The notes under the pieces were generated by a model that was given only the letters and a program-made list of their open reading frames with translations, ran no database searches and was not told where the DNA came from. From NCBI GenBank assembly GCA_027622665.1, contig JAQBYT010000001.1, forward strand, positions 352,001 through 416,000: a stretch of 64,000 nt of DNA, in the 5' to 3' direction. This DNA is from Verrucomicrobiota bacterium. Its GTDB lineage: Bacteria; Verrucomicrobiota; Verrucomicrobiia; Opitutales; Seribacteraceae. Of the stretch, positions 1-64,000 are shown piece by piece. Position 1 is the stretch's first letter. Each line of letters begins with the position of its first letter. A program made the translations under genes and the position numbers.

Positions 1-2556
1 GCTCCAAAAGCCTCTGTCGGAAAAATTACGCCTGTGCGACGACCATGGCTGGCGGCAGGTCTTGCTGTGGCTGCTCTTGTCTGTTTGGTGAGCCTGCTTG
101 ATTACGACGGACAAGGACATGCAGACCCAAGTGTAGGGGAGCCCCATTTACTGGGAGGAGTTGGAGAATTTTTATCGGATCAGATGTTGGCCAGCTTGGG
201 ATTGGGAGCATGGCTTTTGCCTTGGGCTTTTGGCTGTGCCTCGTTTCTTACCTTTGCCGAAAGCACAAAGTCCATGAGAATCCGAAAACTTACCACCATC
301 GGTTTGGTCATCATCTCAATCTCGACTTTAGCCAACCTGAGAGACGCCGGATTCAGGGCCGAAGGCGGGGAACCTCTTCTCGATAAAGATCTCTACCGCC
401 ACGGAGCCGGCGGTTCCTTGGGTGGGGTTTTATATTCAGGTGTTCCGCTACACGCGCCGCCAGAGGTTCGTTCGGGCGGCTTTCTAGGCCAATGGCTAGG
501 GGGGTTGGGTACGGGGCTTCTGATGAGCATAACTCTTGGCGGCTGTTTGCTTCTTCATTGGTCCGTCAAGCCAAACTTGGCGTTCGTCGGTCTACAAGGA
601 TGGACAAGAGGCTTGCGGGAGCGCTTGTCCGTGGGAGCCAAAAACCTCAGTGGTTCAGAAGAAGCCCCGAGCCCGAAGCAAAAGAAAGAGAAAACTCAGT
701 CGGTCGGTGAACCAGACGCGACGGTTGCTCAAAAGAAAAACTCCATTTTTAGCCGAAAAAAAGAAGAGGACGACATCCTCTTCGGAAAAGTTGGCTCGGA
801 ATCAGATGCCGTCGAGGCAACACCCTCGACACCAAAAATAAAGAAAAAATCACTTCCTGAAGAGCAAGACCTCTCTGCGGAGGAGGAAAATGCCCCCCCC
901 GTACCTGAACTCAAAAAAGCGTTGAAGCCTGTGCCGGGGGAGGTATTAGAGGCAGCCGAGGACAAGAGCGTAGATGGCTTTAGGATAGTAAGAGCAGCCA
1001 AAACCGAAAAAGCTGCAAACCTGTTCCCCGAACGAAAAGGCGACTATCACTTCCCCACTCTTGATCTTCTCATGGATCCACCCGAAGAAGAGGACTCGGC
1101 CGACGAAGATCATATGATCAAGGCTGTCCGTCTAAGGGACACTCTGGCCCAATTCAAGATCGAGGTTGAACTTGGCGAAGTTCACACAGGACCCGTCATA
1201 ACGAGATACGACATTCATCCTGCAGCAGGCATAAAAGTAGCAAAAATTGCAAACCTTGAAAAAGACCTCGCAATGGCCCTAAAAGCCGAAAGCGTGAGGA
1301 TCATTGCTCCCGTTCCCGGAAAAGGATGCGTAGGCATCGAGGTGCCCAACGACAAGCCCGCTGCCGTCTGCCTTAAAGAAATTTTGGAATCAAAGGCTTG
1401 GGCAGATGCAAACGCCGAGATTCCAATTGTTTTAGGCAAAGATGCCAGCGGTATTCCACTCGTAGCAGACCTCACAAAAATGCCTCACCTGCTGGTTGCG
1501 GGAACCACTGGTTCGGGCAAGACAGTTTGCATCAACACAATTATTGCATCCCTATGTTACCATTCGAGTCCCGAGGACGTCCGCTTTATCATGGTGGATC
1601 CAAAGATCGTTGAGATGAAAGTCTACAACGATCTTCCTCACATGCTCATCCCCGTCGTTACCGAACCCAAAAAGGTTCCGGGCGCACTTAAGTGGTTACT
1701 CATCGAAATGGAACGCCGCTACCAAATTTTCTCAAAAGTGGGTGCTCGAAATATCGCAGGCTTCAACGCTAAAATTTTAAAGGACAAGAAAGAAAAAGAA
1801 AAGGCGATCGCACTGGAAGCCGAAATGACCCCCGAGGAGCGAGCTGCATTGTCAAGCATTGAGGTTCCTCGGGACGACAGTGTTTTGGAAATCCCGGAAA
1901 ACAAACTTCCCTACATCGTCTGCTTTATTGACGAACTCGCCGACCTTATGATGGTGGCACAAGCCGATGTCGAAACCGGGATTGCTCGCTTGGCCCAGTT
2001 GGCCAGGGCGGCAGGCATACACCTAATAATCGCCACCCAGCGACCATCCGTCAACGTCATCACCGGCGTTATCAAGGCTAATCTCCCCAGCCGTATCTCT
2101 TTTCGTGTAGCATCCTATCGAGACAGCCAAACCATACTCGACTCCAAGGGGGCGGAAACATTAATCGGGCGAGGTGACATGCTTTTCATTCCACCTGGCA
2201 GTCCGGTATTTATACGGGCCCAAGGAGCATTCGTCAGCGATGATGAAATCAACGGCATCGTAGAATACTTAAAACGAAACGGCCCGCCGGAAATCATTGA
2301 AGAAGTACGTGCTCAAGTAGAGGCGGCCGGACAAGAAGAAATTCTTGGAGAAGATGGAGATAGCGACGAAGATCCTATGGTCAAGAGAGCCATTGAAATA
2401 ATTCGCACCACCAAACGAGCCTCGACCTCCAACTTGCAAAGGAAACTGAGCATAGGCTACAATCGAGCTGCTCGCATAATGGATGAGTTGGAAGACCGAG
2501 GAATGGTCGGGCCTGACTATGGTTCACAAGGTAGAGAAATTCTCTTGGACTTGTGA
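1..2556 (+). CDS. ftsK: DNA translocase FtsK (frame is open back to window start; may be 5'-truncated)
   Basis: N-terminal TM segments and acidic linker; Walker A GTTGSGKT; IDELADLM; LARAAGIHLIIATQRPSV; GAETLIGRGDML; C-terminal gamma domain ASTSNLQRKLSIGYNRAARIMD. Confidence 0.97.
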   Translation, partial: APKASVGKITPVRRPWLAAGLAVAALVCLVSLLDYDGQGHADPSVGEPHLLGGVGEFLSDQMLASLGLGAWLLPWAFGCASFLTFAESTKSMRIRKLTTIGLVIISISTLANLRDAGFRAEGGEPLLDKDLYRHGAGGSLGGVLYSGVPLHAPPEVRSGGFLGQWLGGLGTGLLMSITLGGCLLLHWSVKPNLAFVGLQGWTRGLRERLSVGAKNLSGSEEAPSPKQKKEKTQSVGEPDATVAQKKNSIFSRKKEEDDILFGKVGSESDAVEATPSTPKIKKKSLPEEQDLSAEEENAPPVPELKKALKPVPGEVLEAAEDKSVDGFRIVRAAKTEKAANLFPERKGDYHFPTLDLLMDPPEEEDSADEDHMIKAVRLRDTLAQFKIEVELGEVHTGPVITRYDIHPAAGIKVAKIANLEKDLAMALKAESVRIIAPVPGKGCVGIEVPNDKPAAVCLKEILESKAWADANAEIPIVLGKDASGIPLVADLTKMPHLLVAGTTGSGKTVCINTIIASLCYHSSPEDVRFIMVDPKIVEMKVYNDLPHMLIPVVTEPKKVPGALKWLLIEMERRYQIFSKVGARNIAGFNAKILKDKKEKEKAIALEAEMTPEERAALSSIEVPRDDSVLEIPENKLPYIVCFIDELADLMMVAQADVETGIARLAQLARAAGIHLIIATQRPSVNVITGVIKANLPSRISFRVASYRDSQTILDSKGAETLIGRGDMLFIPPGSPVFIRAQGAFVSDDEINGIVEYLKRNGPPEIIEEVRAQVEAAGQEEILGEDGDSDEDPMVKRAIEIIRTTKRASTSNLQRKLSIGYNRAARIMDELEDRGMVGPDYGSQGREILLDL

Positions 2557-2655
2557 CACGTCAACTGGTTAAAGTAAGTCCATGAAAAAAAATCTTGAGG
2601 AAAGACGGTTGCTGATTGAATCCCGCCACCTGTTGTGCCTTAAGTTAACTTAATT

Positions 2656-3483
2656 ATGGCATCCATCGGACAAAAGCTGGAAGAAGCTCGTAATAGAAAA
2701 GGCATTTCTATACGCGAAGCGGAAGAAGCTACTAAGATTAGAGGCCACTTTCTTGCCTCTTTTGAAAAAGACGCCTTTGATGTAGATTTGCCACCGGTTT
2801 ATTTGAGCGGTTTCCTCAAGAATTATGCTCGCTTTCTTGGGCTAGATCCTGAGGCGGTCCTCGCAGAGCTTGATGTCTTGTTGCCCAGTCGCTCGGGCAA
2901 GACTGCCAAGAAGTCACTGGGTTCCATTACCTCTAGCAGTGAAGGCGAGGAAACCGAGGGAGCCTCTGGTTCCACGACTCAATCGGCGGCAACAGAACCT
3001 CGTCGCGGGTCGCCTCTTTCTAACTCTAGACAAACCGGTACTCAAGGTGTTCTCAAGCCTGTCATCGTAATTACTTCCGGGGCATTGATCCTCGTAGGTA
3101 TAATTGTAGCCTTGGTTTATGTCTTAAGCAAGCCGGATGCTCCAAGCTCTCCTCCCAATAATTCAGCTATTACTGAGAGAGGGACGACAGCGGCAGATTC
3201 GGACGGCGGTGCATCTGTTAAAAAAATTACGCTTCGGCTTGCCGCCTACGGTCCAATCGAAAGACTGATTCTCTCAGACGATGGGGCCAAGCCGTCTCAA
3301 AAAAAATATTATGACCGACAGTCCCTTAAGGCCGGATGGGAAGAAAGCTTCAGCATCAATGGTTCTTTCCGCTGCTACTCCTCTTCCTTGGAAAACATTC
3401 GCTATATAATCAACGATGGACAAGAGCTTGTTCCGAAGAAAAGTGGTAAAGGTAGTTTTGTTTGGCCACTGGAAAAGGAATAG
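2656..3483 (+). CDS. rodZ: RodZ-like HTH_25 membrane protein
   Basis: SIGQKLEEARNRKGISI...TKIR...GFLKNYARFLGLD helix-turn-helix, low-complexity linker, single TM helix, periplasmic C-terminus; lies directly after ftsK. Confidence 0.8.
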   Translation: MASIGQKLEEARNRKGISIREAEEATKIRGHFLASFEKDAFDVDLPPVYLSGFLKNYARFLGLDPEAVLAELDVLLPSRSGKTAKKSLGSITSSSEGEETEGASGSTTQSAATEPRRGSPLSNSRQTGTQGVLKPVIVITSGALILVGIIVALVYVLSKPDAPSSPPNNSAITERGTTAADSDGGASVKKITLRLAAYGPIERLILSDDGAKPSQKKYYDRQSLKAGWEESFSINGSFRCYSSSLENIRYIINDGQELVPKKSGKGSFVWPLEKE

Positions 3484-3489
3484 CGTACC

Positions 3490-6447
3490 TCAATCTCGGG
3501 CTGCCGGGGTAATGTCCAGTTTCAGCGTTTCGCCTTTGCGATTGACCTCTATGATCGCCGCGACCTTTGGCTTCAATTCACCGATGGCATCGGTATAGTC
3601 ATAAACATTTTCCACTTTCTTGCCCGCCAAGCTGATGATTACATCACCACCTCGAAGCCCCGCCTTATCGGCAGGACCGCCTTTTGCAACACCTGACAGC
3701 AAGACTCCCTTCAGGTCGCTTTGAGAGTAGTCGGGAATTGTCCCAAGGTAAGCCGTTAGGCGGCCACGGCTACGGCTTTTCGGGGCCGGCGAGGACCGGT
3801 AAGGGATGGGGGCATCACGTTGAAGTAACTCCATGGCAACCCGAGCAAGAAGTTTACCGCAATCGGCGGCCGCTTCGTAATCGAGTTTATCCGCCGTATC
3901 CGTGGGGGCGTGATAGTCTTGGTGAAGACCCGTGAATGCACTAAGAATCGGAACGCCCCGAGAGTAAAAAGATGTGGTATCGGTTGGCAAGTGGCTGTCG
4001 TTTTGCAGGTTGAGGTTCAACCCTACGGGCACATTCGCTTTCTCGATAATTGGAAGCCATCCATCGCCCGAACCGATGCCGTGCAGGGTGAGTTTCTCTT
4101 TGTACCGACCAACCATGTCCAGATTCAGGTAGGCAATAATGGGTAAACTCGCGTTGTCGTCACTTGCCTTAACCTTTTTCTCAAGATCACGGGCATAATG
4201 CGCAGAGCCAACAAGCCCAATTTCCTCGCCCGACCATGCGGCAAAGCAAATGTCGAAATTCATCTTCAGCAAACCACGCTTTTTTAGATCGGCCAAAAAC
4301 TGGGCTATTTCCAAAAGAACTGCAATTCCGGAGGCGTTGTCGTCGGCACCAGGATGTATTTTCTTTTTAGCGTTTTTCTTTGCTCGAGATCCGACTCGTC
4401 CTTTGCCGACATGATCCAGATGAGCTCCGATCACAATAAATAGCGTCGAGGGCTTCTTGCCAGCCCGCAACCATCCCAAAACATTGCGACCCGTTCCTTT
4501 CTCTCGAATTATTTCTATTTCTGCCTCCAGCTGAATGCCTTTGAGGGAAAAGCCCATTGCAGGTTCCCCTTTGTCGAACGCGTTCTGCACTGTCTGCAGG
4601 TCCTTTCCGGCTAAGGTGAATATATTTGAGGCAAGCTGATCATCAATTGACGCGGTCAGTAGAGACATTCCAGAACCAGAGGCATCCGGGAAGAAGCTAA
4701 CCAGTTCCTTTCTGTTCTCCGCGTTTGGACCCGTGACAAATAGTACACCCGCGGCTCCAAGGTCACGGGCAATAGAAGCTTTTTTTCGTAGCGCTGCATG
4801 ACTCGCAAATTTATCTTTGCGTTTCTTCTCCCATCCACTCGGCAGATAGCGAAGCACCATCACCCATTTGTCTTTAACATCAAGATGAACATAAGAATCG
4901 TATTCTGAAAAGCCGTCCTTGGGTGGTATTTGTAGACCGTAACCAGCAAAAACCACATCTCGAGAGTCCTTGGCTGCAGTATCGGAAAAGGCGATCGGCC
5001 GCCAGTTCTTCTCTAACTCAAAAGCAATACTCTCCTTATTCTTAATTCGCAGAAAATTTTCCTTTCCGAGCCTTACTTCCTTTGTGAATGGGAATGCTTG
5101 AAACCAGGATCGATTGTTTCCCGCAGGCTCGATACCGTAAGAAGCAAGAAGGTCGGCCACATACTTGGAGGCCAATCGAGCTCCTTGCGATCCCGTGAAA
5201 CGGCCCTCAAGTTTTTCAGAAGCAAGGTATTCGACATGAACCCGAGCGTCCGCGGGATCAATATCCGGAGAAGAGTGGTTCGCGGTGACCGACTCTCGCA
5301 GGTCCTCCGATTTATTGAGCCGAGGGACTTCACCAGCAGCAGCGAGTAAATCCATCGCCGCTTCGTGATCCCATCTAGCAAGGTGAATCTGGGACTGTTT
5401 TGCAGTTCCTCGATTACTCGTCCAAGACAAGGATTTTCCATCTGGCGAAAAACAGGGCAGACCGTCAAAACCATCTGTAAAAGTAACGCGAGCAGGTTCT
5501 TTAGCACCCTTTGCGTCGACAAGATAAAGTTCAAAGTTCTGAAAACCGTGTACATTGGTTGAAAAGATTAAGTATTTTCCCGAAGGATGAAAGAATGGCG
5601 CCCATGACATCTTCCCGAGATTTGTTAGCTTTCTCTGCTCAGACCCATCCACATTCATGACATAGATTTCAGCCTGGTGACCGTTTTCGGAAAATCGGCG
5701 CCAGCATATCTGGGTGCCATCGGCATTAAAGAAGGGCCCTCCATCGTAACCCGCTACATTCGTGAGACGGCGCAGGTTGGAACCATCTGAATTCATAAGG
5801 AAAATTTCGGAAAAATATGATTTGTCTCGTTCCAGAATTTTCTTCTCCTCTTCCGAAAGGTCCCGTTGGTAAGCTTGGCGATTGGAGGCAAATACTATAA
5901 GCTTTCCGTTTGGGGAATAGCATCCCTCGGCATCGTAACCACGGGCATTTGTAAGGTTGCGAAGGTTTCCGGATTTCAAGTCTTTTTCAAAAATGTCGTA
6001 CCACTCGTCGTAGTCCCATGAATACTTTCGAGCCTGGCCTGACTCACGGAACTCCAGTTCCACCTTCTGCTTATCCTTCGCAGCCGGGTCTTCGTGACTG
6101 GATGCGAAAAGAGCCTTTTCCTCGAACGGATGAAGCCATGAGCAGGTCGTCTTGCCTGAACCTGTGGACACAAGATCCGTTTCCCCCGTTTCCAAATCGA
6201 GAACATAGATTTGATAGAATGGGTTTTCAGGTAGCCGTTCCGATTGGTAAATAAGCTTCTTCCCGTCTGCTGAAAAATAGCCCTCGCCGCTACGCTTACC
6301 CGCGAAAGTAAGTTTCCGCCCACGCGAAAGCAGTCGGCCCTCGTTTTCCTTGACTTGCTTTTCCGTTAGTTCCGACTCCAACGGTTTTGTAGCAGTCGGT
6401 ATCGCAAATAGGGCCAGAGTGGTGAAAAAGGTTATTGTCATAATCAA
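3490..6447 (-). CDS. M28 family aminopeptidase with N-terminal TolB/PD40 beta-propeller, PA domain and C-terminal PDZ
   Basis: Signal peptide; PD40 repeats (GEGYFSADG, YDAEGCYSPNG, YDGGPFF); PA domain (VVFAGYG, LDVKDKWV); M28 motifs GAHLDH, GADDNASG, SGEEIGL, NLDMVG, H-x-DYH; PDZ YLGTIPDY...GGPADKAGL. Confidence 0.93.
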   Translation of the reverse strand: MIMTITFFTTLALFAIPTATKPLESELTEKQVKENEGRLLSRGRKLTFAGKRSGEGYFSADGKKLIYQSERLPENPFYQIYVLDLETGETDLVSTGSGKTTCSWLHPFEEKALFASSHEDPAAKDKQKVELEFRESGQARKYSWDYDEWYDIFEKDLKSGNLRNLTNARGYDAEGCYSPNGKLIVFASNRQAYQRDLSEEEKKILERDKSYFSEIFLMNSDGSNLRRLTNVAGYDGGPFFNADGTQICWRRFSENGHQAEIYVMNVDGSEQRKLTNLGKMSWAPFFHPSGKYLIFSTNVHGFQNFELYLVDAKGAKEPARVTFTDGFDGLPCFSPDGKSLSWTSNRGTAKQSQIHLARWDHEAAMDLLAAAGEVPRLNKSEDLRESVTANHSSPDIDPADARVHVEYLASEKLEGRFTGSQGARLASKYVADLLASYGIEPAGNNRSWFQAFPFTKEVRLGKENFLRIKNKESIAFELEKNWRPIAFSDTAAKDSRDVVFAGYGLQIPPKDGFSEYDSYVHLDVKDKWVMVLRYLPSGWEKKRKDKFASHAALRKKASIARDLGAAGVLFVTGPNAENRKELVSFFPDASGSGMSLLTASIDDQLASNIFTLAGKDLQTVQNAFDKGEPAMGFSLKGIQLEAEIEIIREKGTGRNVLGWLRAGKKPSTLFIVIGAHLDHVGKGRVGSRAKKNAKKKIHPGADDNASGIAVLLEIAQFLADLKKRGLLKMNFDICFAAWSGEEIGLVGSAHYARDLEKKVKASDDNASLPIIAYLNLDMVGRYKEKLTLHGIGSGDGWLPIIEKANVPVGLNLNLQNDSHLPTDTTSFYSRGVPILSAFTGLHQDYHAPTDTADKLDYEAAADCGKLLARVAMELLQRDAPIPYRSSPAPKSRSRGRLTAYLGTIPDYSQSDLKGVLLSGVAKGGPADKAGLRGGDVIISLAGKKVENVYDYTDAIGELKPKVAAIIEVNRKGETLKLDITPAARD

Positions 6448-6643
6448 TTTAAAAGTCGGTTGAGGTTAGGAGCCAAAAGCTTTGGATAAGAATAGGGGTA
6501 GGAGAACATTAAGGTTACTTGAATAACGCTGCCTCACTGGCTCGCAAGCCGGATCGCTTGCAACACAACCAATTTTAATGAAGGGCGAACAGGTTAAAAA
6601 CAGTTGCAATACATTAACATTGGGCAAAGCTTGATGCCTCGAT

Positions 6644-7572
6644 ATGAAATTTCACAATAGAGTTCTTATTGGTCTAGTTTGCATGATGGGACTTTCCAGT
6701 TTTTGTATCGCAGAAACCTCGTGGCCTGACTACCGAGGTCCCAATCAAGACGGCTCGATCAACGGCCTGGATCTCCCGCTTCAATGGAGCGAGGGCAATC
6801 GGGTCTTATGGAAAACGGTCGTTCACGGTCGTGGTTGGTCGAGCCCCGTAGTTGCCGCTGGTCAAGTATGGCTCACGACCGCAACGCCAGATGGCCGGGA
6901 ACTGTATGTCCTTTGCGTCGACGCTAACTCGGGGGGAATTCTCCTCAATCGTAAGCTCTTTCAAATTGCCAAGCCTCAATTCGCACACGCCTTTAACTCT
7001 TACGCATCACCTTCTCCGCTGATCGACAGTTCGCATGTTTATGTTTCCTTTGGTTCACCCGGAACCGGCTTGCCTCGACCTAAAGACGCATAAGATCCTC
7101 TGGGAAAGAACGGATCTAGTATGCGATCATTTTCGTGGTGCGGGTTCATCTCCTTTCGTTTACGAAAATTTAATTATTCTAACCATGGACGGGGCAGACT
7201 ACCAATACTTGATCGCCCTCGACAAGCTCACGGGCAACACAGTTTGGCGAACAGACCGATCCACCGACTTCGGCGATCTCGATCCCAACACCGGCTTGCC
7301 CAAACGCGGTGGAGACTTCCGCAAGAGTTACGCCACTCCAGTCCTCGCGCAAGTTAAGGGACAAAGTCAACTCATCAGCCCCGGAGCCAAGGCTGTATTC
7401 GCGTATGACCCTCGCACCGGCAAAGAAATCTGGACTATTAGGTACGGCAATCATTCCAGCGCCGCTCGAACGCTTGTTGGCCATGACATGGCTTTCGTCA
7501 ATACTGGCTACGGAAAAGCCGAGCTTCTTGGTATTCGCATAGATGGCAAAGGCGATGTGACCGACACCCACG
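6644..7572 (+). pseudogene. PQQ-like (BamB-type) beta-propeller protein, 5' part; +1 frameshift at ~7067; cut off by an insertion
   Basis: Signal peptide, WPDYRGP, GWSSPV, NSYASPSP. GGAACCGGCTTGC has one extra G; removing it restores GT-A-CLD. Continues HFRGAGSSP...SYATP...GDVTDTH, then changes abruptly to AT-rich sequence. Confidence 0.88.
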
Positions 7573-7657
7573 AAGGATTGATTTTGATAAAATTTAAGTC
7601 AAGTCATCCATACTAGATTAGATGTTGAAGTATAATATTAACTTTTAAATTCATTGT

Positions 7658-7888
7658 ATGAAAAGAAATAACACTTTATTACTTTTACTTTCTACTTTCA
7701 TCCTCATCAGCTTTGCACCTTCCATAGCTATAGCAAATGGTAGTTTGAGTAATGATAACGAGACTCATTATGATGATAGTGATACCTATGATAATTCTAA
7801 TGATACTGATGAAGATAATACAGAGTCGGAAGATATTGAATCAAACGGATCTGAGGTTGAAGAGAAAAGCGAATATGACAAAGAATAA
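7658..7888 (+). CDS. Small secreted acidic (D/E/N/S-rich) peptide, 76 aa
   Basis: Sec-type signal MKRNNTLLLLLSTFILISFAPSIAIA followed by a ~50-aa highly acidic tail; ends 45 bp before the next ORF. Confidence 0.6.
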   Translation: MKRNNTLLLLLSTFILISFAPSIAIANGSLSNDNETHYDDSDTYDNSNDTDEDNTESEDIESNGSEVEEKSEYDKE

Positions 7889-7933
7889 TAATTTTCTTTC
7901 CATATTTTATCGAAATTCTAATTTGTTACAAAT

Positions 7934-9811
7934 ATGAAGAAGATACTTTATACCCAAAAAACTTTGGGCCCTGTCTCAGATTTAGAGCGTCACTTACCAG
8001 CAGAGTGGTGGAAAACATTATTTAATTCTCTTTATCTTAAAACAGATGGTGATGTAGTCGAAAATAATATTAATACTGAATTTGAGGTAGATCTTCTTAT
8101 TGATAAGTTAGATCTAAAAAAAGAAGATAATATTCTTGATTTATGTTGTGGTCAAGGAAGGCATTCTTTGGAGTTGGGTATGCGAGGCTTTAGCAATGTT
8201 TCTGGAATTGATCGATCTCGATATCTCATAAGATTGGCGCGTAAAAGAGCTCAGAAAAATGGTTTATTCATGCGTTTTTCTGAAGGAGATGCTCGTAAAA
8301 TAAGGCTACAAAGTGATACCCATGACTGCGTTTATTTAATGGGCAATTCTTTTGGTTATTTTGAGCAAGATGATGATGACGCCAATGTATTAAAATCAAT
8401 AAAAAGAATTCTTAAATCAAATGGCAAATTAGCTCTTGATATCACAAATGGAGAATTTTTGCGCAATAATTTTGAGCCTCGTTCATGGGAGTGGATTGAT
8501 CAAAATCAATTCGTGTGCCGTGAGCGCTCTCTTTCGGCTGATCAAGACAGAATTATATCTCGTGAAGTAATTGTTCATGCAGAAAAAGGAGTAATAACCG
8601 ATCAATTTTACGCTGAAAGACTTTATGATGAAAATCAGATTCAATCTTTATTGAAAACAGTTGGATTCGAAAATATTTCTGTAGAAAAAGACAACATAAT
8701 TGCCAGCTCAACTAGAGGTCATGATTTAGGCATGATGGCAAATAGGTTATTTATTACAGCCAAAGCTCCTGAGAAAATTATTCTACAAAAAATAACCGCT
8801 AAAAAGCAAGAAGTTTTGGTACTCCTTGGCGATCACACCTTACCGGACTCAATAAAGAAAAACGGAACTTTTAATGAAGAGGATATTGTCACCATCGACA
8901 AACTGAAGGATAATTTGTCTTTGCTGCCAAATCATAATTTCCAATATTTTGGTAATCATCAAAATTTACTCAAATATTTTCAAAATAATAGACCCCAATT
9001 TGTATTTAATTTATGTGATGAGGGATTTAAAAACGATGCTAATATGGAATTACATATTACAGCGATTTTGGAAATGTTTGGCGTGCCTTACAGTGGAAGC
9101 GGTCCATCTACTCTTGCTCTTTGTTACAATAAATCAATTGTTCGAGCGATTGCTAGTGATTTAGATATAGCAGTTCCTCAAGAAGCTTATTATGGTGACA
9201 TGGATCAAGCAGCATCCTTGGCATCCATATTTCCTGCCTTCTTAAAACCAAATTTTGGTGATAGCTCTATTGGCATTACTAGTGAGGCAGTAGTTCATAA
9301 CTCTAAGCAATTTATGAGTTATCTAGATAAATTGAAAAAAGAGTTTCCTAAAACTCCAATATTAATCCAAGAATTTTTGGAAGGAAATGAATATAGCGTT
9401 GGCATTATTGGCAATCCGGGAAATTACCAAATACTTCCAATTTTAGAGGTTAATTATAGTAATTTACCAAAAGATTTACCAAAAATATTGGGTTATGAGT
9501 CAAAATGGCTACCAGAATCTCCTTATTGGAAAAATATCAGCTATAAAGAAGCTACTATTGGTGAAGAAGATAGACGCCAACTAATCGATTACTCAACAAA
9601 GCTTTTTGAACGAACAGGTTGTCGAGATTATGCCAGATTTGATTTTCGTGCTGATAAAGATGGCATAATTAAACTTCTAGAAGTTAACCCTAATCCTGGA
9701 TGGTGCTGGGATGGTAAGCTAAATATTATGGCTGGATATCAAAACACACCTTATAAAGAATTGCTAGAAATGATTATAATGGCAGCAAAAGAAAGGCTCG
9801 GATTAGTTTAG
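7934..9811 (+). CDS. Class I SAM methyltransferase fused to a D-Ala-D-Ala-ligase-like ATP-grasp domain
   Basis: MTase motif I ILDLCCGQGRH, GIDRS, EGDAR, MGNSFGYF. ATP-grasp motifs VFNLCDE, GVPYSGS, LKPNFGDSSIGI, IQEFLEGNEY, RDYARFDFR, LEVNPNPG. Confidence 0.9.
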   Translation: MKKILYTQKTLGPVSDLERHLPAEWWKTLFNSLYLKTDGDVVENNINTEFEVDLLIDKLDLKKEDNILDLCCGQGRHSLELGMRGFSNVSGIDRSRYLIRLARKRAQKNGLFMRFSEGDARKIRLQSDTHDCVYLMGNSFGYFEQDDDDANVLKSIKRILKSNGKLALDITNGEFLRNNFEPRSWEWIDQNQFVCRERSLSADQDRIISREVIVHAEKGVITDQFYAERLYDENQIQSLLKTVGFENISVEKDNIIASSTRGHDLGMMANRLFITAKAPEKIILQKITAKKQEVLVLLGDHTLPDSIKKNGTFNEEDIVTIDKLKDNLSLLPNHNFQYFGNHQNLLKYFQNNRPQFVFNLCDEGFKNDANMELHITAILEMFGVPYSGSGPSTLALCYNKSIVRAIASDLDIAVPQEAYYGDMDQAASLASIFPAFLKPNFGDSSIGITSEAVVHNSKQFMSYLDKLKKEFPKTPILIQEFLEGNEYSVGIIGNPGNYQILPILEVNYSNLPKDLPKILGYESKWLPESPYWKNISYKEATIGEEDRRQLIDYSTKLFERTGCRDYARFDFRADKDGIIKLLEVNPNPGWCWDGKLNIMAGYQNTPYKELLEMIIMAAKERLGLV

Positions 9812-9897
9812 TCTATGTCAGAGGATAATTATCATATTCGCTCGATTGAAAGTATAGGATCGTTTATACTCCATTGTTTGCTTTTTTCTCTAATTTC

Positions 9898-10222
9898 GTA
9901 CTTCACGATGGCCACCTTTACACTGTAACTGATGGCGGAGTTTCCTCCTGTTATTCATCCCAAAACGGGCAAAGTCATCTGGCAGTCCCGCATCGGCGGA
10001 GAATATTCAGCATCGCTTCTTTTGTCCAATCGAAATATCTACTGTTTTGACCAAGATGGAACCTGTTTAGTTTTTCAAGCCAACCCAAAGGAGTTTATTC
10101 AGGTTTTTAAATCAGAATTAGACGATGGATTCATGTCCTCTCCTGCAGTTTTTTAAAAATCACTTATTTTGTGAACAAAGACACATCTTTATCGCATTCT
10201 AAAAGAAAGGTTAAATAAATGA
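9898..10222 (+). pseudogene. PQQ-like beta-propeller protein, 3' remnant
   Basis: VLHDGHLYTVTDGGVSSC, +1 frameshift, then IHPKTGKVIWQSRIGGEYSAS...DDGFMSSPAVF*KSLIL*TKTHLYRI. Internal stops at 10154 (TAA) and 10172 (TGA). The original stop TGA at 10220-10222 overlaps the next ATG. Confidence 0.85.
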
Positions 10223-11031
10223 ATCGATTCCTTTTGTTAATCTCCCTCTGTACAACATTTTTAGTAAGTTGCCAAGATGAGGAATCAACCGCTCGAAAAC
10301 CTTTGACTCCAAATGCGGAAACCATACTTAAATCGGAATACAACACATTGCTGGATAAATATTTCGCAGAAAGTTCAGACTTTAACGAAACCCTAAAGAA
10401 TCTAAAAACCGAAATGCTTGCTGATGCCGAGAGCAGGCAGGCAACAATCAAGGCATTGCAAGCCGATGGCACTCTAAAACAGACGGAAATTTCGTCGTTG
10501 AAAGACTCCCTTGCAGAGAACCAAGCTAAGCTTAACGACTGCAATGAGATTGGCGTTGCTCTTCGTGCTGAATTAAAAGGGGCGAAAATTCTTGGAGCAT
10601 CCGAATATGCAGACATCTTTGAACGCTCTGGAAATATTTCACACGAAGAATCTATCGGGAACTATGAAATTTTTCTAGAAAAATATCCCACTGGTTCAGT
10701 CGCTCAAAAAGCTCAATCAAGAATTAATCACCATAAGAGACAAATGGTTATTACAAAAAACCGAACATTTGCACGGCCGCTTCGCATTTGGCAAAGTCGT
10801 TTTCAGGCTGCCCGCCTGTCCTCCTCCACCCAAGCTCGCTCAGCTCTAGAATCCCTAATCGGACGAAAGGCTGACTCCGCCAAAAGAGGGTCCTCGTCCG
10901 AATTTAAGGAAATCACTTATTTTTGGCGAGATTACGCGTCCGACCTTTCGGGTGGATTTAGAGACCTCGTAGTCGAAACAGTAGACGACAAAATCACTAA
11001 GGTCTACTCTGGTGAAACGCTCAATAAGTAA
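10219..11031 (+). CDS. Hypothetical lipoprotein with coiled coil
   Basis: Lipobox FLVSC; heptad-rich middle; YEIFLEKYPTG helix-hairpin motif. Confidence 0.75.
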   Translation: MNRFLLLISLCTTFLVSCQDEESTARKPLTPNAETILKSEYNTLLDKYFAESSDFNETLKNLKTEMLADAESRQATIKALQADGTLKQTEISSLKDSLAENQAKLNDCNEIGVALRAELKGAKILGASEYADIFERSGNISHEESIGNYEIFLEKYPTGSVAQKAQSRINHHKRQMVITKNRTFARPLRIWQSRFQAARLSSSTQARSALESLIGRKADSAKRGSSSEFKEITYFWRDYASDLSGGFRDLVVETVDDKITKVYSGETLNK

Positions 11032-11037
11032 CAATTA

Positions 11038-12354
11038 ATGCCTTCACAGGCCGTATCCGACTCCCGCCGCCTGAGCCAGCTCACGGTCACGGGTCTCGTC
11101 GTGGCAAGCATGATAGGCACGGGAGTGTACACCTCCCTAGGGTACCAAGCGGACGCCCTTTCCTCGACGACCTCGTTGCTCGTTCTCTGGATCGTCGGAG
11201 GCATTCACGCTCTTTGCGGTGCTTTTTGCTACGCCGAACTCTCTGCCGCCTATCCGCGTTCGGGCGGAGAATATCACCTTCTTTCAAAGATTTACCACCC
11301 ATTTCTAGGTTTTCTCGCTGGCTGGGTCTCCGTTACAGTGAGTTTTGCAGCTCCTATCGCACTCGCCGCCATCGCTTTTGATACTTATGCTGCTCCATTG
11401 CTACCCTCCGTGCCGACTGGCGGACTCGCCTGTCTCCTAATTTGCTTCATGACCATCGTCCACTGCCGTGGCGTTCGAACCGGTGCCCGAGCTCAAGACT
11501 GGCTCACGGGAGTGAAACTCCTCCTTCTTTCTGGCTTCATTATTGCAGGCTTTCTCGTTCCTGTCGAAGAAGCAAACTCATCCACTCCCGGCACCCTCGA
11601 TTTTTCCGAACTCCTCGGAGGTGGGTTTGCTGTGTCGCTGGTATATGTTTCCTATTCTTTCACGGGTTGGAATGCCGCCGTATATGTGGCTGGAGAAACT
11701 CGCAATCCCTCTCGCACGCTACCCATCGCCCTCCTTTCCGGAGTAGCCGTGGTGACTGTCCTTTATCTTTCACTGAACTATATCTTTCTTCGCGTAACTC
11801 CCCTCGAGGAAATTCGGGCCCTCGAAAACAAGGAGGGAGTTGCGGCCCTCGGGGCACAACATGTCTTCGGAAATCTCGGCGGTAATTGGCTCCGAGCTAT
11901 CATCGCCGCAGGGCTTTTCTCTACGGTGGGGGCACTCATATTGACAGGTTCTCGCATCGCCACGTCAATCGGGGAAGATTATCCAGTCTTCGGCTTTCTC
12001 GCCAAACGCAACCAGCGAGGTGCTCCAATTCGTGCACTGCTTTTGCTGGGAGGCGTGGCCCTTGCCCTAGTGGTTACCTCTTCATTTGAAGCTGTACTCG
12101 TATATATCGAATTCATAACGCTGATATTCACTTTCATGACAGCTGCAGGCGTCTTCGTACTCCGAAGGAAGGCAGTTAAGGAAACAAGCCCATTCCGCAT
12201 GCCCTTTTTCCCAATAACTCCATTCATCTACCTCGGAATTACCGCCTGGATAATCTGGCATGTACTGACCGAACGACCCGTGCAAGCTCTCGCGGGATTG
12301 GGAACTTTGGCCATTGGCTGTATGGTCTATGTTTTATGTTGCAACAAGAAATGA
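11038..12354 (+). CDS. APC-family amino acid permease
   Basis: [47 protein letters not shown]; about 12 TM helices. Confidence 0.93.
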
Positions 12355-13229
12355 ATTTGTTCCAACGCGGTTATCATAGAAAAAGAATGCAGTCCAATTC
12401 ATCGGCTTTATCATATTCTAGCCAAAAACGGATTTAGTGAGCTTTCGGCAAAGCAAAACAGAATTCCATTAGGGTTATGCAGGCGTAAGATAAATAAATG
12501 CTAATCGATAAAGTGCTGAATCCAACAAATCGGAAAATAGGTTCAGCCATCAGAAGACTTTTGGTGAATAGAAATCTATTGTGACCTTACCAAATAAGTT
12601 CGATGTTTGGTGCGGTTTCTCAATAGTTCTATCCGGGCATTAAATAGCACTTTAAAAGATGCGTCTTTAAAACAAGAAACATCACAATTACAAGGTAGTG
12701 ATTATATATACTTTTATCGTGATCGTTTTATAAAACACGACCTTATCAAAAGCAGAAGGATCTAGTCATTTTACCCTAAATTTATTACCGCACACTAAAA
12801 CAATAAAGGTTTTGTTACATCCGACAAATATAGAGTGACTAATAATTGCGATAATCGAATTAATATATACCGTTGAAAACCAGAGACGATTCCGCACCTA
12901 CCGTCGTTGGTAAATAACAAATGCATAAGCTTGCAAAAGCGATGACGGGAGAGTAAACATGCCCACCGTAAACAAGACTTTGTCAAAGACGCTTTTACTT
13001 ATTTTGTTCGACAACCATCCGAGTTGGTTCCACTACTCCCGACAACAGGCCGAACTCGCAGTCTTTAGACAAATAAAGGCTTATCGCTGGAAAAACTCTT
13101 CGGTGTGGTTCGCGTAACTGTCATTGGGTTTTCATTTGCTGCTTTTTCTGATTTGCATGTCTCAGCATTCAAGTAATTGTTTTGATCTTTCAAACCAATG
13201 ACCTTCCTCACTACATTCTCCTGATTCAC

Positions 13230-15134
13230 ATGAACAAAAATATAAAGGAATCCACACAACTTGAACTCATTTCGACTACCATCTGCTCCTCTTCGGCGGA
13301 TGGTTCCGTACTTGTGGCTCGCGAAATCTCCGACTTGATCCGTTCACGAAATACTGACGGGCAACACACCGTACTAGGGCTCGCAACAGGTTCCACGCCA
13401 ATAGGCGTTTACCGTGAACTGGTACGTCTCCACAAGGATGAGGGGCTTAGTTTTAAGAAAGTACTGACATTTAATCTAGACGAATACCAAGGGCTTGAAC
13501 CAGAGCATCCAGAAAGCTATGCCGCCTTCATGGATCGTCACCTTTTTTCTCTTATAGACATCCCCGCAGATGCCGCGGTAGTCCCTAACGGTAAGGTTCC
13601 GCGAGAAGATGTTTTCGCTTATTGCAAGGCGTACGAGGATCGCATTTTGGAGGCTGGCGGTATTGATATTCAAGTTCTGGGGATAGGCCGAACGGGGCAC
13701 ATTGGCTTCAACGAACCCGGTTCCGTTCGCGACTCCCGTACGCGACTGGTACATCTTGACTCATTAACGCGCAAGGATGCCGCTCGAGATTTTCTTGGTG
13801 AAGAAAATGTCCCGCGCTACGCAATTACAATGGGTGTGGGCACAATTCTGGATGCCAGAAAAATAATCCTTCTTGCATGGGGTGACTCTAAGGCCGAGGT
13901 TTTCGCAAAAGCAGTCGAGAAACCTGTGTCGGATGCCCTCCCGGCAAGTTTCTTGCAAGAACACAAAGACATTTGGGCATTCGCCGATGAGGCGGCGGCT
14001 GGGGAATTGACGCGCAAGAAGAACCCTTGGCTAGTTGGCCCTGTGGAATGGACCGACCAGACAACCCGACGATCAGTTGCTTGGCTTTCTTCTCTCCTCG
14101 GGAAGCCTATTCTGAAACTGTTAGATGAGGATTACAGCGAACACGGACTCGCCGACCTTCTCACCGAGCGAGGTTCGGCATATGAATTGAATATTCGAGT
14201 TTTTAATGAGGTTCAACATACCATCACCGGCTGGCCGGGAGGGAAGCCCAACGCAGACGACTCCTATCGGCCTGAACGTGCAGAACCCCACCCGAAACGC
14301 GTACTTGCCCTTGCCCCGGACCCCCAGGATGGTGCGTTGGGGCTAGGGGGCACCCTGCACAGGCTCGTCGATCAAGGGCACGAAGTAACGGTTGCCTACC
14401 TGACTTCGGGCAACTTGTCTGTTCCTGACGGCGAAGTACAAAAAGCGGTCGATATCATGCTGGATTTGGATGAGTCAGATTCTTCCGAAAAAGCGACCTT
14501 TGCCCTTCAGGTCAATGCTGACCTAGGAGGAAGAAGCGCTTTAGGAGAAGACTCCCCAGCAATACGAAAGCTCAAGGGGCTTATCCGGCGAGGCGAGGCG
14601 AGGGCGGCAATGGAAATTTGTGGTGTGAATTCTTCCCAAATTCGTTTTCTCAATTTGCCATTTTACGAAAACGGCCGTTTTCGCAGTTTTGAGCCTCGGG
14701 AAGAAGACATCGCCCTCGTACGAAACCTCATAGAACAAATTCAGCCTCACCAAATTTATGTTACCGGAGTCTTGTCTGAACCAACGACCGTGCAATCAGT
14801 TTGTTATTCCTGTTTTCAAAAGGCCTTCGAGCTCCTGCGGGAAGAGGACTGGACGAAAGATTGTCGTTGCTGGAGTTATCGAGGTGACGAACGAGAATGG
14901 TCTGTGGAGGCTATCGATATGGCGGTCCCCTTAAGCCCTGATGAGTTGGCCAACAAGGTAAAGGGGATTTACCAGCATCGTTCTCAGCGAAGCCAGACTC
15001 CCGTCACGGGACGAACCTCTCTTGAGGCATGGCAACTAGCAGAAGCCGCTGATCGAAGACTGGCTGAAACCTACGACCATCTCGGTCTCGCCGAATACGA
15101 AGCCATCGAAGCTTTTTCTCGGTGTTACCCTTGA
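13230..15134 (+). CDS. nagB: Glucosamine-6-phosphate deaminase fused to a PIG-L-like domain
   Basis: VLGLATGSTP, TFNLDEY, LGIGRTGHIGFNEPGS, AITMGVGTI. C-terminal LmbE/PIG-L fold (TITGWPGGKP, RRGEA, FLNLPFYE). ATG at 13230 chosen as start. Confidence 0.93.
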   Translation: MNKNIKESTQLELISTTICSSSADGSVLVAREISDLIRSRNTDGQHTVLGLATGSTPIGVYRELVRLHKDEGLSFKKVLTFNLDEYQGLEPEHPESYAAFMDRHLFSLIDIPADAAVVPNGKVPREDVFAYCKAYEDRILEAGGIDIQVLGIGRTGHIGFNEPGSVRDSRTRLVHLDSLTRKDAARDFLGEENVPRYAITMGVGTILDARKIILLAWGDSKAEVFAKAVEKPVSDALPASFLQEHKDIWAFADEAAAGELTRKKNPWLVGPVEWTDQTTRRSVAWLSSLLGKPILKLLDEDYSEHGLADLLTERGSAYELNIRVFNEVQHTITGWPGGKPNADDSYRPERAEPHPKRVLALAPDPQDGALGLGGTLHRLVDQGHEVTVAYLTSGNLSVPDGEVQKAVDIMLDLDESDSSEKATFALQVNADLGGRSALGEDSPAIRKLKGLIRRGEARAAMEICGVNSSQIRFLNLPFYENGRFRSFEPREEDIALVRNLIEQIQPHQIYVTGVLSEPTTVQSVCYSCFQKAFELLREEDWTKDCRCWSYRGDEREWSVEAIDMAVPLSPDELANKVKGIYQHRSQRSQTPVTGRTSLEAWQLAEAADRRLAETYDHLGLAEYEAIEAFSRCYP

Positions 15135-15208
15135 TTTCGAAAAGGGTAAAGTCGATCGTTGACCAATTGCCGTAAATTTGAATGCTTTGGTTGGCTTTCA
15201 AAAAAAGC

Positions 15209-16300
15209 ATGAATTATTTACCCGACGAAGTCGGCCAATTATTTTGTCTCGAGGGATGCCCAACATCCACAGTTCCTCATGGCAATGGAAACGTTAACGA
15301 CACTTTTTTGCTTTCATGTGAAAAGGGTGGAGTCGTAACTCGATACACCGTTCAACGCATCAACCACGAGGTCTTCAAGAACCCTGAAGGCCTTATGGAA
15401 AATTTCGCACGAGTAACTGAACACCTTGGCCAAAAGCTCTCCGTCGAAAATTCGCCACGCCGCAGTCTGCGGTTGGTTCACTCTCAAGACGGCAAACCTT
15501 TTGTACGGGACTCCTGCGGTAATTACTGGAGAATGATGGAATACATAGATGGCGGAGAATCGGCAGAAATTCCGGAAAGCCCACGCCAAGCGTATCAGGC
15601 GGCCAAAGCTTTCGGAGAATTTCAAGCGCAACTTGCCGACCTTCCCGGCTCCCCCCTCATTCAAACTATTCCCGACTTCCACAACACTCGCAAACGCTTC
15701 GATGACTTTCGCAGGGTTGTGACTGAAGATCCCGTTGAGAAAACCAACGAAGTTCGCGATCTAATAACTTTTGCAATAACTCGAGAGTCTTTGGCCGACG
15801 CCATCAATGAGGAAAAGTTTCCCGTTCGCATTGTCCACAACGACACAAAGCTTAACAATGTTTTGCTCGATAAGAAAACCGGCGAGGGAATCTGTGTCGT
15901 CGATCTCGACACCGTTATGCCCGGTTGTGCATTACACGATTTCGGTGATCTTGTAAGGACGGCAGCTTGCTCCGCTCAGGAAGATGAGCCTGACCTTAAC
16001 AGAATTCAATTTTTGCCCGAAATCTTCGAGGCTCTTGTTGAGGGATACCTTGACGCGACCAAATGTTTTCTCAGTCCCCTGGAAGTCGATCACTTGGCCA
16101 TCGCCCCACAAGTCCTTACCTACGAATTGGCTTTGCGTTTTCTCGCAGACTTCCTAGAAGGCGATATCTACTTCAAAGTAAAACGACCCGAGCACAATCT
16201 CCAACGAGCTCGTGCTCAGTTCAGGCTTCTTGCTTCGATGGAAGAACATGCTTCCGAGATGGAATCCATCGTGGAAAAGTTTGCCGGCGCCGTGAAGTAG
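15209..16300 (+). CDS. APH-fold kinase, N-acetylhexosamine 1-kinase (NahK)-like
   Basis: GNGNVNDTF, QRINHEVF, AFGEFQ, TIPDFHNT, HNDTKLNN, VDLDTVMPG, DFGDLVR, RFLADFLEGDIYF; follows nagB. Confidence 0.85.
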   Translation: MNYLPDEVGQLFCLEGCPTSTVPHGNGNVNDTFLLSCEKGGVVTRYTVQRINHEVFKNPEGLMENFARVTEHLGQKLSVENSPRRSLRLVHSQDGKPFVRDSCGNYWRMMEYIDGGESAEIPESPRQAYQAAKAFGEFQAQLADLPGSPLIQTIPDFHNTRKRFDDFRRVVTEDPVEKTNEVRDLITFAITRESLADAINEEKFPVRIVHNDTKLNNVLLDKKTGEGICVVDLDTVMPGCALHDFGDLVRTAACSAQEDEPDLNRIQFLPEIFEALVEGYLDATKCFLSPLEVDHLAIAPQVLTYELALRFLADFLEGDIYFKVKRPEHNLQRARAQFRLLASMEEHASEMESIVEKFAGAVK

Positions 16301-16336
16301 CGGATCCGGGCAAAGCACCCCCCATTTACAAGCCTG

Positions 16337-17599
16337 CTACAATTCCTCCTCATAGGCTCGCCGCAGCAATCCGGCTAGGTGAATAACCTGAGGGGTTTGG
16401 CCACTGCCATTCATGCAAGACCGCACTTGCATGATGCACCCAATATTCCCGGACACGATCCAATCCGGTTTAGTCTTCAATAAGTTACTTACTTTGCGTT
16501 TGCCCAAGTTGGCTGCAATTTTTGGTTGGTCGATGTTGTAACTTCCTGCAGAACCGCAGCATATATCGGGTTCTTCTGCTTCCAGAAGTTCCACGCCGGG
16601 TATCGCCCGCAGCAATCGTCGAGGTGGCTCCGTTACTCCTTGTGCGTGACGCAAATGACAAGCGTCTTGATAAACAACTCTAGGCACACCTTTCGTGCGG
16701 GGCGGAGTCTCCAAGCCCAGTTGGTCCAGAATCTCACTGAAATCGACAACCTTGCCGGCAAAAGACTTTGCCGCTGATTCTTCGGTCGATCCTTTCAGAA
16801 TTAGAGGATATTCCTTCAAACCGGAACCGCAGCCGGCAGCGTTGGTCAAAATGGCATCCACATCATCAGGAAAGGCCTCAAGGTTTTTCCGGGCAAACCT
16901 ACGGGCATGCTCCCCGGCTCCAACATGCCAACCGAGCGCACCGCAGCAAGTTTGGCCGCGAGGAATCATCACCTCGACTCCGTTACGAACCAATACGGCG
17001 ATCGTATCATCGTTAATTTTGGGATCCATTACCTGCTGCGCACACCCGACAAGCAAAGCGACGCGAGCTCTTGGCGTCCCCATTGGCTTTACCACTTCTG
17101 GCAACTTGATTGCACTCGGCAACGTTTTTGGCAGCAAGGCCAACATGGAGCGCACAAAATCAGGCAAAAGCCGACCGAATGGCCTAGCCAGCATGCCCAC
17201 CGTGGCGGCAATTCGAAACCTGCCCGGCCAAGGCAAAATGGACAGTAATGCTTTTCGCTTCAGCTTTTCCGCGACACTTCGCCTGCTTTCCGTTTCTGCT
17301 TTTTCCCGAAAGGGACCAAGCAGGTTACGGTATTCAACCCCAGAAGGGCAGGATGTCTCGCAAGCCAAACAACCAAGGCAACGGTCTAAATGTGGGAGCA
17401 CCTGCTCGGTTGGCAATTTACCTTCCAATGCTTCTTTCATCAGTATGATGCGACCTCGCGGCGTATCCATTTCTTGGCCAAGTTCCGCGTAGGTTGGGCA
17501 AGTAGGAAGGCAAAATCCGCAATGTACACACGATTGAACCGCTTCCGCCATCAAAGGTCCGGCTGGCCCTAATTTATCGACGGGAATGCTGTGCTTCAT
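16337..17599 (-). CDS. glcF: Glycolate oxidase iron-sulfur subunit
   Basis: Ferredoxin motifs CVHCGFCLPTCP and CLGCLACETSCPSG; two CCG domains. Confidence 0.93.
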   Translation of the reverse strand: MKHSIPVDKLGPAGPLMAEAVQSCVHCGFCLPTCPTYAELGQEMDTPRGRIILMKEALEGKLPTEQVLPHLDRCLGCLACETSCPSGVEYRNLLGPFREKAETESRRSVAEKLKRKALLSILPWPGRFRIAATVGMLARPFGRLLPDFVRSMLALLPKTLPSAIKLPEVVKPMGTPRARVALLVGCAQQVMDPKINDDTIAVLVRNGVEVMIPRGQTCCGALGWHVGAGEHARRFARKNLEAFPDDVDAILTNAAGCGSGLKEYPLILKGSTEESAAKSFAGKVVDFSEILDQLGLETPPRTKGVPRVVYQDACHLRHAQGVTEPPRRLLRAIPGVELLEAEEPDICCGSAGSYNIDQPKIAANLGKRKVSNLLKTKPDWIVSGNIGCIMQVRSCMNGSGQTPQVIHLAGLLRRAYEEEL

Positions 17600-18675
17600 G
17601 GAATTGACGGAAACTTATGATCGGGATCGAAAGCCGCCTTCACTGCTTTTGTGATGACTCCATCGGCCCACTCCCCCAAATATGGATGTTCCACCTGTCC
17701 CCGAAAGGCAAGTCCTCGCAAACCTCTCTCTCGCAAACCGCAATCAAGTCCCATCACCGCACTTTCGGCAGGCCACGCCACCCATGCAACATTGCAAGCC
17801 ACACCGTATCGACGCGATGCTCCGAAGGATGAAAGAAATTCGTCCAGCTCTATTATTCTGTTTGGAGTCACGGGCACTTTTACCAAGATGGCGTCAGGTG
17901 AAGCCCAACCAAATGAGTTTGCATTGCGCCAAAATTTGTCGGCCTCATCGGTAGCGATCAGCTCTCCCGAGCCGCCTAGTTCCAATAGAATCCGATCAGC
18001 CCTTTTAGGCAAGGCGGATTCGGCTCCCCCTATTCGTAAAAAAACATCGCCTGCAGAATTTAACTCCATTCCGTCTGGTTCCCAAGATGAAACCGCCACG
18101 CAACGAACTTTATCTATTCCGGTTTCCAAATTCACGGAAGGAAGTCGCAATGTAAGAAATTTCCGGGGTTCGGGAAATACCTTAAAGCTTACCTCCGTCA
18201 AAATCCCAAAACAGCCGAGACTACCAACGAGAAATTTAGGAAAATCAAATCCTGCTGCATTCTTAACCACCTTGCCTCCGCCTTTGATTCGGCGGCCCCT
18301 GCCGTCCACAAAAGTAACTCCGATTATAAAGTCGCGAATGCCGCCAAAACGCAACCGCCCTGGGCCGTTTAAACCTGCTGCGACCATTCCTCCGAGAGTT
18401 GAGCCCTTTTCCGCAAAAGGAGGATCGAAAGGCATGTACTGACCGTGTTCCCGTAAAGTCGCTTGTACTTTTTCTATCGGCGTTCCCGCTTTGGCGGAAA
18501 AAACATATTCACTAGGCTCGTATTCCACAATTCCAGACAACCCCGACAAATCGATGAAATCTCCTTCATGCGACATCGTCAGGGCAGGTTTGGTCTTTCC
18601 TCCTACTGCGAGGACATGCGAGGACTCGCATACCGCCACAGCAACTTCCTCGGAGCACTGTGGTCGTATTGTCAT
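17596..18675 (-). CDS. glcE: Glycolate oxidase FAD-binding subunit
   Basis: [40 protein letters not shown]; lies between glcD and glcF with 4-bp overlaps. Confidence 0.9.
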
Positions 18676-20135
18676 TCCCGAGAAATCAGGCCTGCCTTTT
18701 CCAGAGGGTGCAACCCATAGAGAGAAAGAGAGGGAGCTTCACCGTCAGGAAACATTTTTCCAGGATTGGAAATTTCGGCGGGGTCAAAAGCGCTTCGGAC
18801 GGACTTCATCAAGTCGATGTCGTCCTCACTAAACATAGTCGGAAGATATTGTCGCTTTTCCATACCCACGCCGTGCTCTCCCGTGATGGACCCACCCATC
18901 TTAACGCAAGTCATCAAAATTTCGCTGGCAGCAGACTCTGCACGTTCTAGTGCTCCGTCAACTCGGCCGTCATACATAATTAGAGGATGCAGGTTTCCGT
19001 CTCCGGCATGAAAAACATTAGCGATGCGAACGTTATATTTCTCACCGACGTCCTTGATCTTTCGCAAAGCTTCTCCCAAACGGTTGCGAGGGACGACCCC
19101 GTCCTGCACAATGAAATCAGGACTCAATCGACCAACAGCTGAAAAGGCACTCTTTCGCCCACTCCAAATTCTAGCACGTTCAAGAGCATCTGCCGCAACA
19201 TGCGTTTCCGTGGGGCTAGAAGATCTTAATAATTCTGCCAAAAGTGGCTTCTCGGCATCCAATTCTTCTGCGGGTCCCTCAAGTTCGACAATAAGCACAG
19301 CATCCACATCTTTGGGGTAACCCGCATTAACGGCATATTCGGCAGCCTCAATGGCGAGCTTATCCATAATTTCGAGTGCGCCGGGAAGGAGACCAGAACA
19401 AACGATCATAGAAACTGCATCGCCAGCCTTTTCAAGCGAATCGTATCCAGCCAAAACAGTATGATATGCTTCGACTTTTGGGAGCAAACGAAGAGTTATT
19501 TCTAATGCCACGCCAAATAAGCCTTCGCTTCCTGCAAATAAACTAGTCCAGTCGGGGCCTATCATTTCCAAGGAATCACCACCAAATTGAACGACTTCGC
19601 CTGTTGCTAAAACTAACTTCAAGCCAAGCACATGATTAGTAGTCATTCCGTATTTAAGGCAATGTGCACCGCCAGAATTAAACGCTACGTTTCCGCCAAT
19701 AGTACATATTTTCTGACTTGAAGGGTCGGGTGCAAAATAAAGATCATAATCAGCCGCCTTCTCGGAAACAGTTAAATTAACAACTCCAGGTTCAACAATA
19801 GCAATTCGCCGTACAGGATCCAAATCAAGAATTTTATTCAAGCGGTTGAGAGCTATTACGATACCATCTTCAACCGGCAAGCATCCTCCCGACAAACTAG
19901 TCCCACTACCTCGTGCAACAAAGGGCACTTTTGCCCTAGAACAAATACGAACTGTTTCAATAACTTCTTGCCCGGTTTCTGGCACGACCACGGCACGAGG
20001 ACGAACAGCGAAAGCAGTCAACCCATCAGATTGGTATGAAGCAAGATGGACATCCTCGGTCAGCAGGCGATCGACGGGATATAGCCTAGAAAGTTCGTTC
20101 ATGAATTCTTGATGAGACATCAATTCAGTACACAA
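18672..20135 (-). CDS. glcD: Glycolate oxidase FAD-linked subunit
   Basis: [63 protein letters not shown]. Start may be the ATG at 20120. Confidence 0.93.
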
Positions 20136-20360
20136 TAAGCTAGAGCTGTAGCACGGTAATTTTTCATTCGAATAAACAGTGGTTCATTATTGTTTATTTT
20201 CACTTTCGCACCCATAATCTTGATATTGTATTTTGAAATACCGATATTTTTATCACAGATATAAACGCATGAAATGTACAAGTAAATACACGCTCTTTTC
20301 GCTTTCTTGAGTGCAAATAAAATAATGTTGTTTTGTTCATGCTACATGAACTACAACAAT

Positions 20361-21440
20361 TTACAGGTTAATGGCACGCCCTTCTCGGTAAGATAGGTCT
20401 GCCGCCAAAACGATAGCCAAACTGTTTACTGCGTCTTCTAGATGGTTCGTAAGATCGATGTTTTCTTTAATAGCCTTGAGAAAATATGCCTGTTCTCGTT
20501 CACACAACTCGTCATGGCCAGGCTCATCCTCGGTATTTATAAATTCATCCTCGTGTGCAAATTCGCCCTTTTCATTTAATTCAGCATGATGGACCTTCAG
20601 AATATTAGTCATGCAGTGCGAATCGACATCATCGCTCTCAACCTCTTCCGTCTTGTCGGCAACTATGCTCACGCAACCCTTGGGGCCCATTGCGTCTTTA
20701 ACAAAAAAAGCCGTTTCACTCACCATTGGCCCCCACGCGGCTTCATACCAACCACTGGAACCGTTCTCAAACTGTATATTGAAAATCCCGTAATTATACA
20801 TGGTAGGACTTATTTCATCGCTAAGCCTCGAGCCAACAGCATGTACCCGTGTCGGTTTAGAGCGAGTCATCTGACACATCACATCCACATAATGAACGCC
20901 ACAGTCCACGATTGGCGAAGTTGTTTTCATGAGATTTTTATGAGTCTCCCAATTCTCTCCCTTGCTTTGTTGGTTGAGATTCATTCTCATTGCAAGTGGA
21001 CTACCCATGTCACGAGCAATTTCAATAAACTTGATCCATGATGGGTGATGCCGAAGGATGTATCCAACGACAACCTTGCGATTAACTTCCTTGGCCTTAG
21101 TAGCAATGGCACAAGCCTTCTCGACAGTTTCCGCAAGAGGTTTTTCAACAAAAACATGGCAACCGAAATCAAGGGCGGCTATGGTATAAGGAAAGTGAGT
21201 TTCTGTATAAGAAGAAATGGAGACGGCATCAGGTTTGGTTTCTCTTAGTGCCTGATTGAAATCAACATATTGAGGCATAGGGCCTAGTTCGTTCACCATT
21301 TCTTGAGACGACTGTAATGATCGAGTTACCACGCCGCATATCTCAAAACCTTCTAACTTGGAATACGCACGGGCATGAGAAATGCCCATATGCCCAGCAC
21401 CAATAACAAGTATACGGACAGTTTTCTTTTTCATTATCAT
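20361..21440 (-). CDS. Gfo/Idh/MocA family oxidoreductase
   Basis: Rossmann IGAGHMG, HVFVEKPLA, VGYILRH, DCGVHYVD. Confidence 0.92.
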   Translation of the reverse strand: MIMKKKTVRILVIGAGHMGISHARAYSKLEGFEICGVVTRSLQSSQEMVNELGPMPQYVDFNQALRETKPDAVSISSYTETHFPYTIAALDFGCHVFVEKPLAETVEKACAIATKAKEVNRKVVVGYILRHHPSWIKFIEIARDMGSPLAMRMNLNQQSKGENWETHKNLMKTTSPIVDCGVHYVDVMCQMTRSKPTRVHAVGSRLSDEISPTMYNYGIFNIQFENGSSGWYEAAWGPMVSETAFFVKDAMGPKGCVSIVADKTEEVESDDVDSHCMTNILKVHHAELNEKGEFAHEDEFINTEDEPGHDELCEREQAYFLKAIKENIDLTNHLEDAVNSLAIVLAADLSYREGRAINL

Positions 21441-21455
21441 TTTATTATAAACTCT

Positions 21456-22544
21456 TCACTTTTTTAAATTAAGTACTTCAATAATATGCTGTTTGATAGT
21501 TAATGGTTCCAACCCCTTCGTCGATCGATAAAAAATCTTAGCTTCAGATGTTAATAATCCAAGAAATGGAGTTGTTTCTAGTCCCTCTTCTGCTCTGAGC
21601 TCAACAACTGGAGAAATTTCGGTGCCTGAGCAAATATAATTTGTTCCTGAAGACTGAGTTTCGATTAAGAGTTTTTTCGCGACATCAGTGAAATCATTGC
21701 CATCCACACAAATAGTAACTAGCTTTAATCCCCTTTTTCTGTAAATTTTATGGATTGCAGCAAGTTGAAGCAATTCTTGACGGTTATTCTTATCTTGATT
21801 GCTCCATACATAAATTAATTTTGGTAGTTTTGAATCATTCCTTCTAACAAACTTAAGTGTTCTTATATTCGCAGTTTTCAAATAAACGCTTTCTCTAGCA
21901 AAACGCTCTCTCGTTTTTTCGGCAATTATACGATCTTTAATCCACTTGATAGAATTTCCAAAAACTAGCCCGCGAACCACCGCCGGTTCGATTCCATGAT
22001 TCAAGGAGTTAATCGCAATTCTCAGCTCTTCGCGATCCTCCCGATCCGGGTTTTTTGGGTCTCCAATCCTTCCAGAATACCGAAGTTTTCGTTTCTTATC
22101 GAAGAGGAAAGCATGGGGAGTTACGCGAACCCCATAGGCTTTTGCTACCTCTTGCGTTTTCCCGTCATAAAGATATGGGAAGGGATATTGCAATTCTCTT
22201 GCCCGCAATGCCATCTCGGGGAGAGTATCACCCAATGCCGAAGACGACAATTCGTCTGGCAAAATAGCTTCTGGATCGTTTGGCGATATGGCAACAACAG
22301 CCAATCCTTTATTCCGATACTCTTTTGCCAAACGAATGATGCGATGCTGAAATATTTGTGATGTCGGGCAGTGGTTTGAGAGAAAGACAATTACGAGCAG
22401 TTCGGATTTCCTGAAGTCTGTTGAATTATAAATGAGGCCATCGACCCCCGGCAATCGGAACGGCGGCATATCCTCTTGGTTGTCCAAGGCAAAGGCCGAA
22501 GACCATAATCCCGCAATTGCCAGTAAGAATCTTATACGATTCAT
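21456..22544 (-). CDS. Secreted redoxin (AhpC/TSA-like) with two thioredoxin-fold domains
   Basis: Signal peptide; FRLPGVDG, SNHCPTS, AISPND, FPYLYDG, TPHAFLFD, LRYSGRI; degenerate second Trx domain. Confidence 0.85.
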   Translation of the reverse strand: MNRIRFLLAIAGLWSSAFALDNQEDMPPFRLPGVDGLIYNSTDFRKSELLVIVFLSNHCPTSQIFQHRIIRLAKEYRNKGLAVVAISPNDPEAILPDELSSSALGDTLPEMALRARELQYPFPYLYDGKTQEVAKAYGVRVTPHAFLFDKKRKLRYSGRIGDPKNPDREDREELRIAINSLNHGIEPAVVRGLVFGNSIKWIKDRIIAEKTRERFARESVYLKTANIRTLKFVRRNDSKLPKLIYVWSNQDKNNRQELLQLAAIHKIYRKRGLKLVTICVDGNDFTDVAKKLLIETQSSGTNYICSGTEISPVVELRAEEGLETTPFLGLLTSEAKIFYRSTKGLEPLTIKQHIIEVLNLKK

Positions 22545-22661
22545 AAATGGTTAATCTGGACATAACGTTTTTGGTTGGCAAAGGAAAATATCAGTTTCTT
22601 AAAACCCAACAGACGATTGACCTTTTTGTACAGAAGACTACTCTTGATTTTTAAATTTAAT

Positions 22662-23849
22662 ATGTACCCCGAAGACAGCAAAGAGAAGTGGTTCAGCGGA
22701 AAAGGCTTGTGGCACGAGGTTGACGACAAGGACTGGAACAACTGGTCTTGGCAGCTACGGAACCGCATAACAAGCCTTTCCCAACTTGAGGAATACCTAG
22801 AATTGACCCATGAAGAACGTGAGGGGTGCCGCCTTGCGTATAGTAAACTGTCGATGGCGATCACACCTTTTTTCTTTAATTTGATAGATCGCAAAAACGC
22901 CAACTGCCCCATTCGCCTCCAGGTTATTCCAAGAGTGGAAGAAATGACAACCAGCCAAGAGGAAATGTTGGATCCCGTTGGTGAAGATGAACACTCTCCC
23001 GTTGCTGGAATCGTTCACCGATATCCAGATAGAGTCTTGTTTTTGGTTACAGACCGATGTGCTTCATATTGTCGCTACTGCACTAGAAGTCGGATGGTTT
23101 CAAATGCCCAGGATTACAATTTTCATCCTGCTCTAGAGGATGGACTCGCCTACATTGAACAAAATAGCAGCATTCGCGATGTCCTCTTGAGTGGTGGCGA
23201 TCCATTGCTTTTGTCGGATCGTAAACTTGATTATCTTCTCGGTCGCTTGCGGAAGATTCCTCATGTCGAATTTGTTCGTATTGGGTCTCGGATACCAGTG
23301 TTTCTGCCACAGCGTATCACGCCGGAATTGTCGGAAATCTTCCGAAAGCACGGGCCCGTTTGGATGAGTATTCACGTTAATCATCCCACGGAATGTACTG
23401 TCGAACTTAAAAGCGCATGCGAGCAACTAGCTTTTTCCGGAGTGCCCTTGGGGAATCAATCTGTTCTGCTGCGCGGAGTTAACGACGATTTGATGGTCAT
23501 GAAAAGTCTTGTCCATCGCCTTTTAATGATGCGCGTCAGACCTTATTATTTGTACCAGTGTGACCTTATTACGGGCAGTTCACATCTTCGATCCGACATC
23601 TCTACGGGTCTGGATATTATTCGCGGTTTACGCGGACACACCACGGGTTATGCCGTACCGCAATTTGTGATCGATGCCCCGGGAGGGGGGGGCAAGGTTC
23701 CGATAAACCCTGATTACGTAGAGCGGATTTCTGAAAATGAAATCGTTTTCAAAAACTTCCAGGGTAAATCTTATCGCTATCCTCTTATTGGCGGCACCAT
23801 CGGTCATGTCCCAAATATAGATGGCATCCGCGATAAAATTTTGACTTAA
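22662..23849 (+). CDS. KamA-family radical SAM protein (lysine 2,3-aminomutase-like)
   Basis: W-x-WQLRNRI, HRYPDRVL, CASYCRYC, LLSGGDPL, NQSVLLRGVND, RPYYLYQCD, DAPGGGGK. ATG at 22662 chosen as start. Confidence 0.92.
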   Translation: MYPEDSKEKWFSGKGLWHEVDDKDWNNWSWQLRNRITSLSQLEEYLELTHEEREGCRLAYSKLSMAITPFFFNLIDRKNANCPIRLQVIPRVEEMTTSQEEMLDPVGEDEHSPVAGIVHRYPDRVLFLVTDRCASYCRYCTRSRMVSNAQDYNFHPALEDGLAYIEQNSSIRDVLLSGGDPLLLSDRKLDYLLGRLRKIPHVEFVRIGSRIPVFLPQRITPELSEIFRKHGPVWMSIHVNHPTECTVELKSACEQLAFSGVPLGNQSVLLRGVNDDLMVMKSLVHRLLMMRVRPYYLYQCDLITGSSHLRSDISTGLDIIRGLRGHTTGYAVPQFVIDAPGGGGKVPINPDYVERISENEIVFKNFQGKSYRYPLIGGTIGHVPNIDGIRDKILT

Positions 23850-25078
23850 TTTCCGCGATGTCTCCAGGGAAAGAAAGCGGCTAGGTAGCCTTTGGGATAA
23901 CACTTTTCGTCCTCTGGAAGTTCGACAAATCCATCTGTCCCCACCAAAGCCGCCAAGTCGCCAGAATTATTTGGCGGTCGAGGCTGCACGCACATTGCCC
24001 CTGATGTGCTTTCCTGTATGCATACCGGCAGGAATCGGGTGAACGAAGGTGTATAATTAAAAGGTTCCGTCAACTCTGCCGTAATTGGGGAATTAGCTCT
24101 AATGCCTTGCAAGAGGTTTAGTGTTAATCGGACATAGCGGACGAAGCCAACGACTGCAGATATGGGATTTCCGGGTAATCCAAATGCAATTGGTCCGTCC
24201 GAAATCTTACCGAACCACAATGGCTTGCCGGGGGATTGGCGAACACCGTGAAAAATTGTCTCGAAGCCACAACCGGCAAGAACGTCTGGAAGATAATCCT
24301 TACGACCTACGGAAACCCCTCCCGTGAAAATCAAAAGGTCTGATGTGCCGACAAGCATTTCTACCGCTTCGCTAATCTTGTCCCGGTCGTCAGGCACTCG
24401 ATTAACAACAGGGGGCCGAAGTCCTTCTAAAACGCAGGCCGCAGATAGGGCATGTATATTAGATTCGCGTATTTGAAAAGGCGTAGGAGTCGATTCCACG
24501 GCAACGAGTTCTTCGCCTGTACCAAGAATGCCGACCACCGGGAGACGGGACACCGTAAGTGTTTTATATCCACAAGTTGCGGCAACCGCCACCTCTCCTG
24601 GATTCAACGTACTCCCACTGGAAACAAGTTGATCACCCTTGGCGTGATCACTTCCTTTGCGATGGACAAAAAGTCCAGATTCAACGCGAACTCCAGCTGG
24701 AGAAGTGATAACGACCTCGTCATCAATCCTTGCGACCCACTCAACAGGCAGAACCGTATCGGTTCCTGTAGGTAGAGATGCACCCGTCGCAACCTCTACG
24801 CATTCCTGTACAGATTCGACGCCTGCGCCAATATAACCTGCCATTTGTTGACCACATACTACAAACTTGCGAAGGCCTGCGAACCACGCATCACTGTTTA
24901 TGGCAAAACCATCCATCATCACTCTATCGAACGGGGGGAACGCTCGGTCGGCCATTAAAGGTTGTCGGAGAATGCGCCCCGCGGATTCAGACAAGAAGAC
25001 ATTCTCGAGATTCAGAGAATTAACATTTTTATGAATAAGTGAAATTGCATCCTTTACGGTTAATAGAGAAGGTATCAT
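23846..25078 (-). CDS. moeA: Molybdopterin molybdotransferase
   Basis: PPFDRVMMDGFA, ATGASLPTGTDTV, TGEEL, TGGVSVG, PGKP, GLPGNP. Confidence 0.93.
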   Translation of the reverse strand: MIPSLLTVKDAISLIHKNVNSLNLENVFLSESAGRILRQPLMADRAFPPFDRVMMDGFAINSDAWFAGLRKFVVCGQQMAGYIGAGVESVQECVEVATGASLPTGTDTVLPVEWVARIDDEVVITSPAGVRVESGLFVHRKGSDHAKGDQLVSSGSTLNPGEVAVAATCGYKTLTVSRLPVVGILGTGEELVAVESTPTPFQIRESNIHALSAACVLEGLRPPVVNRVPDDRDKISEAVEMLVGTSDLLIFTGGVSVGRKDYLPDVLAGCGFETIFHGVRQSPGKPLWFGKISDGPIAFGLPGNPISAVVGFVRYVRLTLNLLQGIRANSPITAELTEPFNYTPSFTRFLPVCIQESTSGAMCVQPRPPNNSGDLAALVGTDGFVELPEDEKCYPKGYLAAFFPWRHRGN

Positions 25079-25132
25079 AAATAGATATGAAATATAAGTT
25101 GCTTCATAAAATCAGAACTACGAAAATGTAAA

Positions 25133-26140
25133 ATGGGTAAAGTTAAAGATACTCTGGGTAGACCGATTCGAGATTTAAGGATTTCAGTTACCGACCGCTG
25201 TAATTTCCGTTGCAAATACTGTATGCCTGCAGAAATATTTGGTCCGCAATATGCATTTTTGCCCAAGGGAGAAATCCTCACATTTGAAGAAATCACCAGA
25301 CTCGCAAAAATATTTAGTTTTTTTGGGGCCATTTAATAAAGAATCACAGGTGGCGAGCCGCTACTACGACGGGATTTACCCTTGCTTGTCAAAATGTTAT
25401 GTGAATTGGGGAGTTATGAAGATTTAGCACTAACGACAAACGGCTTTTTACTTTCGAAATACGCTAAAGAATTGTTCGATTCTGGCCTAAAGAGAGTTAC
25501 CGTCAGCCTAGATTCTTTAAAGGAAACTACATTCAAATATATGAATGGTGGGTTTTCATCAGTTCAAGATGTAACAAAAGGAATAGAAGCTGCGATAAGC
25601 GTTGGCTTATATGTAAAAATAAATGTGGTGGTGCAAAAAGGAGTAAATGAAGATCAAATTATTCCAATTGCAGAATACGGAAATCAACTAGGAATAAATA
25701 CTAGATTCATTGAGTTTATGGATGTTGGAAATCACAATCAATGGATAGAGGAAAAGGTTTTTACAGCTCGTGATATTCTAAAGGTGCTGCAGTCGCGATT
25801 TTCTCTGGAACCCATTGGATCTAGCTATCGTGGTGAAGTCGCACAAAGATATAAGGAAAGTGGTTCATCATGGGAGATAGGACTTATCTCATCAATAACC
25901 AAACCTTTTTGTCGGGATTGCGTGAGAGCAAGAGTGAGTGCCGATGGTCATATTTTTACATGCCTTTTCGGGACGAAAGGTTTTGATATTAGGTCACAGA
26001 TGAGAAAAGGACTTAATGACGATGATTTTATAGATCTTATTTCGAAAATATGGACACTACGAAAAGATAAGTACTCTGAAGATCGTTCACAGTTAAGGGG
26101 CACTCTCGACAAGGTTGAAATGCATCATATTGGCGGTTAA
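25133..26140 (+). pseudogene. moaA: GTP 3',8-cyclase with two tandem in-frame TAA stops at 25334-25339
   Basis: [18 protein letters not shown]...GAI**RITGGEPLLR...LTTNG...FIEFMD...FCRDCVRARVSADG...TC...MHHIGG. Both track ORFs share one frame; 335 codons in total. Confidence 0.88.
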
Positions 26141-26266
26141 GGATTATAGCCTATATGAAATTTATAAATGCCTGAATTTATAGAAACACTGTTTACCAAA
26201 ATATAAATGAGTTTAAAAAAAGGATGGAATCCTCATTTCCGCTAAACTAGAGTTGGTTTGGTATAA

Positions 26267-27421
26267 TTAATCTGTTCGGATGGGCATTACAACACAAAGG
26301 AAACTTAGGGGGTCTCCTTCTTTAGGACCGTCTGTACGAAAAACACCTGGACTCATATCGTCTCTAAATTCAAAAAATACCTTGTCTTTTGTCAAAGACT
26401 TCAATGGATCGAGCAGGAAACGAGGGTTGAAGGAAACCGTAGCATTTTCTCCATCGTACTCAATCGACATGGACTCGCGTGCATCCCCCAAGATGCTTTG
26501 ACCTGTTATTTCTAGTTCGTAGGGTTTTAGCCTAAAGGTTACTTTGTCATCTGATACCAATGCTGCTCTAGTCACACATTCTTGCAATAATTCTCGCTCT
26601 ACTTCACTGCGATTAAAACTGTCTTTTGGGATGACTTGCTTGTAGTTTGGATACTTTCCTTCCACGACTTTTGAAACGAGGTAAACTGATTCGACAAAAC
26701 CTTTTCCGGCTTCACCCTCTTCGACTTTTTGATTACCTATTTTCATCTCAAAAGCCACCTGCCTGTCGGTAAATGAAACACGCACCGAATTACCCAGGTT
26801 AGGAATTCTTTCCAGCTCGGAAACGGAAGAGGATGGCAAAATGAACTCTCCTCCCTCGTTTGTTTTTTCTCCAAGAGTACGTTTTGTGACCGCAAGGCGT
26901 CGACCATCGGTTGCTACCAGTGCCAGTTCGTCTTCCGAGAAAAGAAAGTAAACCCCTTTTAACATATAGCGTTCCTCGTTTAGGGACTGTGCATAAGAAA
27001 CATTCTTGAGCATCTGGATTAATTCCGCACGATCTAGATCGAAATCTTGTTGTCCTTCAAGCGTAGGCAGGGGCGGGAATTCTTTACTTTCCATTCCCAT
27101 CACATTAAAAACGGATCCCCTTGTGGTTATTGTCGCCTTTGGGTCGGCACCGGTTTCTACGCTTACTTCCATATCCGCGAGTTGGCGAATAATGCTGCCC
27201 AGCTCCTTCACCGGCAAGGTTACAGCTCCAGGTTCAGCAACTTCTGCTTTAACCGAGCATCTGGCCCCCAGGTCTAGGTTAGTTGTCGTTAGCGACACCT
27301 TGCCTGCTTCCGCTTCTATTAAAACATTTTGAAGGATTGGCATTGTCTTGCGAGTGCCAACCACGCTGTTGACCAACTGGAGGCCAGAACTGAAAAAATC
27401 TCGGTTTATTTTGAACTTCAT
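26267..27421 (-). CDS. dnaN: DNA polymerase III beta clamp
   Basis: TMPILQNVLI, TTTNLD, EFPPLP, VATDGRRLA, EGKYPNYKQVIP, FNPRFLLD, VVMPIR. Confidence 0.97.
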   Translation of the reverse strand: MKFKINRDFFSSGLQLVNSVVGTRKTMPILQNVLIEAEAGKVSLTTTNLDLGARCSVKAEVAEPGAVTLPVKELGSIIRQLADMEVSVETGADPKATITTRGSVFNVMGMESKEFPPLPTLEGQQDFDLDRAELIQMLKNVSYAQSLNEERYMLKGVYFLFSEDELALVATDGRRLAVTKRTLGEKTNEGGEFILPSSSVSELERIPNLGNSVRVSFTDRQVAFEMKIGNQKVEEGEAGKGFVESVYLVSKVVEGKYPNYKQVIPKDSFNRSEVERELLQECVTRAALVSDDKVTFRLKPYELEITGQSILGDARESMSIEYDGENATVSFNPRFLLDPLKSLTKDKVFFEFRDDMSPGVFRTDGPKEGDPLSFLCVVMPIRTD

Positions 27422-27668
27422 TGTCTAAGCAATTTTGAGGTTTTGAAGGTAACCGGCAAACGATAATTATATAAGAAAGACAATTTAAAAGAATTTAATC
27501 TTCTTATTATATCCCTTGAATAACAATAATAGATATCTTATCAAGTTGAACACAAATTGGTTACGGAAAAATCGGTATATTAATAAAAGCCCAAAAAAAT
27601 GAGAATACTTGCCAAACCCGTGAATAAAAATTTTGGTGTTCACACCTTGTATACACCCCGCCATCTAA
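27422..27668. promoter_or_regulatory. Candidate chromosomal origin (oriC) upstream of dnaN
   Basis: AT-rich. DnaA-box-like 9-mers at 27619-27627 (reverse complement TTATTCACG, 8/9), 27636-27644 (GTGTTCACA), 27647-27655 (TTGTATACA), 27515-27523 and 27545-27553. Trio-like run GAATAACAATAATAG at 27518-27532. Confidence 0.5.
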
Positions 27669-28034
27669 TTATTCACGTTCCCTCCTTTTTGCTAAAGCTT
27701 CAAGATAATTCCAGAATGACTGGTCTTTTTCTAGGTCTTTTTCTTCACTTACCGGGAGTTTGAAACGAACAACAAAGTCGTTAAATGTGTTTTTTCTCAA
27801 GATATAGAGGCAGTGCAGTGTTTTATCTCCCCGTTCAAGGTAAATCCTCAGGTCACCAATCCGCATTCTGAAAAAGTTCTTACCGTTGCGACTAAAACGA
27901 CCGACATCGGAATCTTTTTCTGAAATAACCTCGGAGGTTAGGGAACTTAGTTTTTCCATAAGCTCCAATTGACCGACATGGTCGAGGGCGTTAACCTCGG
28001 CCATGCTTTGATCGCTAAATGTCAACTGAAACAT
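27669..28034 (-). CDS. RelE/ParE-fold protein (toxin-like), no adjacent antitoxin
   Basis: MFQLTFSDQSMAEVNAL...FFRMRIGDLRIY pattern typical of the RelE fold. Confidence 0.7.
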   Translation of the reverse strand: MFQLTFSDQSMAEVNALDHVGQLELMEKLSSLTSEVISEKDSDVGRFSRNGKNFFRMRIGDLRIYLERGDKTLHCLYILRKNTFNDFVVRFKLPVSEEKDLEKDQSFWNYLEALAKRRERE

Positions 28035-28363
28035 TGAAAACTGAACATTTTGGTTTTAAAATACACCAAAGCAAAAACTTTTCTTGTAAGAAAGGAATCG
28101 GAGTTTGCCTAGAATTGCTCGAGAAACATGAATTTAGATAGTTAGAGATGAACAAAATGGAAATAGTCAAGACTTTGGATGCTCTTCTTTTGGAACAGAA
28201 AGCAAAATAAGCTTTGAATGCAATATCCAACGAATCCACCCGACACGCTATGGAAAACATGAAGTGTTAGAGAAACAAATGGCTTCTTCAACTTGCGGTA
28301 AGGTTTTCAAGCCTCGCCCTCTGGGCATAATTTGTACACAATTATCGATTATAAAATCTCGAA

Positions 28364-29347
28364 ATGATACCAGACCATATACCTGAAATTATGAACGCCC
28401 GTGCAGTTCTTGAAACAGAATCTGCGGCAATTAAACTTGCGGCCGAACGCCTCGATGCCAACTTTGTGCGGGCAGTAGATATTTTGGATGTACCTGACGG
28501 AAAAATTGTCGTTGCGGGATTGGGAAAATCGGGTCATGTCGGGCGCAAAATTGCGGCTACTTTTTGCAGTACTGGTTCACCTGCTGTATTTATGCATGCT
28601 GCAGAAGCCGTTCACGGGGATCTAGGTGTGCATCAATCCGGAAATCCGACGATATTTCTTTCTAACAGCGGTTCCACAAGTGAACTGTTGGCACTGGTTC
28701 CCATCTTGCGGGATCGAAGTTCCTCTCTTGTGGGAATTTTAGGTAATCTCGATGGGGCACTGGGTCAAAAAATGGATGTAGTCCTAGATGCCTCTGTTTC
28801 CCGTGAGGCTGATCCATTGGGCATTGTGCCAACCGCCAGTTTTGTCGTAACGGCAGCACTGGGAGATGCTCTTGCTTCATCTCTCATGCAAAAGCGAGGT
28901 TTTACAGAGGAGGATTATGCTCACACCCATCCAGGAGGACAGCTAGGGCGGAGTTGGTCGCTTTCCGTGAATGACCTTATGCATCCAATGGAGAAAGTCG
29001 CATGTTGCGAAGAGGACACATCTTTAAGAAATCTCGTGATCGCGATGACCGAATATCCCCTAGGCGCTGCCTGTGTTATGCGTGATGGTAGGCTTTTGGG
29101 ACTTATAACCGACGGAGACCTCCGCCGTGCGTTACGGGAACAAGAAGACATTCTTTCCCTTAAGGCATCGGCATTGATGAGTACTGACCCGGTTGTTGTG
29201 GAGCCAGGTGTTTCCATTGGCGCGGCTTTACGCATAATGGAAGAACGTCCCTCGCAAATAGCGGTACTGCCCGTTGTGGCCCCCGAGGACGGTTCCTTGT
29301 TGGGGCTTTTGCGCCTTCATGACATTTACACCCCTGATGAACGGTAA
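28364..29347 (+). CDS. kdsD: KpsF/GutQ arabinose-5-phosphate isomerase (SIS + 2 CBS)
   Basis: GLGKSGHVGRKIAATFCSTG, EAVHGDLG, SNSGST, PTAS, GDALA, HPGGQLG, GLITDGDLRR, LRLHD. Confidence 0.93.
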   Translation: MIPDHIPEIMNARAVLETESAAIKLAAERLDANFVRAVDILDVPDGKIVVAGLGKSGHVGRKIAATFCSTGSPAVFMHAAEAVHGDLGVHQSGNPTIFLSNSGSTSELLALVPILRDRSSSLVGILGNLDGALGQKMDVVLDASVSREADPLGIVPTASFVVTAALGDALASSLMQKRGFTEEDYAHTHPGGQLGRSWSLSVNDLMHPMEKVACCEEDTSLRNLVIAMTEYPLGAACVMRDGRLLGLITDGDLRRALREQEDILSLKASALMSTDPVVVEPGVSIGAALRIMEERPSQIAVLPVVAPEDGSLLGLLRLHDIYTPDER

Positions 29348-29420
29348 TCAAAAGGATAACTTCCGAAATAATCGCAAAATGCTTTACCGCCAGCGGGTTA
29401 AAGTTTAGCTCAAATTGCCC

Positions 29421-29729
29421 ATGCGAATTGTTTTTGGAATATTGTCGATGGCCGCGATAGTGGCGATGGTGTTCTTGGGTTTGAGCTTAAAGGACGCCCA
29501 TGAGGAAAGTGAGCACTGGAAGACACGCAGGGCAACTCTGGAGAACGAATTGTTGGAGTTAAGAAAGGAAGTGGAAGAACATGGTGCTTTTCTAGACCGC
29601 CTGCGGCGTGATCCAGACTTTCAAAATGCAATGGCCCGCAAAGAACTTGGTTATGGAAAGCGTGGCGAACTAAATTTTCGTTTTCCCAAAGAGGAGGCCA
29701 ACTTGACTGATGAAAGTGCGGAACCGTGA
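29421..29729 (+). CDS. Septum formation initiator FtsB/DivIC family
   Basis: TM helix, coiled coil, L-x-RDPDFQNAMARKELGY-x-K-x-GE motif. Confidence 0.85.
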   Translation: MRIVFGILSMAAIVAMVFLGLSLKDAHEESEHWKTRRATLENELLELRKEVEEHGAFLDRLRRDPDFQNAMARKELGYGKRGELNFRFPKEEANLTDESAEP

Positions 29730-30292
29730 AAGACGAAGAATTTGATGAAACACCTAAAGAGACTCGAAGACTTTTCGTTTTTTTTGCAGCTTTTTCAAGC
29801 GGAACGAACAAGCTATTTCCTCTGGTCGCGTGGCTGTCTTTAGTGTGGCGGGCGGGAAGGTTCGCACCTAGATTACGAAGGCCCAAAGGGTGGATTTCCA
29901 GGAACACTCCTTTCGAAAAAGTGGGGCTATTTTACATGAAAGAAGGCAAACATGCGGTTATCGAATATAGCGATTTACTTTTGGCCTCAAACCCACTTGT
30001 CCTTGAAACCTCGCGGCGGGAAGGGTTTGCATCTATAAAGAATGCTACAGGCGAAGATCCTTCCTCATCTTCCTACGTCGCTCTGTTTGTTCGTGCTCGC
30101 AATTGGGCTCGCCGTTCGGGAATTGATGAGGGGTGTTATGAATGTGAGGTTTCTACAACTTTTCAAACCTCATCTTCGGAGTTTAGCGAAAGCTGGCATC
30201 GCCGCAGAAAAGGGTTCGGCTTGCAGCAGAGCTTAATTCTCGCCCAAAAGCATCTATTCCCAATGCTTGACCCGAAGGGCATACGCCCCTAG
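29726..30292 (+). CDS. Hypothetical protein
   Basis: GTG start overlaps the ftsB-like stop (GTGA); fills the gap to pgm; no recognised motif. Confidence 0.55.
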   Translation: MKDEEFDETPKETRRLFVFFAAFSSGTNKLFPLVAWLSLVWRAGRFAPRLRRPKGWISRNTPFEKVGLFYMKEGKHAVIEYSDLLLASNPLVLETSRREGFASIKNATGEDPSSSSYVALFVRARNWARRSGIDEGCYECEVSTTFQTSSSEFSESWHRRRKGFGLQQSLILAQKHLFPMLDPKGIRP

Positions 30293-30347
30293 CTAGTCTC
30301 TCTTTTTTCATTCATCCTCGCAACCAGAAGCGACAACAGACTCAATT

Positions 30348-32372
30348 ATGGACGAAGCACTTACCCAAACGATAGACAAGGCTCTTACATCCGGAGAGCT
30401 CATGGATGCGGCAGCAAACAACCTCCGGTCTTGGTTGAGCACCGAACGGTTGAGCGATTGGGCTTCTCGCTCAATAGAACAATTGATAAATGCCGGAGAA
30501 TGGACCGAAATCAACGATAGGTTTCACAAGAATCTGGCATTTGGTACAGGCGGAATTCGAGGCCGTACTATCGGTCGAGTACTAACCAGCGCCGAGCGTG
30601 GGGAAACCAAAGGCAAATCCAGTCCGGAGCATGCTGCAGTCGGTTCGAACACTTTGAACGATTATACCGTGGTGCGAGCAACGATGGCACTGCACGGTTA
30701 TATTAGCACATGGATGGCATCGGAGGGAGTTTTGGATGTTCCTCGAATTGTTATTGCCCACGACGTACGTCATTTTTCACGTCACTTTTGTGAGTTGGCG
30801 GCTTCAACGTGGAGTGCTTTGGGTGGCTACGCTATGGTGTTCGACGGACCGCGCTCTACGCCTCAACTCAGCTTTACCGTACGACTGAGGTATGCACATG
30901 CAGGTATTGTCATTACGGCCAGCCACAATCCACCTCACGACAATGGGTTTAAGGCTTATTTTGTCGATGGCGCTCAAGTTGTACCGCCGCATGCGGGAGC
31001 AATTGTAGATCGGTATTCCAAGCTAACGCTTCAAGACACGGTCCCATTGGTTGTTTCAGCTGGCGAAGCCGAAAGCCCCCCCTTTACCGTCCTTCCCGCG
31101 GGCGACGACCTCGCTTATCGCGCTGCTCTCGAGGAGGCCGTTCTTGACGCAGAACTACTCAAGGAACATTGCCCTAAAATTGTTTTTACGCCCATTCACG
31201 GAACTGGCGGGATCGCTGCGATTCCATCTCTTTGGGATCACGGAGTGGAGGTGGCTTCAGTAGACGAGCAAGCGAGTCCGGATCCCAACTTTTCTACGGT
31301 AAAGTCGCCAAATCCCGAAAACCCCGAGGCCCTAAAACAGGGGATATCCTTGGCGCATAAAATTAAGGCCAAAGCCGTGATAGCCAGTGATCCGGATGGG
31401 GACCGAATTGGTGTAGCGGTTTTTAACGGGAAGGATCGGTTTGAGTGTCTTACCGGAAATCAAGTTGGGTGTATGTTGGCGGAATATCGAATCTCTAAGC
31501 TAAAGAAACTGGGAGTGCTTCCGGAGGCGGGATCCCCGAATGCCGTCATTCTCAAAACTTTCGTGACAAGTCCTATGATGGAGGCAATTGCACTTAAAAA
31601 CGGAATCCGTTGTGTTAACACCCTCACCGGCTTCAAATGGATATCTGAAAAAATTGGTGATTATGAGGATGTTGCCACCACGGCCTTGCGAGAAAATGAA
31701 GGTATTGCTTGGGATTACGACAACACAGATTTTCACACAAGGGCAGAAATACTCCAAAGGTACTCGACGTTCACCGTTTTTGCAGCAGAAGAAAGTTTTG
31801 GGTATTTGCCCTTGGATATTGTTCGAGATAAAGACGGAAACGCAGCGGCCCTAGCCTGTGCAGAACTACTTGCCCACCTAGAACTTACGAAGTCATCAGC
31901 ATTGGAATACCTAGAATATTTATATCTTAAGTACGGCTATTTCGAAGAACAAACAGTTAATCTTTATTTTGAAGGGGTAAAGGGTGCTGCAATAATTAAA
32001 AAAATAATTGACTCATATTCCAAAAATGAACCTACAAAGATCACCGATATTATCGTAAAAAAAGTAAGAAATTTTGGAAAACCGGGTTATCTTGACGAAG
32101 ATGGCAAACCCGTACCGGTCGAAAACTTTTTTATCTTCGAACTTGAAGATGGTTTTTCAATTGCCGTTAGAGCCAGTGGTACCGAACCCAAGATAAAGTA
32201 CTACCTGTTTGGTCAATCTAAGGTCGTTGGAGGGAATGGTCTTTCTGCGGCTAAGTCAGAAGTCGGAGAAAAACTAAAGTCTTTGGCAGACTGGGCAAAT
32301 AGGGATGCCCATGAACGCGGCGAAGTGGAGTCCGGAAGTAAAGACAACGGCGAAGAACAAAGCCAATCGTGA
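30348..32372 (+). CDS. Phosphoglucomutase/phosphomannomutase family
   Basis: LAFGTGGIRG, ITASHNP, metal loop DPDGDR, TLTGFKW, EESFG, RDKDG, RASGTEPKIKYY. Confidence 0.95.
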   Translation: MDEALTQTIDKALTSGELMDAAANNLRSWLSTERLSDWASRSIEQLINAGEWTEINDRFHKNLAFGTGGIRGRTIGRVLTSAERGETKGKSSPEHAAVGSNTLNDYTVVRATMALHGYISTWMASEGVLDVPRIVIAHDVRHFSRHFCELAASTWSALGGYAMVFDGPRSTPQLSFTVRLRYAHAGIVITASHNPPHDNGFKAYFVDGAQVVPPHAGAIVDRYSKLTLQDTVPLVVSAGEAESPPFTVLPAGDDLAYRAALEEAVLDAELLKEHCPKIVFTPIHGTGGIAAIPSLWDHGVEVASVDEQASPDPNFSTVKSPNPENPEALKQGISLAHKIKAKAVIASDPDGDRIGVAVFNGKDRFECLTGNQVGCMLAEYRISKLKKLGVLPEAGSPNAVILKTFVTSPMMEAIALKNGIRCVNTLTGFKWISEKIGDYEDVATTALRENEGIAWDYDNTDFHTRAEILQRYSTFTVFAAEESFGYLPLDIVRDKDGNAAALACAELLAHLELTKSSALEYLEYLYLKYGYFEEQTVNLYFEGVKGAAIIKKIIDSYSKNEPTKITDIIVKKVRNFGKPGYLDEDGKPVPVENFFIFELEDGFSIAVRASGTEPKIKYYLFGQSKVVGGNGLSAAKSEVGEKLKSLADWANRDAHERGEVESGSKDNGEEQSQS

Positions 32373-32427
32373 TCGGAATGAAAAATAACTGCCTCTTGCC
32401 AGAGAAAGCAATTCAAGCAAAGATTAC

Positions 32428-33708
32428 CTAAACTAGCATCAATGTGGGACTTTCCAATATTTCAGCGAGAGCTTTGAGATAAGATGCTCCGATTGCACCG
32501 TCAACCACTCGATGGTCGCAACTAAGCCCAAGCATCATCCGGCGACCCGGAACAATTCTTCCGAGGTCGTCTACTATGGGTTTTGTTTTAGTCGCTCCAA
32601 CTGAAAGAACGGCTGCATTTGGCGGATTAATGATACCGCTGAAGAAATCGACACCATACATTCCGAGGTTGGTTACGGTAAAGGTCGAGCCACTCATTTC
32701 CTCGGGCGACAACTTTTGGGTGCGTGCTTTTGAAATGAGTTGCTTGGTCTCGACGGACAGGGAACGCAGAAGTTTAGTTTCGGCGTTGTGAATAACCGGA
32801 GTTATGAGTCCATCCTCAACGGCTACACTGAAGGCAAGATGTACCGCACCATGCTGTTTGATGTGATCGCCTTCCCAGGAAGCATTGATCTCCGGCACCC
32901 AACTAATGGCTTCGGCACTGGCTTTAAGAACGAGATCGTTTATCGTAACCTTAAAACCCCCGAGGTCGGGCGGCAGTTTGGAAAATTTCTTGTTTATTGC
33001 GATACGTGCATCGAGCAATGGACCGACATTGATTTCACATTGGAGATAAAAATGTGGAATCTGCGTCTTTGACTCGATCAGGCTAACTGCAATATTCTCT
33101 CGTCTCTGAGAAATGGGAATGACCTTTTCTTGAAGTTGAGGCTTATCATCATTCCCCGATTTCTCAGAACATAAGGTTTCTTCATCGTTGGAAACCGTCG
33201 AATCTGCATTATCTTTAGCAAAGGACTTGATTAATGTATCGGTATGAGGATCTTTATCGCTAAAGGGCATAGGCGACGCCGATTCGTTTATCTCTTTCGA
33301 GTCATCACAAAACGATGACTCGCCCTCCTCCCCATTGTCCGTTTTCTCGGTAAGCTGAGTTGGTTCTTCGCAGGAGGCGGTCGACGCCGAGCCATCTTCT
33401 GCAAGAGCTGACCCTGCAGAGGCGTTATCCCAAGACGAGACTAAAGCCTCGTCCTCCACTTCTCGCTCCTCGTCGGTTTTTTCTGGGATCGACTCTGTGT
33501 CCTCGCCGGAAACCGTATGATCTGAATTGCCTTCCTCCGGCGGTGATTCGCCCGTCTTCGGAGCATCATCTAATGATTTGTCGACTGTATCGCATTCTTG
33601 TTTTTCTTGATCCTCCCCATCCTTTTTATCTGGAGCTGGGCTTGGGCTCTCTTCCCCAAAGACTGAGGGAGGTGCTTCGATAACGGTGTCGTGGTGTAGG
33701 CCTTCCAT
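32428..33708 (-). CDS. 2-oxoacid dehydrogenase E2 catalytic domain with an acidic N-terminal extension; no lipoyl domain
   Basis: SKTQIPHFY, GLITPVI, GSTFTVTNLGMYG, IINPP, LSCDHRVVDGA. The first ~190 aa are acidic and low-complexity. Confidence 0.88.
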   Translation of the reverse strand: MEGLHHDTVIEAPPSVFGEESPSPAPDKKDGEDQEKQECDTVDKSLDDAPKTGESPPEEGNSDHTVSGEDTESIPEKTDEEREVEDEALVSSWDNASAGSALAEDGSASTASCEEPTQLTEKTDNGEEGESSFCDDSKEINESASPMPFSDKDPHTDTLIKSFAKDNADSTVSNDEETLCSEKSGNDDKPQLQEKVIPISQRRENIAVSLIESKTQIPHFYLQCEINVGPLLDARIAINKKFSKLPPDLGGFKVTINDLVLKASAEAISWVPEINASWEGDHIKQHGAVHLAFSVAVEDGLITPVIHNAETKLLRSLSVETKQLISKARTQKLSPEEMSGSTFTVTNLGMYGVDFFSGIINPPNAAVLSVGATKTKPIVDDLGRIVPGRRMMLGLSCDHRVVDGAIGASYLKALAEILESPTLMLV

Positions 33709-33759
33709 GTCTTTTTTTTAGGCGTAAATCGCAAGTGTGCGGTCAAAGGTTATAAGTTA

Positions 33760-34269
33760 CTAATGTGGAGGGGCAAGGGGGGGGGATTCAACTAAAATTT
33801 TCGGGTAGTCCGGCTCGGAAAAATCGGCTCGCAATGCGGCGAATTCGCCGTGTCTCTTGTCATAAATTGGCCACACAAGAAGGTGGTCGGTTTCTGGAAT
33901 CGTCAAATTATCAACATCTTCACGATCGAACCACGCGAATGTGCCTTCGGGCCCATCGGGCGGCAAATCGTTTAGCGAAGCAAGGCAATCGAAGAGAAAC
34001 ATCAACCAGTGACCAGAGCCTTCGTAATTCTTTTCGGAGATGTATGCGAATAGCCTTAGATCTTTTTCGTCAATTTTCATGCCCGTCTCCTCTAAGGTTT
34101 CGCGAATGGCGCATTCGAAAGGAGATTCACCTATGAAGAAATCTAGTTTACCGCCGATCGGGCTCCACCTGCCGAGGTTTGGAGCCCTAGACCGTTTTAG
34201 AAGAAGTAACTCCCCCTTGCCATTTCTAATAAATACTAGCGTAGAGATGCGAAATGGAACTTTTTGCAT
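33760..34269 (-). CDS. NUDIX hydrolase (MutT-like)
   Basis: Nudix box GGKLD...GESPFECAIRETLEETG. ATG at 34269 chosen as start. Confidence 0.88.
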   Translation of the reverse strand: MQKVPFRISTLVFIRNGKGELLLLKRSRAPNLGRWSPIGGKLDFFIGESPFECAIRETLEETGMKIDEKDLRLFAYISEKNYEGSGHWLMFLFDCLASLNDLPPDGPEGTFAWFDREDVDNLTIPETDHLLVWPIYDKRHGEFAALRADFSEPDYPKILVESPPLAPPH

Positions 34270-34384
34270 GGATGCTAACTGTAGAGGAAAATACAAATTG
34301 AATGAGTAAGTATTGCTCTCACGAGATTTATATTGAATTAAAAATCAAGTTGAATTTTGAAAATCTCCGATCTACAACTGTTTA

Positions 34385-35068
34385 ATGAAATCCCAACATT
34401 ACATACTATCCCTTGTCCTAGGAATCATTTTCTTCTGTTCCCGCCTTGTTGCCGCCCCGGGCTTCGGTAAACTCCCAAAGCCTGACGAGCTTGTTTCCCT
34501 AGACGCCGTTACTCTGCAGACGAGCACCGGCAAATGGTTCACCGTGACAGTCAGTTTTACTCCGAGAAAACATCCCAACCCCGAAAAGGCTTTCAATGAG
34601 GATTTCATAGATGACGTGAAGTTGGATCTTTATATTTGCTTGCGCAATAATTCTCGTGAAAAAAAATTCAAGAGGGAACGGAAAAGGGACTTCATTGAGG
34701 CCGACCTGTATGACTATTACCATTCCAGCGTCGAAATTATCACTCTCAAGGTAGACAACATTCGAAAGGAATTACATTTCCTTATCTCGAACGAATTAGC
34801 AGAACGAGATGGCTTTAATCGAACAGTTAAGCCGGTCGGTCATATCGTGGAGATGACCCTAGGTGGGGTGCCCATCGCATTTAAGGAAGGAATAGTTTTT
34901 GAAAAGCATCGCCAAGAAAGCATCCTCGAAAAATTCAAAGAATTTGCCCAATCGAAGTCCAAGGCGAACGAGGGTTTATTGCTGCCCGCTCATTTGGTGA
35001 GCGCAAACTACTTGTCAAACGCACCGGCAGTAAAGATTGGTCCAAGCTCTTCTGCTTCGGGGCTCTGA
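34385..35068 (+). CDS. Secreted protein, probable Amuc_1102-like pilus-cluster protein
   Basis: Signal peptide; first gene of the PilM-secretin operon, matching the Akkermansia Amuc_1102 position; W-x-x-V-x-V-x-F...FIDDV pattern. Confidence 0.55.
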   Translation: MKSQHYILSLVLGIIFFCSRLVAAPGFGKLPKPDELVSLDAVTLQTSTGKWFTVTVSFTPRKHPNPEKAFNEDFIDDVKLDLYICLRNNSREKKFKRERKRDFIEADLYDYYHSSVEIITLKVDNIRKELHFLISNELAERDGFNRTVKPVGHIVEMTLGGVPIAFKEGIVFEKHRQESILEKFKEFAQSKSKANEGLLLPAHLVSANYLSNAPAVKIGPSSSASGL

Positions 35069-35120
35069 TCAGAACCTCTTTCGACAAGCACCCGAACAAA
35101 GTTTTTTCAGCCAGCCTAGA

Positions 35121-36881
35121 GTGAAACCAATCCGCAAAACAATTGTAAATTGCGGAGTGAGCCATGTCTCGGCGTGTGTTTTTGCGAAGGAGGACGACGG
35201 CACCTTGGTTTTAGAACAGACGGAGACGGAGAATCTGCAGTATGACTATTCCAACGATAGTCTATGGCTTGATGCACTTGCCGGTGGCCTTGAAAAACTC
35301 GTTGCCCGCGGAATTGGCAAGGGAGAGGCCCATTTTATTTTGCCTGGCAGTCTTTTGCTGACGAAAACGATTCGAGCTCCACGCGTAGAAGAGAGCAAAC
35401 AGCGACAAATAGTTGCCTTCGAGTTGCAGCAAAAGATGCCATATCCCCTGGCCGAATTAATTTGGGACTATCAGGTCGTTGAGGATGATGGAGTGGAGCA
35501 GGAGGTTTTGGCCATAGCCGTTCGCCCTGCGATCGCGGAATCCTTTTGCGAAAAAGTCGATGCATTGGGTCTCAATCCCGTCGAATTGAGCGCAGCCTCC
35601 ATACTCGACTACAATGCACTAAGGCATTCTCTGCTGGAAATGAGGGGCGAGGAGACACTTGTAATTAATATCGGGGCCAAGTCCACAAATCTTCTTTTCA
35701 TAAATCCAGAGGGCTTTCTCATTCGCAACATTGCCCTTGGCGGTAACTCACTAACCCAGCATGTCGCCGATAGCATAGGAGTGCCCTTCACCAAGGCGGA
35801 ACAAGTAAAGAAATCTTTTTTTTCCGGCGAGGTGGCTTTCTCTTCCGATGATCCCGCAGTACAGGTTCTAGAGAAAAATGCCGAACAATTCAAAGCTCGC
35901 TTGAGTCAAGAAGTAACTCGTTCCGTTGTTACTTACAAACGCTTAAAGAAAGGCAAATCACCGACCAGAGTTTTTCTCTGCGGAAAGGGTTCCTTGCTCC
36001 CGGGCCTTCCTGAATATTTAAGCCAAAAACAGGCTTTGGCGGTAGATTATTTCGATCCTTTGCGCGCCGTTAAAATAGGATCCCAAATAGACCCTGAAAT
36101 ATTACCACAACTGCCATTTATGTTGAGTGAAGTGGTGGGAGAGGCTTGTCGAGTTTTTGCGGTAGGTGAGACAACATCTTATCGTGGCATAAATTTGCTA
36201 CCCAAAGACAAGCTGGCTCATATGACCATCCGCAAAAAGCGCTGGTGGTTGGCCGCCGCCGCCGTGATTCTATCGCTTGTTCCCCTTCCGTCTGTCATTG
36301 GGACGATGACGGAGTTGTCTCAAGCCGAACAAATGCTTGCCGAAAAAAAAGGTCAGTTGCGCCAAAAACAACTGGAAGTTTCAGAACAGGTAGAAAAGCA
36401 ACAGGGGTTGCTTGCCCTTGACCATTTTGCGAGAGCGATAGACAAAGAAATTTCGCCGTTACAAACCGTAAGTTCAGGGGCTGACAATTGGCGTCTATTG
36501 CTGTCTGACCTGCAGACGCTAATTATAAATGAAGCTCGCGAGGTCTGGCTTGATGAACTTTATGTCCAACGGGAAGCAAGCGGCAGCAAAAAGCCCGTTC
36601 GAGGGCGTGCGAGTAAAGATCAAAACTTAAAACCGAATCGGGTGCTTGTCCTGAACGGTCGCTTTCTTGTCCGCGATCTGGAAAACGAATCGAGTCGTGA
36701 AAACTTGATTCAGATTAACAGTGCTCGCCAAAAGGCGCTTACGGAAAGCCTCGAACGGTGCGAATTCGCCAAAAAGATTTTAAACAAGCAATTCGAAACC
36801 GAAGGGAGAGGAGACCTCTTCAATCGTTTCTATACTTACTTTCACTTCGAAATCGAATTGAAAGGGGAACGCTCCTTATAG
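35121..36881 (+). CDS. pilM: PilM-like actin-fold assembly protein fused to a PilN-like TM/coiled-coil domain (Amuc_1101-like)
   Basis: VNCGVSHV, FELQQKMPYPLAELIWDY, INIGAKSTN, RNIALGGNSLT, KAEQVK, CGKGS; then INLLP, TM helix, coiled coil, VWLDEL. GTG at 35121 chosen as start. Confidence 0.85.
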   Translation: MKPIRKTIVNCGVSHVSACVFAKEDDGTLVLEQTETENLQYDYSNDSLWLDALAGGLEKLVARGIGKGEAHFILPGSLLLTKTIRAPRVEESKQRQIVAFELQQKMPYPLAELIWDYQVVEDDGVEQEVLAIAVRPAIAESFCEKVDALGLNPVELSAASILDYNALRHSLLEMRGEETLVINIGAKSTNLLFINPEGFLIRNIALGGNSLTQHVADSIGVPFTKAEQVKKSFFSGEVAFSSDDPAVQVLEKNAEQFKARLSQEVTRSVVTYKRLKKGKSPTRVFLCGKGSLLPGLPEYLSQKQALAVDYFDPLRAVKIGSQIDPEILPQLPFMLSEVVGEACRVFAVGETTSYRGINLLPKDKLAHMTIRKKRWWLAAAAVILSLVPLPSVIGTMTELSQAEQMLAEKKGQLRQKQLEVSEQVEKQQGLLALDHFARAIDKEISPLQTVSSGADNWRLLLSDLQTLIINEAREVWLDELYVQREASGSKKPVRGRASKDQNLKPNRVLVLNGRFLVRDLENESSRENLIQINSARQKALTESLERCEFAKKILNKQFETEGRGDLFNRFYTYFHFEIELKGERSL

Positions 36882-36909
36882 TTTTAAACTTTCCGCATCT
36901 CGCATCTTG

Positions 36910-38145
36910 ATGAAAAGCCTCCTAAGGGGAAACCTTTACCTTATAACCTTTGCCATTTTGGCAGGAGGAGTTTTTGCGTCTTTGTCGATGTTGTCATGCA
37001 ACCAGACGGAGGGTTTGGATGAGGTTATTGGGGAAATAGAGTCACTCGACCGAGATTTGGCTAAGGAAATAGATGACGGAGCGGGATTTGGATGGATCGA
37101 AGCCAACTTGGACTTGGCTCGAGAAGACAATAAAAACCTTTTGGACAAGCGAGCTCGTGAACTCAAGAAGTGGAGGGAGATTTTGGGGAGAGATGATGTG
37201 TTTGCAGGTGTCGAAAAGAAGGCATCCGACGATGTGAATGCTGAAATTTCTCGTTTTTTGGATCTCTACCGTAAAGAAGCTGGCGAATATAGCGTAAAGA
37301 TTAAGGGAGCCCTAAAAACGAGCACAGACGAACCCAAAGGACTGTTCCCGAGCGAAGACATTTTCTTAGGAGAGAATCGAGAGGGCTTTGGGTTCGCCGG
37401 ATACGATGGTTCTTGGCCAAGCATTTCCGATAAAGAAGCTCGTGAGCTTCTGAAGCAAAAACTGATTGCGGAAAAGCTTTTGCTAACTCTTTTCAAGGCC
37501 AAAGAGAATGGGGAGCCCATGGAGTTACTGGGCATTCGCCGTGAGCCCGTCGGAGATGTCGATCGAGAGCGAATAGCCGACGAGGCCTTGAGTGTGGATT
37601 CGCTAGCCAATGTTCTCGCCAAGCGAGAAGGGAGCATCGAGACTTATGCATTTGAGGTGAATTTTCTGGCGCGAACGAGCACCCTCCGCACTTTCTTAAA
37701 TAGTCTCCAATATCCTTTTCTTGTTCGGGATATCTCAGTAAGACGATTGGAAAATAGTTCTTCCGGTTTTACGGCAACCAACAATACGGGCTTTAACAGC
37801 CCTTTTGGGCCCAGCTCCGATAATATTGCATTAAATTCCAAAACTCTTCCGATCATCAAGGACGTGGGCTCCCGGTTTTCTATTTTAGTAGAGTATGTTT
37901 TGGCAGTTCACGCAGACTTGGATTTGCTGAAGCCTCTTTGCTCTAGTAATCTGCTTGCAGAATGCACTTTAGCCATAGATGACATTGAGGAGGTCTCGGA
38001 AGCCGACGAGAAGCTAAAGGCCTTTCTTCGACGTCATTATCCATGGAGCCCCCCACCTTCCGGCTCCATTTCCGACTTGTTAACGGTATTGGGTTCGGAG
38101 AAAGAGGCAAAATATTTCCTTAAACAGATTTCCGGCAACAAATAA
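36910..38145 (+). CDS. Amuc_1100-like (PilO-type) pilus-cluster protein
   Basis: N-terminal TM and coiled coil, GFGFAGY, FEVNFLARTSTLRTFLNSL...FLVRDISV; third gene of the operon. Confidence 0.7.
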   Translation: MKSLLRGNLYLITFAILAGGVFASLSMLSCNQTEGLDEVIGEIESLDRDLAKEIDDGAGFGWIEANLDLAREDNKNLLDKRARELKKWREILGRDDVFAGVEKKASDDVNAEISRFLDLYRKEAGEYSVKIKGALKTSTDEPKGLFPSEDIFLGENREGFGFAGYDGSWPSISDKEARELLKQKLIAEKLLLTLFKAKENGEPMELLGIRREPVGDVDRERIADEALSVDSLANVLAKREGSIETYAFEVNFLARTSTLRTFLNSLQYPFLVRDISVRRLENSSSGFTATNNTGFNSPFGPSSDNIALNSKTLPIIKDVGSRFSILVEYVLAVHADLDLLKPLCSSNLLAECTLAIDDIEEVSEADEKLKAFLRRHYPWSPPPSGSISDLLTVLGSEKEAKYFLKQISGNK

Positions 38146-38150
38146 TCCTC

Positions 38151-39503
38151 GTGAAAAAGTTCCTTGAAGCAAACTATGAAAAGATAGCGGTAGGCATGTC
38201 TTTGCTGGTTCTAGGTATATTTGCCTTACTTTCGTTGTTGGGAGATGACCGCCGCGAGTCCGAATCATTTCGTGGGGAGAACGGGGCAACTCTTGTAAAA
38301 AAAGAACGCCACCAGAAAGAGTCTGAGGAAACTCCTGGCGTTATTATTCTAGAAACGAAAACTCCACATGGTTTGATGCCCGAAGAACTCGTAATTATAG
38401 ACGGAGCCGAACCGGAATTTTTTAACGGGAACTTTACTGTAGAAACCATCCTTTTTCCAAAAAAAGATACCAAGGTCACGCTTCTTCTTTCTGACGGAAA
38501 CATCATTTCGGGAATACTTAAGCAGTCCGGTGCAAAACCACTGGAATTAACGAAGGAATGGCGTACGGAATCCGGTTTTCTTAAATTAAGAACGGAGGAT
38601 GGAAAGGATCAAGATTTTCGGATCGCGGCGCTTGAGCAGGTTTGGGGCTCCACAGTGCTTAAGATTGCGACGCACAATGACGAAGGAGAGGAGTCCGAGG
38701 GCGATTTTGCTATACAGACTTATCAACAACGAGGAGCAGTTGCCGAAAAAAGCGAGTCGACCAGTAGTGCCAAATGGGTCGAGTCGTCTTCGCCAAAGGA
38801 TGGAGAGCCAAGCTACGATCTCTTTACTCCCCCTGTTCTTTACGTAGTGAACGGTCGCCTCGAAACCAGTTTGCCCGAAGATGCAAAACCAGAAAAACCT
38901 CCGGAGGCATTCGGGCTTCGCCTTACAGCATTTGAGAAAGTTCCCTACAGGTTTCGAATTCGCAGTTGGATTGGGAAAAGTCCTTATCTTGAAGACCTCC
39001 GGCACGAATTTCCGCCCAGTTCAGGTCGTTTTGTCCGCAACAAGTTGGAATTGCGAGTACCCTACAAGGAAAATCCAAATTACAAGCCTGGATACGGGGA
39101 ATCTTTGATTCCGACGAATGTCGAAGATACGAACAAAATGGTCATGGTGGATGCTTTTGTCGTGCAACAAGTGCGAGATCCCAAAACGGGTGGAGTTCGG
39201 TCCGTTGGAAGAGTATTGATTAAGGATTTTCGACTCTTGGGGAAGCCATTTGAAATAAATAGCTTCATGGACGAAACCCACGCGGGACAGTATCGCATTT
39301 CCGTCGAATCCACCTCGAAGGAAAGCGGTGCCGAAAAATTCACCTTTGATCAAAATTCGACGAATACTTCGTTTCGTCTCGCGATGCGTGAGTACAAGAT
39401 TTTGAAAATAGATCTTGTTAAATCTCGAGTTAATCTTGAAAAAAAAGCTCTCGACCCTCCCGAACTTCAGAGCGAATGGCTTAGCCTGCTTGTCGACAAA
39501 TGA
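38151..39503 (+). CDS. Amuc_1099-like pilus-cluster membrane protein
   Basis: N-terminus NYEK plus TM helix; YDLFTPP and FGLRL...PYRF motifs; immediately precedes the secretin. Confidence 0.6.
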   Translation: MKKFLEANYEKIAVGMSLLVLGIFALLSLLGDDRRESESFRGENGATLVKKERHQKESEETPGVIILETKTPHGLMPEELVIIDGAEPEFFNGNFTVETILFPKKDTKVTLLLSDGNIISGILKQSGAKPLELTKEWRTESGFLKLRTEDGKDQDFRIAALEQVWGSTVLKIATHNDEGEESEGDFAIQTYQQRGAVAEKSESTSSAKWVESSSPKDGEPSYDLFTPPVLYVVNGRLETSLPEDAKPEKPPEAFGLRLTAFEKVPYRFRIRSWIGKSPYLEDLRHEFPPSSGRFVRNKLELRVPYKENPNYKPGYGESLIPTNVEDTNKMVMVDAFVVQQVRDPKTGGVRSVGRVLIKDFRLLGKPFEINSFMDETHAGQYRISVESTSKESGAEKFTFDQNSTNTSFRLAMREYKILKIDLVKSRVNLEKKALDPPELQSEWLSLLVDK

Positions 39504-39670
39504 TTGTTTCGGAAAATGATCAGTGGATACGAAACAACCATTTTTACAGAGAAAAGGTTTCTATTTTGGAAGTTGACCCCGCAGATCTAAAACTGTTCCT
39601 TAATTGACAGGAATTATCAAGCTTTTTGAGCGTATCTCTTCTTTTTAACTCCATACACCTATGCCCGTAG

Positions 39671-42600
39671 ATGAAAAGTTTGATCGCTGATTTGGCCCGA
39701 AGGAAAAGAGCCGTTGTGCGAACGGTCTTTTTGCTGGTAGGCATTTGTGCCGTTTCCTCGGGCTACGCCCAATCGCCACCTCCCCTTCCTCCATTACCTC
39801 TGGTGGGCGAACCGGTTCCCGGTCCGGATGGATTTCCCCCGTTGCCCGGATTGGGTGGCGGAGAGCCCGCTCCTGTCGAAAGCCCTCCCTTATTGCCGCC
39901 TTTGCCGGGAGTGCTCGAGCCCGTGGATATATCTCCAGAGGCAGTAGACCCCCTGCCCTTGATTGACGCTGGAGGGCCTGGGGTCTTCCCCCTTGGACTT
40001 ATTCCATCAGAGCCTTCGACTTTGCCCGAAACGGAACTCCCTCCACCCTTGGCGGATGGATCGAACTTATCTGAGCCAGGTAAACCCGATCCAGTCGAAG
40101 TATCTGGCTTTAGCCTTCCGCCGGTGACTGATAACGCTGGCCTTTTGCGACTCCTCGACGAAGTGAGAATTCGCTTAAGAAGGGAGGACTACCAAGGAGC
40201 TCAGGCCTTAACCGAACAAACTCTTCGCACATTTGCCGAGACGGCCGAAAACGCCTTCTACCTAAGGCAGTTTCGCAGGGAGCAAACAAATCTCTACTAT
40301 CGTATGGCTCATAAAGCCCTTAAGGAAAAAAGATATTCTCTAGCGAGTCAATACCTCGGGCACTATCAAGAAAATGTGGCTCGTGACGCCGAGGATCGTA
40401 AACGAGCCAGAGAGGTGCGTGTCGGCACCCAAGGCAAAAGCGATGTTTCACTCGTAGGAAAACTGGTCGAAGAACTCGATGAAGCAAAAAAAGAACTTGC
40501 GGAAATTCGTGCGAAATCAGGCCTTCCCGAAAGTGATGCCAAAGTAGATTACGAGCGCATTATGGCTCAGGAGCAACAAGAACTTGTGAAGGCGAAAAGC
40601 AGAGCGGAGCGATTGCTGAAAAAAGCTCGAATAGATTCTGCAGACGGTCAGTATGAATTAGCTAAAGATCAAGTGGATGAAGCCTTGTCTTTCCTGCCGA
40701 AAAACGTGGCGACCATAGCGTTGATTAGTGATCTCTACAAAGCCAAGCAGCAAATTCTTTGGTATCGGATTGGGGAAGCCATGCAAAAGGGACGCGTGGG
40801 TAATGTTCAGATTCTCGTGCTTGAGTATCAAGATGTGGAAAAGGAGCGACGAAGTGAAGAGGTTGCCACCCTCGGCATCGAAGAAGGACCTGACTTCGAG
40901 GGGGAAATGAAAAAGGCGAGGGAGAAGGCAGAGCAACAAGCGAAACTTGCCGAAAGGATGCTTGCCGGAGCCAAAGGCAATATCCGAGACAAGGAATATG
41001 GAAAAGCACAGCAGGATCTAGTGAAAATCACTAATTATCTTGAACCAAGCACTCGCACTTGGCCAATCATCTTGGATGCCGCCATTACTCGCAATCAAAT
41101 CAATTTGGAAAAAGCGGAGGATGCAAGAAAGGCAAAAGATTGGGAATTGGCCAATCAGTATACCGATGAATACAGGACGGGTCTTCTACAGGATCGAAAT
41201 GTCATGGGTGCGGGAGACATGGATCTTGGGAGACCAGGCCTAGAGTCCACGAAGGGTAAAGGCGCTGTAGACAATCTCATGAAAAGATCCGACCGAATGC
41301 GGGGCAGAATCGAGGATGATATGAAAAACCCATACCGACGACATATATCGGAATTTTCACCCGAGCGGGAAGATCAGTTGGAAGATTTGGGCAAATTGCT
41401 CATGCGAGCGAAAGTGCAGTTCATCAATAACGATTTAACGGGAGCTCAAGAGACCTACCGCCTTATCGAAGCCCGCTATTCAGAGAATTATGAAGCTAAG
41501 CAGATGCTTCGTCGCATTGCCCAAGTCCGCCAAGAAGAAAGCTATCTCGGCTATCTTCAAACACGAGAGTCGATGCTTGAGGAAATTAATCGCGAATGGG
41601 AGAGACCAAAGGTTTTCGAGCGACAAATCGACGATGTTAAGCCTGTCCAGGAAACAGGAAACAATTTATTGGAAAAATTAAAGACGATTAATATCCCAGC
41701 GGTTCAGTTTTTCGAATCTCCCTTACCGGAAGTGGTGGCGGAACTGCAAAGACTTGCCAAACAATTTGACTTTGCTGAACAAGACCCCACGAAAAAAGGC
41801 GTTAATATCGTTGTTTTACAGGAAGCAGGGGAGCCCCCCCCCAACGTGACCATTACTTTAAACGGGATGGCCTTGGATCGAATGATCAGTTTTATTTCGG
41901 AAATGGTCGGTTGGAGTTTCGATGTAAGAAACGATGCGGTTGTTCTCTCAAAAACAGGTGCTGGCGGTGGACGACCTATTGGTTTGGAAACCGAATTCTA
42001 CGAAGTCTCTCAAGGCATGAAAAAAAGAATGATCGGAGAACCGGCAGCGGGAGCCGGCGGCGCCGATCCCTTTGCGCCACCTGGCGGTGGGGGCGGCGGT
42101 GGGGCTGCCGAAGACGGGGCCAAAATTCGCGACTTTCTCGAACAGGCGGGTATACCATTCGAAGACGCCAGAGGCCATAAGTTCGTATTTGACGATTTCC
42201 AAATGATCGTCACGCACCAGCGGCGATTTTTGGATTTGATCGAGCGCATTCTCGAGCGATTGGACCAAGACTCTAGCCGACAAGTCGAAATTGAGACAAA
42301 GTTTCTTGAGGTGCAAGAAGGTGTTTTGGATGAAATAAGTTTTGATTGGAACATGCGCTGGGGTGCTCGACAACCTGTATTCGACTCAGCCACGGGGATG
42401 CCAACAATTGATTCAGGAGGTGTTGAGCAGTTTAAATACAACAAAAATTTCCGGGGCAACTCCAGAACCTTGGCCTTGGCCCATGCTCCCAGCGGAGTGG
42501 AAAGGAATATTCAAATAACTTATGACCAAAACCCGGAAGCTAATCAGCAATTTGGTCAACCAATTCCAATGATGCCGGGAAACATAGGAATTGGTGCAGG

Positions 42601-43435
42601 GGTAGATTCATTGATTGACTGGACGGGTTCAATTTTAGGCATAAGGGAAGCAACTCTTTTGGTTAACGCCCTAAAAAGAAAACAAGGTACGGATTTGCTA
42701 AGTGCCCCACGGGTCACGGTCATGGATGGTCAGCCGGCAAGTATTACTATCGCTCAGGAATTCATTTACCCCACCGACTGGCAACTCCAGCAACAAGGAG
42801 GGGCAGGAGGGGGAGCAGGGGGAGCAGGTGGAGGCATACAGTTCCCTCAACCTGCACTTCCGCAATTTGATACTGTAGCACCCGATGATGAGCAACCTGG
42901 TTTTCGTGAAGTCGGTGTTGTCCTTGACGTCACTCCAAGGATCGAAAAATACAATTCAATCGCATTGGAGATAAATCCTAAAGTAACAGAGTTTGATGGT
43001 TTTATAGAATACGGGGGGCAGCAGATTGCGGCAGTCCAATCCTTTTCCGGCAGCGGCATAGTAACTTCGCCTTCAGGTATTCTCATGCCAATATTCTCGG
43101 TTCGAAAAGTGAGCACAACTGTAACCATCTTTGATGGTGCAACCGTTATTATTGGAGGGCTTACTCGCGAAGAAGTAAAGACAGTAAATGACAAAATTCC
43201 GGTTCTAGGGAATATTCCCCTCATCGGAAGACTATTTCAGTCGCAGGCGGAAAGTTATCAGAAGCGAAATTTGCTTATTTTCGTCTCGGCAAGTATTGTG
43301 AGCAGAGGTGGTTCCCCAGTGCGAGAAGTTATTCAAAACATCTCCCCGCAATCGATATTCAAAGATCCCGTGATCATGACGCCAACAGGCACGATAAGAA
43401 GACAGTTTAAGGGTGAGCTCGGAGGAGCCCCGTGA
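39671..43435 (+). CDS. Large type IV pilus/T2SS secretin (Amuc_1098-like, PilQ/GspD family)
   Basis: Signal peptide, Pro-rich linker, long helical TPR-like region, then QVEIETKFLEV, DLLSAPRVTV, REVGVVLDVTP, VTIFDGATVIIGGL, DKIPVLGNIPLIGRLF, RNLLIFV. Confidence 0.92.
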   Translation: MKSLIADLARRKRAVVRTVFLLVGICAVSSGYAQSPPPLPPLPLVGEPVPGPDGFPPLPGLGGGEPAPVESPPLLPPLPGVLEPVDISPEAVDPLPLIDAGGPGVFPLGLIPSEPSTLPETELPPPLADGSNLSEPGKPDPVEVSGFSLPPVTDNAGLLRLLDEVRIRLRREDYQGAQALTEQTLRTFAETAENAFYLRQFRREQTNLYYRMAHKALKEKRYSLASQYLGHYQENVARDAEDRKRAREVRVGTQGKSDVSLVGKLVEELDEAKKELAEIRAKSGLPESDAKVDYERIMAQEQQELVKAKSRAERLLKKARIDSADGQYELAKDQVDEALSFLPKNVATIALISDLYKAKQQILWYRIGEAMQKGRVGNVQILVLEYQDVEKERRSEEVATLGIEEGPDFEGEMKKAREKAEQQAKLAERMLAGAKGNIRDKEYGKAQQDLVKITNYLEPSTRTWPIILDAAITRNQINLEKAEDARKAKDWELANQYTDEYRTGLLQDRNVMGAGDMDLGRPGLESTKGKGAVDNLMKRSDRMRGRIEDDMKNPYRRHISEFSPEREDQLEDLGKLLMRAKVQFINNDLTGAQETYRLIEARYSENYEAKQMLRRIAQVRQEESYLGYLQTRESMLEEINREWERPKVFERQIDDVKPVQETGNNLLEKLKTINIPAVQFFESPLPEVVAELQRLAKQFDFAEQDPTKKGVNIVVLQEAGEPPPNVTITLNGMALDRMISFISEMVGWSFDVRNDAVVLSKTGAGGGRPIGLETEFYEVSQGMKKRMIGEPAAGAGGADPFAPPGGGGGGGAAEDGAKIRDFLEQAGIPFEDARGHKFVFDDFQMIVTHQRRFLDLIERILERLDQDSSRQVEIETKFLEVQEGVLDEISFDWNMRWGARQPVFDSATGMPTIDSGGVEQFKYNKNFRGNSRTLALAHAPSGVERNIQITYDQNPEANQQFGQPIPMMPGNIGIGAGVDSLIDWTGSILGIREATLLVNALKRKQGTDLLSAPRVTVMDGQPASITIAQEFIYPTDWQLQQQGGAGGGAGGAGGGIQFPQPALPQFDTVAPDDEQPGFREVGVVLDVTPRIEKYNSIALEINPKVTEFDGFIEYGGQQIAAVQSFSGSGIVTSPSGILMPIFSVRKVSTTVTIFDGATVIIGGLTREEVKTVNDKIPVLGNIPLIGRLFQSQAESYQKRNLLIFVSASIVSRGGSPVREVIQNISPQSIFKDPVIMTPTGTIRRQFKGELGGAP

Positions 43436-43826
43436 GCCTGATTACGCTGAATGATTGTGCGGAATCTGAGCAAAATCGACGAAACAAAACAGAGGTTTCC
43501 TTTGGCTTGACGAAGCTTTTTGCAAAGATGGAGGCCATGTGCTTCTGTAAAAATTCCGAAAAAATGCATCATTTTCTATACTTTGGCTAATATGGGTCAC
43601 AGCAGACACATTTTGACCTCATCGGAAGTAAAGACGAACCCTTAATACATTTAATAATTAGCAAAATTAATCTTTCTCAGTTTTTACTGAAATTCTTATA
43701 TCCAGTATCCCTCGAAACTTTCATTTATTATACTTTTCCAAAAACATTTTTTTTTGCTTTACGAATCTCTTCGACATCAGTTCTTGGATTCATAAACCTT
43801 TAATAACCAAGCGCTTCAACTATTAA

Positions 43827-46800
43827 ATGTCTTCCTTGCTGAAAAAGACGGCTAAAGTGAAATTATTGTTTCGCGGTGCAGTATGGATGATTTCGTTAGC
43901 TGGTATTATCGGAACAGTGGTTTTTTTGCTCTCGCGCCTGCCCGAGAATACTATTTCCACTAAAAAACAAGACGACCCCGTTCTCGCCCCTAATGGTACT
44001 CCCCGGGCTCTGGGAAAAGTGACTTTACCTAATGTCCCTTCGTCTGAATCTCTCGAATGGTGCTCTCCATCTCGAATAATCGCGACTAAAGCCGATCCGG
44101 TCTTCAAGCTTTTTGGCCAGTGGGTTGCTGCTCGTAAGGAGGGCAGGGCGGAAGTCGAGAAAGGCGTTGTTTTGGCGAAGGAGCGCCGGGAGGTTCTCGT
44201 TCACTTGATCCGTACCGACCCGGAGGCCGCCTTGTCCTTGGCAGTTCCGGAGATCGACAGGCACGATCTACCCAAGGCCATTCTCCCCTTCTTGGGCCGG
44301 TGGGTGAATACTTATGCGGATGTCGAAGCGGTTCATTTTTGTTTGGATCCAAACCACTTGGGCGGCTTCATCAGGCACACCGTCATTCTTCCTGATGGTC
44401 GTCGCCTGAAGGCATCTCTTTACGGAAAGCGCGAAAAACTTCCCACGATGAAGGGCCTCGCCATTCGGGGCATCGCTGTGGGCGATAAGTTGGCGGTGGA
44501 CGAAAATCCTGTCCGCCGCCTAGGAGAAACCGAACTTCGAGATCGCCAACTAGAAGGCTTGGCCGCAGTGGAAATTGCCGATGCAATATATGAATTTCCA
44601 CGCCGGGAAGGTGTTCTTGCCTTTGAGCGTCGAGTGCGTGAAGCCGAGCGCCGGGCCGGGCGTCATCGAGTGCGTTATCCGGTAATTGCCAGCAGTTTGG
44701 GCTCGAGTACGATTATTGACCTCAAGTACAAGGTGGTTACCGTGTCTTCCGATTGGGAGACGGCCAAGGAAGATGCGGAGAACAGCGGTGGACGGTTGGT
44801 TTGCATCGGTTCCGCTCAGGAAAATGAGGATGTTCGCAAGCTTTTGGCTGATGCCAACGTCATGGGCTTGTTTCCCGAATACAACGGCACGGTGCCATAT
44901 GCCTGGATCGGGGGGACGGATGACGAGAATACTAGTGGAAGTTCTTTCAACAAAGTTACGGACTCCACCGAATATTTTGACTTGAATGCTACGGAAGGAA
45001 ACTGGACTTGGCTCGACGGGACCACTTTTGCCGCCTATTCCAACTGGGCAGACGGCGAAAACGATAACGCAACGAACCCCGTGCTTGCGGAAGCGGAAGA
45101 CTTTGCCGTTATGGACTGGAATGCCGGCGGTCTCTGGCGGGACCTAAAGCGAGATTTTCATTTGCCATACGTTATAGAGATGGATCTTGGTGATCAGCCC
45201 GATGCGAGTGACGTTCCTATTTCCGACAACCGTAAAGTGTTGGTTATACGAGCTCGTTTTCAGGATGAGGGCGTGGAATACGCCGGATCGTCCAAGCCTG
45301 TTGTTGACCAGGATGGCAACATAATAAATCCCGACAAACAGCAAGATGTTTTCGAGCCCGTTACCGGACTTCAAGTGCGTCAAGAAATGGAAAAAGTACG
45401 AGAATTTTATCAACGGAATTCGGATGGCAAACTGAACCTGGACTATGTAATCACAGGAACCGTGACGATACCCTACAAAAGGTGGGAACAGCATGAAATG
45501 TTTGGTGACATCGCGACTGTGACCACTCCGGATTTTATGGATGCAGCGATAGTCATAGGAGCTCCAATGGCGCGAGCTGCGCAGGTGAGCCCCGAGGATT
45601 GGGATTTCAGTGGACCAGCCTTCAACGGAGTGATCGGCATAGAGGTGAATGCCAGTGGAGGCGGCTACCTTTATCCACCCCTTGTTCGAATCGAGGGTGG
45701 CGGAGGCGCAGGAGCGAAAGCCGAGACCTTTCTTGATAACAATGGTAGCATTGCATCGGTTTTGGTTACGGATACGGGAAGGGACTACACCTCCGTTCCC
45801 GCGATTACGGTCGAAGGGGCCCATCAAGACCCCAATGGTGACGCTAATGCCACGCTGAGTGCTAAGGTCGGAAGGACTGCGGTTTCATGGATATCCATCA
45901 CCACGGGGGGTAACCCCGGAGGGGTGGGCATGGTTGGCGCCCCGGGCTCACACGTCAATGCAGCGACATGGGATGCTGGTGTTGCGGTCCATGAGCTTGG
46001 GCATAACTTCGGGTTCCAGCATGCCAATCGGTACGAGTCCGTTGGCGAGAAAGCAATTAGCGACGAAGGCGGAACGATCGATTACGGCAATCCATATTCC
46101 GTCATGGGCACGGGAGGCATTGGAGCCGACCTTACGGTGGCAGCCAAATCCGTTGCCCAGTTTGGCTACACGACCAGTTCTGCCACGGGAGCTGACGTGA
46201 CCGTCCTTGCCACGGGAGCTGACATTGTGGCAAGCAGATGGCGTGAATTGAACGCCACCCGGCAAAACGTTTTTCGAGTCTACCGACACGACCACGGTTC
46301 AGCCCCATATCCATTGCGGTTAGGGTCCTACCATGTGATCATACCGACCGATGTCGACTTGCCTACTGATTTCAACGGGAGCATAACCGTGGCTATTGGC
46401 GGTCCGGGCACGGAGGCGACTGCCTCCGCCTCCGTTACCGGGTCTGACCGTAGTTACATTTTGGAGATTGAGAATCCCGGCATCGGTTTTTCGGAAGAGC
46501 CGAGAATCGAGTTGATTAACGAACAAAACGCCACTCTATTGCTTGATCCTGCTTGGATTCAGGTTTTGGCGGGCCAAAAATCGATAAAAGCCGAATTGCG
46601 AGATCGCTCACCGTCTTCCGCCAAGGGATTGCGAGCCATTCGTTTGTCCGCCTCCTCGAAAGCCCCTTACTCCTCCTACCTTGTCTCTTACAGGCAAGCC
46701 GCAACAAAAAATGGCCTGAACTTATTAAATGCCGATGGCTCCGACAACATTTTGCTGGATCTCACCCGCAACACGCCTGACGATTTTAACGACGGTTCCC

Positions 46801-49800
46801 TAATGATAGGGCAGACCTATTCGGACTACGACAGCGACATACACGTCACGCCCGTATCGCGAGGTGGAAATTCACCGATGGAATATTTGGAAGTCGCCGT
46901 GAACGTGGGGACAGTTGCGGCCGAAAACGCATCCGCCCCATTATTCTCCCTGCAGACAAGTAATCTTCGCCCGGAGGTAAATCAAGGAGTCGAATTTACC
47001 GTCATGTTGACCGGGGATGCCAACCTTTCGCGATATGCCTTCTCTTGGTATTACGACGAGAGACCTCTTATTGGTAACGCCTACCTAAACCAGCCAACAA
47101 TAATAAAGACTTTCGACTCCGTGGGGAACCATAACCTCCGTGCAGTGGTTTCCGACATGAAGGGTGGCGTATCCTCGCAAACCGTAGTCCTTGCCGTGGG
47201 CGAGCCCGAGCAAGCCGGCATATCGCGCATCGAGGGCGTGGTCGAATCCACCACCGGACCCGTGCAGGGGGCAAGGGTAGTCCTGCAAAAGGCTCCCGTC
47301 ATTCAGCATGTGGTCACCGTCTCGGGCGACCTTATTTCTTCTCGGATACCAGGGGGACAGGCGTACGCCACGAAATTCCTCATTGATGGTCAAAGGGCGC
47401 CTCGTCTCGAATTTCGACGAGGAGAGATTCACCGTTTTGAGTACGAGCCGTCCGCGGAAGGTTATCCAATCACTTTTTATTCCGCCCCGGACAGCGAGCC
47501 GGCCAAGGTGGAATTGAAGCTCATTTACTCTCCCAGAGTGGAAGAGCCGGGTTCGGGTTACAGGCAAAATCCGGCAGTCGTGCTGGATGGCGGAATTTTC
47601 GACTCCTACGAAAGCAACCTCATTCGTTCCTACGTCGAATATCTTGAGGAGAATGGTTCGAGCACGACCCTAGCCAGGATTGTTTACAAGCCATATGCAA
47701 AATCACTCCTGATGGATACCGGGGTAGAAGCTATACATACTCGCAAAGTGGCGGATACTCAAGGCGGCGATGGGCATCACCCGGCTTCCCCGCCTTCGGT
47801 CACTATTAGTCGGCAAAGTCTCTGGGAAGATTACAGCGATTTAAATGCCACGGCCAAAGCTTACGTAGATGGAGTGGGTACCATCTTCGTTCTAGAGGCC
47901 GGTGCGGGCTATCCGGATTCTCCATCCATCGCCGTTGTGGGGCGCGGCGTGGAAGCATCCGCATCGACCCAAACAATGGGGGTCACAAACGAAAAAGGCC
48001 AAACGCAACAGGACATGATCAAGAAAGTTTCCGTTGTCGACCAAGGTCAAGGTTATGACCTCAACACTACCTTGGCGACCGCCTTGTACCCCCCCAACCC
48101 TTTTGCCTACTGGTCCTTCGATCGCGAGGAATCCTTATTCCGCCAGAATTACTATCCCCGCAAGGACAAGCTTATGCTGGAACCCTCCCCCGGCTGGCTC
48201 CGACCCATTACCCGGAGCTTGAAAGCCCATTGGTCGATGGACGAGGAGAATTCCACCATGGAACTGAACGCTACCATCGCCGATCATCACATCGGGGCCA
48301 CTCCCGTTCTCGGGCAAAAAACCGATTACAACGCCACCATGGAACTGAACGCTACCATCGCCGATCGCTCCGAGTGGGGCATTCGAGGTCGAGCCATACG
48401 GCTTCAAGGTAATTCTACCGTCGAGGAATATCTCGCTCCTGATTCACCTAACAAATTTCTTGGCGATTCCTTTACGGTTTCCCTTTGGGTGAAGCCCGAT
48501 GGTAGCGGCAGTTTTCACGGACTGGCCTCCCAGGCCGGGACTGGGGATGCCTTTTCGCTCTACTGGAATACCGTTGATTTCATTGGAATTCTTTATCAAG
48601 CGGAGGAAAATGGCGGTTTGGTAAGCGACGTTGTTTTGGAGGGAGGTGATTTAAATGCCGGTGAATGGACACATGTCGCCTATGCCTTCGACGAAGACTC
48701 CGCGACCGCGAGCATGTATGTGATGGGTGAACTGGTGGCCAGCAAGACCTTTACTCTCGCTGGCAACTTCAACAAAATTTCTGGGCGTGCCTCGGACTTT
48801 ATTCTAGGTAAGGCCTTTACGGAAACCTCAAGCACCGAATACCTCAACGGTTTTCTAGACGAAGTCAGCGTCTTCGACCGTGCCTTGGAGCCACGTGAGA
48901 TTCGCCAACTGTCTGGCGATTTGTTTCTCGATCTTTCCGGACAAAACCGTCACGGCGTCGCCATGGATATGCCGATGAACGATCCCGACGAGTTGAACGC
49001 AGGGGTGGTGGCGGGCAACCAAAACGACGGCCTCGACCTTAGCGGCGCCCGATACGTCGACCTTTCGCAGACCGCCCAAGACTTTGCCGCGCTCAGCACG
49101 GGCAGCGTCAGCTTCTGGTTCAAGACGACTTCCTTGGAGGACGGAACGCCCGCTGACGGTACTATTCTGGCCGCCTCGGACAAAGATGCCCCCGATTCCT
49201 TCTTTCGACTTATGGTTCGCGATACGGGTCAGCTCCAGTTTCATGTGTCCAACGACGGGGTGGAGGTTACGCGCTTTTATACCGAGAACATCTTCAACGA
49301 CTTCAAGTGGCACCACGGGGTGCTTGTTGTAAACGAGGCGGACTCACTGTTTTACGTCGATGGCATAGCCGTGGGGTTGCGTATTGCAGGACAAGGGCAA
49401 AGCGCTCCCCGTGGCTTTTTCGCCGACATTGAGAACATCGATTACATGGGCATCGGTCGCCACCAAACGAGCGAGGCAAACCAAACCAATTATTTCAGCG
49501 GCGAACTCGATGAAGTCTGGATTTTCGATCGTGTTCTCGAGGCTCCGGAAATATCTTTTTTACACGATTTGCGCCCCGAAGTTAAAGATGTCTTTCGAGC
49601 CTCGCTGGAGGCTCGCGTGGATTCAGTGGGAACGGTGAAAGTGACTGCCCCCGGAGCAGGCTACAAGGAGACCCCGGCGGTAACCTTTTCTCCGGGCGAT
49701 ACAGTCGGTTATACGTGGATAGGCTCCGCCGAGGACGGGAACGTGTCTCGGTGGTTGCCCTTGAACTTGGCACCCGGGTCCAGTCAACCGGATGAGTGGG

Positions 49801-52800
49801 ATGCCTCCGCCACCTACGTAAAGGGTGATTTGGTTCGTTACCGAAACAACGCTCTAGCCAATTGGTATACCTATTCCGCCTTTCGCGAGAACAACGACAA
49901 GAAACCCCTGGAGGCGAACCTCATGGAGAACAATTCTCGTCACATTTATCCCGATGCCGTGTGGCAAAGGCATGAACGCAGCGAGGGCAGTATGACCTAC
50001 GGAGTTCTCTATCTCCAGCCGACAGGCCTGGAAAGCATTCTGCTAACCAAGGACATGGGTCCGGCGGCGGTTTCAAATAATTTCAACCACTTTCTCCTGC
50101 CTGACGGCAACCCAGTCGAGCGGAGATACGTCGAATACGTCGGCGAAAACGGAACTGCATACGAGCTAAGCGGAGGTCATGTGTGGGCTCATTCATTTGC
50201 GTCTTCCCAATATTATTCACTACCGAAGCCTGGGCCCGCGTCTGGCGTTTTTGGATTTCGGGCTCCGCCCTCGATTGTCATCGAGGGCTCCGAAACCGAT
50301 GACAACGCCACCGGTAGTCATCTGTTCTATATTGATCCGGTGGAATCTGTTCTCATTACAGATCCCGGAAACGGATATTTGGATCCCGAAGGGATTGCTG
50401 TCGGGGATGTGCGCTTTCGCGGAAAGGGCTCTACCCCCCCTCGGTTCGAGGCCATAATGAGGGAACAAGCCATCCATGGATTCATTTTAAGAAGGCCGGG
50501 CACCGGGCCCTATGACTTCGACGTCGAAGGCAACTCCACCCTCGACGGCATTTTTGATACGCTTACGGAGAGAGGATTGGGCGGTCTCAGCGATGGTGAA
50601 AGATCTCTGAGTATGCTAAAGCCAGCCGCATTAGCGGGAACTCCGGAAATAACGACGAAAGATAACGGCGACATTGTTTATTATCCGGCATCGGAGGGGT
50701 TTTGGGGCACTCGCGACGTTTTCTATGACGCCAAAGACGGTCAATTGAAGTTGCGCAATCCCGAGCGACTGTTGAGTTTCATTGGAGACGGCACAGGAGA
50801 GAAGCCGCCCGTGGTCGAGGTATTTCTCTCCGACAAATTGGACGTGGAACGGGGCGTGGCCCCCCGAAAGTACGAAGTCAAGGCTATGCGGATAATGCCC
50901 GCGGAAGACCTGGGATCGGCGAAACCCGACTACGGTTCCGGCTGGGTGAAGCCGCCCACGATTTATTTCGATTTGAATGCGACCGCTGACCGCCAAGTTA
51001 ATGCGAGCAGCTTGACTTTTACGAACATGTTGTCCCACGTACAGATACTGGACAGTGGGCTCGGCTACTCCGTGCCGGTGGAAGTTAATTTCCACGGCGG
51101 GTATGACATCCCATGGAATTACAAGGACTTGAATCATTCCCGAGCCCGCATTCTGCCCGACGAGGTCGATGAGAACGGAACCCTTTCGGCGGATGCCATC
51201 GAGTTGCTGGATCCCGGTACCGGCTATAGTCGACCTCCCTTCGTTTCCATAACCGGCGGCGGAGGAGTCGGTGCTCGCGCTCGTGCTTTTCTTAATGACA
51301 GCGGGGAGGTCGCCGCTATCCTCGTTACGAACGGTGGTCGCGGCTATTTCAATCTGGACGCAAACAACACCCCCAAGGCGGTCTTGGTTTATCCCGCGGG
51401 ACAAGCGACAAAGGATGCCAACGTTACTATGCGCTTGGGTGGCTCTCTCGACGAAATTCCCGTGCAAGGCTTGGAATCGACCCGTTTACACCATATTGCC
51501 CCATGGGTACTGATTACGGACAACGCCGGAACGGGCAAAGGCGCCACTGCATTTGCCAAGGTGGTGAACGGTCGTATTGAGAAAGTGATCGTGGAAAACG
51601 CAGGTAACAGTTATCTCGACCCACGCATTGAAATCCTTACCGCGTCTCCAAATAATGCAGATGCATTATTTTTATCCAACCCCAATTACAGGGACGAGAT
51701 CGACGGCTGGATACCATTTAATGCCAGATGTTCAGCGATTTTCAGCAATGGCCAGATCGTCGAAATCATCGTAGATAATCCCGGGTCGGGTTATGCTAGC
51801 CCTGAGATTGTGGTGGCGGGGACGGGCTCGGGCGTGGAGGCAATACCCGTGTTCGGCGATACAGGCAAGATCGTCCGCATAGTTTATGACGATCCTGCTC
51901 TCAAGAACGAGGAACTGAGCCCAGTGTCCTCGCCCTCCGGGGCGGGCCAGGGATTTTCCGAACGTCCATGGGCATTGGGCGAGGTGGTGCGCGTAACAGT
52001 GGTGGACGAGTATTCCTACTCTCGAGCCAATCATTTTCACGAAGCTGCTTTTCCATTGAAAACGGCGGACCTCTTCATTGGCTTGCCTGCCACGCGTGAC
52101 TCCGCGGGTGATCAAGTTTCCGAATTCACGATCCATGACCATGGCATTGGTTACGGTGCCGATGCCCCTTCCATCCGCATCGATTTCAATTCCAGCCATG
52201 CCAAAAGTTTCAGAGACGCTTGTGCCACAGCTTTCCTTACCAGGGGGTTGAGCGAGATGGTTCTCGAAGGCAACGGAACCTATGAAGATTCCAACGGCAA
52301 GTGGCGGTCCGTTTTCGAAGAAATTCCGGTAGTAGAAATTCATCGCGCAAACCTTGAAGAAGAAGATGCCTACAAGCTGACAAGTGTTGGGCGCAACGGG
52401 GATATCGATTACGATCCATTGGCCCACCGGCGTTTCATAGACGTAGTGGTCGACGATGCGTTTCCTTCTTACTCCAGTTATTCTCTTTCGGATTGGGACC
52501 GCGAGGGTTTGGGTGGCGAAATTCACACTCTCGATTCGGCCCCCTCCCTTGATTGGCGTGTGGTGACCAAGTGGGAGCCCGGCAAATACCGGAAGGGAGA
52601 CGTCGTATGGTGGGAGACCGATGCCTACGAAGCTCTCGCCACCTTTGTCTCGGGGAGTTTGAAAACGGAATCCGCCGGAGAAGACGGGGACCAGTTTTGG
52701 CGCAAGCTTAACGGGCAAAGCGGCGCCATGTCGGCCTTAGGTGTAGTAACAGCCTTCAACCATGAATTTGGATCTAGTAGCATATCTGTTTCTCGGGTAC

Positions 52801-55800
52801 GGAGGGAGAATGGTTCCGCAGCGTTCTTTCACATAGGTGACAGATCTCAAGAGACTGAAATTCTTGGTGAAAACGTATATACTTGGGCGTACCTGCCCGA
52901 CGCTTGGATTTCCTATACCGACAGCAACGGTTATTATTCGTTTCCGAACCTCGAGCCGGGATTGTACAATGCGGCCGTGCTTGCGGAGGATTCCAACTTG
53001 GAAGAAATTACTTTTCGCGAGGATGGTAATTCGACCGTTACCCATGTGGTGTACGTGCCGGGCATTCCATCGCTTAGGCTGGAAACCGACGAAAATGGCG
53101 TAGGCTCGAGCAGTCTCATTTGGCCGGAAGACGTATTGCGTCTGGGAGAGTCGGCTTCCACCAAGAAAATCCTCAAGGGGATCGGAGCCGGGTTTCGCCC
53201 CGGGACTCTCCCTGTGTTTTCGATCACTGCGGATTCCAAAAACACCGGCAGAGGGATACCCAATCTTTCGGTAACCGTAAATCCTGACGGTTCCCTCGAC
53301 ATAGAGACCGTGGACGAGAATTCATCCAATCATAATTCGGCTGACAGTTTCACGGTGTTTTACGGCTCCACAATTTCAGGGCTGAACTTCAAGGAAGATT
53401 ACTTTTTCGATCGGCTTGACGATGCCTATTGGATGGGAAGAAAGGCTGCAGTGGATGCCAATGCGTCCCGACTCATCATCTCTCCGTCGGCAGGTGTGAA
53501 TTCGGTGGAAATGCCAATTTCATCTTCTGAGGCGGGCGACTTGAATATGACCTTTTCGGCAAAGGGCTACGACTGGAACGGTACGCTTCTGGATACCGAT
53601 GACATACAGTGGAAACTGGAGTTCGACTTCAATTCGACCGAGGGGAACCTAACGAAGTTGGCATCTCTCAGCACTGTTGACGGCAATTCCACAACTTTGA
53701 CTTTGCGCTCGACTCTGCGATCGGGCAAAATCGCCTTGGTTCGGGTGGATGCCGGAGGCACAGGTTATTCGGACGACAATTCCACCCTTGTTGAAATCTT
53801 TGGCGATGGGTCGGGCGCCTTCGCTCGCATTTCCGAAGTCAACTCCACCGATGGTGCAGTCAAGGCAATCGAAGTGGTTGAGGGCGGAAGGGGTTATTCG
53901 GTGATTTCCGGCATTCGTTTGACCCGCCCGGAAGGCCAGATCGGAACCGATGCCAATTTGACCGCCTTAGTTGGCGGAGGGCTTTGGCTGAAAGCGACCT
54001 TGGGATCCCTTGAGCAAAAGGTGCGACTGGAGGCATCCCATAGGGCTCAACTGTCGGAAAAGGAGCAGTGGTCGGATCTCCACTTCGATACGGTTCGGGA
54101 GGATTTTATCGATTGGAATGACGATAACGACAGCGACGGACTCAACAACTCCTTGGAGTTTAGCTATCGAACCAACCCTTGGAACGCCGATTCCGATGGC
54201 GATGGTCTTAGCGACGGAAACGAAACGACCTTGATGACCGACCCCAATAATGCCGATACCGATTCCGATGGCTTGCTCGATGGCGTCGAAACCAATACGA
54301 ATACATATGTTGATGTAAACAATACCGGAACTAACCCGAAAAATCCTGATACCGATGGGGATGGCTGGCCCGATGGGCTTGAAGTGAGTTTTGGTCTGGA
54401 TCCTCACAAGACGGAAAAGGGCGGAGCGGGCATCTCCGGAATGATTTACTTTAAAGGAGAGATGAACGGCACCCTCTATGTTTTTGCCATTCCCGAGGGC
54501 GAGCCTCCTTTCGCTGAGGAGACGGCCGTCAGTGAGTTTTTGGGAGGCGACAAACCTCTCACTCCCTCTTCCGCAACCTTTTATTTTTTCAAGAACCTGC
54601 CGGCTGGAAAAAAATACGAAATACATGCTTTTATTGATCGGGGCGAAAGTGGTGACCCAAGTAACAAGGTTTACGATTACGGTGAGCCGGTCGGCAGCTA
54701 TTCCGGCTCGTGGGACGGGAATCTTTCCGAGGACCGCTCACAGGTGAATTTTGTCGTTAAAGATCCGCCGCCTCACCTCACGTTGTTACCAATGGTTGGG
54801 TCTGTTATGGGGGGAGTCGATGGCAAAGAAGAAATCGCAGTTTATCTTAATCCCGGGGTTAAAGTTTTTCATCTGAAGCCTGTGGCCAATGATGATTATG
54901 ATGGGATAATTGATCCTAAAACCGTTAGTCCCAGCAGCACCTATCCCTTGGATGGAAACGCTACAGGGATAATTACCATCACTGAGTTGGACGCAACCGA
55001 AGGGAGCGGAACCCTAGAGGTTTCATCTACCGCTCTGCCGGGAGTGTACCACTTGATCTATGCGGCTGCCGATTCTGCGGGTAGCGCTAGTGCCATTACT
55101 CGGATAATCGTAATTCGCGACAGCATTCCGCCGGAGATTTCATTGTTTCCCGATGAATCAGTAGTAGTGGCCTATGAATATGAAGCGGGCACGAAATGGA
55201 AAGATCCGGGCTATTCGGCAATTGACGTCGTTGACGGCAACTTGACTCACAAAGTGGGCGTCGCGCTACCTTCGGGTTGGGATTCTGGTGACGTGGGAAT
55301 CGTTTTGGGGTTTTACAATTTAAATTATACTGTTCAAGACATCGCAGGAAACCAAGCGCTGGCCACTAGAATAGTGGAAATTGTAGATACCAGTGCTCCA
55401 GATCTGTTACTCTTTGGCAGTCCGTCCATGAACCTGAACAAAGGTGAAACCTTCCTTGAGCCCGGTTATTCGGCTCTCGATACTGTGGACGGCGATCTTA
55501 GCAACAGGGTGACGGTTTCAGGATCTGAAACTTTAGAAGAAAACGTTACCGGAACTTACGAACTTAACTATTCGGTAATCGATGATTCCGGCAACGAGAT
55601 TAATAGCACACGAACCATCTACGTAGCAGACTGGAACTACACCATTGCGGGCAAGGCGATGGATGGATATCTCGTTGGGGCAAGCGTTGTTTTCGATATT
55701 GACGGAAATGGTACTCACGATCTGTCGAGCCCAGTTCTTACCGATGAAAGCGGCGCTTTTTCCTTTGCCTTTACGACGGAAGAATTTCTGATGACCGATA

Positions 55801-57200
55801 CCAATACAAACGGAGCCATAGATCCCGGAGAGGGTAGGATACTCGTTTTCGGGGGGACCGATTCCTCTACGCTTGAGCCTTTTACTGGACTTTACGTAGC
55901 GGATGCCAACTCAACGGTCGTAAATCCCCTGACCACTCTTTCCTCGGCTTTTGTCGAGCAAGGGCTTTCTCGGGAAGACGCCAAGTTAAAGGTGGCGGAC
56001 GCACTGGGGTTGTCAGCTACCTTGGACTTGTACAATTATGATCCGATTGCTGCAGCCGCGGAGGGAGATGCCAATGCCAGTCAAGCTCTTGCCGCAAGCG
56101 CTCGGATCGCCAACGCAATTCGGCAGGGGACGGCCTTCGTGAAATACGCCTCGGACGGGAATGCTTCGGGAAAAACGATCTCCACTCAATTGATTACGGA
56201 AGTTGCCGCCAAAATTGCCGACGGGACGGTTTCTCTCTTTGGCGATGCGAGCGAAATGCAGAAAGTTCTTACAAGCGTGGTAACGACTTTGGGCATTGCC
56301 GGAGTCACCGACGAAGATTTGGCCGGAGCGGCCCAAATGTCGGTGGTTGCTGATGGAATGATCGTCGAGTCTCTCATCGCCAAAGGGACTAACCCCGATA
56401 AACTTGCGGTCGAATTGGCAAAGATTCAAGCGGTCGTCGAGGATAGCATAGTACAGGGGTACGACAAGTTGCGGCTCGAAGGCGGAACACCCGCCACCCT
56501 GGCCATCGCCAAAAGCAAGGAATTGCTTTCCGGGCAAACGTCCGACTACAAAGGGAGCGTTAACATCTTCCCGCCCACGGCGTCCAACGCGGTGGCGGCC
56601 CTGCCTTTCGACCAGTGGATTCAGGGAGCAATCATTCTTAATCTTCATGCTAACGATGCGGATGGAGATACCGTAGGCTTTTCGATTAGTTCGGGCAATC
56701 CCGATGCCGACAAGGATGGGGTCGCCGCTTTTTCCTTGAGCGAGCAAGGACAACTCTTGGTGGCGGATGCGGACGAAGCTGGCTACCTGTCTGTCGGTGA
56801 AGCCATGGTCGTCGCGTTGCGTTTGACCGACGGAAAAGGCCTTTATGGGACAGCAACCGTTACCGTGAAACGCGGCAATGCTCTTGCATTGAACACCGCA
56901 GAAGTGGAGCAGGCCCAAAACTGGCATCAATCCAGTTGGTTGGGAGACTTTTTTACCAATGGCTCGTCTTGGGTGTTTCACGAGAGCCTAGGCTGGCTCT
57001 ATGTGGTTTCGGACAGAACAGGAGGGTTTTGGTTTTGGGATGTCGGGCTAGAGGCATGGTGGTGGACGAATTCAACCTTCTTTCCCCACTTTTATCTTGT
57101 TCGGCAAACAGGCTCAGGTTGGGGATATTGGGATCTAAAAGCGGTTCCGCCGATATACTTCGATTTTAACGAGAATAGTTGGAAGGAGAAAACTAAATGA
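43827..57200 (+). CDS. Giant (4457 aa) surface metalloprotease/adhesin
   Basis: N-terminal TM/signal. C-type lectin (44724-45180: WETAK...AWIGGTD...W-x-WLDG...NW). Metzincin HELGHNFGFQH (45990-46022) with Met-turn YGNPYSVMG. PKD; two LamG (~48100-49570); CBM5/12-like stretches; DSDGDG Ca-binding repeats (~54100-54400); DUF5011-like Ig; cadherin-like; Trp-rich C-terminus. Confidence 0.9.
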   Translation: MSSLLKKTAKVKLLFRGAVWMISLAGIIGTVVFLLSRLPENTISTKKQDDPVLAPNGTPRALGKVTLPNVPSSESLEWCSPSRIIATKADPVFKLFGQWVAARKEGRAEVEKGVVLAKERREVLVHLIRTDPEAALSLAVPEIDRHDLPKAILPFLGRWVNTYADVEAVHFCLDPNHLGGFIRHTVILPDGRRLKASLYGKREKLPTMKGLAIRGIAVGDKLAVDENPVRRLGETELRDRQLEGLAAVEIADAIYEFPRREGVLAFERRVREAERRAGRHRVRYPVIASSLGSSTIIDLKYKVVTVSSDWETAKEDAENSGGRLVCIGSAQENEDVRKLLADANVMGLFPEYNGTVPYAWIGGTDDENTSGSSFNKVTDSTEYFDLNATEGNWTWLDGTTFAAYSNWADGENDNATNPVLAEAEDFAVMDWNAGGLWRDLKRDFHLPYVIEMDLGDQPDASDVPISDNRKVLVIRARFQDEGVEYAGSSKPVVDQDGNIINPDKQQDVFEPVTGLQVRQEMEKVREFYQRNSDGKLNLDYVITGTVTIPYKRWEQHEMFGDIATVTTPDFMDAAIVIGAPMARAAQVSPEDWDFSGPAFNGVIGIEVNASGGGYLYPPLVRIEGGGGAGAKAETFLDNNGSIASVLVTDTGRDYTSVPAITVEGAHQDPNGDANATLSAKVGRTAVSWISITTGGNPGGVGMVGAPGSHVNAATWDAGVAVHELGHNFGFQHANRYESVGEKAISDEGGTIDYGNPYSVMGTGGIGADLTVAAKSVAQFGYTTSSATGADVTVLATGADIVASRWRELNATRQNVFRVYRHDHGSAPYPLRLGSYHVIIPTDVDLPTDFNGSITVAIGGPGTEATASASVTGSDRSYILEIENPGIGFSEEPRIELINEQNATLLLDPAWIQVLAGQKSIKAELRDRSPSSAKGLRAIRLSASSKAPYSSYLVSYRQAATKNGLNLLNADGSDNILLDLTRNTPDDFNDGSLMIGQTYSDYDSDIHVTPVSRGGNSPMEYLEVAVNVGTVAAENASAPLFSLQTSNLRPEVNQGVEFTVMLTGDANLSRYAFSWYYDERPLIGNAYLNQPTIIKTFDSVGNHNLRAVVSDMKGGVSSQTVVLAVGEPEQAGISRIEGVVESTTGPVQGARVVLQKAPVIQHVVTVSGDLISSRIPGGQAYATKFLIDGQRAPRLEFRRGEIHRFEYEPSAEGYPITFYSAPDSEPAKVELKLIYSPRVEEPGSGYRQNPAVVLDGGIFDSYESNLIRSYVEYLEENGSSTTLARIVYKPYAKSLLMDTGVEAIHTRKVADTQGGDGHHPASPPSVTISRQSLWEDYSDLNATAKAYVDGVGTIFVLEAGAGYPDSPSIAVVGRGVEASASTQTMGVTNEKGQTQQDMIKKVSVVDQGQGYDLNTTLATALYPPNPFAYWSFDREESLFRQNYYPRKDKLMLEPSPGWLRPITRSLKAHWSMDEENSTMELNATIADHHIGATPVLGQKTDYNATMELNATIADRSEWGIRGRAIRLQGNSTVEEYLAPDSPNKFLGDSFTVSLWVKPDGSGSFHGLASQAGTGDAFSLYWNTVDFIGILYQAEENGGLVSDVVLEGGDLNAGEWTHVAYAFDEDSATASMYVMGELVASKTFTLAGNFNKISGRASDFILGKAFTETSSTEYLNGFLDEVSVFDRALEPREIRQLSGDLFLDLSGQNRHGVAMDMPMNDPDELNAGVVAGNQNDGLDLSGARYVDLSQTAQDFAALSTGSVSFWFKTTSLEDGTPADGTILAASDKDAPDSFFRLMVRDTGQLQFHVSNDGVEVTRFYTENIFNDFKWHHGVLVVNEADSLFYVDGIAVGLRIAGQGQSAPRGFFADIENIDYMGIGRHQTSEANQTNYFSGELDEVWIFDRVLEAPEISFLHDLRPEVKDVFRASLEARVDSVGTVKVTAPGAGYKETPAVTFSPGDTVGYTWIGSAEDGNVSRWLPLNLAPGSSQPDEWDASATYVKGDLVRYRNNALANWYTYSAFRENNDKKPLEANLMENNSRHIYPDAVWQRHERSEGSMTYGVLYLQPTGLESILLTKDMGPAAVSNNFNHFLLPDGNPVERRYVEYVGENGTAYELSGGHVWAHSFASSQYYSLPKPGPASGVFGFRAPPSIVIEGSETDDNATGSHLFYIDPVESVLITDPGNGYLDPEGIAVGDVRFRGKGSTPPRFEAIMREQAIHGFILRRPGTGPYDFDVEGNSTLDGIFDTLTERGLGGLSDGERSLSMLKPAALAGTPEITTKDNGDIVYYPASEGFWGTRDVFYDAKDGQLKLRNPERLLSFIGDGTGEKPPVVEVFLSDKLDVERGVAPRKYEVKAMRIMPAEDLGSAKPDYGSGWVKPPTIYFDLNATADRQVNASSLTFTNMLSHVQILDSGLGYSVPVEVNFHGGYDIPWNYKDLNHSRARILPDEVDENGTLSADAIELLDPGTGYSRPPFVSITGGGGVGARARAFLNDSGEVAAILVTNGGRGYFNLDANNTPKAVLVYPAGQATKDANVTMRLGGSLDEIPVQGLESTRLHHIAPWVLITDNAGTGKGATAFAKVVNGRIEKVIVENAGNSYLDPRIEILTASPNNADALFLSNPNYRDEIDGWIPFNARCSAIFSNGQIVEIIVDNPGSGYASPEIVVAGTGSGVEAIPVFGDTGKIVRIVYDDPALKNEELSPVSSPSGAGQGFSERPWALGEVVRVTVVDEYSYSRANHFHEAAFPLKTADLFIGLPATRDSAGDQVSEFTIHDHGIGYGADAPSIRIDFNSSHAKSFRDACATAFLTRGLSEMVLEGNGTYEDSNGKWRSVFEEIPVVEIHRANLEEEDAYKLTSVGRNGDIDYDPLAHRRFIDVVVDDAFPSYSSYSLSDWDREGLGGEIHTLDSAPSLDWRVVTKWEPGKYRKGDVVWWETDAYEALATFVSGSLKTESAGEDGDQFWRKLNGQSGAMSALGVVTAFNHEFGSSSISVSRVRRENGSAAFFHIGDRSQETEILGENVYTWAYLPDAWISYTDSNGYYSFPNLEPGLYNAAVLAEDSNLEEITFREDGNSTVTHVVYVPGIPSLRLETDENGVGSSSLIWPEDVLRLGESASTKKILKGIGAGFRPGTLPVFSITADSKNTGRGIPNLSVTVNPDGSLDIETVDENSSNHNSADSFTVFYGSTISGLNFKEDYFFDRLDDAYWMGRKAAVDANASRLIISPSAGVNSVEMPISSSEAGDLNMTFSAKGYDWNGTLLDTDDIQWKLEFDFNSTEGNLTKLASLSTVDGNSTTLTLRSTLRSGKIALVRVDAGGTGYSDDNSTLVEIFGDGSGAFARISEVNSTDGAVKAIEVVEGGRGYSVISGIRLTRPEGQIGTDANLTALVGGGLWLKATLGSLEQKVRLEASHRAQLSEKEQWSDLHFDTVREDFIDWNDDNDSDGLNNSLEFSYRTNPWNADSDGDGLSDGNETTLMTDPNNADTDSDGLLDGVETNTNTYVDVNNTGTNPKNPDTDGDGWPDGLEVSFGLDPHKTEKGGAGISGMIYFKGEMNGTLYVFAIPEGEPPFAEETAVSEFLGGDKPLTPSSATFYFFKNLPAGKKYEIHAFIDRGESGDPSNKVYDYGEPVGSYSGSWDGNLSEDRSQVNFVVKDPPPHLTLLPMVGSVMGGVDGKEEIAVYLNPGVKVFHLKPVANDDYDGIIDPKTVSPSSTYPLDGNATGIITITELDATEGSGTLEVSSTALPGVYHLIYAAADSAGSASAITRIIVIRDSIPPEISLFPDESVVVAYEYEAGTKWKDPGYSAIDVVDGNLTHKVGVALPSGWDSGDVGIVLGFYNLNYTVQDIAGNQALATRIVEIVDTSAPDLLLFGSPSMNLNKGETFLEPGYSALDTVDGDLSNRVTVSGSETLEENVTGTYELNYSVIDDSGNEINSTRTIYVADWNYTIAGKAMDGYLVGASVVFDIDGNGTHDLSSPVLTDESGAFSFAFTTEEFLMTDTNTNGAIDPGEGRILVFGGTDSSTLEPFTGLYVADANSTVVNPLTTLSSAFVEQGLSREDAKLKVADALGLSATLDLYNYDPIAAAAEGDANASQALAASARIANAIRQGTAFVKYASDGNASGKTISTQLITEVAAKIADGTVSLFGDASEMQKVLTSVVTTLGIAGVTDEDLAGAAQMSVVADGMIVESLIAKGTNPDKLAVELAKIQAVVEDSIVQGYDKLRLEGGTPATLAIAKSKELLSGQTSDYKGSVNIFPPTASNAVAALPFDQWIQGAIILNLHANDADGDTVGFSISSGNPDADKDGVAAFSLSEQGQLLVADADEAGYLSVGEAMVVALRLTDGKGLYGTATVTVKRGNALALNTAEVEQAQNWHQSSWLGDFFTNGSSWVFHESLGWLYVVSDRTGGFWFWDVGLEAWWWTNSTFFPHFYLVRQTGSGWGYWDLKAVPPIYFDFNENSWKEKTK
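48253..48366 (+). repeat. Perfect 33-nt direct repeat, 81-nt period, in frame
   Basis: CCACCATGGAACTGAACGCTACCATCGCCGATC at 48253-48285 and 48334-48366, encoding TMELNATIAD twice. Confidence 0.95.
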
Positions 57201-60200
57201 AAAGAATGAATGGCAAATGCCAAATTGCCTTTATGGCTCGACTAACCTTACTTTGCCTAGCTTTTTTCGTGAGCCACCGGACTCTTAGGGGTCAGGTGTT
57301 GGTTCCGGATCTCAGAATCGACTCGGATGATTTCATCGAGGTTTTCGTAGGAGGTACTTTTGACGTAACTTTTCGCATTTTTAATGACGGAACGGAAGAG
57401 ATCTTCGCCGGGGAAAGCATTACTTGGGCTGTCGAGGTCAATGGCCCGGACGGGCAAGCCGTACCTTCATTAAGTAGAACCGGGCAAATCCTAACCGGAC
57501 TGCCCATGAATCAAAGTACGCCCGATGAAACAGTAAGCCTTCGCATGCCATGGGCGCAAGCCGCCCAGTGGAGCAACAACGCCAGATGGACCATCGCAAC
57601 ATCCGTGGTTACTCCAAGAGATGTAAATGGGACCAATAATCGCGATACCTCCACTTTTTCCTTGGTTATACCGGATGTCACTTTGAATAATTTAGTGGGG
57701 CCCGTAGCCGCTCGACCCGGGCGAAACGTCAGCGTTTCAGGTACTGTAGCCAATGTCGGGCGAGTCCAAACGCAACCGAATGTCTACTTCCGGGTAGAGG
57801 CAAGGTTGCTGCAGAATGGAACGGAGGTGGACAAGCAATCGATAGTCTTACCTAATCAAAGCGCACTCTCTCCTTTTCCTTTTGATAGCGGGGATACGAT
57901 CGACTTCACGATCAATGAATTATTCATTCCCATAGACGGCAACGGCACCTACGACGTGATTGTGAACCTGGATGCCGGATCACCTGATATTTTAATCGAG
58001 CATACGGAAAACAACAATCAAGCAACTGTTCAGTTTGACGTAAGTTCAAGTGCAAGCATACAGGTCGTCGACGGTAGTTTCTTTAGTGATACCGGCACCT
58101 TTCAGGGGATGGCCCCGGCTCACTTTCGTTTTGCCGTTCGCAATGTTGGAACGGGCCCCGTTGGGGTCGGGGATGCCTTTCAGGCAACCATTGCTCTCTC
58201 TCGAGACCAAAGTGGGATTGATGCCGACGATTTCATTTTACGTGAATTCGATCTTGGAGGAAGTGGGCTGGGTTTAGGCCTTAGGCCCAATGAGACCGTA
58301 ACGCTTGACTGGATTCAGAGGTTGCCCGACAGTTTCGAAGGGGATTTTTACATTGTGGCGAATTTGGATGGTCAAACATTTGTCTCGCAACCTACTCCAT
58401 CCATCACCTTGCGATCAAATAATTCCGGGGATACCATATCGGTGAGTGAGGGAAAAAACAGCTGGAGCTCTCGTCCTTCTTATGATCAAACGGGCCGATA
58501 CGTTGCCTTCGAATCTTCCGTTGGCGGAATTGTTAACATATTCCTGCTGGATACAATCTCCAACCAGGAAACTCAGGTAACGAGGAGCTTTAATAATGCT
58601 GCAGCCGATGGATCTAGTTTTGCTCCCAGCTTAAGTGCAGATGGAAAATTCCTAGCCTTTCATTCCAGCGCTTCGAACCTAGTTCCCGGTGATACTAACG
58701 ATCATACGGACGTTTTTCTTTTTGATCGAGAAGCCAATGGAATTTTTCGTCTGTCGACAAGTGTTGATGTCGGCAGTCCTGATGGAGGTAGTTATTACCC
58801 TTCGGTCAACGGTGACGGCTCGGTAGTGGCTTTCGAATCACTTGCGTCAGACCTTAGTGCTACGCCGCAATCTTTTTCGGGAAGCAATATCTTTGTTTGG
58901 GACTCAAACGGAACCACCTTAAACAAACTATCACCAATTACCGCGGCGGGAGACTTCGCAAGCTTAGACGCCGATATCAGCGAGGACGGGAATCGCGTCG
59001 TGTTCACCTCTTATGCCACCAATTTCAACCTATCGAACTTAAGTTCATCGGACAACAACGAGTATTCAGATATTTTTCTTTGGGAGCGAAATACCTCGAA
59101 AATGTATTTGGCGAGCGTGACTTCAGGCCAAGCAAGGACAACCGGTGGCGCGTCTTCGGAGTCCGTAATCAGTGGCGACGGGAAGGTCATCGCCTATCGT
59201 TCTTCCGCAAAAAACCTTGTTACCGAGAAGGGTATTTCAACGATCGAGATTAAGGATGCAGGAGTGGGCTATACGCGGACTCCTTCCATTGCCATAACCG
59301 ATGCGAGCGGTTTAGGTTCAGGGGCAACTGCGGAAGCCCATATCAACACTTATGGAGAGATCATCAGGGTCTCGGTGTTATTGCCGGGCAAATTATATAA
59401 AGAGCCCAGAGTAACAGTGGTGCCCGACCCTGCTGATGTCGGGCCTAGCCGCCTTGCCATTCTTGAGGCTCGTCTTACACACCCCGAAGGCGATGTTTAT
59501 AGAGTGCCCGCGCAATCCTTGATTGACGGTCAGCCCGAAATCAGTCGAGCGAGTGAAAGTGTACTTTCGGTTGGAGGCGACAAGGGAAGTCGTGAGCCGA
59601 CCCTCAATTACGATGGTAGTTTGTTGGCCTATTCCACACAGGCGAGTAATCTCTTGGTTGACAAACTCGAGCGAGAAGATCGTAGGGTTTTTCCGAATGC
59701 AACCTTTAGGATGGCAAGAGCAAGAGCTGTAATCGGTGGCCCAATTGGCGAAATCGAGGTTCAGAATTCCGGCGAAGGGTATCAAGACGGACAGCTTCGA
59801 ATAGAGGATCTTTCCGGTAGCGGATCCGGGGCTCTTGCCCTATATCACGTTGATAATTACGGACGTATTGCCGACATATCCATCTTTAATTCGGGGAACA
59901 ACTACGACTATTCCCAAACCATGATATCCATAGACAACCCGAGGGCGGGAACGGGCTTTCAGTTGAAGGACATCCGCCATCAGGTCACCAGTGGCATTGG
60001 AAATAATCGATCCGGCGGCGGGACCATTCTTCGCCTGGAAATGGATGACAATGGTTTGGGTTACACCAAAGAACAGATTCTCATGCAGGGTGCGGGCATA
60101 ATTATCGACGGAGATGGCGCTGATTTGGACAATGATGGAAAGCCCGATGCAAAGGTAAATCCCGATCGTATCCATTTGGGTGACAATGGTGAGGTTTTCC

Positions 60201-63200
60201 TAGAGCAACAAATAAGGCTTGTGGTTCAGAGTACGGTGGGTCTGCATGGCGCCACCTTGACGGTTACTGACCACTTGAAGACGGAAAAATTAACTTTCGA
60301 TGCGTTTTCGGCCATTGTTGTAGGCAATGAGATCGGCATATCGGGGCAGTCGGTAGTTGGTATTCGCGATGCGATTGCGGATGCACTCGAAGGCCTTTGG
60401 CCAACCGATTCCAATGCCTCTCTATACGAGGGTCTTCAGATAGACGAGCCAACTCTTGGCGCAGACTTTTTGGTTGTTAAAGCCCTCGGAGGACGAGCGA
60501 TCTCGGGGAACCCTTCGTCTCTTACCGCGACAATGCTAAGCAATATGCTTGTTGGGGGAACGGGTTTCACTCGAGCCACGCCTATTATTGCTCCCGATCC
60601 CGTAGTCTTCGGTTTTTCTGAAATCAACACGAACATAAGTTCGGGCATCATGTCCAATGGACGACCGGCTCTCTTGGTCAACAAAGATCAATTTACCGAC
60701 GACATCTATCTTTATGACCACTCAAATAGCCTAAACGAAAGAATCACCACCAGTAAATTTGGTTTGCCGGTAAATTATAGAACGAATGCAACGACCACTA
60801 TGCCCTCCAATCGGTTTCCCTCGATAACGGGGAATGGCCGTTTCATTTCCTACAGCTCGGATGTTCAAGGAGCAGGTGGACTTTTGTTTGGCGCAACTAA
60901 CCAAACCCCCTCTGACAATAATGGTTTTCGGGATGTCTATGTGCATGACCGCAAGACAGAGGCGATGAAGACGCCCTCTAATGAGAAATCATCTTCCGGA
61001 TCCCTTTCCATGTTATACCCCAATCCGAGCATAGATCATTCATTTCCCTCCAACGCATTCGTACCGGTGATTGTCGAAACCGAGATCGATCGAGGCTTTG
61101 TTTCTCGGGTCGACCTAATAGTCAATGGATCCATGGTCAAGAGCATGGACGAGCATTTGAGCAACCTGCACTCGGGGCGCTTTTTTACGCGATGGGATGC
61201 CAATGTTTCCGGCATTCATAGCATAGCCGTGGCAGCATACGATAATAATGGTATTCTAATAGCAGAGACTCAACCTGTCGAAGTCTCCGTAGGGAACTTT
61301 TCAGGTTCCTTGCCGCCCAGCGTTAGCCTTAGCGCCATTCCTTACGATTCCATTACTTCGACATCAACGATTCCCCTGCAGGCAAGTGGAGCCGATTCGG
61401 ATGGCGATTTCAAGGGGATTCAGTTTTACGTAGAAGGCCAGCCCTATGGGAACGAAATCTTGCGTTTTCCTACACAAAACCCCGAAGCCTATATATATTC
61501 AACAACTTGGAAGCCCGCGACTCATGGAGTGTACAGTATTTTTGCGATTGGCCGGGACAATAGCGGAAATTACGTGGCAAGTGACATCTTGAATATTGCC
61601 TCAACAACCGGCTCCACTCCACCCTTGGTCAACTTCACGAAACCTTATGAGCCTATCGACTACAAGGGGAGCACTCTCTCCATTGCCAGCGGGTCCATTA
61701 CGGACATCACCCTTGGCCATGCTGCGGTCGGTGGCGGTTACTTTAATACTCCTCGAATAAGTCTCTTTGGCAGTGGTTCCGGCGCACGGGCAGAAGCAAT
61801 CTTGGACCTGAATCAAAGCTCTGATAATTACGGCCGAATTACCGGGATCACGGTTTTGGATGGCGGTTCCGGTTATGAAACCGCTTCCTCATCTTTTTCG
61901 GTCACTCCAGTAGTTAAAACAATTCGTGTTGGCAGGACGGCTAGAATCAATAATCGAACTATTATAACTAGAAACGACTTAGGGATCATCACTAACATAC
62001 AAACAGAGCTTACCCTTGGGGACGGCGGCGATGGTTATGTTGTGCCTCCAAATTTGTTTTTGTCTAATGGTGAGGTGCGCAGATTGCCTATTGTTCCGGT
62101 TGTAGTTGGGGCATCAACTGGCGGCGTTGATCCGGCCGAGGCTGGTTTGCCTCAGATCTTGCCGGGTATAGTTACTGGTTCAGTAGTCGGCGGATTTGCG
62201 TATTCTCCCCTTAATCTGGAAGTAAACGCATCGGACCCGGATGGCTTTGTTCGTCAAGTGGATTTCGTCGTAGACGGAGTGGTTGTAGCTTCGGACCGGG
62301 TAGCCCCCTTTAATCTCGAGTGGACTCCTGGGGATGCGAAGGAATACCAAATATCGGCCTTGGCTAAGGACGACAATGGAAACATCGGGTCTTCTGAAAC
62401 CGTGGTGGTTTCCATAGAGGAAGGAATTGGCTTCATGCCCATCCTTTCTTTTGACGACAATCGAACCAACTCTATTCCCTTGGGTTCCGAGCACATTCTT
62501 ACCGTCAGGGCATTGGATGATGAAAGTATAACGAATGTTGAATTTTTTAAAAATGGCAGATCGATAGGCTTTGCCGACAAGCAAGGGGCATCCGATTATT
62601 ATTCTCAAGTGGTCTCTTTTGCAAACGACGAAGAGGGCGACGCGGTTTTTTCCGCAGTCACCAGAGATACGGGTGGAAACCAAGTTGGAACTTTTTCCCG
62701 GGCAATAGCTTTCCGGTTGCATAAAACGTACAGGCTTTTACCCGCCAAAGGGGCAACGCCCCCAACCGCCCAGATTCTTGGACCTTTATCACCCGTCAAA
62801 TGGCTGACTGATGGCGAAAGGCGTTCAAAGCGACAAAGGCGAGCGGCAACGGTATTCCCCACGAACCCCACCTTTTCTCTTGGTGCAGCTATTCCAATAG
62901 TAGTTCAAGCCACAGCTGCAACTGGAGCATCCATCGCAGAGATTCAATTTTTTGGAAATGGCGTTCCCTTGCCAAGCGCGGGTGGCACTAGCTCGGTTAT
63001 CAACCAAGGAACAACGCTTCATAACGAAGGACGTTATGTTTTCGATTGGGTTCCAAACCGAACAGGCACCTACATCATAGAGATCATAGCAATAGACAAT
63101 TTTGGCAACCAACGGGTTTCCTCGTTGTTGAATCCCATTACGATTATCGACACCTTTGGCTCGCAGTCACCCGGTGTGACTCTCATGTCCCCGCAAGCCC

Positions 63201-64000
63201 TTCCCGTAGAAAGTTACACGAGCACTTCCTCCCTGCGCTTTATGGCGAATGCAGCCGATACCGATGGAGATCTCGTCGGCCTGCAATTTTTTGTGGACGG
63301 AATGCCGTACGGCGATCCCATTTTGCGAGGCGATACCCTGAATCCGTCAAAATATCCATACAGCATCGACTGGAGCCCCGGTTCGGCCGGTGTTTTCACC
63401 GTTTCTGCGGTTTGTTGGGACAATAGCGGCAATTACATTTCCTCCGGATCTGCATCGATTACCACTACCACCGGCTCCACTCCTCCAACCATTTCCGTCA
63501 CCAAGCCATCTAAAAATCTTGAACTCGATACTGTGGACATAAACGCCACCGGCTCCATAACGGGCCTGTCCATCAAGACCAATGATTCTGTCTTCACAAA
63601 TAATCCTGTAGTCAGTTTTGCAGGTTCCGGGACCGGTGCCGCCGCGGAAGTGGTACTCAATCAAGACGGAACGATTTCTCACGTTTCCATGACGAGCTCG
63701 GGCACCGATTATGCCGCCCCCCAGATAAGAATTCGCCCATCTCTAAAGTCGGTGACTCAAGGAATTCCTGCTATTGCCGAGACCAACTTGTTGAATGTTT
63801 TATTTTTAGCTGGAACTGGAGGCGTTCATCCACAAACGGGAGAGGCTTTGACAGGAGGCCAGGTTTGGTCTGCTCCAGTTACATATAAGGGAAAGGGGTA
63901 CCGGAGTCCTCCGCGAATTGTATTCCTTGGGCCTGCCACGCGACCAGCAGAGGCTATTACTACGCTTGCCGGTATTGATGCAACCGGCGGGTTAGCTGGA
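57197..64000 (+). CDS. Second giant secreted protein (>2268 aa, runs off the window): CARDB, TolB/PD40 propeller, bacterial Ig domains
   Basis: Absent from the ORF track, consistent with no stop before the window end; segments I translated across it are open. ATG overlaps the previous TGA (ATGA). Signal peptide MKRMNGKCQIAFMARLTLLCLAFFVSHRTLRG; CARDB-like PDL...N-x-G...ENN; APSLSADGKFLAFHSSASNLVPGDTNDHTDVFLFD; ASDPDGFVRQVDFVVDG. Confidence 0.9.
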   Translation, partial: MKRMNGKCQIAFMARLTLLCLAFFVSHRTLRGQVLVPDLRIDSDDFIEVFVGGTFDVTFRIFNDGTEEIFAGESITWAVEVNGPDGQAVPSLSRTGQILTGLPMNQSTPDETVSLRMPWAQAAQWSNNARWTIATSVVTPRDVNGTNNRDTSTFSLVIPDVTLNNLVGPVAARPGRNVSVSGTVANVGRVQTQPNVYFRVEARLLQNGTEVDKQSIVLPNQSALSPFPFDSGDTIDFTINELFIPIDGNGTYDVIVNLDAGSPDILIEHTENNNQATVQFDVSSSASIQVVDGSFFSDTGTFQGMAPAHFRFAVRNVGTGPVGVGDAFQATIALSRDQSGIDADDFILREFDLGGSGLGLGLRPNETVTLDWIQRLPDSFEGDFYIVANLDGQTFVSQPTPSITLRSNNSGDTISVSEGKNSWSSRPSYDQTGRYVAFESSVGGIVNIFLLDTISNQETQVTRSFNNAAADGSSFAPSLSADGKFLAFHSSASNLVPGDTNDHTDVFLFDREANGIFRLSTSVDVGSPDGGSYYPSVNGDGSVVAFESLASDLSATPQSFSGSNIFVWDSNGTTLNKLSPITAAGDFASLDADISEDGNRVVFTSYATNFNLSNLSSSDNNEYSDIFLWERNTSKMYLASVTSGQARTTGGASSESVISGDGKVIAYRSSAKNLVTEKGISTIEIKDAGVGYTRTPSIAITDASGLGSGATAEAHINTYGEIIRVSVLLPGKLYKEPRVTVVPDPADVGPSRLAILEARLTHPEGDVYRVPAQSLIDGQPEISRASESVLSVGGDKGSREPTLNYDGSLLAYSTQASNLLVDKLEREDRRVFPNATFRMARARAVIGGPIGEIEVQNSGEGYQDGQLRIEDLSGSGSGALALYHVDNYGRIADISIFNSGNNYDYSQTMISIDNPRAGTGFQLKDIRHQVTSGIGNNRSGGGTILRLEMDDNGLGYTKEQILMQGAGIIIDGDGADLDNDGKPDAKVNPDRIHLGDNGEVFLEQQIRLVVQSTVGLHGATLTVTDHLKTEKLTFDAFSAIVVGNEIGISGQSVVGIRDAIADALEGLWPTDSNASLYEGLQIDEPTLGADFLVVKALGGRAISGNPSSLTATMLSNMLVGGTGFTRATPIIAPDPVVFGFSEINTNISSGIMSNGRPALLVNKDQFTDDIYLYDHSNSLNERITTSKFGLPVNYRTNATTTMPSNRFPSITGNGRFISYSSDVQGAGGLLFGATNQTPSDNNGFRDVYVHDRKTEAMKTPSNEKSSSGSLSMLYPNPSIDHSFPSNAFVPVIVETEIDRGFVSRVDLIVNGSMVKSMDEHLSNLHSGRFFTRWDANVSGIHSIAVAAYDNNGILIAETQPVEVSVGNFSGSLPPSVSLSAIPYDSITSTSTIPLQASGADSDGDFKGIQFYVEGQPYGNEILRFPTQNPEAYIYSTTWKPATHGVYSIFAIGRDNSGNYVASDILNIASTTGSTPPLVNFTKPYEPIDYKGSTLSIASGSITDITLGHAAVGGGYFNTPRISLFGSGSGARAEAILDLNQSSDNYGRITGITVLDGGSGYETASSSFSVTPVVKTIRVGRTARINNRTIITRNDLGIITNIQTELTLGDGGDGYVVPPNLFLSNGEVRRLPIVPVVVGASTGGVDPAEAGLPQILPGIVTGSVVGGFAYSPLNLEVNASDPDGFVRQVDFVVDGVVVASDRVAPFNLEWTPGDAKEYQISALAKDDNGNIGSSETVVVSIEEGIGFMPILSFDDNRTNSIPLGSEHILTVRALDDESITNVEFFKNGRSIGFADKQGASDYYSQVVSFANDEEGDAVFSAVTRDTGGNQVGTFSRAIAFRLHKTYRLLPAKGATPPTAQILGPLSPVKWLTDGERRSKRQRRAATVFPTNPTFSLGAAIPIVVQATAATGASIAEIQFFGNGVPLPSAGGTSSVINQGTTLHNEGRYVFDWVPNRTGTYIIEIIAIDNFGNQRVSSLLNPITIIDTFGSQSPGVTLMSPQALPVESYTSTSSLRFMANAADTDGDLVGLQFFVDGMPYGDPILRGDTLNPSKYPYSIDWSPGSAGVFTVSAVCWDNSGNYISSGSASITTTTGSTPPTISVTKPSKNLELDTVDINATGSITGLSIKTNDSVFTNNPVVSFAGSGTGAAAEVVLNQDGTISHVSMTSSGTDYAAPQIRIRPSLKSVTQGIPAIAETNLLNVLFLAGTGGVHPQTGEALTGGQVWSAPVTYKGKGYRSPPRIVFLGPATRPAEAITTLAGIDATGGLAG

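Follow-up and report, generated by a model that had tools for sequence, protein, structure and literature searches.

The DNA analysed here, called the window throughout, is a stretch of 64,000 nucleotides from an uncultured marine verrucomicrobial bacterium (Opitutales) whose assembled genome is 93.5% complete. The genes of interest are the following:

35037-36881, forward strand: PilM-like gene (Pfam PilM_2, E 7e-21)
36907-38145, forward strand: gene without family match, preceding the secretin
38151-39503, forward strand: gene without family match, preceding the secretin
39671..43435, forward strand: secretin of 1254 aa, immediately 5' of giant protein 1 (Pfam Secretin, E 2.5e-36)
43827..57200, forward strand: giant protein 1, 4457 aa (open reading frame and translation)
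57197..64000, forward strand, extending beyond the window: giant protein 2, first 2267 of 3984 aa

The genes leading into the secretin (35037..39503) are a probable pilus or secretion assembly operon and are mentioned as context only; the two at 36907-38145 and 38151-39503 matched no Pfam family at E values up to 0.1. The secretin adjoins the orthologue of giant 1 in 12 of the 12 genomes of the family that have both genes on one contig. Giant 1 begins with a hydrophobic anchor or signal and contains two LamG-like domains, together with PKD and Ig-like ones (Pfam Laminin_G_3, PKD and Bact_surface_Ig-like). Asp-rich repeats resembling thrombospondin type 3 can be recognized by eye at residues ~3430-3500. 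Giant 2 starts before giant 1 has ended, in a 4-base overlap that takes in the stop codon, and the complete gene of giant 2 (G000:C55:409197-421151) codes for Big_7 and CARDB domains.

Both giants carry the extended sequon D/E-X-N-X-S/T in excess. We counted N-X-S/T sites with X other than Pro, and took as extended those with D or E at −2, unless Pro stood at −1. Giant 1 has 69 N-X-S/T sites, 55 of them extended (37 with D and 18 with E at −2) and 14 without the acid, close to the "about 50" and "about a dozen" estimated by hand in a first-pass annotation of this DNA. That annotation had also proposed comparing the motif with shuffled sequences and with cytoplasmic proteins, and looking for STT3/PglB and pgl-like genes. 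In 2000 composition-preserving shuffles of giant 1 the extended motif appeared 4.0 ± 1.9 times (maximum 11), i.e., always below the observed number, and plain N-X-S/T 31.3 ± 5.1 times (maximum 48). The reversed motif [ST]-x-N-x-[DE] does not occur in the protein. The 13-residue contexts of the 55 extended sites are all distinct, indicating that the count does not derive from internal repeats. Along the protein the sites are dispersed and not in tandem. The part of giant 2 inside the window (2267 aa) has 29 N-X-S/T sites, 10 extended, against 2.3 ± 1.5 (maximum 9) in shuffles, and the whole protein has 56, of which 17 are extended (4.18 expected, Poisson p 2e-6) and 39 lack the −2 acid. The second giant had been said to share the motif, and its enrichment is indeed real, although far weaker than that of giant 1. 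Extended sequon counts in the remaining open reading frames (ORFs) of the window are close to expectation, and in the secretin none of the three N-X-S/T sites is extended.

The same signal was found over the whole genome. Among 3559 ORFs, called greedily as the longest frames and assigned to export classes by hydrophobicity rules (both crude procedures), there are 1392 extended sequons against 693 expected, i.e., some 700 over expectation, and 613 reversed motifs; 26 of the ORFs are individually significant after correction. Cytoplasmic-like proteins (1523 ORFs) have 211 for 212.0 expected (1.00x), whereas the exported classes are in excess: 212 for 115.9 (1.83x) in signal-peptide-like proteins of up to 800 aa, 98 for 32.5 (3.0x) in proteins with at least three transmembrane segments and 445 for 75.0 (5.9x) in ORFs longer than 1500 aa. 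The reversed motif showed no enrichment in any ORF class (0.67-1.08x). For the coupling between an acid at −2 and S/T at +2, the odds ratio rises from 1.09 in cytoplasmic-like ORFs (p 0.27) to 1.97 in signal-peptide-like ones (p 1e-19) and 6.14 in those above 1500 aa (p 2e-101). Around the N-X-S/T sites of this last class D/E reach a frequency of 0.45 at −2 and 0.07-0.12 elsewhere from −6 to +6, so that the acidic enrichment is limited to position −2, where cytoplasmic-like ORFs have 0.12. The T/S ratio at +2 is 1.46 in ORFs above 1500 aa, over a background of 0.80, and position +1 is enriched in Ala (3.0x) and Gly (2.4x). For comparison, passages of two papers give DQNAT as the published optimum of C. 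jejuni PglB (PMC4894442, PMC12229607).

A search with the STT3 model found one locus in the genome, on a different contig from the giants (G000:C43:2660-5920, reverse strand), coding for a protein of 1086 aa above the cut-offs of Pfam STT3 (PF02516, 71.9 bits, cut-off 24.5) and STT3-PglB_core (PF21436, 74.7 bits, cut-off 23). Among solved structures it is closest to those of C. lari PglB, with an E value of 5e-43 when queried by its own sequence, which falls to 1e-70 for a profile of its family. Its AlphaFold model (pLDDT 79.8) had as top Foldseek matches 6GXC, 5OGL and 3RCE, at E ~1e-23 and target TM 0.65-0.66, with STT3 and AglB at ~1e-7. All the catalytic motifs are kept. Residues D123, R218, D225, D227, T448, E451, R463, R529 and W630-G634, identical in all 32 family members, align to ClPglB D56, R147, D154, D156, T316, E319, R331, R375 and WWDYG, the roles of the catalytic and metal residues of ClPglB being those described in a portion of PMC7226087. 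In ClPglB the −2 acid is paired with R331, whose equivalent here is R463 (mapped via P0203), located 12 residues past E451 as R331 is past E319. This Arg alone does not guarantee a minus-two rule: the PglB of D. gigas has it, yet is relaxed, according to an excerpt of PMC4894442. I743-M-R-I746 aligns to M-L-R-I of ClPglB, i.e., the bacterial M-x-x-I motif (I572) that replaces the DK motif; its last Ile is present in 86 of 112 PglB-like homologues, and of these 112, 81 start the motif with Met and 12 with Ile. The enzyme has ~330 additional C-terminal residues and forms its own branch in the PglB-like tree (FastTree). It scored 16.5 bits with the NCBIfam archaeo_STT3 model and 196.6 with the PglB equivalog NF050801, and since the cut-off of the latter is 1300, it is a distant relative and not a PglB orthologue by the NCBIfam standard.

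The enzyme gene does not lie within a glycan-assembly cluster (PglC, A, J, H, I, K, D, E, F). Its neighbors code for a 764-aa membrane protein, a 573-aa coiled-coil protein and an FG-GAP protein in which 43 of 45 N-X-S/T sites are extended, including a (GDGNFTDP)n array. In this FG-GAP protein, the E-Q-N-G-T/S sites fall at the same turn of every repeat. A PglC/F/E-like gene set with an ABC half-transporter was found on another contig (C13). Among the pgl-like genes looked for there are candidates for making a lipid-linked oligosaccharide, but these are not specific to the pathway and could equally well act in LPS or capsule synthesis.

We have retrieved 13 orthologues of giant 1 from five genera, with 43-74 sequons each against 3.5-6.7 in shuffles. 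Between genera they are 32-40% identical and share an alignment column at 10-18 of 34-50 aligned sites; in most pairs the sequon Asn is somewhat better conserved than other Asn. Across genera many single sites shift but their density holds, which fits selection for coverage over selection for particular sites. The enzyme was found in 28 of the 36 genomes of the bacterium's family. It turned up in none of the other 24 families of the order, and in the rest of the phylum in one genome out of 400. The genome-wide statistic was applied to sampled DNA from three relatives, which are kin: a further genome that has the enzyme, from a different genus (G029, 400 kb), holds 207 extended sequons against 86.4 (27 against 24.8 in cytoplasmic-like proteins), and two enzyme-less ones show no excess, with 50 against 58.9 expected (G053) and 42 against 48.2 (G047). 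Similarly, in the enzyme-less relatives G052, G047 and G057, a set of 21 large open frames of LamG type, among them a giant of 6027 aa, has 28 extended sequons for 24.0 expected, the −2 acid fraction being 0.116. Enzyme and motif excess co-occur in the family and are both absent from the relatives examined.

These patterns can be read in several ways. The motif might serve the structure or the calcium binding of repetitive surface domains, or reflect composition, and have nothing to do with glycosylation; the thrombospondin-type-3-like repeats of giant 1 do overlap two or three sequons, and the regular placement of the sites in the FG-GAP repeats points in the same direction. However, the position +2 after [DE]-x-N-x is enriched in T (4.7x) and S (2.6x) and depleted in D (0.65x), so the motif is not a DxNxD calcium loop. 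The uniqueness of the 55 contexts, the confinement of the acid excess to −2 with no enrichment of the reversed motif, the excess in ordinary signal-peptide and membrane proteins, and its absence from the LamG-type giants of enzyme-less relatives all speak against such an origin, to which we give very little credence. Another enzyme, such as a cytoplasmic HMW1C-like N-glycosyltransferase, might modify the Asn, but the 93.5% complete genome has no match to GT41 (PF13844) and the cytoplasmic-like proteins have no excess. HMW1C-like enzymes act on plain N-X-S/T, which would leave the −2 acid unexplained. We found nothing that favours their involvement and consider it hardly credible.

A less distant alternative is that the system is real but glycosylates the giants sparsely or conditionally, the enzyme serving mainly other substrates, e.g., tandem-sequon stalk proteins, or the release of free oligosaccharides, an activity that Campylobacter PglB also has, so that many sites of giant 1 would be empty. 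The modest enrichment of giant 2 (17 against 4.2) and the small share of sites that are column-conserved between genera fit this reading. PglB-type enzymes modify exposed, flexible sites on proteins already exported, and buried sites would escape them; of the 19 sequon Asn that the structure model places with confidence, 5 are in strands or helices. The other 14 are in coil, a location no more frequent for them than for other Asn (16 of 23). On the other hand, a 13-fold excess in all 13 orthologues would be hard to keep unless most sites were used, and the conservation of sequon Asn, somewhat above that of other Asn in most pairs, also argues against it. We regard sparse use of the giants as unlikely.

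Judging from the sequences, the reading that we consider quite likely is that both giants are exported to the surface and that their D/E-X-N-X-S/T sites serve as acceptors for the single PglB-like enzyme, which would provide them with a dense N-glycan coat. The first-pass annotation had postulated a PglB/STT3-type system with densely glycosylated giants, and the motif excess and the enzyme gene support this prediction. Speaking against it are the sites of both giants that have no −2 acid, the low score of the enzyme with the PglB equivalog model and its C-terminal extension, the limited predictive value of R463, the location of the enzyme gene apart from any glycan cluster, the unspecific donor candidates and the coil share of the sequon Asn. 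The enzyme would be active and obey the minus-two rule, moving a preassembled glycan from an undecaprenyl-diphosphate carrier to Asn after export of the protein. The donor would be an Und-PP-linked glycan, possibly made by the PglC/F/E-like set of C13 and flipped by the ABC half-transporter found with it. Most sequons would be occupied, and the coat may shield these long extended proteins, e.g., from proteases, or keep them hydrated and stiff.

The Pgl system of C. jejuni and C. lari (PglB; PDB 3RCE, 5OGL, 6GXC) likewise uses a single-subunit STT3-family enzyme, with the same catalytic residues, WWDYG, a Met/Ile-x-x-Ile motif and the R331-equivalent Arg. The acceptor predicted here, for which the proteome statistics are a strongly fitting but indirect readout, would resemble that of CjPglB: D/E-X-N-X-S/T, T over S and Ala at +1. 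However, the enzyme is only ~22-23% identical to Campylobacter PglB and longer (1086 aa versus 713), with a longer loop before TIxE besides the C-terminal extension, and its gene is outside any pgl cluster. Campylobacter glycoproteins have a few sites each, whereas the putative substrates here are giants with 43-79 sites and proteins with tandem sequon arrays. The PglB homologues of Desulfovibrio (D. gigas, D. alaskensis, D. vulgaris, D. marinus) are also bacterial, single-subunit and from outside Campylobacterota, but relaxed at −2, in contrast to the strong −2 acid preference of the proteome signal here; they were found by genome mining, as sections of PMC4894442 and PMC12229607 describe. 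With archaeal AglB and its S-layer and surface proteins the system would share many N-glycans, predicted in our case, on large surface proteins and one STT3-family enzyme. AglB has a plain N-X-S/T acceptor and a DK motif, according to part of PMC7226087, and the enzyme is nearer to PglB (Foldseek E 1e-23 versus 7e-7). The arrays such as (GDGNFTDP)n resemble the tandem "GlycTag" DQNAT tags of E. coli glycoengineering (the use of the DQNAT tag is mentioned in a passage of PMC12229607), but are natural and much longer.

For neither Verrucomicrobiota nor Opitutales did our literature search retrieve a paper on sequons or PglB, in agreement with the first-pass annotation, which was aware of no such characterised system in marine Verrucomicrobiota. 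Nearly all the characterised bacterial N-glycosylation of the oligosaccharyltransferase type is from Campylobacterota, with a few cases in Desulfobacterota, going by portions of PMC4894442 and PMC12229607. If our reading is correct and the system is family-wide, glycosylation of this type would reach a phylum new to it, in the abundant marine Verrucomicrobiota, and with them bacteria living free in the ocean. Glycoengineering would gain a divergent and apparently strict minus-two enzyme and, with it, natural scaffolds offering many acceptor sites. The comparison of exported and cytoplasmic proteins, with the reversed motif as control, is a cheap means of estimating, from sequence alone, the acceptor specificity of an uncultured organism. 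For these polysaccharide-degrading bacteria, a dense glycoprotein coat would be predicted on their giant adhesin- or enzyme-like proteins. On balance, we lean towards a general N-glycosylation that is family-wide and of a scale undescribed in bacteria, with 40-80 glycans per giant and tandem arrays forming mucin-like N-glycan brushes, by an enzyme of a separate, uncharacterised PglB branch probably acquired once by the ancestor of the family. The surface of its members would thus have a protein-anchored N-glycan coat like those of archaea and eukaryotes.

Two large adjacent genes at the end of the window encode putatively exported proteins that are rich in the extended sequon D/E-X-N-X-S/T (no Pro at -1). 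They are preceded by a small gene set, probably for pilus or secretion assembly:

35037-43435: PilM-like gene, two genes without a family match and a 1254-aa secretin, directly upstream of giant 1
43827-57200, forward strand: giant 1, a single ORF of 4457 aa
57197 to beyond the window: giant 2, an ORF overlapping the stop codon of giant 1, 3984 aa at full length

The hand counts of sequons made in the first-pass annotation were accurate. In giant 1, which has a hydrophobic anchor or signal at its N-terminus and contains two Laminin_G_3, two bacterial-surface Ig-like and one PKD domain (Pfam), 55 of the 69 plain sequons (N-X-S/T) have D or E at -2, and all 55 extended contexts are distinct. Shuffled versions of the protein (n=2000) had 4.0 +/- 1.9 extended motifs with a maximum of 11, and the reversed motif [ST]-x-N-x-[DE] has no occurrence in it. 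The second giant (Big_7 and CARDB domains) is also sequon-bearing, as had been claimed: 10 of 29 N-X-S/T sites are extended in the part within the window (shuffles, 2.3 +/- 1.5) and 17 of 56 in the whole protein vs 4.18 expected (p 2e-6). In a structure model of giant 1 residues 3150-4130 (pLDDT 66), 14 of the 19 confidently placed sequon Asn fall in coil, mostly beside strands. Since the other Asn are in coil at a similar rate (16/23), placement does not discriminate, and the model only shows that the sites would be compatible with exposed loops. Below its threshold, Pfam reports a C-type lectin domain (E 0.016) and reprolysin-type zinc metallopeptidases (E 0.002-0.01) at residues ~310-780 of giant 1 (window 44750-46200), and a HELGHNFGFQH motif could be read by eye in the same stretch. 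Judged from these matches, giant 1 may combine lectin, protease and adhesin-like domains.

The sequon excess extends beyond these two genes to the exported proteome. We called 3559 ORFs (longest first, non-overlapping) in the source genome (G000; 4.5 Mb, 66 contigs, 93.5% complete), of which the window is C55:352001-416000, and sorted them by hydrophobicity rules, which give only crude export classes.

Extended sequons by ORF class in the source genome
Cytoplasmic-like, 1523 ORFs: observed 211, expected 212.0, ratio 1.00
Signal-peptide-like, up to 800 aa: observed 212, expected 115.9, ratio 1.83
Signal-peptide-like, 800-1500 aa: observed 99, expected 46.1, ratio 2.15
Three or more TM segments: observed 98, expected 32.5, ratio 3.0
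All ORFs over 1500 aa: observed 445, expected 75.0, ratio 5.9
Whole genome: observed 1392, expected 693, ratio 2.0

Cytoplasmic-like ORFs, standing for the cytoplasmic proteins that the first-pass annotation had named as the reference, show no excess, as against 1.83-5.9 times expectation in the exported classes. Random 400-kb samples from this genome (n=40) gave ratios of 1.16-2.95 (mean 1.93). Individually enriched ORFs numbered 26 at p < 1.4e-5 and 43 at p < 1e-3, and giant 1 is third in the genome-wide ranking by sequons, behind C3:128-12661 (79 of 117 N-X-S/T extended) and C12:42319-48522 (52 of 61).

Amino acid composition and calcium binding were considered as other sources of such a motif. 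The reversed-motif control (613 genome-wide) stayed at 0.67-1.08x in each class. The acid at -2 and the S/T at +2 are independent in cytoplasmic-like ORFs (odds ratio 1.09, p 0.27), and they are coupled in signal-peptide-like ORFs (1.97, p 1e-19), as they are in those over 1500 aa (6.14, p 2e-101). In the latter, the D/E frequency around N-X-S/T is 0.45 at -2, vs a background of 0.07-0.12 elsewhere from -6 to +6. Ala and Gly are favoured at +1 and T over S at +2 (T/S 1.46 vs a background of 0.80). A DxNxD calcium loop is excluded, as Asp is depleted at +2 after the start of the extended motif. No GT41/HMW1C-like gene was found in the source genome.

A PglB/STT3-type N-glycosylation system had been postulated for this lineage, and the STT3 model matched a single locus of the genome, beside a repeat protein on the same contig:

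G000:C43:2660-5920, reverse strand: predicted STT3 oligosaccharyltransferase, 1086 aa
L002:3-2435 (G000:C43), reverse strand: FG-GAP repeat protein, next downstream of the oligosaccharyltransferase gene

Pfam places the predicted enzyme above cut-off in both STT3 and STT3-PglB_core. Among solved structures, three of Campylobacter lari PglB are its closest relatives (E 5e-43 for the sequence by itself, 1e-70 for a profile of 32 members), and its AlphaFold model (pLDDT 79.8, pTM 0.76) has PglB as the first structural matches (E ~1e-23), with eukaryotic STT3 and archaeal AglB at ~1e-7. D123, R218, D225, D227, T448, E451, R463, R529 and W630-G634 are invariant in 32/32 family members and correspond, in this order, to D56, R147, D154, D156, T316, E319, R331, R375 and WWDYG of C. 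lari PglB, with residue roles as described in PMC7226087. The mapping was mostly direct; for residues 390-510, a loop that separates TM helices, direct alignment to solved structures was uninformative, and the TIxE/R331 stretch was placed via a homologue alignable to 5OGL over its full length. According to PMC4894442, the Arg at R331 is alone insufficient to enforce the minus-two rule, so the proteome statistics argue more strongly for specificity. The protein is divergent, reaching 196.6 bits vs the 1300 of the NCBI PglB equivalog cut-off. Unlike C. lari PglB, it carries a C-terminal extension of ~330 residues (~760-1086), mostly beta-strand and confidently modelled, in which there was no Pfam match. 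A LysM domain, expected in it from Pfam's flag in one relative, was not recovered at E up to 1.

The neighbours of the enzyme gene are not glycan-assembly genes. The order 764-aa membrane protein, ~570-aa coiled-coil protein, enzyme was found in 5/5 other family genomes examined, intact in four and with split ORFs in G024, the correspondence of the middle gene being judged from size and position only. Neither neighbour was retained as a glycosylation partner: the membrane half of the 764-aa protein is shared with 12 of the 24 families that lack the enzyme and is therefore non-specific, and the 573-aa protein has only weak matches of coiled-coil type. In the FG-GAP protein, 43 of 45 N-X-S/T sites are extended. 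E-x-N-G-S/T stands once in each repeat, and after the repeats a (GDGNFTDP)n array extends past the contig end.

Of the 36 other family genomes, 28 gave a match to the core domain of the enzyme; those without one are G002, G008, G011, G016, G022, G026, G030 and G031. Among 24 genomes representing one each of the other families of the order there was no match, and among 400 further genomes of the phylum there was one (each at least 80% complete; the match is G212:C165:2509-2796). In three enzyme-negative family genomes the upstream neighbour lies at or near contig ends (G016:C115, G026:C175, G030:C103), and in G011 it is divided between C76 and C315 with no enzyme match there. These positions indicate that the misses in several family genomes are probably assembly breaks; the locus lies between repeat arrays and seems to interrupt assemblies. 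A FastTree tree was built from 116 PglB-like proteins (midpoint root only, most rows without taxon label). In it, the enzyme belongs to a well-supported clade of nine nested in a 25-member clade, which also includes proteins whose names point to Verrucomicrobiales and Limisphaerales MAGs and is separate from the 81-member group holding the closest relative of C. lari PglB. Its named relatives come from marine Opitutales/Puniceicoccaceae MAGs and single-cell genomes, including 'Candidatus Chordibacter forsetii'. Other STT3/PglB-like genes are rare in the phylum: besides the match in G212, there are Verrucomicrobiales and Limisphaerales MAG proteins of ~933 aa, in the protein cluster of P0139.

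Orthologues of giant 1 occur in 25 of the 36 family genomes; beyond the family there were only domain-level matches, in one genome. All 13 orthologues retrieved, from five genera, carry 43-74 extended sequons vs 3.5-6.7 in shuffles. Of 53 sites aligned with an orthologue of 83% identity, 45 share the alignment column; at 32-40% identity this holds for 10-18 of 34-50 sites, and 16-26 lie no more than five columns apart. Sequon density is thus retained with many individual sites shifting. Enzyme and motif excess travel together across the relatives sampled. In a contiguous 400 kb of the enzyme-bearing G029, from another genus, we counted 207 extended sequons vs 86.4 expected (27 vs 24.8 in cytoplasmic-like and 40 vs 16.2 in signal-peptide-like ORFs). 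Evenly spaced 400-kb samples of the enzyme-less G053 (50 vs 58.9) and G047 (42 vs 48.2) had no excess. These counts are illustrations and non-independent, because the relatives are kin. Large open frames around LamG-type domains were also counted: 21 from three enzyme-less genomes (32,375 aa, including a 6027-aa giant) had 28 vs 24.0 expected, with an acid fraction of 0.116 at -2.

Genes for a lipid-linked donor were also looked for, and a candidate region was found in which all genes have one direction:

G000:C13:29693-47690 (L125, L126): 582-aa ABC half-transporter, epimerase, WecA-like transferase, small Bac_transf phosphoglycosyltransferase (227 aa), Polysacc_synt_2 dehydratase, GNAT acetyltransferase, DegT aminotransferase and GT4 glycosyltransferases

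In content the set is close to PglK, C, F, D, E and A of the pgl system, and it may build the donor. It could equally make LPS or capsule and is not specific to the pathway.

The secretin adjoins the giant 1 orthologue in 12/12 family genomes with both genes on one contig, and the PilM/secretin apparatus may serve to export or display giant 1; G007 and G020 have the secretin and gave no giant 1 match. Contigs of 220-730 nt from four seawater metatranscriptome runs (>=95% identity) lie along both giants and span 20-24 of 30 bins of window 43827-63826, bins without coverage carrying no meaning. As these contigs are assembled and unstranded, and DNA carry-over is possible, they are a weak hint of transcription. 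At window 45143, within giant 1, contigs of two runs have a 6-base in-frame insertion, probably strain variation. Elsewhere in the window, a low-GC stretch (0.41) holds a 625-aa fusion of SAM-methyltransferase and D-Ala-D-Ala-ligase-type ATP-grasp domains (7934-9811).

In full-text literature outside subscription journals, we found no link of PglB, sequons or oligosaccharyltransferases to Verrucomicrobiota, Opitutales, MB11C04 or Chordibacter. Verrucomicrobial STT3 homologues go unmentioned in the accessible part of Lombard 2016 (PMC4973528), and bacterial PglB homologues are treated in PMC12229607 and PMC4894442. One PglB-like locus and the sequon excess of exported proteins support, at the level of sequence, the proposal that the giants would be N-glycosylated. 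The finding is best classed with PglB-type N-glycosylation, as a putative divergent system with unusually dense giant substrates in a phylum new to it.
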